In this document: positions 1 through 61,172 of the stretch, piece after piece | Layout of the letters: each line of letters opens with the position of its first letter | How positions within the stretch are numbered: position 1 is the stretch's first letter | Program-made: the position numbers and the translations under genes | Notes under the pieces: model-generated | The model's input: only the letters and a program-made list of their open reading frames with translations | Database searches by the model: none | What the model was told of the DNA's origin: nothing | DNA from: Candidatus Woesearchaeota archaeon | GTDB taxonomy: Archaea; Nanobdellota; Nanobdellia; SCGC-AAA011-G17; JACPNG01 | DNA length: 61,172 nucleotides | Reading direction: 5' to 3' | NCBI GenBank assembly: GCA_964455655.1 | Contig: CAYVWZ010000001.1 | Coordinates: forward strand, 58,825 to 119,996

Positions 1-33
1 TAATATACGTCTTTACTTGAAAGTAGTATACTT

Positions 34-792
34 ATGGACGTGATGACAATGGAGAAACCTGATGTAGCATTATTTGGAGAAGAGGCAAATAAATATCAAT
101 CATTTGCAGAAGCAAGACCTGATTATCAAGCATATCTAAGGATATTTGATAGCACTTTCATAGAAGTTTCAAGACAAATGGGAGACTATCGCCCCGATGT
201 TGTAGAATTTTGTGCTGGTCCAGGGCATATAACTAAGAGACTAAGCGATCATGTTCCACTTGGCAGAGCAACATTAATAGATGTAAATCCAACATTCTTA
301 GACTTAGCAAGAGGCCTTAGAATCAATGCATCATCAATAGACTATGTAGTCGGAGATGTTATAGAAGCTCCTCTCGAAAGAGAATATGACATGGTTGTTT
401 CTTCGTTTGCGTATCACCACATGCCTCCTGATAAAAAACTTGACTATGTTAGAAAAGCAGAGAGAGTATTAAGATCAACAGGTTTTATTTTTTTAGCAGA
501 AATATTTTTACCTAATAAAAAAGCTGAAGAACAATTTTATGGGTTAGTAGCGCAAAGAACACCTGAGACTCAAAAAACTCCAGAATATTTAGGATTTTTA
601 CAAGACCTTGTTGCGAGTACACGTTGCGAATTTAAAGTATCAAAGAGAACAGCAGAACATCACTTCATGAAATATGGATTTGAGAAAGCACAAGAAAAAA
701 AGATTTGGCCAACTGATAATGCTATGCCAGCAGATCAAGGAATGTTTGTACAAATATATCAAAAGCCAGAAGAAAGTCCCCCTTTTCTGTAA
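34..792 (+). CDS. Class I SAM-dependent methyltransferase
   Basis: Motif I-like VVEFCAGPGH, acidic LIDVN, VVGDV, DMVVSSFAYHH; substrate unknown. Confidence 0.8.
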   Translation: MDVMTMEKPDVALFGEEANKYQSFAEARPDYQAYLRIFDSTFIEVSRQMGDYRPDVVEFCAGPGHITKRLSDHVPLGRATLIDVNPTFLDLARGLRINASSIDYVVGDVIEAPLEREYDMVVSSFAYHHMPPDKKLDYVRKAERVLRSTGFIFLAEIFLPNKKAEEQFYGLVAQRTPETQKTPEYLGFLQDLVASTRCEFKVSKRTAEHHFMKYGFEKAQEKKIWPTDNAMPADQGMFVQIYQKPEESPPFL

Positions 793-843
793 TAACACTG
801 TTAACCACAAGTTATAAAAACTGCATAAGAAAAATCAAAACTT

Positions 844-1584
844 ATGACCGATGCACTTCTTATTCAAGATCTTAAAAAAACCTATCACGGAAGACTAACC
901 GTAGAAGCACTTAAAGGAATAAACCTCACCGTAAAAAAAGGAGAATTCTTCGCATTATTAGGCCCGAACGGAGCAGGAAAAACCACCACGATCAACATTC
1001 TCTCAAGCTTAACAAAAAAAACATCAGGTGAAGTAAAAATCAACGGCTTTGATGTAGAAAAAGAATACCAACAAGCACGAATGAGCATAGGACTAGTACC
1101 ACAAGAATTCAATCTAGACATCTTCTCAAGTGTAGAAGAAACATTAGTACATCAAGCAGGATATTTTGGCATACCAAAAAAAGAAGCAGAAGAAAGAATG
1201 GAAGGACTACTCAAAGACTTAGGAATAGCAGACAAGAAAAAAGCAAGAATCAAAGAATTATCAGGCGGAATGAAGAGAAGAGTCATGATCGCAAGAGCAT
1301 TAATGCATAATCCAGCAATCTTAATCCTTGATGAACCAACAGCTGGAGTTGATGTAGAACTACGAAAAACACTGTGGAACTTCACAAAGAGAATAAACAA
1401 AGAAGGAACAACAATCCTCCTCACAACACATTATATAGAAGAAGCACAAGCACTCTGCGAAAGAGCAGCAATTATTAACAAAGGACAAATCATAGCAAAT
1501 GACACCATCAAAAACTTATTAACAAAACACAAATCAGAAAAATTAGAAGACGTATTTATCGCCTTAACAGAGGATAAAAAATGA
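844..1584 (+). CDS. yadG: ABC-2 type exporter ATP-binding subunit (YadG-like)
   Basis: Walker A GPNGAGKTT, signature LSGGMKRR, Walker B ILILDEPT; 4-nt overlap with the permease. Confidence 0.9.
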   Translation: MTDALLIQDLKKTYHGRLTVEALKGINLTVKKGEFFALLGPNGAGKTTTINILSSLTKKTSGEVKINGFDVEKEYQQARMSIGLVPQEFNLDIFSSVEETLVHQAGYFGIPKKEAEERMEGLLKDLGIADKKKARIKELSGGMKRRVMIARALMHNPAILILDEPTAGVDVELRKTLWNFTKRINKEGTTILLTTHYIEEAQALCERAAIINKGQIIANDTIKNLLTKHKSEKLEDVFIALTEDKK

Positions 1585-2345
1585 ACAATCTTGTAGCATT
1601 CAAAACACTTCTTCGAAAAGAACTCTTACGCGTGTTTAGAATATGGAAACAAACATTATTACCACCCGTAATTACAAGCATACTCTACATCCTTATTTTC
1701 GGAGTATCATTAGGATCCTATATTAAAGACTTCCAAGGAGTAACCTACCTACAATTTATTTTACCAGGACTTGCAATGATGGCAGTATTAACGAACGCCT
1801 ATACTAATACTTCATCATCCTTCTTCGGAATGAAATTTCAGTCAAGCATACAAGAAATACTTGTAAGCCCCATATCTAACCTAGCAGTTGTAGGAGCATT
1901 TGTACTAGCAGGAATGATACGAGGAATGATCGTAGGAATACTTGTTTTAATTGTAGGAAGATTATTCACGGACATACCACTCATGCATATGGGTCTCATA
2001 TTATTCTTCTTTGCTGTTGTTGCACTCATATTTGCATCATTAGGACTCTTAAACGGATTAACAGCAAGAAGTTTTGATGATGTTTCCATCTTCCCAACAT
2101 TTGTCATAACACCACTAACATATCTTGGAGGAGTATTCTATTCCATTGCATTACTTCCACCATTCTGGAAAGCACTCTCACAATTTAATCCGTTATTATA
2201 TTTCATCAACGGAATTAGATACGGATTCTTAGGACTCACCGATGTAAACATCTACTTTGCAATAGGACTAAGCAGTATCTTAGCAGCCGGAAGCTTCGGA
2301 TTAGCATGGTACTTATACGCAAAAGGATACAAATTAAAAGATTAA
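1581..2345 (+). CDS. yadH: ABC-2 type exporter permease (YadH-like)
   Basis: About 6 TM segments, QTLLPPVIT and NPLLYFINGIRYGFLG motifs; coupled to the ATPase. Confidence 0.85.
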   Translation: MNNLVAFKTLLRKELLRVFRIWKQTLLPPVITSILYILIFGVSLGSYIKDFQGVTYLQFILPGLAMMAVLTNAYTNTSSSFFGMKFQSSIQEILVSPISNLAVVGAFVLAGMIRGMIVGILVLIVGRLFTDIPLMHMGLILFFFAVVALIFASLGLLNGLTARSFDDVSIFPTFVITPLTYLGGVFYSIALLPPFWKALSQFNPLLYFINGIRYGFLGLTDVNIYFAIGLSSILAAGSFGLAWYLYAKGYKLKD

Positions 2346-2355
2346 AAAAATCGTT

Positions 2356-3207
2356 TTAAAGATGAGAACGACACTTCTTAGAACATGCAGACTTATGCTC
2401 TCGCGCACAAGAATCACAAGAAATAAACATTTTATCACAATCTAATTTTGCACAATTACGATACTCAGCAGAGGGTTGACGACACCAATAACAAATAGTA
2501 ATAGGATCGCTCATATGCTCAGGATCAATATCTATAGCACCTCTCTGGTCAAATACAAAGCACTTACCATCCCAATGCGCATTACCTAATTCTAGACCAT
2601 ACTCAACAATACCCCCATGCAATTGTTGAACATTCTCAAAACCATTCTCACGTAAGAGAACTGTTGCTTTCTCACAACGTATACCACCAGTGCAATACGT
2701 AACAATCTTCTTCTGTTTATACTTCTCTAAAGAGGGAAGAATCGAAGGAAGCTCTCTAAACGTCTCCGTAGGAACTTTAACGGCATTCTTAAAATGACCA
2801 ATATCATATTCATACCCATTACGCATATCAATCAAAATAACATCTTCATTTTTGTCCAATAATGATTTTAGTTCTTTAGGCTCAATATACGGAGCAGTTT
2901 TAGATCTATTATCATTCCAAGAAGAAGCAACAATTTGATCTCTCACACGAATAAACAATTTCTTAAAGGTATGAGCATGAGCAGGAGTCAATTTGAACGT
3001 AACATCAGCAAAACGAGAATCACTCTTCATAACATCAATATATTTTTGGATATCCTCATCAGCACCCGATAAACACCCATTAATACCTTCCTTTCCAAGT
3101 AACACCTTGCCTTTGAGATTAAGAGATCTACATAGTTCAAACTGAGAAGCTTGAAGCTCTTCTAAGCTCTCAAGCACAATGAACTTGTAAAATAATACGT
3201 TTTTCAT
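2356..3207 (-). CDS. trhO: Rhodanese-domain tRNA U34 hydroxylase (TrhO/YceA family)
   Basis: FYKF start, G.EGING, IDMRNGYEYDIGHF, YCTGGIRCEKA, GKCFVFDQR, Cys-rich C-terminus. Confidence 0.85.
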   Translation of the reverse strand: MKNVLFYKFIVLESLEELQASQFELCRSLNLKGKVLLGKEGINGCLSGADEDIQKYIDVMKSDSRFADVTFKLTPAHAHTFKKLFIRVRDQIVASSWNDNRSKTAPYIEPKELKSLLDKNEDVILIDMRNGYEYDIGHFKNAVKVPTETFRELPSILPSLEKYKQKKIVTYCTGGIRCEKATVLLRENGFENVQQLHGGIVEYGLELGNAHWDGKCFVFDQRGAIDIDPEHMSDPITICYWCRQPSAEYRNCAKLDCDKMFISCDSCAREHKSACSKKCRSHL

Positions 3208-3259
3208 AGTTCTTTTTTGAACAATAATGGTTTTAAAGGCTTACGCCACACTATGCGTT

Positions 3260-4018
3260 ATGGGCAGCACTCAAGAAGAGACAGCAAAAAGACTTTTTAT
3301 CCTCCAAGAACTTATCCCAAAGCTTCAGGAAGGATGTATAGGAATTCTTCTTGGTGGGAGTATGGCCTACGGGCAAAATTATTCTATTAGAGAAGGCTCA
3401 GACATTGATTTAGGCATAATCTTACCATCGAGAGCTATAACTAATACCTATGTTCTAGAATTTGGAACACTCGAACAATTAACCTTCTTTACTAACGGGA
3501 TTATAGATATGTTCTGGCTAACGCCTGTTATTAATGGGGTAGAAGTCAACATTTTTGTGTACGAAAAAGAATCGTATGAAGCATTCTTCAAACTTGAAAA
3601 ACCAATGCAATGCTATCTTCAAACACAACCGTCATCAATAGCCTATAGCTATAACTTCGAAGGGATGTTAATATCCTTTAATCGCGTGATGAACCCTCTT
3701 GGCAACGGATGGGTATATATAAGAAACTTTATTATGGACGGGAGGTATGTTGCAATATCCCCTGCACAAGATTATATTTATTCAGCGCAATTCTTGTATG
3801 ATCCTGAACACTTCCTAGAACACATGGAAAAGACATTCTGGAAAGTTGTTATCGGACAACTTGTAAAAGAATATGGTAAAGATCCTGATCTTACCAAAAC
3901 AAGCATACTCAACTTACATTATACCTATATGAAAACACCTGAAAGAGTACCAAAAGAAATTGTGAAAAAGATTCAAGAGAGAACACAAAATGAATTGATA
4001 GTTAATAACTTAAATTAG
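3260..4018 (+). CDS. Hypothetical protein with Pol-beta-superfamily nucleotidyltransferase motif
   Basis: LLGGSMAYG...SDIDL (GS...DxD); start moved to ATG 3260, about 25 nt after a TTTTAAAG box. Confidence 0.5.
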   Translation: MGSTQEETAKRLFILQELIPKLQEGCIGILLGGSMAYGQNYSIREGSDIDLGIILPSRAITNTYVLEFGTLEQLTFFTNGIIDMFWLTPVINGVEVNIFVYEKESYEAFFKLEKPMQCYLQTQPSSIAYSYNFEGMLISFNRVMNPLGNGWVYIRNFIMDGRYVAISPAQDYIYSAQFLYDPEHFLEHMEKTFWKVVIGQLVKEYGKDPDLTKTSILNLHYTYMKTPERVPKEIVKKIQERTQNELIVNNLN

Positions 4019-4026
4019 ACCTGCTG

Positions 4027-4467
4027 TTAATCAAGAAGCCCATCAACTGTTGGAACAAACCACTGCTCTTGTTTTCTTTTTTTCTGTCTAGGCCCTGCCT
4101 CGTTCACTCTCGAAGACCTCTCTAACTCTGCCATATCAAGACCTGGAAGTTTTAACCTTGCCTTATCTAACACTCTTTTTGTAAGAACTTCATCATAGTC
4201 TGTTCTTTTTATTCCAATAACATATGCTCTAACATCACTAAACTTAATTCTCTCTCTCAAAAAATCTGTAACCACAACAGCGTCACCTTCTAATGAAAGA
4301 GTTTTACCCACTAACACTTCACCATCACGCTGCCCATAGACATGACCTTGTCGTATAGACCCATCTCGCAAAGTTATTGTAGTATTATAATGAACTGGAG
4401 GGAAATACGTAAATGGAACACGGTCTGGGAGTCTTTCGAGTAATTCCTTTGTAGACGATTTAGCCAT
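4027..4467 (-). CDS. Hypothetical protein (orphan-like)
   Basis: 146-aa ORF filling the gap, TTTAAATA box upstream; no recognised motif. Confidence 0.6.
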   Translation of the reverse strand: MAKSSTKELLERLPDRVPFTYFPPVHYNTTITLRDGSIRQGHVYGQRDGEVLVGKTLSLEGDAVVVTDFLRERIKFSDVRAYVIGIKRTDYDEVLTKRVLDKARLKLPGLDMAELERSSRVNEAGPRQKKRKQEQWFVPTVDGLLD

Positions 4468-4522
4468 ATTTTTTACAGATCTCTTAGTTATTTAAACATA
4501 ATTATAAGAAAAAATATAGACT

Positions 4523-5017
4523 TTATTCTTTTGGCACAATCTCAACAACTGTAAGGTTGAAATTTAAGTTCTGACCTGCAAGAGGATGATTCATATCAAA
4601 CGTAATAGTCTCATTATCAAATGCAAGAACACGAACAGGAATAGGCTGACCGCGAGCGCTTAGTACTAATTCCTTACCCACTTCTAACGTTACATTTGCA
4701 GGAACAATACTTCGAGGAAGATCTTGAGTTAATTCAGGACGAACAGGACCATATGCCTCTGCTGCTGGAATATGAATAGTTTTTGTTTCTCCAACTTTAA
4801 GACCTATAACACCCTTTTCAAAACCAGGGATAACACGATGTGCACCAACAGTAAACTCTAGAGGATCACGACCTTCAGAAGAATCGAAAACTGTTCCATT
4901 ATCTAAAGAACCAGTATAATGAACTTTAATTGTATCTCCATCTTTAACTTTTTGCATCGAACAGCCTCCAATAATTACGAGTCCCAGCACCAACATCATG
5001 ATGAGAAACTTTTTCAT
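4523..5017 (-). CDS. FKBP-type peptidyl-prolyl isomerase (SlyD-like) with lipoprotein-type signal peptide
   Basis: VHYTGSLDNGTVFDSS, G.H.VIPGFE, DMNHPLAGQNLNF; N-terminus MKKFLIMMLVLGLVIIGG-C from ATG 5017. Confidence 0.88.
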   Translation of the reverse strand: MKKFLIMMLVLGLVIIGGCSMQKVKDGDTIKVHYTGSLDNGTVFDSSEGRDPLEFTVGAHRVIPGFEKGVIGLKVGETKTIHIPAAEAYGPVRPELTQDLPRSIVPANVTLEVGKELVLSARGQPIPVRVLAFDNETITFDMNHPLAGQNLNFNLTVVEIVPKE

Positions 5018-5112
5018 AACAAAAATCGCGGAATAAACGGTATATAAGAGTATTGGTGGTATTTTCACTATTTTTCCTTAACTTTTTATACAAAACACTA
5101 ATCTGAAGAGCC

Positions 5113-5907
5113 ATGTATCAAGAAAAGATCCTTACCTGGTATAAGAAGAACAAAAGAGAGTTACCATGGAGAACCACACAAGACCCATGGAAGATTATTG
5201 TTTCTGAAATCATGCTACAACAAACACAAGTTGATAGAGTCATACCAAAATATTTAGCATTCCTAGAGAAATTTCCAACCCCTGAAGCATGCGCACAAGG
5301 AAATACTTCAGACATACTAAAACTATGGCAGGGACTAGGATACAACTCACGAGGATTACGCTTGAAAAAATTAGCAGAACAATATCCAAACATATTTCCA
5401 AAGATCCCTGAAGACTTGCAAACATTACCGGGAATCGGACCTTATACAGCAAATGCAGTATTAGCTTTTGCTTTCAACAAAGATGTTATGGTACGAGACA
5501 CAAACATCGAACGAGTGCTTTCAAGAATTAAAGGAAAACAACTTAGTAATCAAGAAATCTATAACGAACTCCCAAAAGGAAAATCACGAGAATGGTACAA
5601 TGCACTCATGGACTTAGGAGCAACAACATGCCTTGCAAAAACTCCGAAATGTTCATTATGCCCTGTACAAAAAGAATGCAAGAGCCCAACATTACAAATT
5701 CTTAAGGCAAAACAATCAAAATTCAAAGGAAGCTGGAGAATGTACCGAGGAAAATTAGTACGCGTATTAACAGAACAAAAACAAGTATCACTAGAAAACG
5801 CAAGAAATGAATTACAATTAGAACAAGAACAATTTGATCAACTTGTCAAAGAATTAGAACAAGAAGGATTCATCAAAAAAGAAAAGAATATGCTCAAACT
5901 TTCATAA
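5113..5907 (+). CDS. mutY: A/G-specific adenine DNA glycosylase, short form
   Basis: RELPWR, VSEIMLQQTQV, WQGLGYNSR, HhH LPGIGPYTA, FeS motif C-X6-C-X2-C-X5-C; no NUDIX-like C-domain. Confidence 0.9.
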   Translation: MYQEKILTWYKKNKRELPWRTTQDPWKIIVSEIMLQQTQVDRVIPKYLAFLEKFPTPEACAQGNTSDILKLWQGLGYNSRGLRLKKLAEQYPNIFPKIPEDLQTLPGIGPYTANAVLAFAFNKDVMVRDTNIERVLSRIKGKQLSNQEIYNELPKGKSREWYNALMDLGATTCLAKTPKCSLCPVQKECKSPTLQILKAKQSKFKGSWRMYRGKLVRVLTEQKQVSLENARNELQLEQEQFDQLVKELEQEGFIKKEKNMLKLS

Positions 5908-6874
5908 CCTTCTTTTTTAACATTTCAGCAGTCTCACGTTTTTCAGGGGGAACATATGCTAATCCTAAGTTCTTGTAAATCTCCTTTTCAGTTCTTCCCA
6001 CAAGATACTTATCATCTCTGGTGAATAACCCCCATTCAGAGAGCTTCTTTCCCTGCGCTAAAGCAATACGGCGCATCTCAATATTATGCTCCTTACTACC
6101 CGTAAAATATGCTAATGCAGCACCAAAACTCTTCGCAGGAACAACACGAACATCACACTGAATATCATCCTTTAACAATAACGTAGATTTTGTAGGACCT
6201 TTTGCAAGAATACGAATAACCTCAGGAAGTTTTGTAACAACATCCATTACCACTTCAGGATTTTTTGTAACAATCAATATATCAATATCTTTCACTGTTG
6301 GTTTAAGACGACGAATAGAACCAGCAACTTCTACTTTCTGAACACTACGTAACGCTTTAATTTTATCACGTAATTTCATAGCAAGAGGAAGAACTTGAGC
6401 AAGAGGATAGCGCTTACCCTTTTCTCTACTCACACTCTTCAAAATTTCTTCTTGAGATTTTTCACCAAAACCAGCAAGTTTAGCAATCTTTCCAGATTCT
6501 CCTGCTTTAATTAAATCATCAACAGACTTGATCTTTAATTCTTCATATAATTTCATAACCTTCTTAGGACCAAGGCCAGGAACTTTTAACAAGGTAAGAA
6601 CAACAGCAGGAATAGAAGCCTTGATTTCTTCAAATTCTCTTACTTTACCCGTTTTAAGAAATTCTTCAATCTTCTTAGCAATGGCTTTTCCAACACCATC
6701 AATATCTTCTAAAGCTTTTAATCCACCATTCTTGTAAATACTTTCAATATCATCAGCAAGACCCTCAATACTTTGAGCAGCACGACGATAGGCCCGAGGT
6801 TCCCACACACTACCCTTCATATCAAGAAATTTAGCATTCTCTTCAAGAAGATCAGCAAATGCCTTATTTTTCAT
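5894..6874 (-). CDS. polX: Family X DNA polymerase core lacking the PHP domain
   Basis: RAYRRAA, HhH GVGKAIAKKI and GLGPKK, GSIRR...KDIDIL, CDVRVV, YFTGSKEHN, LSEWGLF. Confidence 0.9.
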   Translation of the reverse strand: MKNKAFADLLEENAKFLDMKGSVWEPRAYRRAAQSIEGLADDIESIYKNGGLKALEDIDGVGKAIAKKIEEFLKTGKVREFEEIKASIPAVVLTLLKVPGLGPKKVMKLYEELKIKSVDDLIKAGESGKIAKLAGFGEKSQEEILKSVSREKGKRYPLAQVLPLAMKLRDKIKALRSVQKVEVAGSIRRLKPTVKDIDILIVTKNPEVVMDVVTKLPEVIRILAKGPTKSTLLLKDDIQCDVRVVPAKSFGAALAYFTGSKEHNIEMRRIALAQGKKLSEWGLFTRDDKYLVGRTEKEIYKNLGLAYVPPEKRETAEMLKKKVMKV

Positions 6875-6917
6875 ACTGATAGAAAGAATGAGATAATTAA
6901 AAGAGTTTTGGATAAAG

Positions 6918-7337
6918 TTATACTCTTAATTTAGTGCGATATTCTCTTGTTAGACTTCTTACTTCTTCGAGCATAGGAATCATTGCTTCAGGACTATATC
7001 CGAAAGTTAATCCAGCGTGACATGCGCTGGTTGCGCCGAGAACTGCCTCAGCGTTAGAAATTTCCCTATAAAATGTAGGACTTGCTTGCGCAATAATATT
7101 AAAATTCCCTAAATCAGCTTGTGCACCTACTAACACTAACCTTTGCGTAGGAGCTTCTGTATCTCTTCCTAACGCTCTTAAAATTATTCCTGTTCGTGTG
7201 TGCAAATGCCTCACAAAGTCTCTTGGGGAGTCTAAACCCCCCCTCACAAGACGTTCACGCATTAATCCTTCAAGAGCTCTTTGAGAATCGCTTTTTCTTA
7301 AATTCAGATGTGCTATTGCTGTTGTTATTGCTTCCAT
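6918..7337 (-). CDS. Hypothetical protein (orphan-like, Arg-rich)
   Basis: 139-aa ORF filling the gap between polX and mpg. Confidence 0.6.
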   Translation of the reverse strand: MEAITTAIAHLNLRKSDSQRALEGLMRERLVRGGLDSPRDFVRHLHTRTGIILRALGRDTEAPTQRLVLVGAQADLGNFNIIAQASPTFYREISNAEAVLGATSACHAGLTFGYSPEAMIPMLEEVRSLTREYRTKLRV

Positions 7338-7390
7338 ATTTTATTCCACAGTCACTATCTCTGAGGGACCAAAATTTCTTATTTATAAAT

Positions 7391-7951
7391 CTATCTTTTA
7401 GAAATATACCTATTATTGTTAATATAAAATCTATACGGTTCTTCCTTTGCTTGAGAAATACCAATACGTGTAGTTTGGATAATATCTTTACATTTAGGAC
7501 CTGGCTTAAGATATAGTGGGCGCTTCGAAAGATCATGCCCATTGTGATCTCTTGTAATATTCATAGCAATCGTTAATTTCCCAGGACCATTACATAATTC
7601 ATGAATAGTTTTTATTTTACGAAACTTCTGCATTAACTCAATACCTTCAATAGGCTCTAATGCACGAATTAAAACAGCACTTCCTTTATTCTCCTTATCT
7701 GTTACCACATTGAAACAATTATACACACCATAAATAAAATAGACATACGCAATACCTGATTTACCAAACATTACAGAATTTCTAGGAGTTTTACCACGAA
7801 AAGAATGGGAAGCAGGATCTCTATCATGATACGCTTCTGTTTCAACAATTCTCCCTACTACTGTACCTTTCGGAGTTTCATGAATAAGATACCATCCTAG
7901 CAGTTCTTTTGCAACGGTTACTGAATCCTGATCAAAGAATGCACGTTTCAT
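7391..7951 (-). CDS. mpg: 3-methyladenine DNA glycosylase (AAG/MPG family)
   Basis: [46 protein letters not shown]. Confidence 0.93.
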
Positions 7952-8340
7952 TTCTTAAAATCTAATGAACAAGAATTAATGCAATACCTTTTTCCTGTTT
8001 TATTCTTCGGACCATCATCAAACACATGCCCTAAATGCCCGCCACATTTTTTACACGTAACCTCAATACGCTTCATACCATGAGACGTATCTTCATGTAA
8101 CTCAACATTACCCTTCTCTGCAACATCATAGAACGAAGGCCAACCTGTTCCTGAATCAAACTTTTTATCAGAAGAAAACAATGGAGCTCCACACGCAGCG
8201 CACGTATACATACCTTTTTCTTTATTATCAACATATTTACCTGTAAATGCAGGTTCAGTTCCTTTCTCTCTTAGAACTCTATACTGTTCAGGGGTTAATT
8301 TTTTCTTCCAATCTTTCTCTGTTTTAGGCATATCTTTCAT
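7948..8340 (-). CDS. msrB: Peptide-methionine (R)-S-oxide reductase
   Basis: [43 protein letters not shown]. Confidence 0.95.
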
Positions 8341-9027
8341 TTAGTTCACCACTTTATAGATTACGTGGATATATGAATTCTTTAACTTATTTACTTTCTC
8401 TAATTTTAATACTTTAATCAACTTTAAGTCATTTTCTGAACGCAATGCATCACCATCCATAAGCGTAGAAGTTGTTCTTCCCCCAATTAAGGTAGGGGCA
8501 ATGACTATCGAAACACTATCAATTAATCCCTCTCTTACAAGCAACGCATTCATTTCTCCACCTGATTGAATAGTAACTCTCTTAATGCCATATTTCTTGT
8601 GTAATTTCTTAAATAACTCTTGAAGATTTAGTTTTGTGTAATAAATAATTTCTAATTCATGAGAGTTTATATTAAATGCGGGATGATTTTTATTCGTCGT
8701 TACTAGATAGAGCTTCTTGCACCACTTTAACATATTCAGCACACCCTGTTTATTCAAGTGTGGTTTGTTATCTACAATAATAAAATTCACAGGAATTCTT
8801 TTGATATCTTTTTTTGTGTTCATACCAATCTTTGCCATGACCCTTCCGGTGTTAAAAGAATGAATATCAGTACGCTTTTCTAATGCATCATACTGATACC
8901 TTCCTTCTTGAAGAACTTTAATTTTTTTAAAATCTTTATCAATATCTCTGTCATCAACATCTCCTGTAGAGATCTTCCCATCTAGTGAAGTTATCATAAA
9001 TAAGGTATTAAACGTTCGATCCTTCAT
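8341..9027 (-). CDS. RibD C-terminal / DHFR-like reductase domain protein
   Basis: [33 protein letters not shown]. Confidence 0.75.
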
Positions 9028-9446
9028 TTTCCAATAACCTTTATCAATATTTTTTTATCTCTCTGACCATCAAACTCACCATAGAACACTTGCTCCCAAG
9101 GACCTAAATCTAAATGACCCTGCGTAATTGCAATAACAACCTCTCTGCCCATAATAGTCCTCTTCAAATGAGCATCAGCATTGTTCTCACCAGTTAAATG
9201 ATGATAATAGTTTGGATGTTCAGGAGCTAAATGCTCTAACCATCTCATAAAATCTCTCTTCAACCCCTCTTCTTCATCATTAATAAATATGGAAGAAGTA
9301 ATGTGCATAGTATTTACTAAACAAATACCCTCCTTAATCTTAGAACGAACAATCTCATCTTGAATAATATGAGTAATATTAATGAATTCTTTTTTCAGTT
9401 TCGTATGCATAACAACATATGCCGTATGGGAAAGCATATTCTTCAT
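9024..9446 (-). CDS. yjbQ: YjbQ/UPF0047 family protein
   Basis: [36 protein letters not shown]; start uncertain (9446 or 9437). Confidence 0.9.
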
Positions 9447-9487
9447 ACGCGAAAACTCTATAAAAGCGTTATTGTTATCTAAAAAAT

Positions 9488-9850
9488 ATGGAAGCACGAA
9501 TGCAAGCGATGGATCTGGACGTGATTATTAGAGAAGAAGAAGATGGATGGAAAATACTCTCTACTGGTGAAGTTCCTCCACTAAGAGGTAAATTAGAGAT
9601 TGATGGTAGAGAAAAACCTTTTTTTGTGTATTGCCAAAATCAAGGAATTGCTGGCATGAGAAGATCTGCGGATGTCCTTACGGTCCCTCCAAACGTTTCA
9701 TTACATGATGCTCAGCAAGTAGTTGTTCGTATCGCATATGGCCCTACACTCTTGCATCTTGCTGGCGGGCACACTCTACGAGAACCTCTAAATGCAGGAG
9801 ATGCTACACTAAATATCCGTTATTATAGAATGCCTCCTCCACAACCTTAA
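9488..9850 (+). CDS. Hypothetical protein (orphan-like)
   Basis: 120-aa ORF with TATAAAAG box about 20 nt upstream. Confidence 0.6.
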
Positions 9851-9875
9851 AGAATCTTCTCAAAACAATAATTCT

Positions 9876-10817
9876 ATGAGAAGTGTTCATTCGTTTCCAA
9901 AATTACAAGGAAGACCCGTACTAAGCCCCATGGCTGGAGTAACCAACGTCGCATTCAGAACTTTAGCCAAAAAATACGGAGCAGCCATTACTTATACGGA
10001 ATTTGTTAGCAGTGCAGCATTAGTAAGGAATAGCAAAAAAACACACGAAATGCTCATAACAGACCCTACAGAAAAACCAGTTGCCGTACAATTATTTGGA
10101 AATAACATACAGGAAGTAATACATGCAGCAAAAATAATACAAGACGATTTCGATATTATCGACATAAATTGCGGATGCCCCGCATGGAAAGTTATTAGAT
10201 CAGGAGCAGGAAGTGAATTACTCAAAACACCTGAAAAAATTAGCACTATTGTCAACCAACTCGTAAGTGCCGTATCAAAACCCGTTACTGTAAAAATTAG
10301 AATAGGCATTAATGAAGAACACATCAATGCAATAGACGTTGCAAAAGCAATAGAAGATGCAGGAGCAGAGGCCATAGCAATTCATGGAAGAACACAACAG
10401 CAAGGATATACAGGGACTGCTAATTGGGAAATTATTAAACAAGTAAAAGAAGTAGTATCCATACCTGTTATTGGCAATGGGGATGTCTTTACACCAGAGG
10501 ACTACAAACAACGATTAGAGTATAGTAACGTAGATGGAATTATGATTGCACGAGGAGCTATGACAAATCCCTACATCTTTCAACAAATACAAGACTATAT
10601 GAAAAAAGGAACATATACCCATAAGAACAAAATAGAACTGTATAAAGAATACTACACTCTCGCAAAGAAGTATGCTCTAGCCTATCCAGAAGTACGAGGA
10701 CACTTCTTACAATTCACTAAAGGAATGCAGAGAGGAGCATTATTACGACAAGAAGCTGTCAAGATACAAAAACAAGAGGATTTTGAAAAATTCTTAGAAT
10801 CACTTAAATCTTCGTAG
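9876..10817 (+). CDS. dusB: tRNA-dihydrouridine synthase (DusB-like)
   Basis: LSPMAGVT, VQLFG, DINCGCP, VTVKIRIG, IHGRT, IGNGDV, MIARGA. Confidence 0.9.
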   Translation: MRSVHSFPKLQGRPVLSPMAGVTNVAFRTLAKKYGAAITYTEFVSSAALVRNSKKTHEMLITDPTEKPVAVQLFGNNIQEVIHAAKIIQDDFDIIDINCGCPAWKVIRSGAGSELLKTPEKISTIVNQLVSAVSKPVTVKIRIGINEEHINAIDVAKAIEDAGAEAIAIHGRTQQQGYTGTANWEIIKQVKEVVSIPVIGNGDVFTPEDYKQRLEYSNVDGIMIARGAMTNPYIFQQIQDYMKKGTYTHKNKIELYKEYYTLAKKYALAYPEVRGHFLQFTKGMQRGALLRQEAVKIQKQEDFEKFLESLKSS

Positions 10818-11366
10818 AGCACTCACAACCTCTGGCAAAGAGGTAATACCATCTTCTTCCGTAAAATGACCCTTATTATGAACAATAAGCGTATTAGGAG
10901 TAACTCGTACCTTGAAAATTTTCTCTTGAGATAAAGGAACAAACTTATCATCATCAGAAAAAATAGCAGTAATATTCTTTGTTGACCTCTTGAATTTTTC
11001 TAAATCAATAGGAGTTTTAATCCACGGATCAGCAATTCTAGCACTCTCCTCATTTTCTAAACCTTTCAGATTAAACCAAGGAGCAAGGAATACAATCCCA
11101 CCAATCTTGATAGCATTTTGTGTTTCTAAATACCTCATAATCGTTTGGCATCCAACACTATGACCCACAAAATAAATATCCTCATCTAAATAGGGGACAT
11201 TTTTTCTTAAGGTTTCAACCCATTCTTTAATGATTGGAGTATCAGGATGAGGCATTCTTAAAATCTCAACTTTATACCCATTTCTTTCTAACTCTATCTT
11301 TAATGACCTATAGATAGGATCATTAGGGCTACCTCCCCACATATGCACAACATATACTTTTTTCAT
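10800..11366 (-). CDS. RBBP9/YdeN family alpha/beta hydrolase
   Basis: VHMWGGS, GHSVG nucleophile elbow, SDDDKFVP, KGHF. Confidence 0.85.
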   Translation of the reverse strand: MKKVYVVHMWGGSPNDPIYRSLKIELERNGYKVEILRMPHPDTPIIKEWVETLRKNVPYLDEDIYFVGHSVGCQTIMRYLETQNAIKIGGIVFLAPWFNLKGLENEESARIADPWIKTPIDLEKFKRSTKNITAIFSDDDKFVPLSQEKIFKVRVTPNTLIVHNKGHFTEEDGITSLPEVVSALRRFK

Positions 11367-11698
11367 TTTAGTTTATCAATCTTTGCCGCTAACACAAAAT
11401 CATTCACACTCAAACCTTTCACAGCATGAGTAAATAACGTAATTTTAACATAACCCCAACCCAAAGAAAGATCAGGATGATGCCCTTCTTTTTCAGCAAC
11501 AACTCCAACTTTATTTACAAAGTCTAATGCTTTTACAAAATTCGAAAACTTAAACTCCTTTGTAATCTCATGATTCTTAATAGCTTTCCAACCCTTCACA
11601 AACTTCAAATTCGTCTTAATCTCTTTCGCATTCAACGCAGGAATACCCTTACCCTCACACGGAATACATCTTTGTTTTGATAAATCCATTCTTCTCAC
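11363..11698 (-). CDS. phhB: Pterin-4a-carbinolamine dehydratase
   Basis: CIPCEG, AEKEGHHPDL, THAVKGLSVNDFVLAAKID. Confidence 0.92.
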   Translation of the reverse strand: MRRMDLSKQRCIPCEGKGIPALNAKEIKTNLKFVKGWKAIKNHEITKEFKFSNFVKALDFVNKVGVVAEKEGHHPDLSLGWGYVKITLFTHAVKGLSVNDFVLAAKIDKLK

Positions 11699-12513
11699 TT
11701 CTTTTCTAACATCTTATTCGTCATGGTAGTAGCCTCTTGAGGGAGATTACCAAGATACTCTTGCACTATAGTAAACTCTTTTTCAAAAGCTTTTTGGTCC
11801 TGAGAAACAACCAAACTTGCTAAATGATTAACACTCTTTGCAAATGCAAGCGCAACCTCCCTAGAATACGGATTCATCATCTGAATATCCGCGTATAGTT
11901 CAGGATCTTGAGCAAACATCCTTACTGCACCATATAATCTAAGAATATACACAGGAGAAGCAAAATCACGAGTCTTTTCTAAATCAACATCTAAAGCATG
12001 CAAGGTATGACTCAGTGCAATACCAGAAAAATGAGTAAGACACTGAACAATAGCCATCTCTTGATCATGCTCTTCAGGAGACATGAGAATAACCTTCAAA
12101 CCTAAACTTTCTAACAACGTCGTAAACCATTCAACATGAGCATTTCCACGAACAGGGCATATAACAAATGTCTGCCCTTTCAACTGCACCGTCGGACCAA
12201 AGACAGGATGTCCACCAATAATATCAGAACGAGAATATTTTAACATTACCTCCACAGGACGCATCTTAACAGAAGTAAAATCAGTAAGCAAGGCATGTTC
12301 AGGAATATGTGGAGCAACATTTTTGATAGTTTCTTCCGTATAACGAATAGGAACTGTAATAATCACAACATCAGCAGTCTTTACTGCTTCAACAGGTGTT
12401 AAAGAAGTCTTATGATCAACCTGCACAACATCTAAACCTTTACTTCGAAATGCCTCAGCAAACAAAGAACCCATCTTACCGCGACCACCAACAATAACAA
12501 TGCGCTTATTCAT
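11695..12513 (-). CDS. tyrA: Prephenate/arogenate dehydrogenase
   Basis: GGRGKMG Rossmann motif, DFTSVK, GGHPVFGP, EEHDQEMAIVQCLTH. Confidence 0.88.
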   Translation of the reverse strand: MNKRIVIVGGRGKMGSLFAEAFRSKGLDVVQVDHKTSLTPVEAVKTADVVIITVPIRYTEETIKNVAPHIPEHALLTDFTSVKMRPVEVMLKYSRSDIIGGHPVFGPTVQLKGQTFVICPVRGNAHVEWFTTLLESLGLKVILMSPEEHDQEMAIVQCLTHFSGIALSHTLHALDVDLEKTRDFASPVYILRLYGAVRMFAQDPELYADIQMMNPYSREVALAFAKSVNHLASLVVSQDQKAFEKEFTIVQEYLGNLPQEATTMTNKMLEKK

Positions 12514-12793
12514 TCCGAAGCTCCTGCATTCTTTCCTCTTGAACTTGAACAGACTTACGAATTAACAATTCAAACAATTCACGAGCAAACGCAGGATCAT
12601 TAATACCCTCTTCCTTGAATAGAAGAATACATTTCTGGATAAGAGCTTCCTCACGAGCATGATCCCTTAAACTTAGAGAATTTTCATGCTTAAACTCAGC
12701 AACATGATTCATCAATAACAAGCGCCTTACAACTGCTTGAACAATATCATAATCTACAGCATCAATCTCCTTACGAATAGCATCTAAACCCAT
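12506..12793 (-). CDS. aroQ: Chorismate mutase (AroQ type)
   Basis: LDAIRKEIDAVD...RR...VAEFK....RD.ARE; overlaps the tyrA start. Confidence 0.85.
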   Translation of the reverse strand: MGLDAIRKEIDAVDYDIVQAVVRRLLLMNHVAEFKHENSLSLRDHAREEALIQKCILLFKEEGINDPAFARELFELLIRKSVQVQEERMQELRNE

Positions 12794-12828
12794 ACCCCAT
12801 CAAGAATAGAACTCACTTTTAAAGATTC

Positions 12829-13371
12829 TTATAGATTTGTTGCTGAAGAACGCTTAAGTCTTACCCTCTTTGTCCAAACCTTTGTACTCACATAGGCAAT
12901 AACATCATTATCAGGGTCATAAATCTCAACCATGTCTAAGTCCGCTCTTTCAAAAACCCTCATTCCCTCTCTTGGTTTTTTACTTAATACTACTTTAAGC
13001 TTCTGATACTTTTTAGGTTCTAAGAAAAAATCAATATCACCCACATAATGACGATAAGGATCTGGCTTTCTGATGTAGAGATGAGTATAGACCGTTTTAG
13101 GAATATCTCCTCTTGCAGGCATTATTATTGGCTTGCGTAATAGGAAATATTTTTGATTAGGATTATCAGAAGGAAATGTTAATTTGTTACGTACCTTGAT
13201 AAGCTGCTCATATTCAGAAGTATAATGACAAAATATACTTATATTCCCAGCATTATCAAGATATTTACCAAAATTTTGTTTACATAATTTATATGCTTGA
13301 ACATGAATATATGTTAATGCTTGAAAGAACACTTTTTCTGATTTTATAGGACTAAATCTATAGAGTTTCAT
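12829..13371 (-). CDS. Hypothetical protein coupled to the cfa/FAD-oxidoreductase operon
   Basis: ATG 13371 overlaps the TGA of the oxidoreductase (ATGA). Confidence 0.7.
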   Translation of the reverse strand: MKLYRFSPIKSEKVFFQALTYIHVQAYKLCKQNFGKYLDNAGNISIFCHYTSEYEQLIKVRNKLTFPSDNPNQKYFLLRKPIIMPARGDIPKTVYTHLYIRKPDPYRHYVGDIDFFLEPKKYQKLKVVLSKKPREGMRVFERADLDMVEIYDPDNDVIAYVSTKVWTKRVRLKRSSATNL

Positions 13372-14714
13372 CCGCGCTTTACACACTTTTCATATAAGTT
13401 CTTCTGAATACCTTTAGGATCATACTTCTTCTTTAATGCATCATAGACAGGTTTATTGTATAACCTCCAGAATTCATCCTCAGGATAATAAGAAGTGGAA
13501 TAGAGAGATTTCTTACCATTTAATTGAGAAACTTTTAGTTCTATTAATCGGTTATAATGACCCTCTTCAAATGTTGTAGGCATAACATCCCAAAAACCAA
13601 AATTAATGTACAACGTTAGAGGATCCATAGGATATAAGTCATACTTCACCTTAGGATCAACAGCCATTGTAGGGCAAACCCAAATAGGACGAATAGGTAT
13701 CGTTTCTAAAAAGAACCTCAAGAAAGTAGAACAATTTTTCAAAGGAAGCTCAACATCCTGCACAACAGACTCTTTCTTATCATTTTTAGGGAGAATCTGA
13801 CTTGCAAACCTACGTATCTTCCAATAGGACCTTGAGTTCAAAAAAGGCTTTGCAAAAAATCTCAGAACTTTGTTTTGAACACCAAAATGCTTTGAACACC
13901 AAAACCAATCAGTATCCCAACGCCAAATATAATCATGAACTGTTAAAAAATCCTGAGAACGCTTAGGAATTGTTTGATAAAAAATATTCATATACGTATA
14001 ATTACTTGTATACGGAGCAGAATCAACAAAATTAGCAGTAACAACATATAAGTCTTTTTCATTAAAAATAACACCATCAACAAAATCAAGAGAATTATCA
14101 ACACGCGCTTTCAAACACATTGCACCTAACTCAGCAAAATATGTTTCAGAATCAGTAAACTTATGATATTCTAACCTCACAAAAGGTTTTACAAGAACGA
14201 GTTTAACCTTTAACCTTAACGCATACCCTAAAGTACCATAGGAATTAGGAAAACCATAGAACAAATCACGATATTCATTCTTTGGCGTAGCAATAACAAT
14301 AGAACCATCAGGAAGCAATATTTCCATCTCAAGAATTGTTTCATGAACTAAACCAAACTTAAATGAAGAAGACTCAATACCAACACCAGTAACTGCACCA
14401 CCAATAGTAATAGTCTTTAATTGAGGAACAACCGTAGGCATACAATTATACTTTAATGTTTCATGAACTAATTCTTCATAAGTAGTCATACCCTCAACAT
14501 CAACCACTAAACTCTTCGAATCAACACTTAAGACTTGATTAAAATTCTTCACATCAATCTTTTTCTTCTTACCCTCAGCACGATAACGAAATAAATTAGA
14601 AGAAGACTTTTTCAAACCGAGAGAAACACCCTCTCTTGCAGCAGCTTTTACTTCATCAATAAGCTTTGACTTCTTCAATTCAAAAAGAGTATAGGGATTA
14701 ACGGACTGACTCAT
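13368..14714 (-). CDS. FAD-binding oxidoreductase, Rv3719/BfaA(TmsA)-like (DHCR24-related)
   Basis: SNLFR, VVPQLKTITIGGAVTGVGIESSSF, FPNSYGTLGY, WRWDTDWFWCS, VVQDVELP, GKKSLYS, KKKYDP match my recollection of the Rv3719 family; start moved to ATG 14714. Confidence 0.85.
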   Translation of the reverse strand: MSQSVNPYTLFELKKSKLIDEVKAAAREGVSLGLKKSSSNLFRYRAEGKKKKIDVKNFNQVLSVDSKSLVVDVEGMTTYEELVHETLKYNCMPTVVPQLKTITIGGAVTGVGIESSSFKFGLVHETILEMEILLPDGSIVIATPKNEYRDLFYGFPNSYGTLGYALRLKVKLVLVKPFVRLEYHKFTDSETYFAELGAMCLKARVDNSLDFVDGVIFNEKDLYVVTANFVDSAPYTSNYTYMNIFYQTIPKRSQDFLTVHDYIWRWDTDWFWCSKHFGVQNKVLRFFAKPFLNSRSYWKIRRFASQILPKNDKKESVVQDVELPLKNCSTFLRFFLETIPIRPIWVCPTMAVDPKVKYDLYPMDPLTLYINFGFWDVMPTTFEEGHYNRLIELKVSQLNGKKSLYSTSYYPEDEFWRLYNKPVYDALKKKYDPKGIQKNLYEKCVKRG

Positions 14715-15819
14715 ACCCACCGGGAACTCCGCCTTTTGAGAGCACAATCTGCCATAATTGGATCTTACGAGCACGGAATTGACCTGCTGATGTCATCAAA
14801 TAAAAACGCCACATACGATAGAATCGTTCACCATACTGCGCTTTATACTTATGCCAATTCTTTCTAAAATTAGCATCCCACGCGAGTAACGTCTTATCAT
14901 AATCAGGACCAAAATTATGCCAATCTTCTAAAACAAATAATCCTTCAAAAGCATTGGTTAATTGAACAGCAGAAGGAAGCATTGAATTAGGGAAGATGTA
15001 TTTGTTAATCCAAGGATCAGTATTCTTTACAGACTTATTTGTTGCAATCGTATGACACAAGAATAAACCACCTGGTTTTAAACAACTATATGCTAATTTC
15101 ATAAATTTACGATAATTCTTGTATCCAATATGCTCACACATACCAATAGACACCACCTTATCATATAGACCAGAAGCATCTCGATAATCAGCATGAACAA
15201 TCTTTACAGGAAGACCTTTTGTTATTTTACGAGCATATTCAACTTGCTCTTTTGAAATGTTATAAGAAGTAACCTCAACACCATACTTTTCAGCAGCATA
15301 CTTTGCAAAGCCACCCCAACCACAACCTAACTCTAAAACTTTTTCACCTTTCTTTAATTTTAGTTTTTTACACACAAGATCAAGCTTATTTTTTTGAGCT
15401 TGATTAAGATTTTTAGCATTCTTCCAATACCCACAGGTATATTGCATATAGTCAGGATCAAGCATATCATGATAGAAATCATTACCTAAATCATAATGTT
15501 CTTTCGCAACTTTCTGAGAACCACTACGCGATTGCATGTTTAATACCGTAGCACTGAGATAGAGTTTTATTGTAGCAAAAGAAACTAATTCTCTCTGCAC
15601 TTGCGCATTAAATAGACGCGTAAAAAACACATCAAGATCTTTTACATCCCACCATCCATCCATATAAGCTTCCCCAGCAGCTAATGTACCACCAGAAAAA
15701 ATTCTCCTATAGAGACGCTCATCATGAACTTGAATATCCCAAGGATGAGGACCATTAATCTTAATATCAGCTTTAGAAAGAAGCTTTTCAGCCTTCTTCT
15801 TATACACATTTTTAGCCAT
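14698..15819 (-). CDS. cfa: Cyclopropane-fatty-acyl-phospholipid synthase family methyltransferase
   Basis: HYDLGNDF, MLD..MQYTCGYW, AQKNKLDLVC.KL, LELGCGWGG, YIFPNSMLPS, EDWHNFGPDYDKTL.AW, ERF.RMW. Confidence 0.93.
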   Translation of the reverse strand: MAKNVYKKKAEKLLSKADIKINGPHPWDIQVHDERLYRRIFSGGTLAAGEAYMDGWWDVKDLDVFFTRLFNAQVQRELVSFATIKLYLSATVLNMQSRSGSQKVAKEHYDLGNDFYHDMLDPDYMQYTCGYWKNAKNLNQAQKNKLDLVCKKLKLKKGEKVLELGCGWGGFAKYAAEKYGVEVTSYNISKEQVEYARKITKGLPVKIVHADYRDASGLYDKVVSIGMCEHIGYKNYRKFMKLAYSCLKPGGLFLCHTIATNKSVKNTDPWINKYIFPNSMLPSAVQLTNAFEGLFVLEDWHNFGPDYDKTLLAWDANFRKNWHKYKAQYGERFYRMWRFYLMTSAGQFRARKIQLWQIVLSKGGVPGGYESVR

Positions 15820-15843
15820 TGGGAAGTATTATTTTCGCTCTCC

Positions 15844-16485
15844 TTAAATAACTTTCTTTAGAATAGGAATAATCTTAGATAGGTTATTAGAGTCTACCAC
15901 TACCGAAGCAACTTCTTTAAGATCCTTTGAGTCACTATTAAATGCAATAGAGAACCCAACCTCCTTAAACATAGGAATATCCTTATATGAATCCCCTACA
16001 TAAATAACCTCTTTTAAAGAAATGTTTAAACTTTTACATAACTTCTTAAGAACTTTATTCTTCTCACCAAAACCCGCACCAATAGGCCAAACAAATTCAC
16101 CAGAAACTTTGTTATTTTTAATAACTAATTCATTTGCAAAAATATAATCTATACCATACTCCTTCTGAACCCTCTTTGCAACATCTATACTTGAAGCACT
16201 AATAATAGCTGTCGTGATCTTTTTTGTATGAACAAACTTTAAAGTTTTTCCAACACCTGGAAGATACTCAATAGACTGCACTAGTTTTGTGTAAGGAGTA
16301 GCATCTTTACCTCTCCATAACTTATGAACAACTTCTTCTACTAACTTGTTATAATCAGAATGGAGATATTTCTCCGTAAGAATTTTACCCTCTTCTAAAG
16401 TATTAAATGACTTATGAACCTCTAACCAAAAATTAATATCTTTAAAAAAAACACCATCCATATCAAAACAAATTAGTTTAAACAT
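15844..16485 (-). CDS. HAD-family hydrolase (phosphoserine phosphatase-like, subclass IB)
   Basis: FDMDGV, IISAS, K.K.L, YVGDSYKD. Confidence 0.85.
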   Translation of the reverse strand: MFKLICFDMDGVFFKDINFWLEVHKSFNTLEEGKILTEKYLHSDYNKLVEEVVHKLWRGKDATPYTKLVQSIEYLPGVGKTLKFVHTKKITTAIISASSIDVAKRVQKEYGIDYIFANELVIKNNKVSGEFVWPIGAGFGEKNKVLKKLCKSLNISLKEVIYVGDSYKDIPMFKEVGFSIAFNSDSKDLKEVASVVVDSNNLSKIIPILKKVI

Positions 16486-16759
16486 TTTTAAGAGCCTCTT
16501 CTAGATTTACCTCATCTCTTGGAGTTCTTAAGTTTAATCTATCAACAACTTTTCTTAATTCTGGAAGAGCAACACCCATATTAATCTCATCATATCGTTG
16601 AACAACTTCGTATGCACGTCCATAAGTACTCCGGTCAGTCTGAATTCTTTCGTTAAGCTTTGAAGCATTACCCGTAAAAATAAGCTCATACTTTACTCCC
16701 GTATAAACAATAGCACCACAATTAGTTCCCCTCGCTCTTGAAGAAATGACTGGAGGCAT
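16478..16759 (-). CDS. Hypothetical protein (orphan-like)
   Basis: 93-aa ORF, TATAAAAG box about 20 nt upstream, overlaps the HAD start. Confidence 0.55.
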   Translation of the reverse strand: MPPVISSRARGTNCGAIVYTGVKYELIFTGNASKLNERIQTDRSTYGRAYEVVQRYDEINMGVALPELRKVVDRLNLRTPRDEVNLEEALKNV

Positions 16760-16835
16760 AGAGTACTATTGCCCCAACTTCCTTTTATACCCCTTACAAA
16801 AACTTTTATAAACCCTACAACGGGTTGGAATCCTT

Positions 16836-17537
16836 ATGAAAGTAGCAATTTTATACTCAGGAGGAAAAGACTCCAATTATGCACTGTACGAAGCTCAGAA
16901 AAAAGGCTGGGATGTCAGATACTTACTCTCTATCAAACCAACAAGAACAGACTGCTACTTATTCCACTTTGCAACCGTAGAACATACACCAAAGCTAGCT
17001 GAAATGGCTGGAATTAAACATGTACTCAAAACCTGCTCTGTAGCAGATCCTGTACAAGAAGCAGAAATTGTCAAAAAAGCAGTAGAAGAACAAGAACACA
17101 TCGACGCAGTAATCCTCGGAGGAGTAGGACTCCAAGAAACACAAATCAGAAGCGTACGAAACGCATTATCATCTTTAGGAATAGAAGTATTCCCCTCACA
17201 CGCAGAATTAACAGAAGAAGAAAGCATGATTAACATGATCAACCTAGGATTCAAATTTATGATCACCCAATATGCTACTGACGGATTAAACCAATCGTGG
17301 TTAGGAAAAGAAATAACCAAAGAAAGTTTTGCAGAATTACAATCATTATCACTAAAACACGGATTTAACCTTCTCGGAGAAGGAGGATATTACGACACCT
17401 TAGTTATTGGAAGCCCTTGCTTTAACGGAAAAGAATTATCAATCATAACCTCAAATAAAGTACAAGAATCTGCTTATTCAGGACACTTAATCATTACAGA
17501 AGCAGCAATTGTACCTCTACAAAAAATTTCTCAATAA
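16836..17537 (+). CDS. dph6: Diphthine--ammonia ligase (Dph6/DUF71 PP-loop ATPase)
   Basis: LYSGGKDS PP-loop, YLFH, GEGGYYDTLV. Confidence 0.8.
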   Translation: MKVAILYSGGKDSNYALYEAQKKGWDVRYLLSIKPTRTDCYLFHFATVEHTPKLAEMAGIKHVLKTCSVADPVQEAEIVKKAVEEQEHIDAVILGGVGLQETQIRSVRNALSSLGIEVFPSHAELTEEESMINMINLGFKFMITQYATDGLNQSWLGKEITKESFAELQSLSLKHGFNLLGEGGYYDTLVIGSPCFNGKELSIITSNKVQESAYSGHLIITEAAIVPLQKISQ

Positions 17538-17789
17538 ATGAAAACTTTAACAAGCAAATTATTTCAGGATACTGCATTCTCTGAATTCTATAACCCTACT
17601 CTGGTTCGTGCCATCTTTCATGCACAGCATGTAACAGCAGAAACAATGATTAGAGAGGATCAACCTTGCAAAGACGAATTCATTCAAGGAGTTAATGTGT
17701 ATAGAGATGGTGTGAGAACTTTTAGAGGGATAGCAGAATATCTACAATTACTCACAGAACACGAAAGAACATATGGCGTAAGATTATAG
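17538..17789 (+). CDS. Hypothetical protein
   Basis: 83-aa ORF starting immediately after the dph6 stop. Confidence 0.55.
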   Translation: MKTLTSKLFQDTAFSEFYNPTLVRAIFHAQHVTAETMIREDQPCKDEFIQGVNVYRDGVRTFRGIAEYLQLLTEHERTYGVRL

Positions 17790-17799
17790 AAGTATTTCT

Positions 17800-18372
17800 T
17801 TAACCCTTTCTGTATAATAAACTCTCATCAATACGTTGCCAAGCATGTAATTCTTCAGGTTTGAACCAGATTTTAATCTCACGCTCAGCTTCATCAACGG
17901 CGCCTGATGAATGAATTAAATTTTGAATAGGACGCTCTAACTGATCAGCCATCGTATAACTCTCCATACTAAAATCACCACGGATCGTGCCAGGCATGGC
18001 ATCAGCAGGAGCAGTAGGACCACATAATTTACGCACATGAGCAACAGCATTATGACCCTCAATAACTAAAGCAACAATAGGGCTCATTGCAATATACTCA
18101 ATAAGAACATTTCTCACCCATTTACCTTGTTCAAGAGCAGTACGATTAAGCTTAACACCCTTCTTTTCATACGCTGAAAGAGTTTTGTTACCAACACTCA
18201 CTAACCACTCTTCATCATCAGCATAATGCTTCCCAGCAAGATCCTTATCCGCATAGACCATCTTCATACCAACCATTTTCAGACCAGCTTTTTCAAAACG
18301 AGAAATAATTTCACCAACAAGAGCTCTTTGAACCCCATCAGGTTTGATTAAAACTAACGTGCGTTCGATCAT
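17800..18372 (-). CDS. ndk: Nucleoside diphosphate kinase (long-insert form)
   Basis: ERTLVLIKPDGVQRAL, PGTIRGDF, catalytic NLIHSS. Confidence 0.95.
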   Translation of the reverse strand: MIERTLVLIKPDGVQRALVGEIISRFEKAGLKMVGMKMVYADKDLAGKHYADDEEWLVSVGNKTLSAYEKKGVKLNRTALEQGKWVRNVLIEYIAMSPIVALVIEGHNAVAHVRKLCGPTAPADAMPGTIRGDFSMESYTMADQLERPIQNLIHSSGAVDEAEREIKIWFKPEELHAWQRIDESLLYRKG

Positions 18373-18381
18373 AGAATATCC

Positions 18382-18597
18382 TTACTTTTGTTCTTTATGT
18401 TGAGCAGAAGTAATAGCAGCTCGACGAGCATTATATCCTTCTTCAGTCCACGCTGTCTCACGAGGTTTTCTGTTTAAGCTTAACATGTTCTTTTCACATT
18501 TACGAGAATCAAAGTATAAGAGTTTACCATCTTTCTTTACAAACATTTTACCTGTACCAGGACGAAGTTCAGAACCACAAAATGTACACTTAACCAT
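18382..18597 (-). CDS. rpl24e: 50S ribosomal protein L24e
   Basis: KCTFCG...[21 protein letters not shown]. Confidence 0.95.
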
Positions 18598-18936
18598 TTA
18601 TGCCCCTCTTCGCGTTTGTGTTAGTTTACGAGCTTCAATTTCAGTCTCTCGTAACATAAGAATATCTTTCACTTTAATAGGACCTTTAACATTTCTACGT
18701 AAGACTTTATTCTTTTCGTGACCTTCTAATAATTTACAACGAACCTGAACAACTTCTCCACGAGTACCTGTTCTTCCAACAATCTCTTCAACAATAGCTG
18801 GAGTAGCATATGTAAATAATCCTTTACTACCATCTTCCTTCTTCTGAGTAGGACCTTGCGCCTGTTGTTGAGGCTGTTGATTTCTACTCTGACCATGAGG
18901 TCTGTTTTGTTGATTTTGTTGTGGAGGTTTAGCCAT
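18598..18936 (-). CDS. rps28e: 30S ribosomal protein S28e with Gln-rich N-terminal extension
   Basis: [34 protein letters not shown]. Confidence 0.93.
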
Positions 18937-18938
18937 TT

Positions 18939-19274
18939 TTATTTGAGTTTACTTGCAATTTCTTCAATAAGATCTTTTGCTCCGCCTTCTTGAACAATTG
19001 CAACAGCAGTTGTTGGGCGTTTCAAACCAGCAGCATTTCCTAGTTCTTCTTTACTAGCAACAGTAATTGCTGGAATCTTCTTTTCTTTTGCAAGAGGATC
19101 TAAATGCATGATAACTTCAGCAGGATTAACATCTTTTGCGAACAAAACTAATTTCGCAGAGTTCTTTTCCATTGCTTTGGTAACTTCGTTAATACCTTTC
19201 TTAATTTTACCAGAATTTTTAGCTACTTCTAAAGCTTCTAATGCTTTATCCGTGATGTCTTTTGATGCTTCCAT
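18939..19274 (-). CDS. rpl7ae: 50S ribosomal protein L7Ae
   Basis: [36 protein letters not shown]. Confidence 0.95.
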
Positions 19275-19277
19275 AGT

Positions 19278-19309
19278 ACAAACCTCCCCTACGTGAGATC
19301 ATAGGTTGT
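19278..19309 (-). promoter_or_regulatory. K-turn in the rpl7ae 5' UTR overlapping the Shine-Dalgarno
   Basis: Transcript AACC-UAU-GA-UCU-CACGUA-GGG-GA-GGUU: 4-bp C-stem, 3-nt bulge ending in U, tandem GA/AG; SD GGAGGU lies in the 3' strand. Confidence 0.75.
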
Positions 19310-19395
19310 TCGAAGGAACGAACTCTAACTGGGGTTTAAAAAGGTTTTGTTAGTCTTGACAAGACTTATAAGTTTTTAGGAATGAATTTAGAGAC

Positions 19396-29268: not shown

Positions 29269-29664
29269 ATGCAAGTAAAACATAGTGCTCTTAAAATTGT
29301 GCTTGTTATCGGAGCATTATTTTATCTCTTTGGAGCTGTTGTTCACTTCTTTGGACTGAGCATATTTCCCTTTTATGATAACAATCTCTATTCCCCCTAC
29401 CATGATACACTCCTCGCGCTTGCATCATTCTTTATCGCACTGTTTATCTTAACCGTAGCGAGAGACCCTCTAAAAAATAAAGACACACTCATCATTATCA
29501 TTGTAGGAATATTTATTGCCTCCCTCGCGAGCATTCTCATACCTCTAAAAATTAATTTTGCTGAATTAGGTGCACCAGCAAAAGAAACACAGACCATTGT
29601 AGAAGGAGTACTAGGACTACTCTATGCAGGACTCTTACTCTGGCTCTATCCTAGAAAGAAATAA
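29269..29664 (+). CDS. Hypothetical 4-TM membrane protein
   Basis: Four hydrophobic segments; start uncertain (29227 or 29269). Confidence 0.65.
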   Translation: MQVKHSALKIVLVIGALFYLFGAVVHFFGLSIFPFYDNNLYSPYHDTLLALASFFIALFILTVARDPLKNKDTLIIIIVGIFIASLASILIPLKINFAELGAPAKETQTIVEGVLGLLYAGLLLWLYPRKK

Positions 29665-29724
29665 CCCTACATAAACTATTTAAGGAGAATACTGCATTCA
29701 TAAGCAAGAAAGGAGGAATTATCA

Positions 29725-29802
29725 ATGGCAACAAAAAAAGCTAAGCCTACCACCAAAAAAACTATTAAAAAATCACCAAACATCTGTATTGATTGTGATT
29801 AA
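29725..29802 (+). CDS. Small Lys-rich peptide with C-terminal CxxC (MATKKAKPTTKKTIKKSPNICIDCD)
   Basis: AGGAGG SD 8 nt before the ATG, TATTTAAG box upstream; absent from the ORF track because of its size. Confidence 0.55.
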   Translation: MATKKAKPTTKKTIKKSPNICIDCD

Positions 29803-29806
29803 ACTT

Positions 29807-31723
29807 TTATTGCGTAGGCTCCACCAAGAATACCATACGGACGCCACGCACTTTATTCTTAACCTGCACAATTGCTAATGCAACTTGATCAAGACCATCA
29901 GGAATAAACCCAATATCACATTCCACAATACCATCGCCAACAGCCTTTGCAGAAGCTGGATCAATATTAATACTTAATCCTGAAACAACACTGAGAATAT
30001 CAGCAAAGACCCCTAAACGATCTTCTACAACAACCCTCATCGTAATCCTCCCTTGATACTGCGCATTCCAAGAAGCAGTTAAGAGACTCTTCCTTGACTT
30101 TACAGATAAATGATCGCAACCCTTTACATGGACGGCATACTGATCGTTCGAAGAGAGATATGCTACAAGAGGCTGATTAGGAACGGGATGACAGCACCGC
30201 GAAAGTTTAATATGAGCATGAGGAACATTCTGAACTAAGACAAGACCCTCACCAAAAGAACGAGGAGGGATCTTACCTGTTGACGCAGGAAGTTGGCCAT
30301 GCTCACGTAAAAACTGACGGATTTTAGCTTTTGCCTGAGCAGTCTTTACAAATTTTAACCAATCACGATTAGGAGTAGCATTCTTACCTGTTAAAATATT
30401 AACAATCTCACCCGTTTTTAGTTCATAACGCAATGGAACCATACGACCATTTACCACTGCACCCGTAGCATGATCACCAATACTTGAATGAATCTTATAT
30501 GCAAAATCAATTGTTGAAGAACCCTTAGGAAGAGAGACAACATCCCCCTTCGGAGTCATAATATACACCTCATCATCAAACAAATCAATCTTTAAGAAAT
30601 CCATAAACTCAGCAGTATTTTGAGACTGTTGTTGGAATTCAAGAATATCTCTCAACCATGACAACTTCTTATCAAACTTCTTATCACCCTCAAGATGCTT
30701 ATATGACCAATGAGCAGCAATACCCTCCTCAGCAATCATATGCATATCCCTCGTACGAATTTGAAACTCAACAGGCTGCTTCAATGCAACAACAGCAGTA
30801 TGAAGTGATTGATAGAGATTCTTCTTTGGAGTAGCAATATAATCTTTAAACTTACCCTGAATAGGAGGCCAAATACTATGAATAATACCTAAAATTTCAT
30901 AACATTCCTTCACCGAATCAGTAATAACTCTTAATCCAATAAGATCATTGACTTCCTCAAACGTACGATTCTTCGTAATCATTTTTTTGTAAATACTATA
31001 GAAATGCTTAGGACGACCAACAATCTCAGCCTTAATACCATGAGCATCTAACTTTGCTTGTAATAATTCCTTAATACCCTTAATATCATTCTCTCGATCT
31101 TTTCTCGTCTTCCCAAAACGTTGCTTAAACTTTTGATAAATCTCAGGCTCTAAGACCTTAAAACTCAAATCTTCTAACTCCCACTTTAGAGAAGCAAGCC
31201 CTAAACGATACGCAAGAGGAGCATACACATTCAAATTCTCACGAGCAATACGCACTTGACGATCCCTCGGAAGCGCATCTAACGTTCGCATATTATGCAA
31301 TTTATCAGCTAGCTTAATCAATACCACACGCAAATCTTTAACAGAAGCAAGCAATAATTTACGAACAGACTCAGCATCCTCCTCTTCAACAGAAGTAGGC
31401 TTTAATTGCTTCATTTTTGTCACACCATCAACAAGCATAGCAATCTCATCAGAAAAATCACGACGAATATCAGCCAATGAATACTTTGTATCTTCAATAG
31501 TATCATGCAAGAGAGCAGCAGCTAATGTAGACTTGTCCATACGTAGTTTTGCTAACGTTAAGGTAACCGCAAGAGGATGACTAATATATGGCTCGCCAGA
31601 AACACGCTTAGCACCCTTGTGAAGCTCATCAGCCTTCATATAGGCACGCTGAACAATATCAACATCCTTCGGAGAGAGATATTTTACTAATTCTTGTCGT
31701 AGGTCATCAAAAGTCATGTGCAA
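29807..31723 (-). CDS. rel: Long RelA/SpoT homologue ((p)ppGpp synthetase/hydrolase with TGS, ZFD and ACT domains)
   Basis: HD domain ALLHDTIEDT, IKLADKLHNMRTL; synthetase GRPKHFYSIYKKM, KFKDYIA, YQSLHT, EFQIRT; TGS DFAYKIHS; CCHPVP; ACT DRLGVFADI. Confidence 0.95.
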   Translation of the reverse strand: MHMTFDDLRQELVKYLSPKDVDIVQRAYMKADELHKGAKRVSGEPYISHPLAVTLTLAKLRMDKSTLAAALLHDTIEDTKYSLADIRRDFSDEIAMLVDGVTKMKQLKPTSVEEEDAESVRKLLLASVKDLRVVLIKLADKLHNMRTLDALPRDRQVRIARENLNVYAPLAYRLGLASLKWELEDLSFKVLEPEIYQKFKQRFGKTRKDRENDIKGIKELLQAKLDAHGIKAEIVGRPKHFYSIYKKMITKNRTFEEVNDLIGLRVITDSVKECYEILGIIHSIWPPIQGKFKDYIATPKKNLYQSLHTAVVALKQPVEFQIRTRDMHMIAEEGIAAHWSYKHLEGDKKFDKKLSWLRDILEFQQQSQNTAEFMDFLKIDLFDDEVYIMTPKGDVVSLPKGSSTIDFAYKIHSSIGDHATGAVVNGRMVPLRYELKTGEIVNILTGKNATPNRDWLKFVKTAQAKAKIRQFLREHGQLPASTGKIPPRSFGEGLVLVQNVPHAHIKLSRCCHPVPNQPLVAYLSSNDQYAVHVKGCDHLSVKSRKSLLTASWNAQYQGRITMRVVVEDRLGVFADILSVVSGLSINIDPASAKAVGDGIVECDIGFIPDGLDQVALAIVQVKNKVRGVRMVFLVEPTQ

Positions 31724-31750
31724 AAATAAAATTAAAGGTTGTTTATATAG

Positions 31751-32083
31751 CTACTGACTTTTTGGGAGAAGCTTTTTTGCTATATCATTACATGGAGTGC
31801 TATCAATCTCAAACAAACCTTCTAAGGGAGAAGTTTGGGATACTCCATCAGGAGTAACAGTAACACGCGAATAACAAACTCTTATCCTTGGAGGAGTCCC
31901 ATTAACTTGAGGGATCATACTAAAAACTAAATATTCTCCTGAAGGATTTTTACCTCTTCCAGGCCCTCTATAGAGTTGAAGCCTCGATGGAGTATTAACA
32001 TCAATTCCTGGAGAAACTCTATATCGCTCTTCACTAAACCTTTCTGCTAATGGTCTAAAATGATCATTGACAATGCCATTCAT
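31751..32083 (-). CDS. Hypothetical protein (orphan-like)
   Basis: 110-aa ORF filling the gap, AT-rich box upstream. Confidence 0.55.
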   Translation of the reverse strand: MNGIVNDHFRPLAERFSEERYRVSPGIDVNTPSRLQLYRGPGRGKNPSGEYLVFSMIPQVNGTPPRIRVCYSRVTVTPDGVSQTSPLEGLFEIDSTPCNDIAKKLLPKSQ

Positions 32084-32124
32084 ACCTTTTGGATAACGCT
32101 AAAAATATAAAAATCTATCTTTGC

Positions 32125-33213
32125 TTATTTCTCAGTTTTATTCTCAACTTCAAGATTCTTAGGACGAGTCCCAACAATTACAGCAAGAGGAATAGTCCTA
32201 TTCTCACGCATAACAAGAACATCAACAACAGTTCCAGGAGGAACAAATGCAATATAATTACGCAACTGATTACTATCAATAACTTTCATACCATCAATTT
32301 CAACAACAGTATCATTTACTTTTAAGCCACCATTCGCAGCAGGACTATCAGGAGAAACTTCAACAATTCTTGCACCATTAGGAATACGACCATTACCATT
32401 TTCATCAATTTCACGAGGATCACTAATCATCACACCAAAATATCCGCGCTCAACGGTACCGTTCATAACCAAACGATCAACAATAACCTTAACCATATTA
32501 CTTGGAATAGCAAAACCTAACTCTCCTGTACGCTCACGAGAAACAATAAATGTTGCAATACCAATTAATTCACCATCCATATTAATCAACGGACCACCAG
32601 AATTTCCAGGATTAATAGAAGCATCAGTTTGTAAATAATCACGATATTCAGTAGGCCCATCATCACGATTCTTACCACTAATAATACCAGAAGTTACTGT
32701 AAAATCATAACCAAAAGGACTCCCAATAGCAATTACTGGCTCACCAATTTCAACACGTTCAGAATCACCAAACTTGAAAGGAGTAAGATCGTGAGCATTA
32801 ATACGAAGAACCGCTAAATCGGTCTCTTCATCAATACCAACAATTTGAGGATTATAAATTTCTTTGTTATATAACCTTATAGAAATATTTTTAGCATCTT
32901 CAATAACATGATAATTTGTAACAATTAATCCATCACTCGAAATAATTGCCCCAGAACCTTGAGAAAGTGAGGCATTAGGGCCACTACCAGAAGCTGCAAC
33001 AATATACACAACAGAAGGAATTGCCTTTTGAGAAACAGACTCAATAGTATCTGCATTACTTACATAGGTAACATCACCATTAGTATCAGAAGAACCAAGT
33101 GAAGGTAAAATATTTGTGCGTTGAGAAGCAAACAATACTAATGCAAGAACATTAATCACCACAAGAATCCCAATAACAGTCCACAATACCTTTCGTTCAG
33201 CTTTCCATCTCAT
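32125..33213 (-). CDS. htrA: HtrA/DegP-family serine protease, membrane-anchored, one PDZ domain
   Basis: TNYHV, TDLAV, QTDASINPGNSGGPL, PDZ SPAANGGLKVND. Confidence 0.93.
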   Translation of the reverse strand: MRWKAERKVLWTVIGILVVINVLALVLFASQRTNILPSLGSSDTNGDVTYVSNADTIESVSQKAIPSVVYIVAASGSGPNASLSQGSGAIISSDGLIVTNYHVIEDAKNISIRLYNKEIYNPQIVGIDEETDLAVLRINAHDLTPFKFGDSERVEIGEPVIAIGSPFGYDFTVTSGIISGKNRDDGPTEYRDYLQTDASINPGNSGGPLINMDGELIGIATFIVSRERTGELGFAIPSNMVKVIVDRLVMNGTVERGYFGVMISDPREIDENGNGRIPNGARIVEVSPDSPAANGGLKVNDTVVEIDGMKVIDSNQLRNYIAFVPPGTVVDVLVMRENRTIPLAVIVGTRPKNLEVENKTEK

Positions 33214-33279
33214 AATCTTACCGAGAGAGCACCCTTTTTAAAGATATATTCAATAAAATCAAGAGGAATCTTTCATAAC

Positions 33280-34071
33280 TTAATGCAGACCTAAGAACTT
33301 CAAAAAACGAGAAAACCTTGTTTTTACCACTTCAGAGACTGGTTCTGTCTCCTTTATAGAATACGCAAGACCAGCCATTTTTGACGCCAACTCTGTATAT
33401 CTCTGAGCAACAACTGAATCAGGGTGCGTATAAATAATATTATCACGCATTGCATGACTCTCTTTGACTTCACGAGATTCAGGAATAACCGCAAGAACAT
33501 TCTCCTCAAGAATATGCTCAATATTATCAATAGAAACCTCATCATCTTCTCCACGATGACGCGTAACAACAACACCTAAAATTTTCTTATGCATTTCCTT
33601 TGCAACATTGATTGTTTTCAACGCATCAGCAAGCGCAGACATTTCAGCATTCGTAACAATAATTATTTCATTCGCAGCATCTAATGCCAAGAGCGCTTCT
33701 CTTCCAAGACCTGCAGCTGAATCAATTAAAACATAATCAGTAACACCTTTCAACCCCATAATCGCATCCTTTAATTTTGAAGGATTTGTTTTCTTCAACA
33801 CTTCTAAATTAATACTTGCAGGAACAACCTTCAAACCAGAGGGATGAATATAGACCGCTTCAGAAATATGATTTTCACCTTGTAACACTTCATGTAAACT
33901 TACAGGAACAATAGGGCTCCCCAAATAAATACCAACATTAGGCGTTGTTAAATTAGCATCTAATACCGTAACATCTTTTCCTAACGAGGCTAATGCACAA
34001 CCGAGAGAAATAGTAGTCGTTGTTTTTGCAACACCACCTTTTCCGCCTGTTACCAGAATAAATCGTGTCAT
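33280..34071 (-). CDS. minD: MinD-family ATPase
   Basis: GGKGGVAKTT, LDANLTTPN, LIDSAAGLG, VLAVIPE. Confidence 0.88.
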   Translation of the reverse strand: MTRFILVTGGKGGVAKTTTTISLGCALASLGKDVTVLDANLTTPNVGIYLGSPIVPVSLHEVLQGENHISEAVYIHPSGLKVVPASINLEVLKKTNPSKLKDAIMGLKGVTDYVLIDSAAGLGREALLALDAANEIIIVTNAEMSALADALKTINVAKEMHKKILGVVVTRHRGEDDEVSIDNIEHILEENVLAVIPESREVKESHAMRDNIIYTHPDSVVAQRYTELASKMAGLAYSIKETEPVSEVVKTRFSRFLKFLGLH

Positions 34072-34114
34072 CCAACCATAAACGATGGCTAGAACCTTTT
34101 AAATGTTTCTGAGA

Positions 34115-34579
34115 TTATGCTTCTTTCTTAAACCCTTGAGAAGCAGTCCATTCTTGGGAAAATGCATAAAATTCTTTTGTTTGATTAAAAAATTCCATTA
34201 AACGCTCTTGATTCACTTCAACCTTATCAGCAATGAGCGTAACATTCTTACGATATTCTTCCCTTCCCGTAATAGTAGCATTAGAAATTGTAATGAGCAT
34301 CCTATAAAGCCTAATCCAATTCTTCACATGTTTATCATTTTTGAAAATTTTATCTTCTAATAATTTAGCTTTTTCGAGACTGGTACGAGGAAGAACATCA
34401 ATCATCTTCTTTTTCTTTGCAACCTCTAGAATATCATCAAAAATATAGTGAATAGCCTCAATAAGACGTTGAATCGTATTAAGAATAACATCAGCAGTTC
34501 TTGTATACTTCAATGTTACATAAATCAGGTGGTCCACACGCTGTAATTGTCCCTTTGCTGTTTCAGTATCTTCCAACAT
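34115..34579 (-). CDS. Hypothetical helical protein (probable paralogue of 34563-35045)
   Basis: RVDHLIYVT motif near the N-terminus. Confidence 0.65.
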   Translation of the reverse strand: MLEDTETAKGQLQRVDHLIYVTLKYTRTADVILNTIQRLIEAIHYIFDDILEVAKKKKMIDVLPRTSLEKAKLLEDKIFKNDKHVKNWIRLYRMLITISNATITGREEYRKNVTLIADKVEVNQERLMEFFNQTKEFYAFSQEWTASQGFKKEA

Positions 34580-35045
34580 TCACTAGTACCTTGTTTACCT
34601 TCTCAATGAAAGGCTTTGATAGAGTAAGATAATTTTTAACGCTTTCTATTGTGATTGATTTCATTCTGTAATCATCCTCAAATATTACTAGTTTATCACG
34701 CTTTGCTATTTGCATTGCACTTTTCCTATTAAACTCTAATAATCTCTGAATATCAATCAACATAACCATCACTTCTCTATTGAAATTGTATCTTTCTGCA
34801 CATTTTGTCTTAAACACGTCTATACGGGTCATTAAGTCAGAAGTATGAGGAGGAACACGCTTAAACATACGCTCATAAAGCAATATAGCATCCATTCCCG
34901 CTGAAACACCAACAAAAATGTCCTCTATAATACTCAATAAGAGCTTTGGCTCACGAACCGTAGGATAGGTCGTATATGCTAGATGATCAGCAGTAGAAAG
35001 CTTGTTATTTGCAATACCCACAAGAGCCTGAATCCTATCTTCCAT
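34563..35045 (-). CDS. Hypothetical helical protein (probable paralogue of 34115-34579)
   Basis: TADHLAYTT motif near the N-terminus. Confidence 0.65.
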   Translation of the reverse strand: MEDRIQALVGIANNKLSTADHLAYTTYPTVREPKLLLSIIEDIFVGVSAGMDAILLYERMFKRVPPHTSDLMTRIDVFKTKCAERYNFNREVMVMLIDIQRLLEFNRKSAMQIAKRDKLVIFEDDYRMKSITIESVKNYLTLSKPFIEKVNKVLVNVGRY

Positions 35046-35083
35046 AACCTGGCCACAAGAAGTCGGAATTAATAAGGATTATG

Positions 35084-35413
35084 TTACTCTTCTTGAAGCT
35101 TCAAAATAGCAGCAGCAAGATCCCCTTCTTCTTCAAGAGCTTGTTTTGCTGCTTTTTCAGAACAACCCGTCTGTTCCATAACCGTCTTGATATCTTCTTT
35201 AGAAAATAACTCTTTAGCCCTTATTCTTACTTCACCAACAATTTGAAAGGTCTCTTGACCCATCATGTTAACTTTGGTAACTTGAGGATTCTCAATAATC
35301 ATTTCTTCTGAAGAAGTACGAATAATAACTTCCGTAGCATCAATCTCTTCTTGCTTGATACCAAGCTTTTTCATCGCTTTTTCCATCTCACGAGGATTCA
35401 TACCGGGAAACAT
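35084..35413 (-). CDS. nac: Nascent polypeptide-associated complex protein
   Basis: MNPREMEKAMKKLGI, MMGQETFQIVG, UBA EDIKTVMEQTG...GDLAAAIL. Confidence 0.95.
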   Translation of the reverse strand: MFPGMNPREMEKAMKKLGIKQEEIDATEVIIRTSSEEMIIENPQVTKVNMMGQETFQIVGEVRIRAKELFSKEDIKTVMEQTGCSEKAAKQALEEEGDLAAAILKLQEE

Positions 35414-35450
35414 AAGAAAGTTTAGAAATTAAGTGTATAAAAATGTTAGC

Positions 35451-35744
35451 TTATTCTGATTTTATGATCACAAACCCATTAGCTCTTGCACGGGCAAGTT
35501 CAGACTGAATAACTGCTGGATCATCACGATCGATGAGAGGAAGATCGGGACGAATTTGTATATGATCATAGGTAGTCTCTCCAATAATAACACCACCAGA
35601 AACTGCCCACCCACATAAACCTCTTGCTACATAATACTCTTGTTCTGTTCTATAACCACCTGAGAAATCACGCACCTTACACGGTCCTTCAGAAGAATCT
35701 TTAAAATCGCATAATTTACAAAACGTATCAATTGTCATGTTCAT
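35451..35744 (-). CDS. Hypothetical protein (orphan-like, Cys motif CKLC)
   Basis: ATG overlaps the secG stop. Confidence 0.55.
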   Translation of the reverse strand: MNMTIDTFCKLCDFKDSSEGPCKVRDFSGGYRTEQEYYVARGLCGWAVSGGVIIGETTYDHIQIRPDLPLIDRDDPAVIQSELARARANGFVIIKSE

Positions 35745-35896
35745 AATAAATAATGAGCAAGTAATGCAAGAACAGTAATTACCACAATAATACCCACTAC
35801 TACTTTCGGAGGAATTTCTATCTTACTCTTATAATCGTCAAAATAACGAATAATTCCTCCACCACTAGAGGGCATTTGAATTCTGTCGTCTGCCAT
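35741..35896 (-). CDS. secG: Preprotein translocase subunit Sec61beta/SecG
   Basis: MPSSGGGIIRYFDD, I.IPPKVVV, single TM; start ATG 35896. Confidence 0.9.
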   Translation of the reverse strand: MADDRIQMPSSGGGIIRYFDDYKSKIEIPPKVVVGIIVVITVLALLAHYLL

Positions 35897-35927
35897 ACTC
35901 TTTCTGACTTTCAAGGGTTTAAAAAGG

Positions 35928-36803
35928 TTACTCCCTCGCAACCTCTAACAAACTCAACCTTGGCAATACACGAGCTTCAGATCCTTGATGCATCCTTGGG
36001 GCTCCATTCCATGAAGACCAACGAGAACGAACACAGGACTTTAATCTCTCATTATACGAAGTAATAGCACCAACATGCTTTTCAAATAATCCTAGCCCCG
36101 CAGTTAAGTACACACTCGTAATATGTGTAGGACCAAGAACCCTCAACTCTTTCTGCATATTACGACCTGCGTCTGTTGCCATCATGTACGTAACAAAGAC
36201 ATCCGTATGAGAATGATGAGCACCTTCTAATACTTCAGCAGAACGTTCTAATCCTTCCATTTGCGTATGCAACCCTTCATACTTTTTCTTTTTCTCATAC
36301 AAATCCATACGCAATGCACGCAATTTCATGCGCGCCTCAACACCTTCACGAAAAGAAGGCTTTTCTTTTAACAACGCTTCAACCTCACCACACTCCTGAG
36401 AACGAGAACGAATACCTTCTTCAAGATCATCATATACTTCACCAATAGCAAGAACTTGCTCATACCGTTCACGAACTAATTCACGAATACCAACACCATC
36501 CCTATGATGCAAATGACATAATCCATCAAGCTCAACATTCATATACCCTAGAGAGCTCATCATAACATCATACACACTATGCAAATCGCTCGCATTAGAA
36601 CCATCAAAGACCGCTTGGCGTAACCTCCCAACAGTTCTTCCCATTATGGAAGGACTTAAGACACGCTGAACAATACGATCATACTTACGCAATGAAGCAT
36701 CAAACGTTCTTGATTCTTGCATAATCCTTTGCAATGAACTACCCTCATCAATGCGCGCATTATCAGTCGTGACGAGAGCACTTGTTTCCATATCGTAAGA
36801 CAT
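35928..36803 (-). CDS. Hypothetical coiled-coil protein
   Basis: GGAGGTGA SD before ATG 36803; heptad-rich E/R helices. Confidence 0.65.
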   Translation of the reverse strand: MSYDMETSALVTTDNARIDEGSSLQRIMQESRTFDASLRKYDRIVQRVLSPSIMGRTVGRLRQAVFDGSNASDLHSVYDVMMSSLGYMNVELDGLCHLHHRDGVGIRELVRERYEQVLAIGEVYDDLEEGIRSRSQECGEVEALLKEKPSFREGVEARMKLRALRMDLYEKKKKYEGLHTQMEGLERSAEVLEGAHHSHTDVFVTYMMATDAGRNMQKELRVLGPTHITSVYLTAGLGLFEKHVGAITSYNERLKSCVRSRWSSWNGAPRMHQGSEARVLPRLSLLEVARE

Positions 36804-36966
36804 ATTCATCACCTCCATGATGATACTTATACTGAGCATCAGGAATACGCTCTTCACAAGGAGATTCATACTTCGGTTTAGGAGTATCCACACACGCATC
36901 ACAAGAGTTTCCCAGAGTAGCACCCATAACAAACACTAACGGATACACTAATTTTTCTAAACTCAT
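36763..36966 (-). CDS. Small exported Cys-containing protein
   Basis: GGAGGTGA SD; hydrophobic N-terminus followed by SCDAC. Confidence 0.5.
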   Translation of the reverse strand: MSLEKLVYPLVFVMGATLGNSCDACVDTPKPKYESPCEERIPDAQYKYHHGGDEYVLRYGNKCSRHD

Positions 36967-37475
36967 TCTTCACCTCCAAACTCATGAAGATAGGAACGCA
37001 CTTCACCAACCTTTTGACGAACAATATTTTGAACAGAATCACGAACAATTCTTGAACGAACACTCATTGGAAGAGAATCCCAAATCTTTTCAGGACCTAA
37101 TTGCTCAACAACATCAGCACGCTCTTGAGGAGAATAAGAATTCCATTCTGCATAGAGCAAACGAGCTTTTTCATCATGAGAAGCATGAGACCATGCATGA
37201 TAGACATCACCAATAACAACATCATTATCACGCTCCACAATTTCATAACCAACATCGCCATCTTTTAAGAAAAACCCAAGACCCTGATCAGTTTTTTGTG
37301 CAACAATCTCTAATGAGAATGCTCTTTCTTTCTGAACAAAACTTGGAGCAACTGCATCATGACGAAAACGCCAATTGAGTACTTCTCTACGAAGAGGTTC
37401 GTATCCTTGATACATACCTGCTGCGCCTACTACTGCTCCAACAGCAATGCTAGCCATATACTTTTTGAATGTCAT
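36963..37475 (-). CDS. Hypothetical protein with N-terminal membrane anchor
   Basis: MTFKKY plus hydrophobic helix; stop overlaps the next start. Confidence 0.65.
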   Translation of the reverse strand: MTFKKYMASIAVGAVVGAAGMYQGYEPLRREVLNWRFRHDAVAPSFVQKERAFSLEIVAQKTDQGLGFFLKDGDVGYEIVERDNDVVIGDVYHAWSHASHDEKARLLYAEWNSYSPQERADVVEQLGPEKIWDSLPMSVRSRIVRDSVQNIVRQKVGEVRSYLHEFGGEE

Positions 37476-37600
37476 AAGAACACTAAGAGTAAAGCTCTTA
37501 AAGTGCCTTTATGAGAGAAAACAGAAAGAAACATCACCTCTTTTGAAAAAACAAAGGAAAACACTAACAGTTTACAAAAAAAATAAACGTATACAACACG

Positions 37601-38215
37601 ATGAACCTCAAGAAAACTATAGGAAAACACATTGAACAAGGCATGTTACGAGATTTAAAAAAAACCTTGAAAGAAAGTGTTGAACCATACCTTAAACCAG
37701 GAATAAAAATATTAGATATTGGCTGTGAAAAGAATGGAAGCATAGAATACAACGAAATAGAAATACCCTTTACCCTTATAGGATACGACTCATCAGCAGA
37801 AGACATACGTTTATTCAACGAAAAATTTGCAAATAAAAAACCAACCACAAAAGTCATCAATATTGAAACACTCTCTAAACTACCTGAAACCTATGATATT
37901 ATTATGTTCTCAGGAGTGATACAATACTTACACCACCCCAACAAAACACTTACCATAATCTATAATGCATTAAATCCAAATGGAATTTTTGTGATTGCAA
38001 CACTCAACAATAATAATTGGTTGCGAAGATTACATGTTATCTCAAGAAGAATAAAAACAGAAGCAGGAGAACAACACATTTACTCTGACAAAGAATTAGA
38101 AGATATACTCATAAAAAACAAATTCCGTATCATAACAAAGAAATCATCAGACATTATAGCATTACCAAGAACTATACAAACAAACTTGATCTATGTGTGC
38201 ACGAGGGAACCATGA
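37601..38215 (+). CDS. Class I SAM-dependent methyltransferase
   Basis: ILDIGC, IGYDSS, YDIIMFSGVIQYL, LNPNGIF. Confidence 0.8.
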   Translation: MNLKKTIGKHIEQGMLRDLKKTLKESVEPYLKPGIKILDIGCEKNGSIEYNEIEIPFTLIGYDSSAEDIRLFNEKFANKKPTTKVINIETLSKLPETYDIIMFSGVIQYLHHPNKTLTIIYNALNPNGIFVIATLNNNNWLRRLHVISRRIKTEAGEQHIYSDKELEDILIKNKFRIITKKSSDIIALPRTIQTNLIYVCTREP

Positions 38216-38544
38216 ACATCTTCAGAAAAATGGGAATGTACCTTGATGCCTACCTTAAAGGAGTTATTATTGAAGGCACTATTGAACATAAAACACGAAG
38301 AGGAAATGAAGTTTATTTCTGCCTCCAAGACGATGACGGAGAACGATACTTATTTGGAGAAAGCATTCTTAACGGCGATGACACACTCCTTGTAACCATG
38401 AAAGAAGGAGATCATGTACGCGTAAGAGTAGAAAACGGACTCTTCAGCAGACCATTTAATTTTTCATTAGAAGCACAACAAGTTGAAGGATTCATGCACG
38501 TACGCACATTACGATGCGAAGAACTAGAAAAACGCCTCTCTTAA
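38212..38544 (+). CDS. Hypothetical protein (possible OB-like beta fold)
   Basis: ATG overlaps the upstream stop; beta-rich, EGDHVRVRV. Confidence 0.55.
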   Translation: MNIFRKMGMYLDAYLKGVIIEGTIEHKTRRGNEVYFCLQDDDGERYLFGESILNGDDTLLVTMKEGDHVRVRVENGLFSRPFNFSLEAQQVEGFMHVRTLRCEELEKRLS

Positions 38545-38586
38545 CACAAACTTTTAATACTTATACTCAAGTAGCTATTTGAAAAG

Positions 38587-39111
38587 GTGATAGCAATTCT
38601 TACAAAAAAAGACATAACAAAACATTATCATACCATACGCAAACTCCCACAACAAAAAATAACAAGAGATTACAAACTCAAAATTTTACAATTAGCAACA
38701 TTCTTCTTTATGGGAAGCATTATAGGAAGCCTCATAGACACTGTATATAGAAGCATTATCGATGGGCACTGGTCCTATCAAAGCTATTTTGGACAATTGC
38801 TAGGATTACCCGTTCCCTTCATGCCCGTATACGGATTAGGACTTGTCTTACTCTATCTTCTCATCACCTACCTACGAGAAAGACCTCTCCTCATTAGAAT
38901 CTTTATTTATGCAGTATGCTTCACCATGCTCGAATTCATAGGGGGAGCATTCACACAAGCAACATTAGGAATGAGATTATGGGATTATTCTAACAATCCC
39001 CTCAACTTCCAAGGACACGTAGATATTTTACATACACTTTATTGGATACTCCTAGGACTTGCAACAGAGAAGATCATTCAATTCCACAAGAAATTATGGA
39101 ATCATGCTTAA
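38587..39111 (+). CDS. Putative ABC transporter permease family membrane protein (CmpB/DUF1113-like)
   Basis: FF.GS..G...D, PFMPVYG.G, LE...G.......RLWDYSNNPLNFQGHV. Confidence 0.75.
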   Translation: MIAILTKKDITKHYHTIRKLPQQKITRDYKLKILQLATFFFMGSIIGSLIDTVYRSIIDGHWSYQSYFGQLLGLPVPFMPVYGLGLVLLYLLITYLRERPLLIRIFIYAVCFTMLEFIGGAFTQATLGMRLWDYSNNPLNFQGHVDILHTLYWILLGLATEKIIQFHKKLWNHA

Positions 39112-39709
39112 CTAACTTCTGCATTAAATGATTCAAATTATCACGAGAGCCCTCAACAAGATAAATAGTCTTACCTTGCTTTTCATTCTTATCAATATGC
39201 ACACTTAACAAACGATATGAAATACCAAATGATTCAAGCTCTTGCTGCAACTCAGCTTCTAACAAACTTAATTTTGCTTGAATAATAATCTTCTTTTGAT
39301 ATGAACCAATACCATAATGCTCAAGAATTTTATCAGAGAACACAACAACCCACACTAATGCATACAAAATAGCAGCAATACCATACTGACCAATACCAAT
39401 AATCAACCCAACAATAGCAAATAACCAAATAGCAGAAGCTGTTGTAAACCCAAAGACCTTATCAGAATTCTTAATCAATGCACCAGCACCTAAGAAACCA
39501 ATACCCGTAACAATAGCACCTAATAAGACAAAACCATTCTCCAAAAAGTTTGAAACCGCTAATACTCCTAAGGCACACGCACCTAAGGAAACGAAAATAA
39601 ATGTACCAAATCCAACAGGCTTGTGAGAACGCTGACGTTCATACCCAAAGACCATTGCTGCAATAAATGTTATTACCAACTTTACTGCAATAATCATAAT
39701 TTCTGCCAT
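39074..39709 (-). CDS. mgtC: MgtC/SapB family protein
   Basis: GYERQ...KPVGFGTF, IVTGIGFLGAG.I, GFTTASAIW. Confidence 0.9.
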   Translation of the reverse strand: MAEIMIIAVKLVITFIAAMVFGYERQRSHKPVGFGTFIFVSLGACALGVLAVSNFLENGFVLLGAIVTGIGFLGAGALIKNSDKVFGFTTASAIWLFAIVGLIIGIGQYGIAAILYALVWVVVFSDKILEHYGIGSYQKKIIIQAKLSLLEAELQQELESFGISYRLLSVHIDKNEKQGKTIYLVEGSRDNLNHLMQKLVKHDSIISCGIE

Positions 39710-39785
39710 GATGGCCCGTATCTTGAAATCTCTATTTAATCATTTGTTACTACATCTTAAGAAAATACTATTTACTAAGGAAGAA

Positions 39786-40466
39786 TTATTCATGAAAATG
39801 AACTTCCTCATGACGAGGAATAGCACCCGTTAGAGAAGAAATAAGCCATTCTAGACCTCTAAAGAACCTTATCTTATCTAACAACGGATTAAGCCAACCT
39901 GTTGTAATACAATAGGACTCTGTATACGGCTTTGAATGATGCTTCTTATGAGCTTTCGGAGATAAAATAACACCATACTTTTGCAACCAAGAAATAATCT
40001 TATTTTGATGAGCCTGATGAGACCATTTATGAACTTGATTCGTTAACATTGAAAAGAAACAAAGAGAACCTAGAAACACAACAGCAAAAATACTTCCACG
40101 AGAATCTAAAGAAATATTTGCAGTAGCAATAATAACAGGAACAACAACTAAGAAATTCAAAATATTTGCTTCAAAAAAATCATGACGCGTAATACCTAAC
40201 TGATCAACATGATGTAACCTAAAAGATTTCAGAACATACGTACCAAGAAGAGGAATCCTCGAATCACCCCACGTATCACAAGCCCAATGAACCAAACCAG
40301 AGAACAAATCAGCAGCAAGAATACCTAAAAAAATCCCAAGAACAACATCAACAACTTGTAATTCAACAAAATATAATGCACGAAGAAGTTTAATAAAAAA
40401 AATAGCAATCGTTGATAACGCAACAACACCTAACAACCACGTAGCAAATCTACCCCACGAAATCAT
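39786..40466 (-). CDS. carF: CarF/TMEM189 (PEDS1) family lipid desaturase
   Basis: ADLFSGLVHWACDTWG, FRLHH, TRHDF, NQVHKWSH, HKKHH, YCITTGWLNPLLD. Confidence 0.88.
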   Translation of the reverse strand: MISWGRFATWLLGVVALSTIAIFFIKLLRALYFVELQVVDVVLGIFLGILAADLFSGLVHWACDTWGDSRIPLLGTYVLKSFRLHHVDQLGITRHDFFEANILNFLVVVPVIIATANISLDSRGSIFAVVFLGSLCFFSMLTNQVHKWSHQAHQNKIISWLQKYGVILSPKAHKKHHSKPYTESYCITTGWLNPLLDKIRFFRGLEWLISSLTGAIPRHEEVHFHE

Positions 40467-40510
40467 AATGATAAGATCAAGAAAGGATTTTTAAGTGTAT
40501 CTTTATAGAT

Positions 40511-41008
40511 TTATTTCTGATCGTATGCTTTTTGTAATGCCTTAATATCAATCTTTTTCATTTGCATCATAGCTTTCATAACATTCTGCGCTTTCTTAGG
40601 ATCTTTATCTGTTAACATTTTAGGTAAAATAGAGGGAGTTACTTGCCATGATACACCATACTTATCTTTTAGCCAACCACAAACAGATTCTTGACCACCT
40701 TTTGTTAATTTATCCCAAAAATAATCAACTTCTTTCTGATCATTACAATCAATAATAAATGAAACAGCTTCTGTAAATTTGAAAATAGGACCACCATTTA
40801 ATGCAAGAAATTCTTGACCTTCAATTTGGAATTCAATCGTTAATACAGAACCTTTCGGCATACCAGAAGCCTTCGCAGAGGCATCATCATAACGAAGAGT
40901 TTTTCCAATTTTAGAGTTTTTGAAAACAGATGTATAAAATTTTACAGCTTCTTCAGCTTTATTATCGAACCATAAACATGGAGTTATTTTTTGTTTAATT
41001 GTTGCCAT
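40511..41008 (-). CDS. VOC-family protein (PhnB / 3-demethylubiquinone-9 3-methyltransferase-like)
   Basis: ITPCLWFD, ALNGGP, CGWLKDKYGVSWQV. Confidence 0.9.
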   Translation of the reverse strand: MATIKQKITPCLWFDNKAEEAVKFYTSVFKNSKIGKTLRYDDASAKASGMPKGSVLTIEFQIEGQEFLALNGGPIFKFTEAVSFIIDCNDQKEVDYFWDKLTKGGQESVCGWLKDKYGVSWQVTPSILPKMLTDKDPKKAQNVMKAMMQMKKIDIKALQKAYDQK

Positions 41009-41085
41009 AACGTGTAGAAAGCTTAGACGTTTTTAAGATTATCTAGCCTAGAAAGTTTAAAATAAAAGGAGTTAAATCAAATTTT

Positions 41086-42078
41086 ATGGAAGAGTTAGAG
41101 TTAGTTGATAGTATTGAAGCAATTATAGATAAAGAAGAGCTTGATCAACGTAGAATAATAAGCGTTGATGGCAAACAAAGAACCCCTTGGACGCTGTCTA
41201 CAAACCAAATTGATTATCCGCATGTGGAGTTACTAATAGATATTTTCAGTATCACAGAAAATAATCCTTCTTTAAAAGACCCTTTTATTAGAACTTTACA
41301 AAATACTATAGCTACAGAAGCGGATCCCAGAACTCCGCTCCCTTTCTATGCATTGGTAAAATTAAACTTTACGAAACAAGCAATAACTGCTCTAGACGAG
41401 AGACGACTATATGGGCTGTCATCTGATGTGTTTTTAGCATTCTTAATTGATCTATTCAAAGAAGAAAACCAATATTTTACAAATTTAGACCTAAATGAAA
41501 TATTAAAAATACTAAGTAGACTTAATATCTCTCCAGTTTTTGTTCATCTTAAAGATGAATTAATGAAATCTATTATTATCAAACGTTTTGAAAATGTTGA
41601 ATTAAACATTAAGAGGATTAATGTAGAAATTAATCAAGATAAAAAAACTGTTATTAAAAAAATCCGATATTTAGGATTTGAAGACAAGTATGCTGAGCTG
41701 CTTATTGAAATTGATAGATATATTTATGGTGATACACCTCGAATTGTTAATAGTGGAATGATTGGTAATTTGAGAGCTTTTTTAGAAGGGATGATAATAG
41801 ATCTAAGCAAAAAAATTTCTATCGAATTACAAGAAGAAATCCCTAAGCTGAAAGATAAAAGTGATCTTGGAAACCGCAGAGTCTATCTAAAACAAAAACT
41901 AGATCTCAGCGATCACGATCATGAATTAATTGACGCTTTTGTGCAAATTCTTCATGATGAAGGAGGCCATGCATTCCTTTCTGAAAAAGAATATTTTAGA
42001 CTTTCAAAAAATATGGTGATTGAGATTACTCTTCTATTACTTTCTAGATATGAATCACTAAATAAACTAAAAAAATAA
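41086..42078 (+). CDS. Hypothetical AT-rich protein; C-terminal helical domain reminiscent of Abi_C/HEPN-like folds
   Basis: 330-aa ORF; GNLRAFLE...LHDEGGH; atypical base composition. Confidence 0.55.
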   Translation: MEELELVDSIEAIIDKEELDQRRIISVDGKQRTPWTLSTNQIDYPHVELLIDIFSITENNPSLKDPFIRTLQNTIATEADPRTPLPFYALVKLNFTKQAITALDERRLYGLSSDVFLAFLIDLFKEENQYFTNLDLNEILKILSRLNISPVFVHLKDELMKSIIIKRFENVELNIKRINVEINQDKKTVIKKIRYLGFEDKYAELLIEIDRYIYGDTPRIVNSGMIGNLRAFLEGMIIDLSKKISIELQEEIPKLKDKSDLGNRRVYLKQKLDLSDHDHELIDAFVQILHDEGGHAFLSEKEYFRLSKNMVIEITLLLLSRYESLNKLKK

Positions 42079-42091
42079 TTGAAGAAAAAAA

Positions 42092-42137
42092 GATATCATG
42101 CAATAGACATTCATTAGAAATTCTTAAGAAAATTCCA
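42092..42137 (-). other. 3' arm of the pre-23S processing stem (pairs with 45013-45056), with BHB motif
   Basis: About 30-bp duplex GATATCATGCA...AGAAATTCT; central AGAA/UUCU helix flanked by 3-nt bulges. Confidence 0.8.
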
Positions 42138-42139
42138 TC

Positions 42140-45010
42140 GCACTATTAGTATGTGCAGGCTTAACATCTCGTTACCTTGATGCTTATACCCCACACCTAT
42201 CAAACGAGTGTTCTTTCTCGTGTGCTCCTTCTCTTTTCAAGGAGGGCTTCGTTCTTAGATGCTTTCAGAACTTATCCCGTAAGGCGTAGCTGCTCGACCT
42301 GCCTTGTCAGACAATCGATACACCAGTGGCCTCGAACCATCGTTCCTCTCGTACTAAATGGTCCTTCCCCTCAGAAGATCTGCAAATCCGGTAGATATCA
42401 TACAAACTGTCTCGCAACGTTCTTAACCCAGCTCGCGAACCCTTTTAATAAGTGAACACCTTCACCCTTGGCCGCTTCTGCACAGCCAGGATAGGATGAG
42501 CCGACATCGAAGTAGCAAGCAGCGCCGTCGATATGAGCTCTTAGGCGCTACGACTCAATTATCCCCGAGATAGCTTTTCTGTCATGTCTAGCCCCCATCA
42601 ATGAGGACATAGAAGTTCGCTAGACCCGACTTTCGTCCCTGGATTTCGTATTGTTTGAAATCCAGTCAAGCCAGCTTTTGCTCTTGCACTCTACAGAGGA
42701 TTTCTAAACCTCTTGAGCTGACCTTTGGGCCCTACTGATATCTTTTCAGCAGGGTCCCGCCCCAGGCAAACTGTCCGCCAGTAGCTGTCCTCCATAAGGA
42801 GTCAAGCGATGTAGAATGCAGAGGGTAGTATCTCACTGAAGTCTACACGTAAACTGGCGCCTACGCTTTAACGACTCCTACCTATGCTTAACACCACACT
42901 CCACACCGCAACCACAAGCTACAGTAAAGTTCTACGGGGTCTTCGCTTCCCACCGGAATTCTCTGGACTTTGCACCAGAAAGTTATGTTCGGGAGGATCC
43001 ATGTAAAGACAGTGGGGACCTCGTTACACCATTCATGCAGGTCGCCAATCAAGCGACAAGGCATTTCGCTACCTTAAGAGAATTATAGTTATTCCCGCCG
43101 TTTACTAGCTCTTCACTCCCTTGAAAAGAAGCTTAAAGTACTAGCACTGGGCAGATGTCACTTCCTATACAAACCATTACTGGCTAGCAGGAAGTTACGT
43201 TTTTGTTAAACAGTCGGGCCCCCTTAGTTATTGCATCCTGTACTCGCATTTTTACAACACAAGCGCAGGAACCCCTTATGCCGAAGTCACGGGGCTAAAT
43301 TGCCGAATTCCTTTACATAGTTTGTCCTCTCATACCTTGGGCTCCTCACCCAGGACACCTGTGCCGGTACTGAGTACGGATATAGATGATCCTTCTCGTC
43401 TGCTTTTTCACGGGCTCTAGGCCTCTACCTAACTAACAAACGCTAGCCACTCTAAGATTTTCTCAAGTTCTCACCATTACAGTACTCCCTTGACATATTC
43501 TTATTCGCAATCACGACAGTGATTGTAGGTATAGCCCCAAACGTCAGCATGACGAGCTTTCGTTACCGAGCGTACATCTATAGTACTGGAATATTAACCA
43601 GTTTACCTCTTCCCACGATTCTTATTAAGAATGCGGTTAGGACCGACTAACTCTTAGCTGATTTGCAGTGCTAAGAAACCCTTGTCCTTCCGGTATTAGA
43701 GATTCTCACTCTATATAGGTCCTACTACTACCAGGATACTTATTCGAACACGGTCCACCAACACTTACATGAAGGCTTCTATCCATGCACGACACCTGTC
43801 TACCACAACGTCTATTCGACGCATCTAGAGTATCGGTAGTTCATTTAGCCCCGTCCATTTTCGGGGCACTACACCTTGACGGGTGAGCTATTACGCTTTC
43901 TTTAAAGGATGGCTGCTTCTAAGCCAACCTCCCCGCTGTCTCTGGTGTAATACACCCTTCACCCTTTCACACTTAATGAACATTTAGGGACCTTAACTCT
44001 AGGCTGGGATGTTCCCCTTTTGGGACACACGCTTACCGCGCGCCCCTGATTCCCACCGTCTACGATGTTCCCACATTTGGAGTTGAACAAGAAGCCGAGA
44101 GATTTCTCTCCCAAAACCTCAAATCCGTCGCTCTACAATGAAAACTATCTCGGGTGAGACTATTCTGAGGCATATTTCGACAGGAACAGGCTATGAGCGA
44201 GTTCGATTGGCTTTTCACCCCTAATCCTGAGTCAGAAGAGCACATGTCCATAGCACCTCTTCGGGCCTCCACCCCATATTACTGAGGCTTCGCCCTGCTC
44301 GGGATTAGATCACCCGCGTTCCGGTCAGATCCCCGTGACTTAAGGCACTTTCACACCTCGCTCCTCGCAAGCTGCGAGCTTTCGCTTTCGCTCCGCGTTC
44401 GTACCGTTAGTACTTACGCTCGCCACGAAGACCAACTCCCTGGCCCGTTATTCAAAACGTACGGTGCAACTTTCGCCGCACCATTCTATAACCGTAAGGT
44501 TTCAGGATCTTTTCACACTCTGTCACGAGTGCTTTTCAATGTTCCATCACAGTACTATTCGCTATCGGACTCAAGACATATTTAGCGTTAGGAGTTGATG
44601 CCTCCCATATTCGTGCCTCATATCCAAGGGACACTACTCTTGATACTTGCCCATCTTTCACGATAATCCTACGGGGCTATCACCCTGTATCGCAAATCAT
44701 TCCAGATCACTTCGGATTACCATACGAAGACTTTATGCAAGTCACACCACATGTCGCTTCTATTTCTAGAAGAGATTCGGTTTGCGCTGAACGGTTTTCG
44801 CTCGCTGTTACTCACCGCATCTCGATTGATTTCTTTTCCTGCGGGTACTTAGACGCTTCAGTTCCCCGCGTTATATACCCTCTCGGGCTTAGAAGGAAGT
44901 CCTATTCAGGAATCTTAGGTTCGTAGGCCGCATGCGCCTCGCCTAAGCATTTCGTAGCTTGCCACGCCCTTCTTCTTTGTTCTTGAGCCGAATCATCCAC
45001 CTTACGGCGT
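42140..45010 (-). rRNA. rrl: 23S ribosomal RNA (ends approximate)
   Basis: Sarcin-ricin loop AGUACGAGAGGAAC, PTC GAUGUCGG, AGCGAAGACCCC; about 2.87 kb, so no large intron. Confidence 0.97.
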
Positions 45011-45164
45011 AGTGGATTCTATATAGAATTTCTAATGAATGCCTATGCATGATATCATGAAAATGAAAATCATTTTCTCTGCCTCGTAAGGCAATGATAT
45101 CCTTCACCCACAATCTTACGATTCGTGAGCTGCATCGATATGTGTCAAATTGATGACTATGAAA

Positions 45165-45276
45165 TGGACTCGTCGGGATTCGAACCCAAGACCTCCGCCT
45201 CACTTGGGAAGTCTTAGACTTTAATCTCAAACGTTTCCGTGCAAGGGCGGCGCTCTACCAGCTGAGCTACGAGCCC
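45165..45276 (-). tRNA. tRNA-Ala(UGC) with a 39-nt intron at position 37/38 (intron 45201-45239)
   Basis: GGGCUCG/CGAGUCC acceptor stem with G3-U70, anticodon UGC, T-loop UUCGAAU, canonical BHB (CUUG/CAAG central helix). Confidence 0.95.
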
Positions 45277-45362
45277 AATATATGAGATTGTACAAGATGT
45301 ATCTACAGAAGGAGTAACGAATTCTAGGTTGATATTAGGTTTTCATAAAAATGAAAAAAATT

Positions 45363-46835
<1,473 letters not shown>

Positions 46836-46875
46836 TATATTATTGGTCGCAAATGAATATGTATTAGGAATTGTG

Positions 46876-46916
46876 GAATTCGCACTCCTTATTTCTGCTA
46901 CATCTTGTACCTCATA
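46876..46916 (-). other. 5' arm of the pre-16S processing stem (pairs with 45281-45324), BHB-like
   Basis: Inverted repeat GAATTCG..ACTCCTT..TACATCTTGTAC..CTCATA; 4-bp helix between 3-nt and 4-nt bulges. Confidence 0.8.
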
Positions 46917-47036
46917 CTTACGCAATATGGTAAGTACGCACTATGATAGAGTACTCTCTTCATGAGAGTGGATTATAATTCGAAAAAGCTCTATCAACTT
47001 TTTCACATGTGAATGGGAAAGCAATCCTGAAGTCTT

Positions 47037-47051
47037 TTTATAAAGCTTTCG
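47037..47051 (-). promoter_or_regulatory. rRNA operon promoter (BRE plus TATA)
   Basis: CGAAAG-C-TTTATAAA on the minus strand, about 200 nt upstream of 16S. Confidence 0.7.
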
Positions 47052-47153
47052 TGTTGAAAGGCGTTTTGAAAGCCACCTTCCCTCAAAAAAAGAAAGGATA
47101 CTCTCTTCATCTAGAACAATAAATCTTAAAAGAGAATTTTTAGGATTGTTCGT

Positions 47154-47762
47154 ATGCTTAGAGCAAAAAAACTATCTGAAGATGTTTACGAGTTCTCAGG
47201 GGGAATACAACCAAGTTCTAACATCTACTACATACCATCACTACGAACCATTATTGATACGGGAAGCTCAATTAATAGAGATGACTTAAGATACCAACTA
47301 GAGGTCTTACGAACAAAACCCTCATTCATACAGAATGTTATTCTAACACACTTCCACTCAGACCATATTGGAAATGTAACACTATTCCCCAACGCAACCA
47401 TCTATGCATCAGGAGAAGAAATAGGAAGTTATCGCTTAGCACCATTCAAAACAACGGGAAGCAATCAAAAATTATTACAAGGAATACCTATTAAAATAGT
47501 TCCAGAACGAATAGGAACATTACGAATCATTTCAACACCTGGGCATACACGAGGATCAATATGCATTTACAAAGAAGATGATAAGCTCTTATTCACAGGA
47601 GACACTTTATTTAGAAATGGAGCCATAGGAAACACTACACTGCCAACATCCGCGCCACATAAAATACAAGAAACATTACAAAAACTCCTTAAATTTCCGT
47701 ACAAGGAATTAGGACCAGGGCACAATTTAGAAGATGGACTCGTACTACAACAACATCACTAA
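47154..47762 (+). CDS. Metallo-beta-lactamase-fold hydrolase (glyoxalase II-like)
   Basis: IIDTG, THFHSDHIG, TPGHTRGS, LFTGDTLF, GPGH. Confidence 0.9.
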   Translation: MLRAKKLSEDVYEFSGGIQPSSNIYYIPSLRTIIDTGSSINRDDLRYQLEVLRTKPSFIQNVILTHFHSDHIGNVTLFPNATIYASGEEIGSYRLAPFKTTGSNQKLLQGIPIKIVPERIGTLRIISTPGHTRGSICIYKEDDKLLFTGDTLFRNGAIGNTTLPTSAPHKIQETLQKLLKFPYKELGPGHNLEDGLVLQQHH

Positions 47763-48189
47763 CTATAATGAATTATATGGTGATGAACAACGAAAAAAAC
47801 TTTCTTTGATTAAAAAAATATTTGGAAATCAAGAAAAAGTATTAGATGTAGGATGTGGAACATTATTATCAAAAGAATTCTTCCTGCACATTATAGGAAT
47901 TGATCCGAGTGAAAAACTATTACCAAAAGAAGGAATCGTAGGAACTGCTGAACACTTACCATTCCCTGACAAGAGCTTTGATTTAGTTATTTGCGTAACA
48001 GTCTTACAAAATGTTCATGATAAAGAAAAAGCACTACAAGAAATACAGAGAGTTAGTAAAGGAAAAGTAGCTATTACCCTCTTGAAAAAGTCACCACATT
48101 TTGCTACCATGAAAAAACTCGTTATAAAATATTTCCCAAACATGAAAGAATTAGAAGAAGAAAAAGACCTTATACTCTATCAATGCTAA
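47734..48189 (+). CDS. Class I SAM-dependent methyltransferase (Methyltransf_11-like)
   Basis: VLDVGCGT, GIDPS, AEHLPFPDKSFDLV. Confidence 0.85.
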   Translation: MDSYYNNITNYNELYGDEQRKKLSLIKKIFGNQEKVLDVGCGTLLSKEFFLHIIGIDPSEKLLPKEGIVGTAEHLPFPDKSFDLVICVTVLQNVHDKEKALQEIQRVSKGKVAITLLKKSPHFATMKKLVIKYFPNMKELEEEKDLILYQC

Positions 48190-48196
48190 ATGTTGC

Positions 48197-48475
48197 TCAA
48201 CTATACACCATCCGCATATAACGACGAAAAACACCAACATAACTATATTCTTCATGAGCACCCTCACATACTTCAAGATATCCTTGAGATTCTAAATCAG
48301 TAAGAGCCCTATGAATACGTTGCGGATCAATATTAGGCATGGACTCCAACAAAGTAAGAGTTCTATACCCACCACGTCTTCTTGCGATTCCTAAGAGCAC
48401 ATCTCTTAATTCCCTTTCTGCTTCCGCATCTCTATTTTTACCCTGCTCACGCGCTACATCTAACAATGATTGCAT
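48197..48475 (-). CDS. Hypothetical protein, possible winged helix-turn-helix
   Basis: RIHRALTDLESQGYLEV resembles a wHTH recognition helix plus wing. Confidence 0.5.
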   Translation of the reverse strand: MQSLLDVAREQGKNRDAEAERELRDVLLGIARRRGGYRTLTLLESMPNIDPQRIHRALTDLESQGYLEVCEGAHEEYSYVGVFRRYMRMVYS

Positions 48476-48572
48476 TTGCCTCTTGCATCTTTTTCGGTTA
48501 AAAAATGTTTATTCTCCACAACATCTATATTAACTACAAAATTTTTATTAATACGAGTCAATTGCCAACTTT

Positions 48573-49271
48573 ATGAAAACAAAAGAAAAAATCGTTCTTA
48601 TAGATTTTGGAGGAACACTCATCAAGCCAGAAATCCTTGATGAAGCAAACAAAATGCGTTCCGCAATACTCGAAAAAGGACTACCAACACGAGAAGAACA
48701 TGCACACTCTGAAACATTATACAAGAACAACAGAGAATTTGTAGAAAAATTAACAGGAATTACCTCTGATATGATCCTACGCTACACCACCAACACCCGA
48801 CAAGAAATAACCATAACGGGAGAAGAGATGCAAAATCAAATATCTACAAACTTATTCCAAATAGGAATGTACATGGTAGCAAAAAAACATGGAGTACATA
48901 TTTACCCCCAAGGATTCATAGAACAATTAGGACGAATACAAAAATTAGGATACAAACTCGCAATAGCATCTGGAGTTAGAACAGAAATTATTTCAGGGAT
49001 GTTAGCAATAACACAGACACCCATAGAATTTGATTATATCTTCGGACAACCACCCATCTTAGGAATAAACAATGAAGAACATGTAGCACAATTACAACGA
49101 AGAGGAGATATTATTTTTATTATAGGAGACAAAATGAGCGATCTAGAACCAGCAAAACTTGTCCATGCAAAAACAATATTTGTAACATGGGGAACACCAA
49201 CAGGTGGAGAAGAATCCGTCGCAGACCATACCATTACAAAAGCAGAACAATTAGAACGAATTATACTTTAA
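48573..49271 (+). CDS. HAD-family hydrolase
   Basis: LIDFGGTL, IASG, IGDKMSDL. Confidence 0.8.
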   Translation: MKTKEKIVLIDFGGTLIKPEILDEANKMRSAILEKGLPTREEHAHSETLYKNNREFVEKLTGITSDMILRYTTNTRQEITITGEEMQNQISTNLFQIGMYMVAKKHGVHIYPQGFIEQLGRIQKLGYKLAIASGVRTEIISGMLAITQTPIEFDYIFGQPPILGINNEEHVAQLQRRGDIIFIIGDKMSDLEPAKLVHAKTIFVTWGTPTGGEESVADHTITKAEQLERIIL

Positions 49272-49561
49272 ATTTTTGGAGGAATCTCTGTAAAAGTACT
49301 ACCAGGCCTATAGGGGGCATCATATCTTCTAGCTATTTCACAAAACTTATCTACAATTTGAGGCAGTTGATTTGGAGGAGCGCATACCATAAAACTTATT
49401 GGATATTCTCGAAATAAACCATCTGATTGACTAACGCTACACTCATCTCTTACTAATTCACGAAGACCCTCACGAAACTGAGTTGGACCATGATCCCTAT
49501 CGCGTGGTTTACTTATTAATTCAAATTCATCTAAAGTAAACACTTGTGTAATACGTACCAT
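49268..49561 (-). CDS. Hypothetical protein (orphan-like)
   Basis: 97-aa ORF, TTTAAAA box about 20 nt upstream. Confidence 0.55.
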   Translation of the reverse strand: MVRITQVFTLDEFELISKPRDRDHGPTQFREGLRELVRDECSVSQSDGLFREYPISFMVCAPPNQLPQIVDKFCEIARRYDAPYRPGSTFTEIPPKI

Positions 49562-49597
49562 AGCATTTTGTAAATCTCAGAGTTTTAAAGAATTTCG

Positions 49598-51496
49598 TTA
49601 CTCAAGAAGCTTATATCCATCATCATCTTCATCCTTCTTAGGCTTATTAAATGCAGAACTACCACTACCAGAAGGACGATTAAATGAATAAGAACTATTT
49701 TTCTTATGAGAAGCCATTTGTGCTTCAGACTCTTTAATTTGTTTCAAAACTTGCTTACGATAATCAGAAGCAACCTTATCCTTATCATAACTACCCACTG
49801 AATATTTACTTACAAAAGGTTTTTCGCCAGAAGCTTTCTTCTGTTTAATTAATTCAATTTCCCTACGATAATTCTTCTTCATCGTAGCATCCTGATGTAA
49901 TGCACGACGTTCTTTGTAAGACATCCAATAGATTGAGAATGCCATCAACGCAAGCGTAAGAATTGCAATAGCCCAATATAACTGAGTAAAGTTCTTAGGA
50001 ATAATACCATTAATCATAACACTCTTAAAATCCTCTTTGAACTTACCAGAACTTACAATTAAATCATACACACCTGTAGGAATATTCAACCCTAGAGGAA
50101 TACGAACTGACTGACCAGGAAGAATACTAATTGTTTTCTCCTCCTTAAGATCAGGAGTATACTGAACTGTAACAAGACCATCATATTTTACGTTACCATC
50201 ATTCTCAACAACAACATCTTGACCTTCAACGCTAAAATCAAGAGCTTCAACAGCATCAACAGCAAAAGTTGCTTCAGATTTTAAGCTACCAGAAGAACCG
50301 TAGACCTTGTAATTACCAGGAATTGCGTTTGCCGCAAATGAAATTTCAATTTTTCCACCACTTCTAATACTATCCGTACGGAAGACTTTATTCTCAGCAT
50401 CACGAACTTCAATAGTGATTTGCTCATCAATAGGATCTGCAGCTTGATCAATAACCTTACCTGAAATCATAATTTTGTTACCAGGAGCAACTTTTGCATC
50501 AGACACTTCTAAGGTAACAGCAGTATGAAGAGGAATAACCTCAATAGGAATATCAGCCTTACCAATATTTCTATACGTATCTTCAACACGAACATTAATC
50601 TTATGCTGACCTGATTTTATATTTGGGGGTATAGGAACATTAATCTCGAATTCCCCAGCACTATTTACTTCCGTCGTGTAGGTTTGATTTTCTAAAGTAA
50701 CAAAGACTTCACCATCTTCAACAACATCATTCAATAATGTACGAGCTTCCCCTGAAACTTTAATAGAATCAGCAGGATCAACCTTATCAGCACTTGATTT
50801 TGCGAAGACAAATAAATCACTTAAGAGTGTAAAGGTAGCAACACTTGAAAACTCTTGAGAAGTACCATAGAGATCATTAACAATTATAACAACCGTATAA
50901 TTACCAGAAGGAATACCAATACTATTGTATTTGTACTGTAAGTTACCCTCCGTAAAGCTTACCACATCAGCAAGGAAACGTTCCCCATTTGTAACAAAAT
51001 AAATTTCAGCACTACCCGTAACTTGATCACCATTAACTCGTGTGATCTTACCTGTTAATGAAAAAGAATCACCAGCTTGAATACGCTCAACATCAATACT
51101 AAAATCACCAATTAATCTTGGAGAAACTTGGAACATTTCAGAAGTAGCAGTGCCAAGAACAGCACCATCCTGTGTTAGTTCACCACGAACACGACAAGAA
51201 CCTTTCATAGAATTACTTACAGACACTTTAGGAATAGCAATATCACCAGGGAATGAACGACGTTCTTTAGCTTTTAACGAAAGAGCAACTTTAGGAAGTT
51301 TAAATTCTCCGGACTCACAAACAACAGCTAATTCAAAATAACCTTGAACACTCGTATCAGACTCAACAAAACCTGAAACTCCAACAGTAGCGCCAGGATT
51401 TACTTCAGTCTCTGTTAATGGATCAAAAGAAACTCCTGCAAATACTACGGGAATACCGATCAAAAATAGTAAAGTTAGTAACACCCACTTTTTCAT
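49598..51496 (-). CDS. Large single-pass cell-surface protein with Ig-like beta repeats and charged cytoplasmic tail
   Basis: Signal peptide, repeated PG..I.VSG.V and GNYTV/GQHKI/GNYKV beta motifs, TM helix near residue 520. Confidence 0.7.
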   Translation of the reverse strand: MKKWVLLTLLFLIGIPVVFAGVSFDPLTETEVNPGATVGVSGFVESDTSVQGYFELAVVCESGEFKLPKVALSLKAKERRSFPGDIAIPKVSVSNSMKGSCRVRGELTQDGAVLGTATSEMFQVSPRLIGDFSIDVERIQAGDSFSLTGKITRVNGDQVTGSAEIYFVTNGERFLADVVSFTEGNLQYKYNSIGIPSGNYTVVIIVNDLYGTSQEFSSVATFTLLSDLFVFAKSSADKVDPADSIKVSGEARTLLNDVVEDGEVFVTLENQTYTTEVNSAGEFEINVPIPPNIKSGQHKINVRVEDTYRNIGKADIPIEVIPLHTAVTLEVSDAKVAPGNKIMISGKVIDQAADPIDEQITIEVRDAENKVFRTDSIRSGGKIEISFAANAIPGNYKVYGSSGSLKSEATFAVDAVEALDFSVEGQDVVVENDGNVKYDGLVTVQYTPDLKEEKTISILPGQSVRIPLGLNIPTGVYDLIVSSGKFKEDFKSVMINGIIPKNFTQLYWAIAILTLALMAFSIYWMSYKERRALHQDATMKKNYRREIELIKQKKASGEKPFVSKYSVGSYDKDKVASDYRKQVLKQIKESEAQMASHKKNSSYSFNRPSGSGSSAFNKPKKDEDDDGYKLLE

Positions 51497-51656
51497 TGTG
51501 AATTGAAACAAAATATGAGTATAAATAGTTTACTATAAAAAGCATGTTGAAACAATAGTAATTTTTATCACATTACCCATAGAATAAAGAATGAATTATG
51601 CCTTTTTTTACCTCTTGAGAGAACATTTAAATAAGAACACATAATCATGCAGAACC

Positions 51657-53405
51657 ATGAACCAAGAACAACTTGATGCATTACGTCATAGCACTGCGCA
51701 CTTACTAGCAGCTGCTGTACTCAAACTCTACCCTGATACAAAAAGAGCAATCGGACCAGCAATACCTGAAGGATTCTATTACGATTTTGAATTTAGCAAA
51801 CCAATCTCTGAAGAAGATTTAAAAAAAATAGAGAAAGAAATGGAAAAAATAGCACAGAGTTGGAAAAACTTTGAAAAAAAAGAAATAACACCAGCAGAAG
51901 CAAAAAAATTCTTTGCAAAAGAACCATACAAACTAGAACTTATTGATGAATTCAGCAAACAAGGACAAAAATTAACTCTCTACACCTCAGGAGACTATAC
52001 AGACCTCTGCAAAGGAGGACACACTGAACAACCAAGTAAAGAATTACGACATTTCAAACTACTCAAAATAGCAGGAGCATACTGGAGAGGAAATGAAAAA
52101 AATAAAATGCTCACCAGAATTTACGGAACAGCATTCCCCACAAAAGAAGAACTAACCAATTACTTAACACAATTAGAAGAAGCAGCAAAGAGAGACCATA
52201 GAAAACTAGGAAAAGAATTAGACTTATTCGTATTCTCAGAACTTGTTGGAGGAGGACTACCACTCTGGACACCAAAGGGAACAATTTTACGACAAGAACT
52301 AGACAATTTTGTTTGGGAAATGAGACAGGCAAGAGGATACCAACGTGTTGCAATACCTCACATTACTAAAAGAGACCTCTACGAGACAAGCGGACACTGG
52401 CAAAAATTCTCAGAAGAATTATTCAGAATAAAAACACGAGAGGGACACGAGTTTGCAATGAAACCCATGAATTGCCCCCACCATACTCAAATCTTTGCTC
52501 GATTCCCAAGAAGTTATCGAGAAATGCCACAACGCTATGCAGAAACAACAATGGTCTATAGAGACGAACAATCAGGAGAATTATCAGGGCTCTCACGAGT
52601 ACGCTGCATAACACAAGACGATGCACACGTCTTCTGCAGAAAAACACAAATCAAAGAAGAATTCTTCAAAATATGGGACATTATCAACAAATTCTATACA
52701 ACACTAGGATTTGAACTAAAAATAAGACTCTCATTCCACGATCCAGAATCATTTGAGAAATACCTAGGAACAAGAGAAATATGGAAAGAAGCAGAAACTG
52801 CAATAGAAAACCTTGCAAAAGATAGAAAAGTAAAATATTTCATCGCACCAGGAGAAGCAGCAATGTACGGACCAAAAGTTGACTTCTTATCACGCGACTC
52901 ACTAGGAAGAGAATGGCAAGTAGCAACAATACAATTAGATATGAACTTACCAGAACGCTTTGATTTATTCTGCATCAATGAGAAGGGAGAGAAAGAACGA
53001 ATTGTGATGATCCACGCAGCAATCATGGGATCTATAGAACGATTCACCTCTGTATACATAGAACACACCGCAGGAAGATTCCCACTCTGGCTATCACCAG
53101 TGCAAGTAAAAATTGTAACGGTAACAGACAGAAGTAATGATTATGCACAAGAGATAGGAAAAATGTTAACAGAAAACGGAATACGAGTAGAATATGATAT
53201 GGACGCAGACACTATCTCAAAGAAAGTAAGAACTGCAGAGTTACAAAAAATCCCCTTAATTCTAACTATTGGAGATAAAGAAGTAGAAACAAGAACACTA
53301 GCAATACGTCATAATGGAAAGAATATCTTCAATTACAAAATAGAAGCATTCTTAACAAAAATAAAAGAAGATATCAAACAAAGAAAACAAGAACTAGAAT
53401 TTTAA
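51657..53405 (+). CDS. thrS: Threonine--tRNA ligase, bacterial-type editing domain
   Basis: HSTAH, GFYYDF, DLCKGGH, RDHRKLG, KPMNCPHH, IHAAIMGSIERF. Confidence 0.96.
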   Translation: MNQEQLDALRHSTAHLLAAAVLKLYPDTKRAIGPAIPEGFYYDFEFSKPISEEDLKKIEKEMEKIAQSWKNFEKKEITPAEAKKFFAKEPYKLELIDEFSKQGQKLTLYTSGDYTDLCKGGHTEQPSKELRHFKLLKIAGAYWRGNEKNKMLTRIYGTAFPTKEELTNYLTQLEEAAKRDHRKLGKELDLFVFSELVGGGLPLWTPKGTILRQELDNFVWEMRQARGYQRVAIPHITKRDLYETSGHWQKFSEELFRIKTREGHEFAMKPMNCPHHTQIFARFPRSYREMPQRYAETTMVYRDEQSGELSGLSRVRCITQDDAHVFCRKTQIKEEFFKIWDIINKFYTTLGFELKIRLSFHDPESFEKYLGTREIWKEAETAIENLAKDRKVKYFIAPGEAAMYGPKVDFLSRDSLGREWQVATIQLDMNLPERFDLFCINEKGEKERIVMIHAAIMGSIERFTSVYIEHTAGRFPLWLSPVQVKIVTVTDRSNDYAQEIGKMLTENGIRVEYDMDADTISKKVRTAELQKIPLILTIGDKEVETRTLAIRHNGKNIFNYKIEAFLTKIKEDIKQRKQELEF

Positions 53406-53515
53406 TTATCTTGGGTACTTATGATACCACTTGAAAGATGTTCTCACTATAAAAAAGTATTTGTCGACAGTAAGTGAACAAACAAGCTTTTTATACAATA
53501 AATCTACGTAGCTTC

Positions 53516-54025
53516 ATGACCATGTTAGAAAAACTTAGAAAAGAGGTAATCGCAGTACAGAAAACAAAAGAGTTCAAAGAGTTCAAAAAGAATTCTCCGA
53601 ATGCTTATTTATGCGCAGGATTCTTACTTATTGAATCGTTAAACAATGCAGAATGGCAAATGGACTATTATTGCCCTGACAGAAAAGTTATGGCTACCGT
53701 AGTACTAGAAGACAAGAAATCTTCTGTCAAAGAATCTAATCAAATCTCACTCACCCCTGAAGGAGTTACTGAACTTAACCTAGAAAAAGTAGACTATGAC
53801 TTTGAAGACGCACTGAAAGTCATTGATGGACTACTAACAGAAAAATATGCAGGACATAAAGCAAACAAAATCATCACCGTACTACAAAATGTCAAAGGAA
53901 GCGAAACATGGAATATCACCTATTTAACCAATCAATTCCATGTGTTAAACGTTAAGATCAATGCAGAAACAGGAGACTTAATCAGCGAAAAATTAGAACC
54001 TATTATATCATTCAGACAAAAATAA
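53516..54025 (+). CDS. Hypothetical protein with PepSY-like C-terminus
   Basis: WNITY...NVKINAETGDLI pattern. Confidence 0.6.
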   Translation: MTMLEKLRKEVIAVQKTKEFKEFKKNSPNAYLCAGFLLIESLNNAEWQMDYYCPDRKVMATVVLEDKKSSVKESNQISLTPEGVTELNLEKVDYDFEDALKVIDGLLTEKYAGHKANKIITVLQNVKGSETWNITYLTNQFHVLNVKINAETGDLISEKLEPIISFRQK

Positions 54026-55090
54026 CTAAATCCATTCATTCTTTCTAAAGTACATTAACATTACTCCAGCAATGGAGAGCATGACCAACCAGACAATAGG
54101 ATAAGACCACTTCCAACCTAATTCAGGAAAATAAGCGAAATTCATACCATAGACACCTACAATAAACGTTAATGGAATAAATATCGTAGAAATAATAGTT
54201 AATACCTTAACAATCTCATTCATCTTATTACTCATAATAGCTAAATGAACCTGTAACAAACCTGAAACAACATCACGGAACGATTTGATAGTATCAATAA
54301 CTTGATTTACATGATCAAGAACATCACGCAAATAAGGCCTTGTTGATTTCTTAATTAAAGGAGTCTCGCTACGAATAATATTAGACAGCACTTCACGCAA
54401 CGGAATAATATTCTTACGTAACAAAATCAGTTCATGCTTTAAGTGACGAATCTCGTTCAAAACCTCATGACTCTTACGATCTTCTAATGTTTCCTCTAAA
54501 TCTTCAATATCATCACCTAAGCGATCAAGAGAATTAAAATAATCATCAACAATAACATCAACAAGAGCATAGAACAAATAATCAGAACCTTGTTTTCTTA
54601 CCCTTCCCTTTCCTTCACGAATACGCCTACGAATAGAATCAAAAGAATCACCCTTCGTTTCTTGGAACGTAATAACAAACTTATCACTCACGATAAAGCT
54701 TACTTGCTCAACACCAACCTCCCTTGATGTTGAATCATACGAGAGCATTTTTAATAAGATAAACATGTAATGATCAAAATCTTCAACTTTAGGACGAGAA
54801 TTCGTATTTGCTACATCTTCAACAACGAGAGGATGCAAACCAAAATGCTTTCCTATCTCTGCAACAATATGCGTGTCATGAATACCTGTGATATTAATCC
54901 ATGTAATAGAATTCTGATCACGAAAGGGAAGACATTCATCAGGAGTTGAAACAATCTTTTCAACAACCTTTGATTCAGTATAATCAATAACTTCAATTGA
55001 TACTTCATGAGAACGAGCAGTACCAATATAGACTATAGAACCTGGAGGAAGTCTTGATTTCTTCGAAACTTTCTTATGTAAGCGGCGCAT
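54026..55090 (-). CDS. corA: Magnesium/cobalt transporter CorA
   Basis: GLPPG-like RLPPGS, WINITG, FGLHPLVVED, YGMNF signature, 2 TM helices. Confidence 0.95.
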   Translation of the reverse strand: MRRLHKKVSKKSRLPPGSIVYIGTARSHEVSIEVIDYTESKVVEKIVSTPDECLPFRDQNSITWINITGIHDTHIVAEIGKHFGLHPLVVEDVANTNSRPKVEDFDHYMFILLKMLSYDSTSREVGVEQVSFIVSDKFVITFQETKGDSFDSIRRRIREGKGRVRKQGSDYLFYALVDVIVDDYFNSLDRLGDDIEDLEETLEDRKSHEVLNEIRHLKHELILLRKNIIPLREVLSNIIRSETPLIKKSTRPYLRDVLDHVNQVIDTIKSFRDVVSGLLQVHLAIMSNKMNEIVKVLTIISTIFIPLTFIVGVYGMNFAYFPELGWKWSYPIVWLVMLSIAGVMLMYFRKNEWI

Positions 55091-55137
55091 TACCAGCCTT
55101 GAACAAGTTCTTGTATTAATAGTTTTCTCATATATCC

Positions 55138-55344
55138 TTACTCAAGACGAAACACTTTATTTCGAGAAGAAGCACCACGAACTAGGACAGGAGTTTTCTT
55201 AAACTTCTTTTGTAATAATTTCATCACTTCAAGATTCGCCTTACCATCTTCAGGAAGAGCTTTAACAAATGCAATAAAAGAATCTTTTTCCTGCACTAAT
55301 TCAGACTTTCCAGAATGGGGTTTAACTTTAACAGAAATAAACAT
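55138..55344 (-). CDS. yggU: DUF167/YggU family protein
   Basis: VKVKPHS, P.DGKAN, LVRG..SRNK. Confidence 0.9.
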   Translation of the reverse strand: MFISVKVKPHSGKSELVQEKDSFIAFVKALPEDGKANLEVMKLLQKKFKKTPVLVRGASSRNKVFRLE

Positions 55345-55353
55345 AAGAAGAGG

Positions 55354-55662
55354 TTACTTCTTCGTAACCTTCTCCTCTTTCAAAATAAACTTTGCAGTAA
55401 AAAATACTACTAATGCAATAATGAGGAAATTAATCAACTCACCAATAAATGCACCCCAACTAATAACTATTGGCCCTAAAGAAAATGTTGCAGTCTTCCA
55501 TGCACCACCAGGAATAAATGGAGTAATAATTGGCATGATAATATTATCAACTAACGACTTAATCAAAGCAGTTGCAGCAACACCCATAATAAATGCAATT
55601 GCAAGACCAATAACTTTGTATTCTTTTAAGAACTCTTTAAATTCAAGCAATACTTGCTTCAT
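55354..55662 (-). CDS. mscL: Large-conductance mechanosensitive channel
   Basis: EFKEFL, V.GLAIAFIMG.A...L..SLVDNIIMP, G.F....INFLIIA; GAGGTGA SD before ATG 55662. Confidence 0.88.
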   Translation of the reverse strand: MKQVLLEFKEFLKEYKVIGLAIAFIMGVAATALIKSLVDNIIMPIITPFIPGGAWKTATFSLGPIVISWGAFIGELINFLIIALVVFFTAKFILKEEKVTKK

Positions 55663-55774
55663 AAAATCACCTCTTAGGCATAGCACTTGATGGTTCGTGT
55701 ATAAAAAGATTTCTTCATTAAACCCGAATCTTTAAAAAGCACTCTGGGAGCATATAACCCATGGAGCAGAGAAG

Positions 55775-57487
55775 ATGATCAGACAACCTATTGTGGCATT
55801 CGTAGGGCATGTAGACCACGGAAAATCAAGCCTTCTTCAATACATTGCACACATCAACATCACCAAAGGAGAAGCTGGTGGTATAACACAAATCATCAAG
55901 GCATATACCGTTACCATTGAAAGTATCAAGAACATGTGCGGACCATTACTCCAACAAGTAAAACAAATAACATTCCCAGGACTCTTATTTATTGATACCC
56001 CAGGACACGCAGCATTTACGAGCTTACGAAAGAGAGGAGGGAACTTAGCAGATATTGCAATTCTTGTCGTAGACATTAATGAAGGAGTAAAACCACAAAC
56101 ACTAGAAGCAATAGAAATTCTCAAAACGTACAAAACACCATTCATTATTGCATTAAACAAATTAGACAATATCAAAGGATGGAAATCACATCCAGAAAAA
56201 GCACTATTACAAAATGTTAATACCCAACAACAACAAACACAATTAGAATTAGACCAAAAATTATACGAAATCGTAGGAGTACTCTATGAACAAGGGCTAC
56301 CTGCAGAACGATTTGATAGAGTAGATGACTTTACCAAAAAAATAGGAATGATCCCCGTTAGCGCAAAAACAGGAGAAGGAATACCTGAATTATTATTAAT
56401 TCTTACAGGACTAACACAGAAATACTTAGAACAATCACTACGAACAGAAGTATCAGGACCTGGAAAAGGAACTGTCCTAGAAATAAAAGATATCAAAGGA
56501 TTCGGAACTACCCTCGACATTATTCTACACGACGGAACCATCAAAGTCAACGACACTATCGCAATAGCAGGAGTAAACGAACCAACCATAACAAAAATTA
56601 GAGGACTACAACAAACTGAAGGAAACAAACTTATCACCATCAAAGAAGCAAACGCAGCATCAGCATTACGCATTATTGCACCAAACATTCAAGATGTCGC
56701 TCCCGGAATGCCACTACGCGTTGCAAATACGAATGTAGAACAAATAAAAGAAGAACTACAAGAAGAAGTAGAAGAATCACTCATTGAAACTGATAATGAA
56801 GGATTACTCTTGAAAGCAGATAGTTTAGGAAGCTTAGAAGCACTCATCCACCTCCTCAGAGAAAAAAATATTGCAATAAAACAAGCAAGTATTGGAGGCA
56901 TCACTAAGAAAGACGTTGCAACAGCACACGCAGCAAAAGACTCCACAAACAAAGTAATACTTGCATTTAATGTAGAAGGAGAATCTGACGATAAAATCAA
57001 AATTATACGCTCAAATATTATTTACAAAATTTTAGAAGACTATGAAGCATGGAAAGAAACAGAACTCAAAAACCAAGAAACACAAGAACTACGAGACTTA
57101 CCAAAACCAGCAAAAGTATACTTACTACCACACTGTGTATTTAGACAATCAAACCCTGCAATCATGGGAGCAAGAATAGTTTTAGGAACACTCAAAGTAG
57201 GAACACCCCTCATGAAAGATGGAGAAGAAATAACCTACATTAAAGAAATACAGAAAGAAAAAGAGAACGTTACCGAAGCAAAAGTAGGAGATGAGGTAGC
57301 TATTGCACTCCCAGGAGTGACCGTAGGAAGACAAATCAAAGAAGGAGACACCCTCTATACAAGCCTCACCGAACACCAATACTTAGAGCTCAAACGAGTA
57401 AAAAGCTTTTTAAAGCCAAACGAAGTCGAAGTTTTGAAGGAAATCGCAGATATTAAGCGTAAAAACAATACCCTATGGGGATTATAA
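55775..57487 (+). CDS. infB: Translation initiation factor aIF5B (IF-2)
   Basis: GHVDHGKSSLL, DTPGHAAF, RKRGG, NKLD, KADSLGSLEAL. Confidence 0.96.
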   Translation: MIRQPIVAFVGHVDHGKSSLLQYIAHINITKGEAGGITQIIKAYTVTIESIKNMCGPLLQQVKQITFPGLLFIDTPGHAAFTSLRKRGGNLADIAILVVDINEGVKPQTLEAIEILKTYKTPFIIALNKLDNIKGWKSHPEKALLQNVNTQQQQTQLELDQKLYEIVGVLYEQGLPAERFDRVDDFTKKIGMIPVSAKTGEGIPELLLILTGLTQKYLEQSLRTEVSGPGKGTVLEIKDIKGFGTTLDIILHDGTIKVNDTIAIAGVNEPTITKIRGLQQTEGNKLITIKEANAASALRIIAPNIQDVAPGMPLRVANTNVEQIKEELQEEVEESLIETDNEGLLLKADSLGSLEALIHLLREKNIAIKQASIGGITKKDVATAHAAKDSTNKVILAFNVEGESDDKIKIIRSNIIYKILEDYEAWKETELKNQETQELRDLPKPAKVYLLPHCVFRQSNPAIMGARIVLGTLKVGTPLMKDGEEITYIKEIQKEKENVTEAKVGDEVAIALPGVTVGRQIKEGDTLYTSLTEHQYLELKRVKSFLKPNEVEVLKEIADIKRKNNTLWGL

Positions 57488-57489
57488 TT

Positions 57490-57885
57490 ATGGCAGAAGG
57501 AAAATTTACAATAAGCAACCCAAAAAACGGAAAAAGTTATACTAAAGCATTAGAGACAGATACCTTTGTAGGTAAGAAACTCGGCGAAAAAATAAGCGGA
57601 GACGAAGTAGGACTCCCAGGATACGAACTCCAAATCACAGGAGGATCTGATAATGCAGGATTCCCTATGAGAGAAGATATCCCAGGACACGGAAGATCAC
57701 AACCACTTCTTACGAAAGGAGTTGGAATCCACATTTCAAGAAAAGGAATGAGAAAAAGAAAAACAGTAATGGGAAGAGAAATCGGACCAACAACTGCACA
57801 AATCAATCTTAAAGTTCTTAAGGAAGGACCAAAGAGTATTGAAGAAAATTATGGAATCCAACCAAAAGAGGCAGCATCTCAATAA
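57490..57885 (+). CDS. rps6e: 30S ribosomal protein S6e
   Basis: ISNPKNGKSY, ITGGSDNAGFPMR, RKRKTVMG, AQINLKV. Confidence 0.95.
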   Translation: MAEGKFTISNPKNGKSYTKALETDTFVGKKLGEKISGDEVGLPGYELQITGGSDNAGFPMREDIPGHGRSQPLLTKGVGIHISRKGMRKRKTVMGREIGPTTAQINLKVLKEGPKSIEENYGIQPKEAASQ

Positions 57886-57903
57886 ATTCACAGCCTCATC
57901 GTC

Positions 57904-58191
57904 ATGAAGTATCAAACAAAAGCAATCATTATTGGAAGGAAGGGACGTATCGATAAAGAAGATATGATCTATCGACCATGCTTTATTTCTCTCTTCGATA
58001 TGAACGATCCCCATAAACAAAATATTGTTCCTAAAAAAATACTTGATTTTACCAAAACAAAGAGAGTAGACATTCAAGGATTAGACATGAAGTTTATGCT
58101 CATGGGCGGAGACTTAGTCATTAATGATCTAGAATACATAGAAGTTTCTGAAAAAGACGGTAATGTAAAAATTAAAGGTAAACAGAAATAA
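57904..58191 (+). CDS. Hypothetical protein
   Basis: 95-aa Lys-rich ORF downstream of rps6e. Confidence 0.6.
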   Translation: MKYQTKAIIIGRKGRIDKEDMIYRPCFISLFDMNDPHKQNIVPKKILDFTKTKRVDIQGLDMKFMLMGGDLVINDLEYIEVSEKDGNVKIKGKQK

Positions 58192-58210
58192 CACTCTCGG
58201 AGACAACACC

Positions 58211-58531
58211 ATGAAACGAAACAATATAACCTCTACGCTCATAGGAGCAAGCTTACTTGCTACAATCAATGCATGCGCACCAACATCCATACCCACATTA
58301 GACCAGAGATTTCCTATAATACGAGAACAAGCTCTACCATTCTCAACACCAACAAGTGACTGTGTTCAAGATGGACAAGATAGAATTTATTGCATTCCAA
58401 AAGCAGTTCCTGTAGAACACTCAAGATTCCCTACTGAAGGAACACACTTTTCTATAATTGATGACACTACCCGCTATGAATGTATTGATACCCAAGATAT
58501 GGTATTATGCTACCTTGATAATCAACAATGA
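58211..58531 (+). CDS. Hypothetical protein, possible lipoprotein
   Basis: MKR plus hydrophobic stretch then INA-C; further Cys pairs. Confidence 0.55.
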   Translation: MKRNNITSTLIGASLLATINACAPTSIPTLDQRFPIIREQALPFSTPTSDCVQDGQDRIYCIPKAVPVEHSRFPTEGTHFSIIDDTTRYECIDTQDMVLCYLDNQQ

Positions 58532-58785
58532 AACAATCACTACGTGAAATGCTCCTTGCCGGAAGTTTAATGCTAGGCTCAGGAACAGGAATTGTATGCC
58601 TTGAATACAGAGGATTACACGATCTTGTACAAGGACAACACTACACACCACCACAACACATAGCTGAAGAAGCAGCAGGTGTTGGGTTAGGAATAATTCT
58701 TATTGGGTCTTACTTTAAGTATGCAAGAGCTTCAGCAGAACGACAGAGAGAACACGATCTCAGTATTAGCACCCCCAGATCTTAG
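58528..58785 (+). CDS. Hypothetical 2-TM membrane protein
   Basis: ATGA overlap with the upstream ORF; two hydrophobic segments. Confidence 0.55.
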   Translation: MKQSLREMLLAGSLMLGSGTGIVCLEYRGLHDLVQGQHYTPPQHIAEEAAGVGLGIILIGSYFKYARASAERQREHDLSISTPRS

Positions 58786-58863
58786 TGAGCTTTAAGCCAC
58801 AATCAATTTTATAAACCAACATTTTCTGTACTTCTATAATCTTCTCTCGAGGAAACAAAAATC

Positions 58864-60087
58864 GTGGCAAAAAAAACAGAACAACACCAACCAGAAATCA
58901 CCATTGGATTAATAGGGCATGTAGACCACGGAAAAACAACACTTCTTGAAAGACTCTCAGGACGATGGACAGACACCCATTCAGAAGAGGTCAAGAGAGG
59001 AATCACCATCCGATTAGGATATGCAAACGCAACTATTTACAAAGACCCTTCTAAAAAAGAATTACCCTACACCACAAAAGCAGAGAAAGGATTCGAACCT
59101 GTTAGAACCATAAGCTTTGTCGACGCACCAGGACACGAAAGCTTAATGGCAACAATGCTCTCAGGAGCAGCAATCATGGACGCAGCATTACTCCTCGTAT
59201 CAACAACAGAAGATTGCCCACAACCACAGACCATGGAACATTTAACCGCACTCACCATGATTGGTGTAAAAAAACTCATCATCCTCCAAAACAAAATAGA
59301 TCTCGTAAGCCAAGAAAGAGCATTAGAACATTACGAACAAATAAAGAAATTTGTTAAAGGAACCATAGCAGAAAATGCACCAATCATTCCTATCAGCGCA
59401 CAACACAACATTAACATTGACATCCTCATCAATACCATACAAGAATCATTCCCCACACCTACACGGGACCAAAGCAAACCACCACTCATGTATGTTGCAA
59501 GAAGTTTCGACGTAAACAAACCAGGAACTGACATTCATAGTATGAACGGAGGAGTACTTGGAGGAAGCTTAAAACAAGGAATGTTAAAACTCAACCAAGA
59601 AGTAGAAATACGCCCAGGAATCAAAGAAGAAAAAGAAGGAAAAACAACATACAAACCACTCACAACAAGCATTGTAGGATTACACACAGGAGTTGATACG
59701 TTAACAGAAGCACACCCTGGAGGAAGCATTGCAGTACTTACAACATTAGACCCCTCTATTGTAAAATCAGACAGTCTAATCGGAAACGTCATTGGAATAA
59801 AAGAATCGATGCCCCCCGTATGGGAAGAACTCTTACTCAAACCAAATTTATTAGACAGAGTAGTAGGAAGTCAAAAAGAAGCAAAAGTAGAACCTATCAA
59901 AAAAGGAGAAATGCTCATGCTCAATGTTAATTCAGCAGCAACCGTAGGAGTTGTAGTAGAATTACGAAAGAACTTCATCCATGTCAAACTCAAAAGACCA
60001 GTATGCGCAAGCAAAGAAGATAGAGTAACCCTATCAAGACTTCTTGAAAACAGATTCAGACTTATTGGTATTGGAGAAATACAATAA
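58864..60087 (+). CDS. eif2g: Translation initiation factor aIF2 gamma subunit
   Basis: GTG start; GHVDHGKTT, HSEEVKRGITIRLGY, DAPGHE, QNKID, RSFDVNKPG, FRLIG. Confidence 0.96.
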   Translation: MAKKTEQHQPEITIGLIGHVDHGKTTLLERLSGRWTDTHSEEVKRGITIRLGYANATIYKDPSKKELPYTTKAEKGFEPVRTISFVDAPGHESLMATMLSGAAIMDAALLLVSTTEDCPQPQTMEHLTALTMIGVKKLIILQNKIDLVSQERALEHYEQIKKFVKGTIAENAPIIPISAQHNINIDILINTIQESFPTPTRDQSKPPLMYVARSFDVNKPGTDIHSMNGGVLGGSLKQGMLKLNQEVEIRPGIKEEKEGKTTYKPLTTSIVGLHTGVDTLTEAHPGGSIAVLTTLDPSIVKSDSLIGNVIGIKESMPPVWEELLLKPNLLDRVVGSQKEAKVEPIKKGEMLMLNVNSAATVGVVVELRKNFIHVKLKRPVCASKEDRVTLSRLLENRFRLIGIGEIQ

Positions 60088-60090
60088 CTC

Positions 60091-60822
60091 ATGACAGCAG
60101 AGTATGATGCTATCGCGGCAGAATACACTCGAATGTTAAAAAAATATCCTGGAAGACTTTATGTTATTGATCCTTCATTCATTAAAGCATTTGGAAATAT
60201 AAAAGGAAAAACAGTTTTAGACCTTGCATGCGGATCAGGACATTTTACTAGAGAACTTAAAAAATTAAAGGCAAGAACAGTTATGGGAATTGATATTTCT
60301 CAAGAAATGCTACGTTTAGCAAAAGAAGAAGAGAAAAAGAAACCTCAAGGAATAACATACCGCCTCATACATGCTTCTAAACTACCTAAACTTGGAGAAT
60401 ATGACCTGATCACTGCAGGATTTTTATTACATTATGCAAAAAGCGAAAAAGAATTGCAGGGAATGTGTAACTCCATTGCTAAAAATTTAAAGAGAAATGG
60501 AAGGTTTATAGCATTAAACAATAACCCTGCATATGCGTTTTCTAGCTACCCAAGCTTAGGAATTATTTATCATGGAACAAAGAAAACTGATGGCTCGAAA
60601 ATTACTATGAGTTTTAAAAATTTGGATAAAGATGTAGAACTAACTATCTATTATTGGAATAAACGCACATATGAGCGTTGTTTAAAAAAAGCAGGAATGA
60701 AGAATATTAAATGGAAACCCCTTACCGTAACTAAAAAAGGAATTAAAAAATATGGTAAAGATTTTTTTCAAAAATTTTTAGATAATCCCAGTGTTATAAT
60801 GATAGAAGCGTATAAGAACTAA
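60091..60822 (+). CDS. Class I SAM-dependent methyltransferase
   Basis: VLDLACGSG, GIDISQEML, YDLITAGFLLHY. Confidence 0.88.
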   Translation: MTAEYDAIAAEYTRMLKKYPGRLYVIDPSFIKAFGNIKGKTVLDLACGSGHFTRELKKLKARTVMGIDISQEMLRLAKEEEKKKPQGITYRLIHASKLPKLGEYDLITAGFLLHYAKSEKELQGMCNSIAKNLKRNGRFIALNNNPAYAFSSYPSLGIIYHGTKKTDGSKITMSFKNLDKDVELTIYYWNKRTYERCLKKAGMKNIKWKPLTVTKKGIKKYGKDFFQKFLDNPSVIMIEAYKN

Positions 60823-61145
60823 ATTAAAATTCCTTCAGGAGCCACTACTACTTTTTTATGAGGGAGGTTAATACCAACATTTGCAAGTGCAAACTCTCCT
60901 GATGCTTGAGGTTTACCACCTCTTATAGACAATAAAGAGAAACTTCCTTGTTTATCTCTTGGGATTACTGGTGAAGATCCTGGAAACACAACATCAAGAC
61001 CTCTTATGTGAGGCCAAATTTTTTGTAGCGCTTCACGTGTTTGAGATTCATATGATCCTAAGGGGAGTATTCCAAAAATAGTGACTGCGCGTTCAATAGG
61101 TAAGGGATATGTTATAGGGTCACCGGATTGCCATTGCTGTCCCAC
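60819..61145 (-). CDS. Hypothetical protein (orphan-like, Pro/Gly-rich)
   Basis: 108-aa ORF near the window edge; the true start may lie further upstream. Confidence 0.5.
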   Translation of the reverse strand: MGQQWQSGDPITYPLPIERAVTIFGILPLGSYESQTREALQKIWPHIRGLDVVFPGSSPVIPRDKQGSFSLLSIRGGKPQASGEFALANVGINLPHKKVVVAPEGILI

Positions 61146-61172
61146 AATGATCCCGTGCCGTCATCCACGATC

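Follow-up and report, generated by a model that had tools for sequence, protein, structure and literature searches.

Intact bacterial-type lipid-anchoring and phospholipid-modifying genes in a woesearchaeal genome suggest a life partly on bacterial membrane lipids

The draft genome of a tiny Candidatus Woesearchaeota archaeon (Woesearchaeales, DPANN) carries intact bacterial-type genes for anchoring proteins to lipids (Lgt, LspA) and for modifying ready-made phospholipids (Cfa with a BfaA-like partner, CarF), and no lipid synthesis pathway was found in it, which suggests that the cell lives partly on bacterial membrane lipids. The most economical reading, to which we give a probability of about 0.55, is that this cell acquires bacterial-type phospholipids by scavenging and then modifies them in situ. 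The initial annotation of the window, i.e. the whole stretch of 61,172 nucleotides that was analysed, had listed genes for Cfa, a BfaA-like protein, Lgt and CarF (Table 1), and profile scores, full length and catalytic residues all confirm that they are present and intact.

Table 1. Features of the window (positions are those of the window)
Feature	Position	Strand	Basis or remark
Putative FKBP-type PPIase with lipoprotein signal peptide	4523..5017	-	Lipobox pattern match
180-aa gene, no assigned family	12829..13371	-	Overlaps bfaA stop (ATGA)
bfaA-like FAD oxidoreductase, predicted methylene-fatty-acyl reductase	13368..14714	-	FAD_binding_4 and BfaA identity
cfa, E. coli-type cyclopropane-fatty-acyl-phospholipid synthase family methyltransferase, BfaA-partnered subtype	14698..15819	-	CMAS and NF008686
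lgt, prolipoprotein diacylglyceryl transferase	22523..23296	-	Pfam LGT and TIGR00544
mgtC-family gene, conserved carF neighbour	39074..39709	-	Pfam MgtC, 87 bits
carF/PEDS1-like membrane lipid desaturase	39786..40466	-	Pfam Lipid_desat
Archaeal 23S and 16S rRNA operon with spacer tRNA	42126..46835	-	Rfam matches

As the genome is a metagenome-assembled draft in 37 contigs (completeness 87.9%), the bacterial-type genes might have come from a co-occurring bacterium through an assembly chimera or a binning contamination, an explanation that is close to refuted. A single 120-kb contig carries all the genes, flanked by archaeal hallmark genes and by the rRNA operon, whose Rfam matches (LSU_rRNA_archaea, 2482 bits; SSU_rRNA_archaea, 1408 bits; tRNA, 58 bits) mark the contig as archaeal and bear out the earlier statement that lipid and archaeal rRNA genes share it; the genes around them include those for diphthamide synthase, RNase P p30 and GluRS. 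Furthermore, the GC, GC3 and codon use of cfa, bfaA, lgt, lspA and carF are all inside the usual range of the genome, whose estimated contamination is 0.41%. Among 151 relatives whose genomes were assembled independently, about 95% also have Lgt and LspA, and CarF and the Cfa-BfaA pair recur on other archaeal contigs beside Sec61-beta, TBP and TrmB genes.

The genome revealed no pathway for making core lipids of either the archaeal or the bacterial type. Neither this genome nor any of the 151 of the order has GGGP synthase, which was detected in 4/4 archaeal controls; UbiA gave no match above cut-off, and no CDP-alcohol phosphatidyltransferase is present in the genome. Searches with E. coli queries returned neither PlsX/Y/B/C, CdsA, PgsA, PssA, Psd, ClsA or GpsA nor FabH/D/F/Z, AcpP, FadD or Aas, most of these lipid-synthesis negatives being single queries against an 87.9%-complete genome. 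PlsC-family acyltransferases occur in 25% of the genomes of the order.

The Lgt and LspA genes are core genes of the lineage and of the phylum. Indeed, Lgt is found in 143/151 genomes of the order and 184/201 of the phylum, and LspA in 145/151 of the order, which indicates long-term retention. The Lgt protein scores 272 bits against Pfam LGT and 243 bits against TIGR00544 (cut-off 119) and keeps, in an alignment to PDB 5AZB, Y26, H103, R143, N146, E151, G154, Y235, R239 and E243, all the residues essential in E. coli Lgt being retained; its gene starts 7 nt past the end of the gene for a secreted S8 subtilase. LspA, encoded 11 kb outside the window, passes the TIGR00077 cut-off and displays the motifs GNAIDR and FNLADS. 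In a lipobox census, 32 of the 1080 ORFs fit the G+LPP pattern, with cysteine at +1 enriched 4- to 17-fold over other residues. These ~30 proteins, one of them within the window (the putative FKBP-type PPIase, lipobox MKKFLIMMLVLGLVIIGG-C), are candidate Lgt/LspA substrates, and with LspA they complete a predicted lipoprotein pathway of the orthodox bacterial type, Lgt followed by LspA. Since no Lnt was found in the genome with an E. coli query, mature lipoproteins would be diacylated. A two-enzyme pathway devoid of Lnt is the form present in many Gram-positive bacteria, which the archaeal pathway resembles.

The Cfa protein scores 272 bits against Pfam CMAS and 562 bits against the NCBIfam equivalog of E. 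coli-type Cfa (NF008686, cut-off 400). It is 48% identical to E. coli Cfa and, when aligned to PDB 6BQC, keeps C139, E239, H266, I268, Y317, the GCGWGG motif, and the bicarbonate-site and SAM-binding residues; the sequence cannot discriminate between a cyclopropane and a methylene product. The archaeal control Methanosarcina acetivorans, whose textbook membrane is isoprenoid, also has a CMAS-family match, which weighs against the scavenging reading. The end of cfa and the start of bfaA overlap by 17 nt. The bfaA product shares 46% identity along its full length (E 7e-143) with the BfaA of Thermomonospora curvata, an enzyme shown by experiment to be active, and 45% with the M. smegmatis homologue given in the supplement of the T. 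curvata BfaA paper. Such a CMAS and FAD gene pair recurs in a Nanoarchaeota MAG, Legionella and Patescibacteria. It is tightly coupled in three archaeal genomes of two families and present in 3/151 genomes of the order, in which full-length Cfa occurs in 18/151 (12%) and BfaA orthologues in 3/151 (2%). In trees, Cfa groups with other BfaA-linked Cfa proteins (support 98/99) in a clade that takes in Patescibacteria, which are also described in the literature as lipid-dependent symbionts. Cfa-BfaA is a mobile two-gene cassette, common to Patescibacteria and Legionella, that was sporadically acquired by horizontal transfer. The adjoining 180-aa gene is not a conserved member of the cassette: it has no match in Pfam or NCBIfam, belongs to a small family (130 cluster representatives) and has a homologue (P0243) sited elsewhere, beside a GTPase and an ABC transporter.

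CarF scores 201 bits against Pfam Lipid_desat (CarF/PEDS1/FAD4 family), retains 9/9 family-invariant histidines and stays below the cut-off of the NCBIfam CarF equivalog (198 vs 500 bits). Among the matches listed, those with names are myxobacterial, from Bdellovibrionota, from kinetoplastids (Leishmania, Novymonas) or from Acanthamoeba, and none is a plant FAD4. Only one of the 151 genomes of the order (<1%) carries it, and its nearest relative (61% identity) has the same gene neighbours on an archaeal contig. The gene order CarF-MgtC-CmpB-...-methyltransferase is repeated on a related contig (L044) that also has Sec61-beta, and this conserved archaeal synteny argues that CarF is not a contamination. 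CarF is a sporadic horizontal acquisition, separate from that of Cfa-BfaA.

The initial annotation had seen a single acyl-lipid and lipoprotein toolkit in these genes, a view that does not survive their separate histories: a phylum core for Lgt/LspA, and a handful of genomes for the others. The rarity of Cfa, BfaA and CarF also means that they say little about lipid use across the lineage. Only Lgt and LspA might be physiologically relevant, Cfa-BfaA and CarF being recent horizontal passengers with little or no membrane role or with another hydrophobic substrate. The patchy spread and the several independent acquisitions to which the trees point agree with this explanation, which we nevertheless consider improbable: the composition of cfa, bfaA and carF matches that of the host genome, the genes are full length with every catalytic residue retained in the Cfa and CarF alignments, the carF neighbourhood is maintained in a relative whose protein is only 61% identical, and the Cfa-BfaA coupling is tight across the two archaeal families.

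In the reading that we prefer, scavenging with modification in place, the cell would obtain ready-made membrane lipids from a partner, bacterial-type glycerophospholipids being at least a part of them. Lgt would transfer the diacylglyceryl group of phosphatidylglycerol to the lipobox cysteine, and LspA would next cut off the signal peptide of the lipidated protein. Cfa would add a SAM carbon across a cis double bond in acyl chains that the membrane already contains, and BfaA would reduce the resulting methylene group to a methyl branch in mid-chain, as happens when 10-methyl fatty acids are made. CarF, using oxygen, would desaturate a 1-O-alkyl ether lipid to a plasmalogen, i.e. a vinyl ether; exposure to oxygen is plausible, given the Fe/Mn superoxide dismutase encoded in the genome. 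The substrates of all the retained families are lipids of the existing bilayer, as a scavenging cell would need. Murein-degrading proteins are reported in small Woesearchaeota (Castelle 2021, PMC8204110), which makes bacterial partners plausible. The earlier proposal that bacterial lipids are acquired and then modified thus stands in part: the enzymes are intact, no lipid synthesis was found and the retained families use ready-made lipids, whereas the enzyme families are what points to acyl lipids as substrates.

For Lgt and CarF, archaeal ether lipids are alternative candidate substrates. The conserved residues of Lgt bind the phosphate and glycerol of the head group, which are also present in archaetidylglycerol, and hence do not distinguish acyl from isoprenoid donors; CarF chemistry acts beside the ether oxygen, so that archaeol could in principle be a substrate. 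Extended to the whole set, this gives enzymes adapted to isoprenoid lipids scavenged from an archaeal host, in which Lgt would put archaeol from archaetidylglycerol on the lipobox cysteine, CarF would desaturate the phytanyl carbon next to the ether oxygen and Cfa would methylate unsaturated isoprenoid chains. Haloarchaeal lipoproteins do bear thioether-linked archaeol, Lgt is near-universal in the phylum whereas only about 12% of the order carries the acyl-specific Cfa, and the known CarF substrate is, like archaeal lipids, an ether. In addition, DPANN with archaeal hosts are said, in PMC11868695 (citing Castelle 2018 and Dombrowski 2019), to rely on host lipids. However, archaeal lipids are built on glycerol of the opposite stereochemistry and contain no cis-disubstituted double bonds, Cfa matches the E. 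coli enzyme at equivalog level along its entire length, N-terminal domain included, and its partner resembles a reductase shown to be active on methylene fatty acids. The identical cassette is carried by Legionella and Patescibacteria, organisms with acyl lipids, and a quarter of the genomes of the order have PlsC-family acyltransferases while none has GGGP synthase. For the whole set, this explanation seems unlikely.

Neither the presence of Cfa in Woesearchaeota nor the notion that host lipids are modified is new: Cfa genes were reported in five Woesearchaeota MAGs (Zhang 2024, PMC10936187), and Woesearchaeia were proposed to modify lipids from a bacterial host (PMC11868695). Both studies share with ours the lineage and the core idea of bacterial-type lipid-modifying genes in archaea unable to make lipids; they do not mention Lgt, LspA, BfaA or CarF, give no order-wide counts and do not remark that ready-made membrane lipids are the substrates of every retained enzyme. 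Our literature search found no report of Lgt, LspA, BfaA or CarF in archaea; archaea were recently said to have no Lgt or Lsp homologues and to use AliA/AliB instead (PMC12462473), and the plasmalogen pathway is described as unreported in Archaea (PMC13012113).

Compared with the E. coli system (Lgt, PDB 5AZB/5AZC, TIGR00544; LspA, TIGR00077), both archaeal proteins are above the curated family cut-offs and share all essential Lgt residues, both LspA aspartate motifs and lipobox substrates. The archaeal Lgt is shorter and does not align around E. coli residues 165-180, and its host lacks phosphatidylglycerol synthesis. The Cfa-BfaA cassette has the same two-gene layout as the actinomycete BfaB/BfaA system for 10-methyl fatty acids (Machida 2017, PMC5660069; Blitzblau 2021, PMC7791843), a Cfa-family methyltransferase followed by an FAD_binding_4 oxidoreductase, and its oxidoreductase is close to T. 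curvata BfaA along its full length. However, its methyltransferase belongs with E. coli Cfa and has 38% identity, in the catalytic domain only, to the divergent actinobacterial BfaB, and the cassette, whose product here is predicted, belongs to a separate clade with Legionella, Patescibacteria and Nanoarchaeota. Lastly, the archaeal CarF shares the PF10520 match and the nine invariant histidines with the plasmanylethanolamine desaturases CarF of Myxococcus xanthus and human PEDS1 (TMEM189); it differs from them by a shorter N-terminus (226 aa vs ~280) and by a genome in which no ether-lipid precursor pathway was identified, and, although below the equivalog cut-off, it shares 45-46% identity with the M. 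xanthus genome match that is presumed to be carF.

Cfa, a BfaA-like oxidoreductase, Lgt and CarF are all encoded in the window, where they match the CMAS, FAD_binding_4, Lgt and Lipid_desat families, respectively, and the observation made in the initial annotation is thus confirmed. This annotation had also read them as a toolkit remodelling bacterial-type lipids taken from a host or prey, an interpretation that is supported in part: the lipid enzymes are present and intact and core-lipid synthesis genes were not found in the genome (G000), the use of bacterial-type lipids being putative.

The genome, assigned to the DPANN order Woesearchaeales (Woesearchaeota), in line with the public names of its closest Lgt homologues, is a 0.93-Mb draft in 37 contigs, estimated to be 87.9% complete and 0.41% contaminated; the window spans 58825-119996 of one of them, a 120-kb contig (C1). 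A chimeric assembly at these loci, one of the refuting conditions named in the initial annotation, is disfavoured. Indeed, cfa, bfaA, lgt and carF are interleaved with genes encoding diphthamide synthase, RNase P p30 and an archaeal-type GluRS and with the rRNA operon; the GC content is flat across the window (~0.36) except in the rRNA genes; no lipid gene departs from the normal spread of the genome in GC, GC3 or codon use; and independent assemblies contain the same genes, again in archaeal surroundings. Given these archaeal neighbours, this typical composition and this recurrence in independent archaeal assemblies, an assembly artefact is very unlikely to be the source of the lipid genes. 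For a dN/dS estimate, synonymous sites would be either uninformative or saturated, protein identity with the closest relatives being either 99% or no higher than ~60-72%. A full-length RelA/SpoT homologue is a further bacterial-type gene of the same contig. The tRNA located in the 16S-23S spacer may carry an intron; ARAGORN, run over the 61-kb window, reports zero tRNA, this Rfam-detected one included.

Features of the window and of other loci of the genome (positions without prefix refer to the window; C1, contig carrying the window; C16, another contig; L001, locus on C1)
Feature	Position	Strand	Description
bfaA ORF	13368-14774	-	FAD_binding_4 domain
cfa	14698-15819	-	CMAS-family methyltransferase, 272 bits
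SerB-like HAD phosphatase	15844-16485	-	ends 24 nt before cfa start, same strand
lgt ORF	22523-23341	-	Pfam LGT, 272 bits
long RelA/SpoT homologue	29807-31723	-	full-length; HD_4, RelA_SpoT, TGS and ACT domains
carF	39786-40466	-	Lipid_desat (CarF/PEDS1/FAD4 family), PF10520 201.1 bits
archaeal 23S and 16S rRNA genes	42126-46835		
tRNA in 16S-23S spacer	45165-45276	-	112 nt, Rfam
lspA	C1:47537-47950 (L001 1483-1896)	-	137 aa; 10.9 kb before window start
divergent PF01553 (PlsC-family) acyltransferase	C16:13085-14002	+	305 aa, 39-40 bits
Fe/Mn superoxide dismutase	C16:16620-17222	-	Sod_Fe_C, 98 bits

The inventory of lipid genes that had been proposed as a check recovered LspA, and GGGP synthase, UbiA-family, fab, pls and PgsA genes were not found, negatives that come from an incomplete genome and mostly from single-sequence queries. 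GGGP synthase was found neither in G000 nor in any other genome of the order (0/151) by a search that detects it in all four archaeal control genomes. In G000, no UbiA-family match exceeds the cut-off and no CDP-alcohol phosphatidyltransferase was found; E. coli protein queries indicate the absence of PlsX, PlsY, PlsB, PlsC, CdsA, PgsA, PssA, Psd, ClsA and GpsA, as well as of FabH, FabD, FabF, FabZ, AcpP, FadD, Aas, DgkA and Lnt; and the UbiA, CDP-alcohol transferase and PlsC-like proteins of relatives, used as queries, gave zero matches. The genome encodes UppS and BacA, involved in polyprenyl carrier handling, and generic short-chain dehydrogenases. Within the same family, some genomes carry a CDP-alcohol phosphatidyltransferase (G114, G138, G130, G092 and G055) or a UbiA-family prenyltransferase (G035 and G055), and therefore head-group or prenyl chemistry varies within the family, GGGP synthase being absent throughout.

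The divergent PF01553 acyltransferase of contig C16 has an FPDGTR motif, and its first motif reads NHGPSQY in place of HX4D; acyl-ACP or acyl-CoA supply genes that could serve it were not found in G000. A GDSL/SGNH hydrolase is encoded 2 kb upstream. PlsC-family acyltransferases are present in 37/151 genomes of the order; their co-occurrence with Cfa was considered and rejected, as they show no enrichment among genomes encoding Cfa (4/18, against this background of 37/151).

Lgt is nearly universal in the order (143/151 sampled genomes, including 88 of the 90 high-quality ones) and in the phylum (184/201), as is LspA in the order (145/151), which marks both as ancient core genes of this lineage. 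The Lgt of the window covers positions 1-239 of the 240 of PF01790 (271.7 bits, cut-off 24.9) and passes TIGR00544 (242.9 bits, cut-off 118.9). According to a phmmer alignment to 5AZB, it keeps all the known essential residues of the E. coli enzyme, namely Y26, H103, R143, N146, E151, G154, Y235, R239 and E243 (E. coli numbering, which we assigned from the E. coli sequence). Its best 120 homologues are all archaeal-type, and public records already name these homologues Lgt in Candidatus Woesearchaeota. The compact LspA, which completes the Lgt pathway of the genome, scores 95.1 bits against PF01252, passes TIGR00077 (83.2 bits, cut-off 73.95) and shows both motifs of the catalytic aspartate pair (GNAIDR and FNLADS). 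Recent specialist literature states that no archaeal homologues of Lgt or Lsp are known (PMC12462473); their presence in G000 and its relatives corrects the statement that archaea lack both.

Lgt and signal peptidase II (LspA) occur together with lipobox-bearing candidate substrates in this genome. Indeed, 32 of its ~1080 ORFs fit the standard lipoprotein signal-peptide pattern, and a cysteine at position +1 is 4 to 17 times commoner in this census than any other tested residue, relative to amino-acid frequency. About 25 of the lipobox matches have a canonical appearance (such as LLTGC, LTAC or LAGC), among them that of the FKBP-type PPIase encoded in the window. Neither a PgsA (E. coli query) nor a CDP-alcohol transferase for making phosphatidylglycerol, the predicted donor of Lgt, was found in G000. 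A link between Lgt and the S8 subtilase encoded upstream was rejected, this linkage being absent in relatives; the signal peptide of the subtilase is an ordinary one, devoid of lipobox. In relatives, lgt can lie close to cfa: it directly adjoins a stand-alone cfa in G130 (locus L022, G130:C58; lgt 5402-6112, cfa 6226-7008), and in G129 (G129:C4) both genes share a contig, 11 kb from each other.

Cfa passes the equivalog model NF008686 of E. coli-type Cfa over both domains (562.1 bits, cut-off 400, residues 3-372) and shows 48% identity with E. coli Cfa over 367 aa; its bicarbonate-site residues (C139, E239, H266, I268 and Y317) and its SAM-binding motif are kept in an alignment to 6BQC. Queries from E. 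coli and from relatives found no fatty-acid or phospholipid synthesis genes in G000 that could supply its cis-unsaturated acyl substrate, which would therefore have to be scavenged. For the adjacent bfaA, on the same strand, the most probable start codon is the ATG at 14714, which gives an overlap of 17 nt with the cfa stop. The bfaA product is 46.5% identical over its full length (437 aa, E 7e-143) to BfaA of Thermomonospora curvata, an enzyme demonstrated to convert 10-methylene fatty acids into 10-methyl ones by reduction (PMC7791843), and 45.5% identical to the Mycobacterium smegmatis BfaA homologue (supplement of PMC7791843); it is thus predicted to be a methylene-fatty-acyl reductase. 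When used as a query against G000, it matches only itself.

Full-length Cfa is encoded by only 18/151 genomes of the order, and BfaA orthologues by 3/151 (G000, G098 and G109), each with Cfa adjacent. Cfa genes had already been noted in five Woesearchaeota MAGs (Zhang et al. 2024, PMC10936187). Same-strand pairs are found in G098 and G109, in a Nanoarchaeota MAG, where the pair adjoins TBP and TrmB genes, in Legionella and in Patescibacteria. Phylogenies, which the initial annotation had suggested for Cfa, Lgt and CarF, were obtained for Cfa and CarF. In the first one, a supported clade (98/99) unites the BfaA-linked Cfa from the window, G098, the Nanoarchaeota MAG, Patescibacteria and Legionella, apart from the stand-alone Woesearchaeal Cfa, which indicates that the pair moves as a cassette. 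A 180-aa gene overlapping the bfaA stop was considered as a third member of this cassette and rejected: its family is small and of unknown function, and the one homologue with informative context adjoins unrelated genes. The pair may be transcribed within a longer unit; upstream of it, the start of the SerB-like HAD phosphatase gene is overlapped by a 93-aa ORF.

The nine histidines H60, H85, H86, H95, H146, H150, H173, H176 and H177 of CarF are invariant across 15 aligned homologues, including myxobacterial, eukaryotic and archaeal ones, and the protein is 45-46% identical to its match in a Myxococcus xanthus genome (presumed carF). As it remains below the cut-off of the narrow CarF equivalog NF045946 (198.5 bits, cut-off 500), it is classified, from its sequence, as a predicted PEDS1-type family member and not as an equivalog. 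CarF is encoded by G000 alone in the order (1/151). Its nearest homologue (61% identity) is carried by an archaeal contig that displays the same CarF-MgtC-CmpB-methyltransferase order and encodes Sec61-beta. In the CarF tree, the protein of G000 groups with three environmental sequences in a small clade, and two other archaeal CarF fall outside this clade, which suggests several acquisitions. The Fe/Mn superoxide dismutase encoded by contig C16 is consistent with exposure to oxygen, which an oxygen-dependent CarF would require. Recent specialist literature describes the plasmalogen pathway as unreported in Archaea (PMC13012113).

Globally, these data do not bear out a single toolkit: there are three modules with three histories, namely the core Lgt/LspA, the Cfa-BfaA pair (3/151) and CarF (1/151). 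They lead us to put at roughly 0.55 the probability that some lipids of this cell are bacterial-type. The cell would scavenge ready-made membrane lipids, Lgt and LspA would lipidate and process ~30 surface proteins, Cfa and BfaA would turn cis-unsaturated acyl chains into mid-chain methyl-branched ones, and CarF would use oxygen to convert alkyl-ether lipids into vinyl ethers. Each retained enzyme family acts on lipids that are already in the bilayer, which matches the needs of a scavenger; that Patescibacteria also carry the Cfa-BfaA cassette agrees with such scavenging. The main rival explanation, in which Lgt and CarF would use archaeal ether lipids obtained from an archaeal host, seems rather unlikely, although the sequences of Lgt and CarF are compatible with either reading; the Cfa-BfaA pair, rare in the order, argues for acyl chains.

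A broader and more doubtful proposal can tentatively be made: the whole Woese-/Pacearchaeales radiation (GTDB phylum Nanoarchaeota) might lie across the lipid divide, with membranes built from scavenged bacterial G3P diacyl, sometimes alkyl-ether, phospholipids, with Lgt-LspA as core machinery and with lineages gaining enzymes for in-place tuning (cyclopropanation, mid-chain methyl branching or vinyl-ether formation). In that case, G000 would count as one of the best-equipped genomes, and the products of its CarF would be the first plasmalogens of an archaeon.

Textbooks set archaeal ether-isoprenoid membranes apart from bacterial ester-acyl ones, and this divide is central to debates on early cell evolution and on the origin of eukaryotes. 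Bacterial-type lipids are the known substrates of four ordinary enzymes encoded by G000, all amenable to assay, which, together with the lack of GGGP synthase matches throughout the order, makes the lipid choice of abundant uncultured archaea directly testable. The question of bacterial lipids is important and open to direct assay, the enzymes being predicted from the genome and the putative lipid use being what we infer from them. The central hypothesis, that of modified scavenged lipids, has already been published; CarF and the pairing of BfaA with Cfa in an archaeon, the order-wide counts and the retention of only those enzymes that act on ready-made lipids are new. No mention of BfaA or CarF in archaea was found in the literature; BfaA and CarF/PEDS1 extend the list of enzymes encountered in archaea. 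What is unexpected is the host: the lipid enzymes of G000 are themselves ordinary members of known families.

Follow-up and report, generated by a model that had tools for sequence, protein, structure and literature searches.

Among the closest described relatives of the protein treated here are the long RelA/SpoT homologues (RSHs) of Bacteria, namely Rel of Bacillota (B. subtilis 6yxa and 6htq, S. aureus 7oiw, RelSeq 1vj7), E. coli RelA on the 70S ribosome (5iqr, 5kpv, 5kpx; PMC4974054) and A. baumannii SpoT (7qpr; PMC9974481). In bacterial RelA the A/R tRNA is contacted at its D stem by the core of the alpha-helical (AH) domain, and Linker Helix 2 packs on the ACT domain (PMC4974054); the TGS histidine (H420 of B. 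subtilis Rel, H432 of E. coli RelA) stacks on the tRNA CCA end (PMC7797070). The bacterial roles of the AH domain, linker helices, TGS histidine and RIS/ACT domains are taken from these two papers in what follows. The C-terminal domains of A. baumannii SpoT restrain catalysis off the ribosome (PMC9974481).

A 2011 survey did not find long RSHs in other archaea (PMC3153485). In 2021 RelA/SpoT proteins were reported for 41.7% of Woesearchaeota, 21.3% of Pacearchaeota and 19% of Nanoarchaeota and predicted to have come from Bacteria (PMC8407392), and NCBI labels this DPANN set ‘bifunctional (p)ppGpp synthetase/hydrolase’ or ‘RelA/SpoT family protein’. The presence of the family in Woesearchaeota and Pacearchaeota is thus already known, and the statement in the initial annotation of our sequence, which describes long RSHs as enzymes of bacteria or plastids, is outdated. 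The 2021 paper gives genome percentages and the predicted origin, and nothing on architecture, AH deletion, residues or mechanism. Our search of the literature for a long RSH in archaea or for alarmones in DPANN returned only one sentence, in that same paper; large genomics and transcriptomics papers on Woesearchaeota do not mention the gene, and no description of a clade-wide loss of the helical domain was found.

Here we describe one member of this DPANN set, a rel gene in a 61,172-nucleotide stretch of woesearchaeotal DNA (the window), and compare it with its archaeal and bacterial homologues. Its features are collected in Table 1.

Sequence sets and definitions

A long RSH was defined by the NCBIfam model TIGR00691 together with the four-domain definition of Atkinson et al. 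2011. Archaeal loci were taken from a genome profile search, and the named bacterial comparison set consists of the bacterial Rel loci among the matches listed. The tree is unrooted, with no suitable outgroup among the sequences, and the direction of transfer is argued from distribution and branch lengths.

Table 1. Features of the rel locus, with positions in the window
Feature	Residues	Position	Strand	Evidence
rel, long RelA/SpoT homologue	636 aa	29807..31717	(-)	Stop codon 29807-29809; domain, profile and phmmer matches
TATATAAA, candidate archaeal TATA box		31742..31749	(-)	Read from sequence; centre 28-29 nt upstream of ATG 31717
HD (hydrolase) domain	27-174	31196..31639	(-)	Pfam HD_4, 1e-46
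(p)ppGpp synthetase domain (SYNTH)	234-341	30695..31018	(-)	Pfam RelA_SpoT, 1.6e-41
TGS domain	384-443	30389..30568	(-)	Pfam TGS, 2.1e-21; Foldseek to 3hvz, TM 0.97
Alpha-helical remnant	446-492	30242..30382	(-)	Alignment against bacterial Rel
Zinc-finger/RIS (CC) domain (ZFD)	493-545	30083..30241	(-)	PF28438 RelA_RIS in precomputed Pfam list; ligands
C-terminal RRM/ACT domain	546-633	29819..30082	(-)	TIGR00691 538-679; AlphaFold2 fold; Foldseek 5kps_A

The gene and its archaeal setting

The open reading frame list begins rel at a TTG at 31723, the mechanical first start, giving the 638 aa of the initial annotation (ORF 29807..31723, minus strand). That frame is present, but the likely product has 636 aa and would start at the ATG at 31717 on a leaderless mRNA, because the TATATAAA box lies 28–29 nt upstream of this codon. 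Archaeal TATA boxes usually have a spacing of −26/−27. The box would imply that rel has a promoter of its own and a leaderless transcript.

Archaeal SSU and LSU rRNA genes occupy positions 42126–46835 of the same contig, and the window also holds genes for aIF5B, aIF2-gamma, an archaeal GluRS and RNase P p30, which bears out the placing of this Rel in an archaeon. In relatives, rel stands on closed or near-closed chromosomes (for example those of genomes G065, G159 and G307), and the Rel of another genome of the same GTDB family (G035) is identical to NCBI MDD5254019.1, which is named Candidatus Nanoarchaeia archaeon. The rel gene is resident on the chromosome of a DPANN archaeon. Bacterial contamination, chimeric assembly or a very recent transfer might be suspected from the identity of ∼50% between this protein and Bacillota Rel over its N-terminal three quarters. 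The gene is nevertheless situated in the middle of a 120-kb contig that carries the archaeal rRNA operon and translation genes, and its local G+C is 0.386 against ∼0.36 for the window. Of the genomes of the phylum, 172 have a homologue, among them several single-contig assemblies; the nearest relative (L129), which comes from a separate sample, has the identical gene order MinD-HtrA-rel-375-aa; and the short architecture described below is found in none of the 106 bacterial Rel proteins sampled. On the present data, contamination, chimerism and very recent transfer are refuted by these observations, and we leave them almost no probability.

Gene order around rel, compared over 17 loci, is conserved only between close relatives (members of the same genus, or the nearest relative), and no recurrent neighbour that would explain function was found across these loci.

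Domain architecture and conserved residues

The protein scores 683.5 bits with TIGR00691 spoT_relA against a cut-off of 499.2, matching in two stretches (profile positions 1–451 and 538–679); in the genome-wide profile search the score was 635.9 bits, again above cut-off. With phmmer it matches B. subtilis Rel (6yxa) at E = 8.6e-159 over residues 10–475 and A. baumannii SpoT, also a full-length long RSH, at E = 1.3e-69 over residues 12–474 (Foldseek TM 0.43); Foldseek gives 48% identity to 6yxa. An HD domain, a SYNTH domain, a TGS domain with the CCA histidine, a C-terminal ACT/RRM domain and the TIGR00691 score together make this protein a long RSH under the definition used. The initial annotation had called it a full-length, intact-looking long RSH with HD, synthetase, TGS, CC/ZFD and ACT domains, and the profile scores, the residues and the structural comparisons agree with that on each domain.

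The domain order HD, SYNTH, TGS, ZFD, RRM is that of Bacillota Rel, as are the intact HD..ED site, the full set of synthetase residues and the TGS histidine. The hydrolase site includes R38, H47, H71, D72, E75, D76, D138 and N142, with the HD..ED motif at 71–76, and these positions are invariant or nearly so across 124 archaeal-clade and 106 bacterial sequences. Synthetase residues present are R235, K237, K245, D258 (aligned with B. subtilis D264, going by the offset in the 6yxa alignment), R263, KFKD at 289–292, K298, N300, Y302, H306, E317 and Q319. Sajish and colleagues are said to have contrasted, in 2007, a basic RxKD in the synthetase of bifunctional Rel with an acidic ExDD in RelA. The KFKD of the archaeal protein is basic as RxKD is, yet not identical to it; at the two diagnostic positions the archaeal clade has ExD in 52 and RxK in 21 of its 124 sequences, compared with RxK in 101 of 106 bacterial ones. 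The archaeal protein shares with E. coli RelA the TGS, ZFD/RIS and ACT/RRM folds, and its C-terminal superdomain matches that of RelA (5kps_A, Foldseek TM 0.56), but it differs in having KFKD and an intact hydrolase where RelA has ExDD and a dead hydrolase. It differs likewise from A. baumannii SpoT, a hydrolase-only enzyme that keeps the helical region, since the archaeal protein has the synthetase residues and is without the helical core.

H410 of the TGS domain, which aligns with H420 of B. subtilis Rel and corresponds to H432 of E. coli RelA, is kept in all 124 archaeal-clade sequences, and TGS is the most conserved domain of the protein (0.62 within the clade). The zinc-finger domain has the ligands C508, C509, H530 and C534 (CCHP at 508–511), all invariant in the archaeal clade save C508, which is kept in 120 of 124. 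Its remaining surface departs from that of bacterial Rel: the domain is more basic (median net charge +7 versus +2 in Bacteria), the bacteria-invariant Gly-Arg-Gly and Arg positions are replaced, and conservation is 0.36 within the archaeal clade versus 0.56 within Bacteria. Re-tuning and relaxed constraint would fit this divergence equally well.

The AlphaFold2 model has an overall pLDDT of 83.4, with the zinc-finger strands visible, and its catalytic half superposes on S. aureus Rel 7oiw with a TM of 0.93 and an rmsd of 2.1 Å. For the C-terminal domain, Pfam ACT_4 and ACT score 22 and 18.7 bits, below the gathering score of 27; the model shows a beta-alpha-beta-beta-alpha-beta fold there (pLDDT ∼90).

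A shortened alpha-helical region

The main departure from Bacillota Rel is the absence of ∼77 residues, comprising the second half of Linker Helix 1, the AH core and Linker Helix 2. What is left is an N-terminal stub of Linker Helix 1 (helix 460–472), in which P449, W453, A462 and I466 are invariant or nearly so in the archaeal clade and in Bacteria alike, followed by a poorly conserved linker of ∼20 residues. Positions 452–537 of the TIGR00691 profile have no match in the protein, an alignment to mycobacterial RelA skips from chain residue 560 to 641, and residues 476–489 of the AlphaFold2 model have pLDDT < 50. The archaeal protein thus retains the zinc-finger/RIS domain of the canonical six-domain arrangement, with its CC...H...C ligands, but not that arrangement's complete series of Linker Helix 1, AH core and Linker Helix 2.

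The initial annotation had noted that much of the AH region seemed deleted, with 25–40 residues between the post-TGS helix and the CCHP motif. In the AlphaFold2 model 35 residues separate the end of the last post-TGS helix (472) from the CC motif (508–509), and the deletion is confirmed by the spacing from W453 to C509. This is 56 residues here and 52–63 (median 58) among 124 archaeal-clade proteins, compared with 120–157 (median 135, n = 106) in bacterial Rel, so that the two ranges do not overlap. Pfam PF19296 is missing from every short form and present in the bacterial matches. With a minimum spacing of 120, none of the 106 bacterial Rel proteins sampled, all from outside the CPR, has the same deletion.

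Distribution and origin

Homologues of rel were found in 74 of 151 genomes of the order and in 172 of 401 genomes of the phylum (∼43%), spread over 131 of 281 genera; some families of the same order have only small HD-type proteins, which match the first ∼120 profile positions. In the phylogeny against bacterial Rel, a check proposed with the initial annotation, the 28 archaeal sequences form one clade (SH-aLRT 99) within which GTDB-family codes cluster, and all 124 short forms likewise form one clade with no bacterial member (FastTree support 1.0). The archaeal clade largely tracks taxonomy codes. A patchy recent transfer is ruled out by the single clade, its presence in 43% of the phylum, its fit to the taxonomy codes and a dN/dS of 0.20 against the closest relative.

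The archaeal genes most likely descend from one old transfer of a bacterial rel, in agreement with the origin predicted in PMC8407392. Mainly vertical descent with many losses would have followed, and the ∼77-residue deletion would have occurred once, at or before the base of the archaeal clade. Vertical inheritance from the last universal common ancestor, with retention in this DPANN lineage and loss from nearly all other archaea, could also produce a single archaeal clade, and the unrooted tree permits a root on the stem of that clade. We consider it very improbable. The stem is short (0.24), and several well-supported bacterial clades of this tree have stems at least as long; in a quick tree search the clade did not stand apart but was placed with Thermodesulfobacteriota, Myxococcota, Nitrospirota and Acidobacteriota (SH-aLRT 97); its catalytic-domain identity to Bacteria, 0.51, is close to the 0.58–0.60 found within Bacteria; and other archaea had no long RSHs in the 2011 survey.

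Selection and proposed activity

Every domain of the protein is under purifying selection. Against the closest relative, where dN/dS is 0.20 overall, the values by domain are 0.11 for SYNTH, 0.12 for TGS, 0.18 for HD, 0.27 for ZFD and 0.36 for RRM. Judged by its residues, Rel is likely a bifunctional (p)ppGpp synthetase/hydrolase, which would make (p)ppGpp from ATP and GTP or GDP and hydrolyse it again; it is the only RSH found by profile search in this 88%-complete genome. One might instead suppose that the enzyme is mainly a hydrolase that scavenges alarmones from neighbouring or host cells, its synthetase having little physiological role. The intact HD site would suit such a role, as would the families of the same order that keep only small HD-type proteins and the reliance of DPANN archaea on partners for nucleotides (PMC8407392). 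This reading is improbable: residues of the synthetase are no less invariant than those of the hydrolase, dN/dS is lowest in SYNTH, a pure hydrolase would have no need of TGS, ZFD and RRM, and the known hosts of DPANN are for the most part archaea, a group not known to make (p)ppGpp.

The explanation that as a whole serves best, to which we assign a probability of about 0.55, is an old transfer of a bifunctional enzyme whose C-terminal half would read uncharged tRNA and govern the switch, and whose outputs would be translation GTPases and the GTP pool. On this hypothesis the C-terminal half would still govern the switch between synthesis and hydrolysis. The TGS histidine and the Linker Helix 1 stub would recognise uncharged tRNA by its 3′ CCA end and acceptor arm, so that Rel is perhaps still coupled to deacylated tRNA through TGS; the more basic, re-tuned zinc-finger/RRM pair would anchor the protein to rRNA, and a flexible linker of ∼20 residues would stand in place of the rigid AH elbow.

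Loss of the AH core and Linker Helix 2 may, by analogy with bacterial RelA, abolish ribosome- and tRNA-dependent activation. The enzyme would then be active but uncoupled from the ribosome, a homeostat of the SpoT or cytosolic Rel type, with a C-terminal half that only autoinhibits or binds another cue, for which free uncharged tRNA, an amino acid on the ACT fold or a protein partner are candidates. Both the helical core that contacts the D stem and the helix that packs on ACT are gone, the zinc-finger domain is without the bacteria-invariant surface residues and less conserved than in Bacteria, and bacterial Rel off the ribosome is mainly a hydrolase that binds tRNA weakly (PMC7797070). Against uncoupling stand the CCA-reading histidine (124 of 124) in the most conserved domain, with its dN/dS of 0.12, the invariant or nearly invariant zinc ligands, and a ZFD/RRM pair that is more basic, as expected of an RNA binder. 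The ribosomal elements contacted by RelA (the A-site finger, uS19, uL16 and the sarcin-ricin loop) have archaeal counterparts, which again speaks for coupling. We regard uncoupling as the less probable course.

Under the preferred explanation, the likeliest outputs would be GTP-binding translation factors and the GTP pool rather than RNA polymerase. The host differs from that of Bacillota Rel in having an archaeal ribosome and RNA polymerase, with a TATA-like box and a probably leaderless mRNA at rel. The Firmicute-type ppGpp targets HGPRT (TIGR01203) and HflX (TIGR03156) were not found in its 88%-complete genome; the Gmk model (PF00625) had no match there, which says little, as it had none in archaeal controls either. 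The initial annotation had pointed to aIF5B and aIF2-gamma in the window as plausible targets. Their presence there is no evidence, because only close relatives share the neighbours of rel, and the two genes lie 24–27 kb from it, past the rRNA operon and on the opposite strand. They are plausible targets only by analogy with bacterial IF2, the homologue of aIF5B, which binds ppGpp.

Taken to its full extent, the proposal would be that a large DPANN lineage (Nanoarchaeia of the Woesearchaeales/Pacearchaeales type) mounts a true stringent response with (p)ppGpp on its archaeal ribosomes, by means of a minimised Rel in which TGS and the Linker Helix 1 stub read CCA, with a re-tuned basic ZFD/RRM pair, a floppy linker and, as targets in place of RNA polymerase, translational GTPases such as aIF5B and aEF2. 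As a package this remains tentative, as does the alarmone signalling on an archaeal ribosome proposed in the initial annotation, and we hold the package to be rather doubtful.

Significance

The value of this particular window is limited, the gene family being known in these archaea and the results being read from sequence. The archaeal short-form clade offers a concrete test object for a question dating from the 1990s, whether archaea use (p)ppGpp: a single-copy, intact-looking gene, maintained by selection, which about two fifths of the sampled genomes of a major archaeal phylum carry. The clade also amounts to a deletion experiment done by nature on the helical domain of long RSHs. A remaining response of archaeal Rel to uncharged tRNA would mean that sensing does not require the AH core; the lack of one would make the clade an example of how a stringent factor is rewired once it has crossed between domains of life. 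Should a stringent response on the archaeal ribosome prove true, it would give Archaea their first alarmone system, and the AH core would be dispensable for the sensing of starvation.

Family, fold and active sites

The long RelA/SpoT homologue (RSH) of the window, here termed Rel and numbered by its 636-aa form, belongs to a known family. It scores 683.5 bits on the NCBIfam model TIGR00691 (spoT_relA; curated cut-off 499.2) and matches Pfam HD_4 (1e-46), RelA_SpoT (1.6e-41) and TGS (2.1e-21), with ACT models weak and under the Pfam threshold. Its top solved-structure match is Bacillus subtilis Rel 6yxa (E = 8.6e-159, residues 10–475). In an AlphaFold2 model prepared from 100 homologues (mean pLDDT 83.4), the catalytic half fits Staphylococcus aureus Rel 7oiw (TM 0.93, rmsd 2.1 Å), the TGS domain fits 3hvz (TM 0.97) and the last two domains fit the C-terminal superdomain of ribosome-bound RelA, 5kps_A (TM 0.56).

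Functional residues were checked in an alignment of 124 archaeal proteins with the short form described below and 106 bacterial Rel proteins. Those of the hydrolase (R38, H47, H71, D72, E75, D76, D138, N142), the synthetase (R235, K237, K245, D258, R263, K298, N300, Y302, H306, E317, Q319), TGS (H410) and the zinc finger (C508, C509, H530, C534) show no or almost no variation in either group. D258 corresponds to B. subtilis D264 and, in the 6yxa alignment, H410 to B. subtilis H420 and Escherichia coli RelA H432; this is the histidine that stacks against the CCA 3′ end of an uncharged tRNA and whose replacement abolishes activation (PMC7797070).

The initial annotation had noted a KFKD synthetase motif, which we located at residues 289–292; Rel thus falls in the KxK class. 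The corresponding RxKD specificity motif is near-fixed in the sampled Bacteria (RxK in 101/106) and variable in the archaeal clade (ExD 52, RxK 21, ExN 13 and KxK 7 of 124; homologues cited for this variation are proteins P0002-P0120 and loci L084-L112). Monofunctional RelA typically has ExD, the acidic form; most archaeal ExD proteins have the HD..ED hydrolase motif intact, a combination seen in none of the 106 bacterial proteins. A profile search found a single RSH in the genome (88% complete). With only one RSH and both active sites intact, the economical reading is that Rel would be a bifunctional (p)ppGpp synthetase/hydrolase (probability about 0.8), which is also the NCBI label for these proteins.

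Loss of the helical region

TIGR00691 aligns to Rel in two stretches (profile 1–451 and 538–679), leaving ∼86 profile positions without counterpart. The alpha-helical (AH) domain of E. coli RelA (aa 485–580) has three parts, among them a core of short helices packed near the D stem, and its Linker Helix 2 packs on the ACT domain (PMC4974054). Of this domain Rel keeps just the beginning of Linker Helix 1 (helix 460–472, with which the conserved P449, W453, A462 and I466 are cited). Some 20 poorly conserved residues connect this stub to the zinc finger, and residues 476–489 are predicted to be disordered (pLDDT below 50). Aligned with mycobacterial RelA, Rel passes from 484 to 485 where the other chain jumps from 560 to 641. 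The distance from the helix end to the CC motif is 35 residues, so the earlier estimate of 25–40 was right. W453 and C509 are 52–63 residues apart (median 58) across all 124 short forms, which lack the AH core and Linker Helix 2, against 120–157 (median 135) in bacterial Rel (106 proteins); the two ranges do not overlap. We found no description of clade-wide loss of the helical core from archaeal Rel in the literature, and the architecture seems undescribed.

The gene and its archaeal residence

In the six-frame ORF list, rel is one minus-strand frame that opens with TTG. An ATG follows two codons inside, and a TATATAAA box lies 28–29 nt upstream of the ATG, immediately 3′ of the stop of the preceding ORF. 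This is the usual spacing from an archaeal TATA box to the transcript start, which would give a leaderless mRNA and a product of 636 aa, the form that exactly matches P0001 in the protein collection. The 110-aa ORF upstream of rel was either inserted in this lineage alone or is no gene at all; at L129, the locus of the nearest relative, it is absent and the HtrA-like protease gene stops 50 nt before rel.

Features of the window, with positions and supporting matches
Feature	Position	Strand	Remarks
Cyclopropane-fatty-acyl-phospholipid synthase	14698-15819	-	562 bits on NF008686 (equivalog of that enzyme)
rel open frame	29807-31723	-	638 aa from TTG
ZFD (zinc finger domain) of Rel	30083-30241	-	residues 493-545
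KFKD motif of Rel	about 30844-30855	-	
ATG of rel	31717-31715	-	
TATATAAA box	31742-31749		
110-aa ORF	31751-32083	-	between HtrA-like protease gene and rel; no Pfam match
Archaeal 23S	42126-45024		full
tRNA match	45165-45276	-	112 nt; 16S-23S spacer; Rfam, 57.8 bits
Archaeal 16S	45363-46835		
ThrRS	51657-53405	+	673 bits on TIGR00418 (general thrS); 216 bits on NF003068 (cut-off 484)

Besides archaeal rRNA genes, the window encodes aIF5B, aIF2-gamma, archaeal GluRS and RNase P p30, and it belongs to a 120-kb contig of a 930-kb genome with 0.4% contamination. ARAGORN found no tRNA over the whole window; the spacer match is presumably an intron-bearing archaeal tRNA. G+C at rel (0.386) is close to the window average (∼0.36). 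The most similar relative (79% identical) comes from a different sample and shares the order MinD-like ATPase, HtrA-like protease, rel, 375-aa protein, and in the genome G035, which falls in the same GTDB family, Rel is identical to the NCBI entry ‘RelA/SpoT family protein [Candidatus Nanoarchaeia archaeon]’. ThrRS, under the cut-off of NF003068 (which we take to be the archaeal-type model, although it and TIGR00418 are both titled just ‘threonine--tRNA ligase’), and the cyclopropane synthase look bacterial by their model scores, so Rel would be one among several genes that this genome acquired from Bacteria.

Distribution, descent and selection

TIGR00691 matches occur in 74/151 genomes of the order and, at E ≤ 1e-60, in 172/401 genomes of the phylum (131/281 genera), several of them single-contig. 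Among the matches listed, nearly all complete frames are ∼600–700 aa, and in most the match stops near profile position 450–470. Seven f19 genomes of the same order (G043, G061, G097, G108, G118, G126, G141) are without a long RSH; their ORFs of 116–203 aa match just the first 80–150 RelA/SpoT profile positions and look like small HD-type proteins, possibly alarmone-hydrolase-like. The Rel-bearing G052, G020, G102 and G138 also carry a small HD-type gene.

Patchy recent transfer, raised initially as a refuting scenario, is excluded. When 28 archaeal Rel proteins were placed with 78 named bacterial ones in a maximum-likelihood tree (quick search, unrooted), all 28 formed one clade (SH-aLRT 99), within which family codes f1, f4, f15, f31 and f74 each cluster; a FastTree of 230 rows unites all 124 short forms in a clade at support 1.0 and places no bacterial row among them. 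The clade groups with Thermodesulfobacteriota, Myxococcota, Nitrospirota, Acidobacteriota and Gemmatimonadota (SH-aLRT 97), to be read with caution in so quick a tree. The archaeal stem (0.24) is, in the unrooted tree, not longer than those of several well-supported bacterial clades, catalytic-domain identity between archaeal and bacterial proteins (0.51) comes close to that within Bacteria (0.58–0.60), and a 2011 survey found no long RSHs in other archaea (PMC3153485). Together these points suggest one old transfer from Bacteria, which a single deletion event, then vertical descent and many losses of rel, would have followed.

Against the 79%-identical relative, Nei-Gojobori dN/dS is 0.20 overall (dS 0.86, high yet not saturated), rising from SYNTH (0.11), TGS (0.12) and HD (0.18) to ZFD (0.27), RRM (0.36) and the linker (0.43). 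Selection maintains every domain, the regulatory ones included. The initial observation of a full-length Rel in an archaeon is confirmed, as a genuine, resident and selected gene of variant, AH-less architecture.

Regulation and candidate targets

That the C-terminal half still senses tRNA and the ribosome is conceivable, and we lean slightly against it. TGS is the most conserved domain, with its CCA-reading histidine invariant; Linker Helix 1 retains the part nearest the tRNA, and the zinc ligands are invariant or almost so (C508 in 120/124); and both ZFD (median net charge +7 versus +2) and RRM (+2 versus −1) are more basic than in Bacteria. However, nothing remains of the AH core or Linker Helix 2, ZFD conservation is 0.36 within the archaeal clade versus 0.56 within Bacteria, and near-invariant bacterial ZFD surface positions (G497, the G-R-G loop 524–526, the Arg aligned with 544) are replaced clade-wide. 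These replacements, and a helix after C534 that turns Lys-rich in the clade, suggest a changed binding surface. The 47 residues from TGS to ZFD could, by rough estimate, span some 100 Å if extended, so geometry alone does not forbid the bacterial binding mode. With evidence pointing both ways, coupling of Rel to ribosome and tRNA is a tentative proposal.

The initial interpretation is partly supported: it holds for a resident archaeal Rel that has lost much of its AH region; for aIF5B and aIF2-gamma, which it named as plausible targets, presence in the window is no evidence. They lie 24–27 kb from rel, past the rRNA operon, and since rel neighbours change between families their co-location is coincidental. 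Searches of this genome (88% complete) turned up neither HGPRT nor HflX; the Gmk model had no match here or in archaeal controls, so its null result says little. By elimination, translational GTPases are reasonable candidate (p)ppGpp targets, a view that draws on ppGpp binding by bacterial IF2 rather than on data from the window.

In 3/17 archaeal loci, with three family codes, rel adjoins the RNA polymerase operon (rpoH, rpoB″, rpoB′, rpoA′): L113 (G008, same family), where it lies downstream on the same strand, L127 (G189) and L128 (G392). It does not in the window. Such adjacency may be left over from an ancestral position or be due to chance.

Significance

The presence of Rel in these archaea is already known: in a 2021 comparative study, the share of genomes with RelA/SpoT was 69.0% for Diapherotrites, 41.7% for Woesearchaeota, 21.3% for Pacearchaeota and 19.0% for Nanoarchaeota, and a bacterial source was considered probable (PMC8407392). 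Two large studies of Woesearchaeota make no reference to it, and reviews of archaeal second messengers still hold (p)ppGpp in archaea to be undetected and unimportant. The window adds one further clade member and evidence of the same kind as before, the function of its Rel being read wholly from sequence. The archaeal Rel clade is a good experimental handle on the old question of (p)ppGpp in archaea.

What the first reader, a model, noticed from the sequence alone, without database searches (positions are those of the whole stretch)
42505..42566. Non-canonical peptidyl-transferase A-site cleft: U2452, U2453 and U2499 (E. coli numbering)
Seen: the 23S reads GGGGAUAA-UU-GAGUC (45 nt apart from UAC-U-UCGAUGUCGG) instead of GGGAUAA-CA-G and UAC-C-UCGAUG; the changed positions are 42558, 42557 and 42511. 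Known: C2452 is near-universal; U2453 and U2499 resemble eukaryotic LSU rRNA; each change has been selected in the lab as an anisomycin, chloramphenicol or sparsomycin resistance mutation in haloarchaea. Inference: a naturally remodelled drug-binding and A-site pocket.
Basis: partly seen in the sequence, partly recalled or inferred. Interest (0 to 1): 0.6.

Follow-up and report, generated by a model that had tools for sequence, protein, structure and literature searches.

The report
Common archaeal ribosome active-site variant
The three unusual bases in this archaeon's ribosome catalytic centre are real, but the same combination is the normal state in many of its relatives and in well-known cultured methanogens, so it is an ordinary lineage trait rather than a special remodelling.

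Summary
Observation confirmed. In the single 23S rRNA gene (42126-45024, minus strand), window bases 42558, 42557 and 42511 are U2452, U2453 and U2499 in E. coli MG1655 numbering. The rest of the peptidyl-transferase core is canonical archaeal.

The premise that C2452 is near-universal fails in Archaea:
- U2452 occurs in 7 of 8 genomes of the window's family and 23 of 73 of its order (Woesearchaeota-type DPANN).
- The exact triple occurs in 21 of 73 genomes of that order, 24 of 55 sampled Methanomassiliicoccales and at least 17 of 84 sampled Methanosarcinales.
- The carriers include every rRNA operon seen in complete genomes of cultured Methanolapillus and Methanimicrococcus, and the operons seen in Methanolobus.
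- Methanosarcina carries U2452/U2453 with C2499, and a 2.4 Å ribosome structure exists for that genus.

U2452 almost always sits on a U2453 background, and it appears separately in several distant orders. By analogy with C2452U mutants of Halobacterium, Thermus and yeast, it probably weakens binding of A-site-cleft drugs. That is inference only; selection for it is not shown. Natural variation of the archaeal active site is already published (Nissley et al. 2024). This scan has also noted U2452-type variants in other DPANN genomes.

Low interest: a new member of a known kind.

The parts
42126..45024 (-). 23S (LSU) rRNA gene, full length, no intron, the only copy found in the assembly
   Evidence: Rfam RF02540, 2481.7 bits, model 1-2987. 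A 501-nt stretch of it (42300-42800) matches only once in the 930-kb genome, and RF02540 gives only this one match.
42552..42566 (-). 5' strand of the peptidyl-transferase central loop, E. coli 2444-2458 (GGGGAUAAUUGAGUC)
   Evidence: Sequence. Numbering against MG1655 rrlB. Infernal alignment.
42558..42558 (-). U2452, one wall of the A-site cleft (C in the Rfam archaeal consensus and in E. coli)
42557..42557 (-). U2453, faces U2500 at the base of helix 89 (A in E. coli, where A2453 pairs with U2500)
   Evidence: The pairing is taken from crystal structures described in PMC4690841 and in Nissley et al..
42511..42511 (-). U2499 (C in E. coli and haloarchaea, A in most of this archaeal class)
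42501..42515 (-). 3' strand of the central loop, E. coli 2495-2509 (CUACUUCGAUGUCGG). U2500, C2501, G2502, A2503, U2504, G2505 and U2506 are all canonical.
45165..45276 (-). Spacer tRNA-Ala (anticodon UGC) with an intron of about 41 nt
   Evidence: Rfam RF00005, 57.8 bits, with alignment. ARAGORN finds nothing here.
45363..46835 (-). 16S (SSU) rRNA gene of the same operon
   Evidence: Rfam RF01959, 1408 bits.

Best explanation
This is the working 23S rRNA of a Woesearchaeota-type DPANN archaeon, in a standard 16S - tRNA-Ala - 23S operon. U2452/U2453/U2499 is an inherited, lineage-typical variant of the archaeal peptidyl-transferase centre, not a change peculiar to this genome.

Shown here:
- The catalytic and substrate-holding nucleotides are all canonical: G2061, A2062, C2063, G2447, A2450, A2451, U2500-U2506, G2553-U2555, G2583-U2585 and A2602.
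- The same triple is fixed in relatives and in distant cultured methanogens.

Inferred from published structures:
- A2453 pairs with U2500, G2454 pairs with C2498, and base 2499 is wedged between them.
- The window therefore replaces the A-U pair closing helix 89 by a U.U opposition, with U instead of C or A as the wedged base.
- U2452 keeps a pyrimidine as the cleft wall, but swaps the N3 acceptor and N4 amino group of C for N3-H and O4.

In archaea base 2504 is rotated away from 2452 and the uL3 loop is shorter, and Nissley et al. argue that this relaxes the constraint on this patch.

The likely side effect is weaker binding of drugs that stack in the cleft (anisomycin, chloramphenicol, pleuromutilins), as in C2452U mutants. 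Whether that was ever selected for is unknown.
For: - Numbering and bases.
- The rest of the core is canonical.
- Single full-length copy.
- Family: 7 of 8 genomes with the stretch have U2452.
- Order: 73 species representatives have an archaeal stretch. 23 are U2452/U2453 (21 with U2499), 37 are C2452/U2453 and 13 are C2452/A2453.
- Rest of the class: mostly C2452/A2453/A2499. U2452 occurs in only 2 of 75, both inside a family whose other members are C2452/U2453/U2499.
- Named 23S genes with U2452: Methanosarcina, Methanolobus, Methanococcoides, Methanimicrococcus, Methanolapillus, Methanocalculus, Methanomassiliicoccales.
- M. hadiensis: 3 of 3 operons.
- Methanosarcinales sample: at least 49 of 84 have U2452, 17 with the exact triple.
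- Methanomassiliicoccales sample: 24 of 55 have the exact triple.
- Published natural PTC variation in Archaea, and the uL3/2504 argument: 10.1101/2024.11.12.623245.
- The M. acetivorans PTC superposes closely on that of H. marismortui: PMC12605026.
- C2452U phenotypes: PMC2275155, PMC7345174, PMC13462262.
Against: - No experiment exists on any of these ribosomes with respect to drugs.
- The structural consequences for U2452 and U.U at 2453/2500 are inferred, not seen.
- Yeast C2452U is temperature- and cold-sensitive and has a 60S biogenesis defect. The change is therefore not automatically neutral, and its repeated fixation may need compensation or selection that I did not identify.
- The pattern survey only counts genomes whose flanking motifs are exact and whose rRNA was assembled. 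That was about 30-40% of the DPANN MAGs sampled and 55-70% of the two methanogen orders.
- Related genomes are not independent samples.
Confidence: 0.82

Rival explanations
1. Adaptive drug evasion. U2452, on the U2453/U2499 background, was repeatedly fixed because it protects the ribosome from natural inhibitors that bind the A-site cleft. It would then be an intrinsic-resistance trait rather than a tolerated variant. This is compatible with the lineage-wide distribution; it differs only in the cause.
For: - C2452U gives resistance to anisomycin (yeast), to tiamulin and chloramphenicol (Thermus) and to sparsomycin (Halobacterium, Thermus). C2499U gives sparsomycin resistance.
- The same dinucleotide UU at 2452-2453 has appeared in at least three distant orders.
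- Yeast C2452U has a fitness cost, which argues that fixation might need a benefit.
- Nissley et al. raise the same idea for other archaeal PTC variants.
Against: - No drug data exist for any natural carrier.
- Carriers live in very different habitats (groundwater DPANN, marine and gut methanogens), with no known common inhibitor.
- Yeast C2452U is hypersensitive to sparsomycin, so effects depend on the drug.
- Sister species with C2452 are just as frequent in each order, as expected for a weakly constrained site.
Confidence: 0.15
2. Assembly or sequencing artefact, or a chimeric or contaminant rRNA contig binned into this genome.
For: The assembly is a MAG of 37 contigs. rRNA operons are often mis-assembled or mis-binned, and such cases were seen in other bins.
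Against: - The operon lies inside a 120-kb contig.
- The stretch is 85-88% identical to the 23S of same-family genomes, which carry the same three bases.
- The full-length covariance-model score shows no break.
Confidence: 0.02

Closest known systems
23S rRNA of cultured Methanolobus (M. vulcani, M. bombayensis, M. profundi), Methanimicrococcus stummii and Methanolapillus ohkumae
   Same: Exactly U2452, U2453 and U2499, with an otherwise canonical archaeal core. The state is present in the 2 operons seen in the complete M. stummii genome, the 3 seen in M. ohkumae, and all 2-5 operons of the unnamed complete genomes of the order sample.
   Different: Different phylum (Halobacteriota against DPANN). 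The helix 89 stem sequence differs. They have U2057-A2611 instead of C2057-G2611.
Methanosarcina 23S rRNA (for example M. hadiensis); a ribosome structure is solved for M. acetivorans (PMC12605026)
   Same: U2452 and U2453 in all three operons. The published PTC superposes closely on the canonical H. marismortui PTC.
   Different: C2499 rather than U2499. I could not fetch M. acetivorans by name, so its state is inferred from every Methanosarcina-sized genome in the sample.
Methanomassiliicoccales 23S rRNA
   Same: U2453 and U2499 in all 55 sampled, U2452 in 24 of them.
   Different: They also carry C2503, where the window has the canonical A2503.
Divergent peptidyl-transferase centres of Thermoprotei and Methanomethylicia (Pyrobaculum calidifontis ribosome; Nissley et al., bioRxiv 10.1101/2024.11.12.623245)
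   Same: Natural, clade-wide variation in the 2447-2453 and 2500-2504 patch of archaeal 23S, at positions known from resistance mutants. Tolerance is explained by the archaeal uL3 and 2504 geometry.
   Different: That set changes 2447, 2453 (to C), 2500, 2501 and 2504. The window keeps G2447, U2500, C2501 and U2504 and changes 2452, 2453 (to U) and 2499. Position 2452 is not discussed as variable in the text I read.
Laboratory C2452U mutants (Halobacterium halobium, Thermus thermophilus, yeast C2820U)
   Same: The same base at the same position of the A-site cleft. They show that the ribosome works with U2452.
   Different: These are single mutations on a C2452-adapted background, with growth defects in yeast. 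Here the base is the natural state together with U2453 and U2499.

Membership tests
Archaeal large-subunit rRNA (Rfam RF02540) | Full-length match to the covariance model above the gathering score | tested here: met
   2481.7 bits against a cut-off of 50, model positions 1-2987, not truncated.
Functional ribosome with a canonical catalytic core | Conserved G2061, A2062, C2063, G2447, A2450, A2451, C2501, U2504-U2506, G2553, U2585, A2602 | tested here: met
   All are present in the alignment to E. coli numbering.
Functional ribosome with a canonical catalytic core | It is the organism's only LSU rRNA gene, so it must be the one used | tested here: inconclusive
   One copy was found, but the assembly is 87.9% complete. 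A second copy cannot be excluded.
Divergent archaeal PTC of the Pyrobaculum type (Nissley et al. 2024) | Changes at 2447, 2500, 2501 and 2504, and C at 2453 | tested here: not met
   The window has G2447, U2500, C2501, U2504 and U2453. It shares only the general phenomenon.
U2452/U2453 archaeal PTC state (Methanosarcinaceae, Methanomassiliicoccales, Woesearchaeota-type order) | U at 2452 and 2453 in an otherwise canonical archaeal central loop | tested here: met
Drug-resistant ribosome (C2452U / C2499U phenotype) | Reduced inhibition by anisomycin, chloramphenicol, sparsomycin or pleuromutilins | not testable with these tools
   Only the base identity matches. There is no phenotype for any natural carrier.
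Eukaryote-like 2453/2499 state | U at both positions, as in eukaryotic 25S/28S rRNA | not tested
   No eukaryotic LSU sequence or consensus was available to the tools used. The claim rests on memory.

The most novel reading that the evidence does not exclude
U2452 is a recurrent, order-dependent convergent change in Archaea. It becomes fixable mostly after position 2453 has turned to U, and it has been fixed separately in DPANN, Methanosarcinales and Methanomassiliicoccales. On this reading the cause is protection of the ribosome from natural inhibitors that bind the A-site cleft. That would make many archaea, including model methanogens, intrinsically insensitive to a whole class of PTC drugs.
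Probability: 0.18. Interest if true: 0.45.

Novelty: new member of a known kind. Interest (0 to 1): 0.2.

Why it matters
For this window it matters little: the gene is a normal rRNA with a state shared by many archaea.

The wider point is a useful correction. Published conservation tables list C2452 as 100% conserved (PMC7345174, Table 3). Genome data show instead that U2452 is the fixed natural base in large archaeal groups, including model methanogens.

Anyone using C2452 as an invariant landmark, or designing or interpreting PTC-drug experiments in methanogens or DPANN archaea, should know this. U2452 is almost always nested within U2453 backgrounds. That is a small, testable case of order-dependent evolution in the ribosome's oldest region.

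Tried and rejected
1. A maximum-likelihood tree of 23 relatives' 23S stretches, meant to count independent origins. Two same-genus rows fell in opposite halves, probably because of introns and ragged ends. I did not use its count of 5 changes. I relied instead on the family codes and on the distance between orders.
2. blastn-based extraction of domain V truncated many rows. It was replaced by motif-anchored extraction.
3. ARAGORN found no tRNA in the spacer. Rfam finds an intron-containing tRNA-Ala.
4. A literature search for 'U2452' gave no paper. I found no explicit published statement that U2452 is natural in methanogens.
5. I could not fetch a named M. acetivorans or Haloferax 23S.
About 20 of its hits, with spacing other than 65 nt and in bacteria, are chance matches outside rRNA.
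It was solved through handles.
8. Pseudogene or second-copy explanations were rejected: the gene is single and full length.

Full report
**What is there**

Rfam finds a standard archaeal rRNA operon on the minus strand:
- 16S at 45363-46835.
- A spacer tRNA at 45165-45276. It is tRNA-Ala (UGC) with an intron of about 41 nt.
- A full-length 23S at 42126-45024 (2481.7 bits, model 1-2987, no truncation, no intron).

The window lies in a 120-kb contig of a 930-kb, 37-contig assembly that is 87.9% complete and holds this 23S stretch once.

**Checking the observation**

The minus strand reads GGGGAUAAUUGAGUC at 42566-42552 and CUACUUCGAUGUCGG at 42515-42501.

I fetched rrlB of E. coli K-12 MG1655 (2904 nt). 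There GGGGAUAACAGG begins at 2444 and CACCUCGAUGUCGG at 2496. A first E. coli strain had operon-specific indels and was discarded for numbering.

This gives 42558 = U2452, 42557 = U2453 and 42511 = U2499, as claimed. The Infernal alignment to the archaeal LSU model agrees at top posterior probability. Its consensus is C (upper case) at 2452, and lower-case a and c at 2453 and 2499.

A 107-row alignment indexed to E. coli shows every other core position canonical for an archaeon:
- A2055, G2058, G2061, A2062, C2063
- G2447, A2450, A2451
- U2500, C2501, G2502, A2503, U2504, G2505, U2506
- G2553, U2554, U2555, U2572
- G2583, U2584, U2585, A2602

**How common the state is**

- Own family: 8 of 17 genomes have the stretch assembled, and 7 of them have U2452/U2453/U2499.
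- Own order: of 240 species representatives, 73 have an archaeal-type stretch.
  - 23 are U2452/U2453. Of these, 21 have U2499 and 7 also have U2503.
  - 37 are C2452/U2453.
  - 13 are C2452/A2453/A2499.
  - None combines U2452 with A2453.
  - Carriers are spread over ten family codes, and several families are mixed.
- Rest of the class: in a sample of genomes at least 85% complete, 75 have the stretch. The usual state is C2452/A2453/A2499. U2452 occurs twice, in a family whose other members are C2452/U2453/U2499.

About 100 hits are true 23S genes with the fixed 65-nt spacing. They come from:
- Methanosarcina, Methanolobus, Methanococcoides, Methanimicrococcus, Methanolapillus
- Methanocalculus, Methanomicrobiaceae
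- Methanomassiliicoccales and Methanomethylophilaceae
- Woesearchaeota, Nanoarchaeia, Aenigmatarchaeota, Nanohalarchaeota

Rfam confirms full 23S genes in five named archaeal examples.

Methanosarcina hadiensis has U2452/U2453 in 3 of 3 operons.

In a 151-genome sample of that order, 84 have the stretch:
- At least 49 carry U2452, in all 2-5 operons of complete genomes. 17 of them have the exact triple.
- 24 are C2452/A2453/C2499.
- 1 is mixed.
- 10 were not listed.

In 81 Methanomassiliicoccales, 55 have the stretch. All are U2453/U2499/C2503, and 24 also have U2452.

The exact triple is therefore normal in three distant archaeal orders.

**What it most likely does**

Published crystal structures show A2453 paired with U2500, G2454 paired with C2498, and base 2499 wedged between its neighbours (PMC4690841; Nissley et al.).

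The survey supports the 2453-2500 pair. Two families of the window's order have U2453 together with G2499-A2500, which is the flipped Watson-Crick pair. The window has U opposite U there.

U2452 keeps a pyrimidine wall for the A-site cleft but changes its hydrogen-bonding face. Anisomycin stacks on C2452 and bonds to its N3. Yeast C2820U (the equivalent of C2452U) is viable and resistant to anisomycin, which no longer changes chemical reactivity at that base in the mutant (PMC2275155).

Other published phenotypes:
- C2452U gives tiamulin and chloramphenicol resistance in Thermus (PMC7345174).
- C2452U and C2499U give sparsomycin resistance in Halobacterium (PMC13462262).

Nissley et al. report that archaeal PTCs vary more than bacterial ones across 2447-2453 and 2500-2504. 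They attribute the tolerance to a rotated 2504 and a shorter uL3 loop, and they note the overlap with resistance mutations. The 2.4 Å M. acetivorans 50S has a PTC that superposes closely on the canonical H. marismortui PTC (PMC12605026).

My reading is a tolerated, inherited variant with a probable side effect on drug binding (confidence about 0.8).

The adaptive reading, selection by natural inhibitors, is not excluded (about 0.15). Convergence and the fitness cost of yeast C2452U speak for it. Against it are the even mix of C and U among sister species and the lack of any phenotype data.

An artefact is very unlikely.

**Comparison and novelty**

The window is not of the Pyrobaculum type, because it keeps G2447, U2500, C2501 and U2504. 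It is a further member of the U2452/U2453 state seen in Methanosarcinaceae, Methanomassiliicoccales and its own order.

I found no paper that names natural U2452, and one paper tabulates C2452 as 100% conserved. The distribution shown here is therefore a modest correction to a textbook assumption, not a discovery about this genome.

Earlier notes of this scan report U2452-type and more divergent PTCs in other DPANN genomes, so the scan has met this before on other DNA.

**Limits**

- The pattern survey counts only exact flanking motifs and assembled rRNA.
- Related genomes are not independent samples.
- A tree meant to count origins was unreliable and was not used.
- The eukaryote comparison and the state of M. 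acetivorans by name were not verified.

Noticed in passing
Relatives L006, L007, L021, L022 (G044, G019, G051, G025) and many rows; Methanomassiliicoccales loci such as L039, L056: A2503 is replaced in some lineages. This nucleotide is listed as over 98% conserved and is the target of the RlmN and Cfr methyltransferases. It is U in many genomes of the window's order and C in all 55 sampled Methanomassiliicoccales. The window itself has A2503.
   Followed up: partly
rows of family codes f19 and f7 (for example G022, G057, G195); loci L015, L023, L024: These relatives have U2453 with G2499-A2500. That is a flipped Watson-Crick version of the A2453-U2500 pair seen in crystal structures. U2500A is itself a known resistance mutation in Thermus.
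   Followed up: partly
Relatives' 23S genes, for example L014, L020, L028, L029, L031, L082 (one search split hits; lengths): Many relatives have the domain V region split by insertions of about 85 to 750 nt. The splits fall at positions that correspond to window coordinates of about 42476-42488 and 42413-42417, and are probably rRNA introns. The window's own 23S has none.
   Followed up: no
window 45165-45276 (-): The spacer tRNA-Ala (UGC) carries an intron of about 41 nt. ARAGORN misses it, but Rfam finds it.
   Followed up: yes
L014 (G006, same family): This relative reads GGCAUAAUUG, that is C2447 together with U2452/U2453 and C2499. G2447 is otherwise invariant in the table. An earlier scan note (e1-5776313) describes the same combination in another genome.
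   Followed up: no
L105 (Neobacillus mesonae FJAT-13985, NZ_KV440949.1): A bacterial 23S gene (Rfam bacterial LSU, 2928.7 bits) from a cultured Bacillus relative reads U2452 with A2453. This could be operon heterogeneity, a resistance mutation or a sequencing error.
   Followed up: no
L041, L058, L084, L128; G049:C4 and G230:C132; G244 and G359: Signs of mis-binning. Archaeal methanogen-type 23S contigs sit in bins labelled Clostridiales, Bacillota, Eggerthellaceae and Waltera. Bacterial-type PTC stretches sit in two DPANN bins. Two methanogen assemblies hold both C2452/A2453 and U2452/U2453 operons.
   Followed up: no
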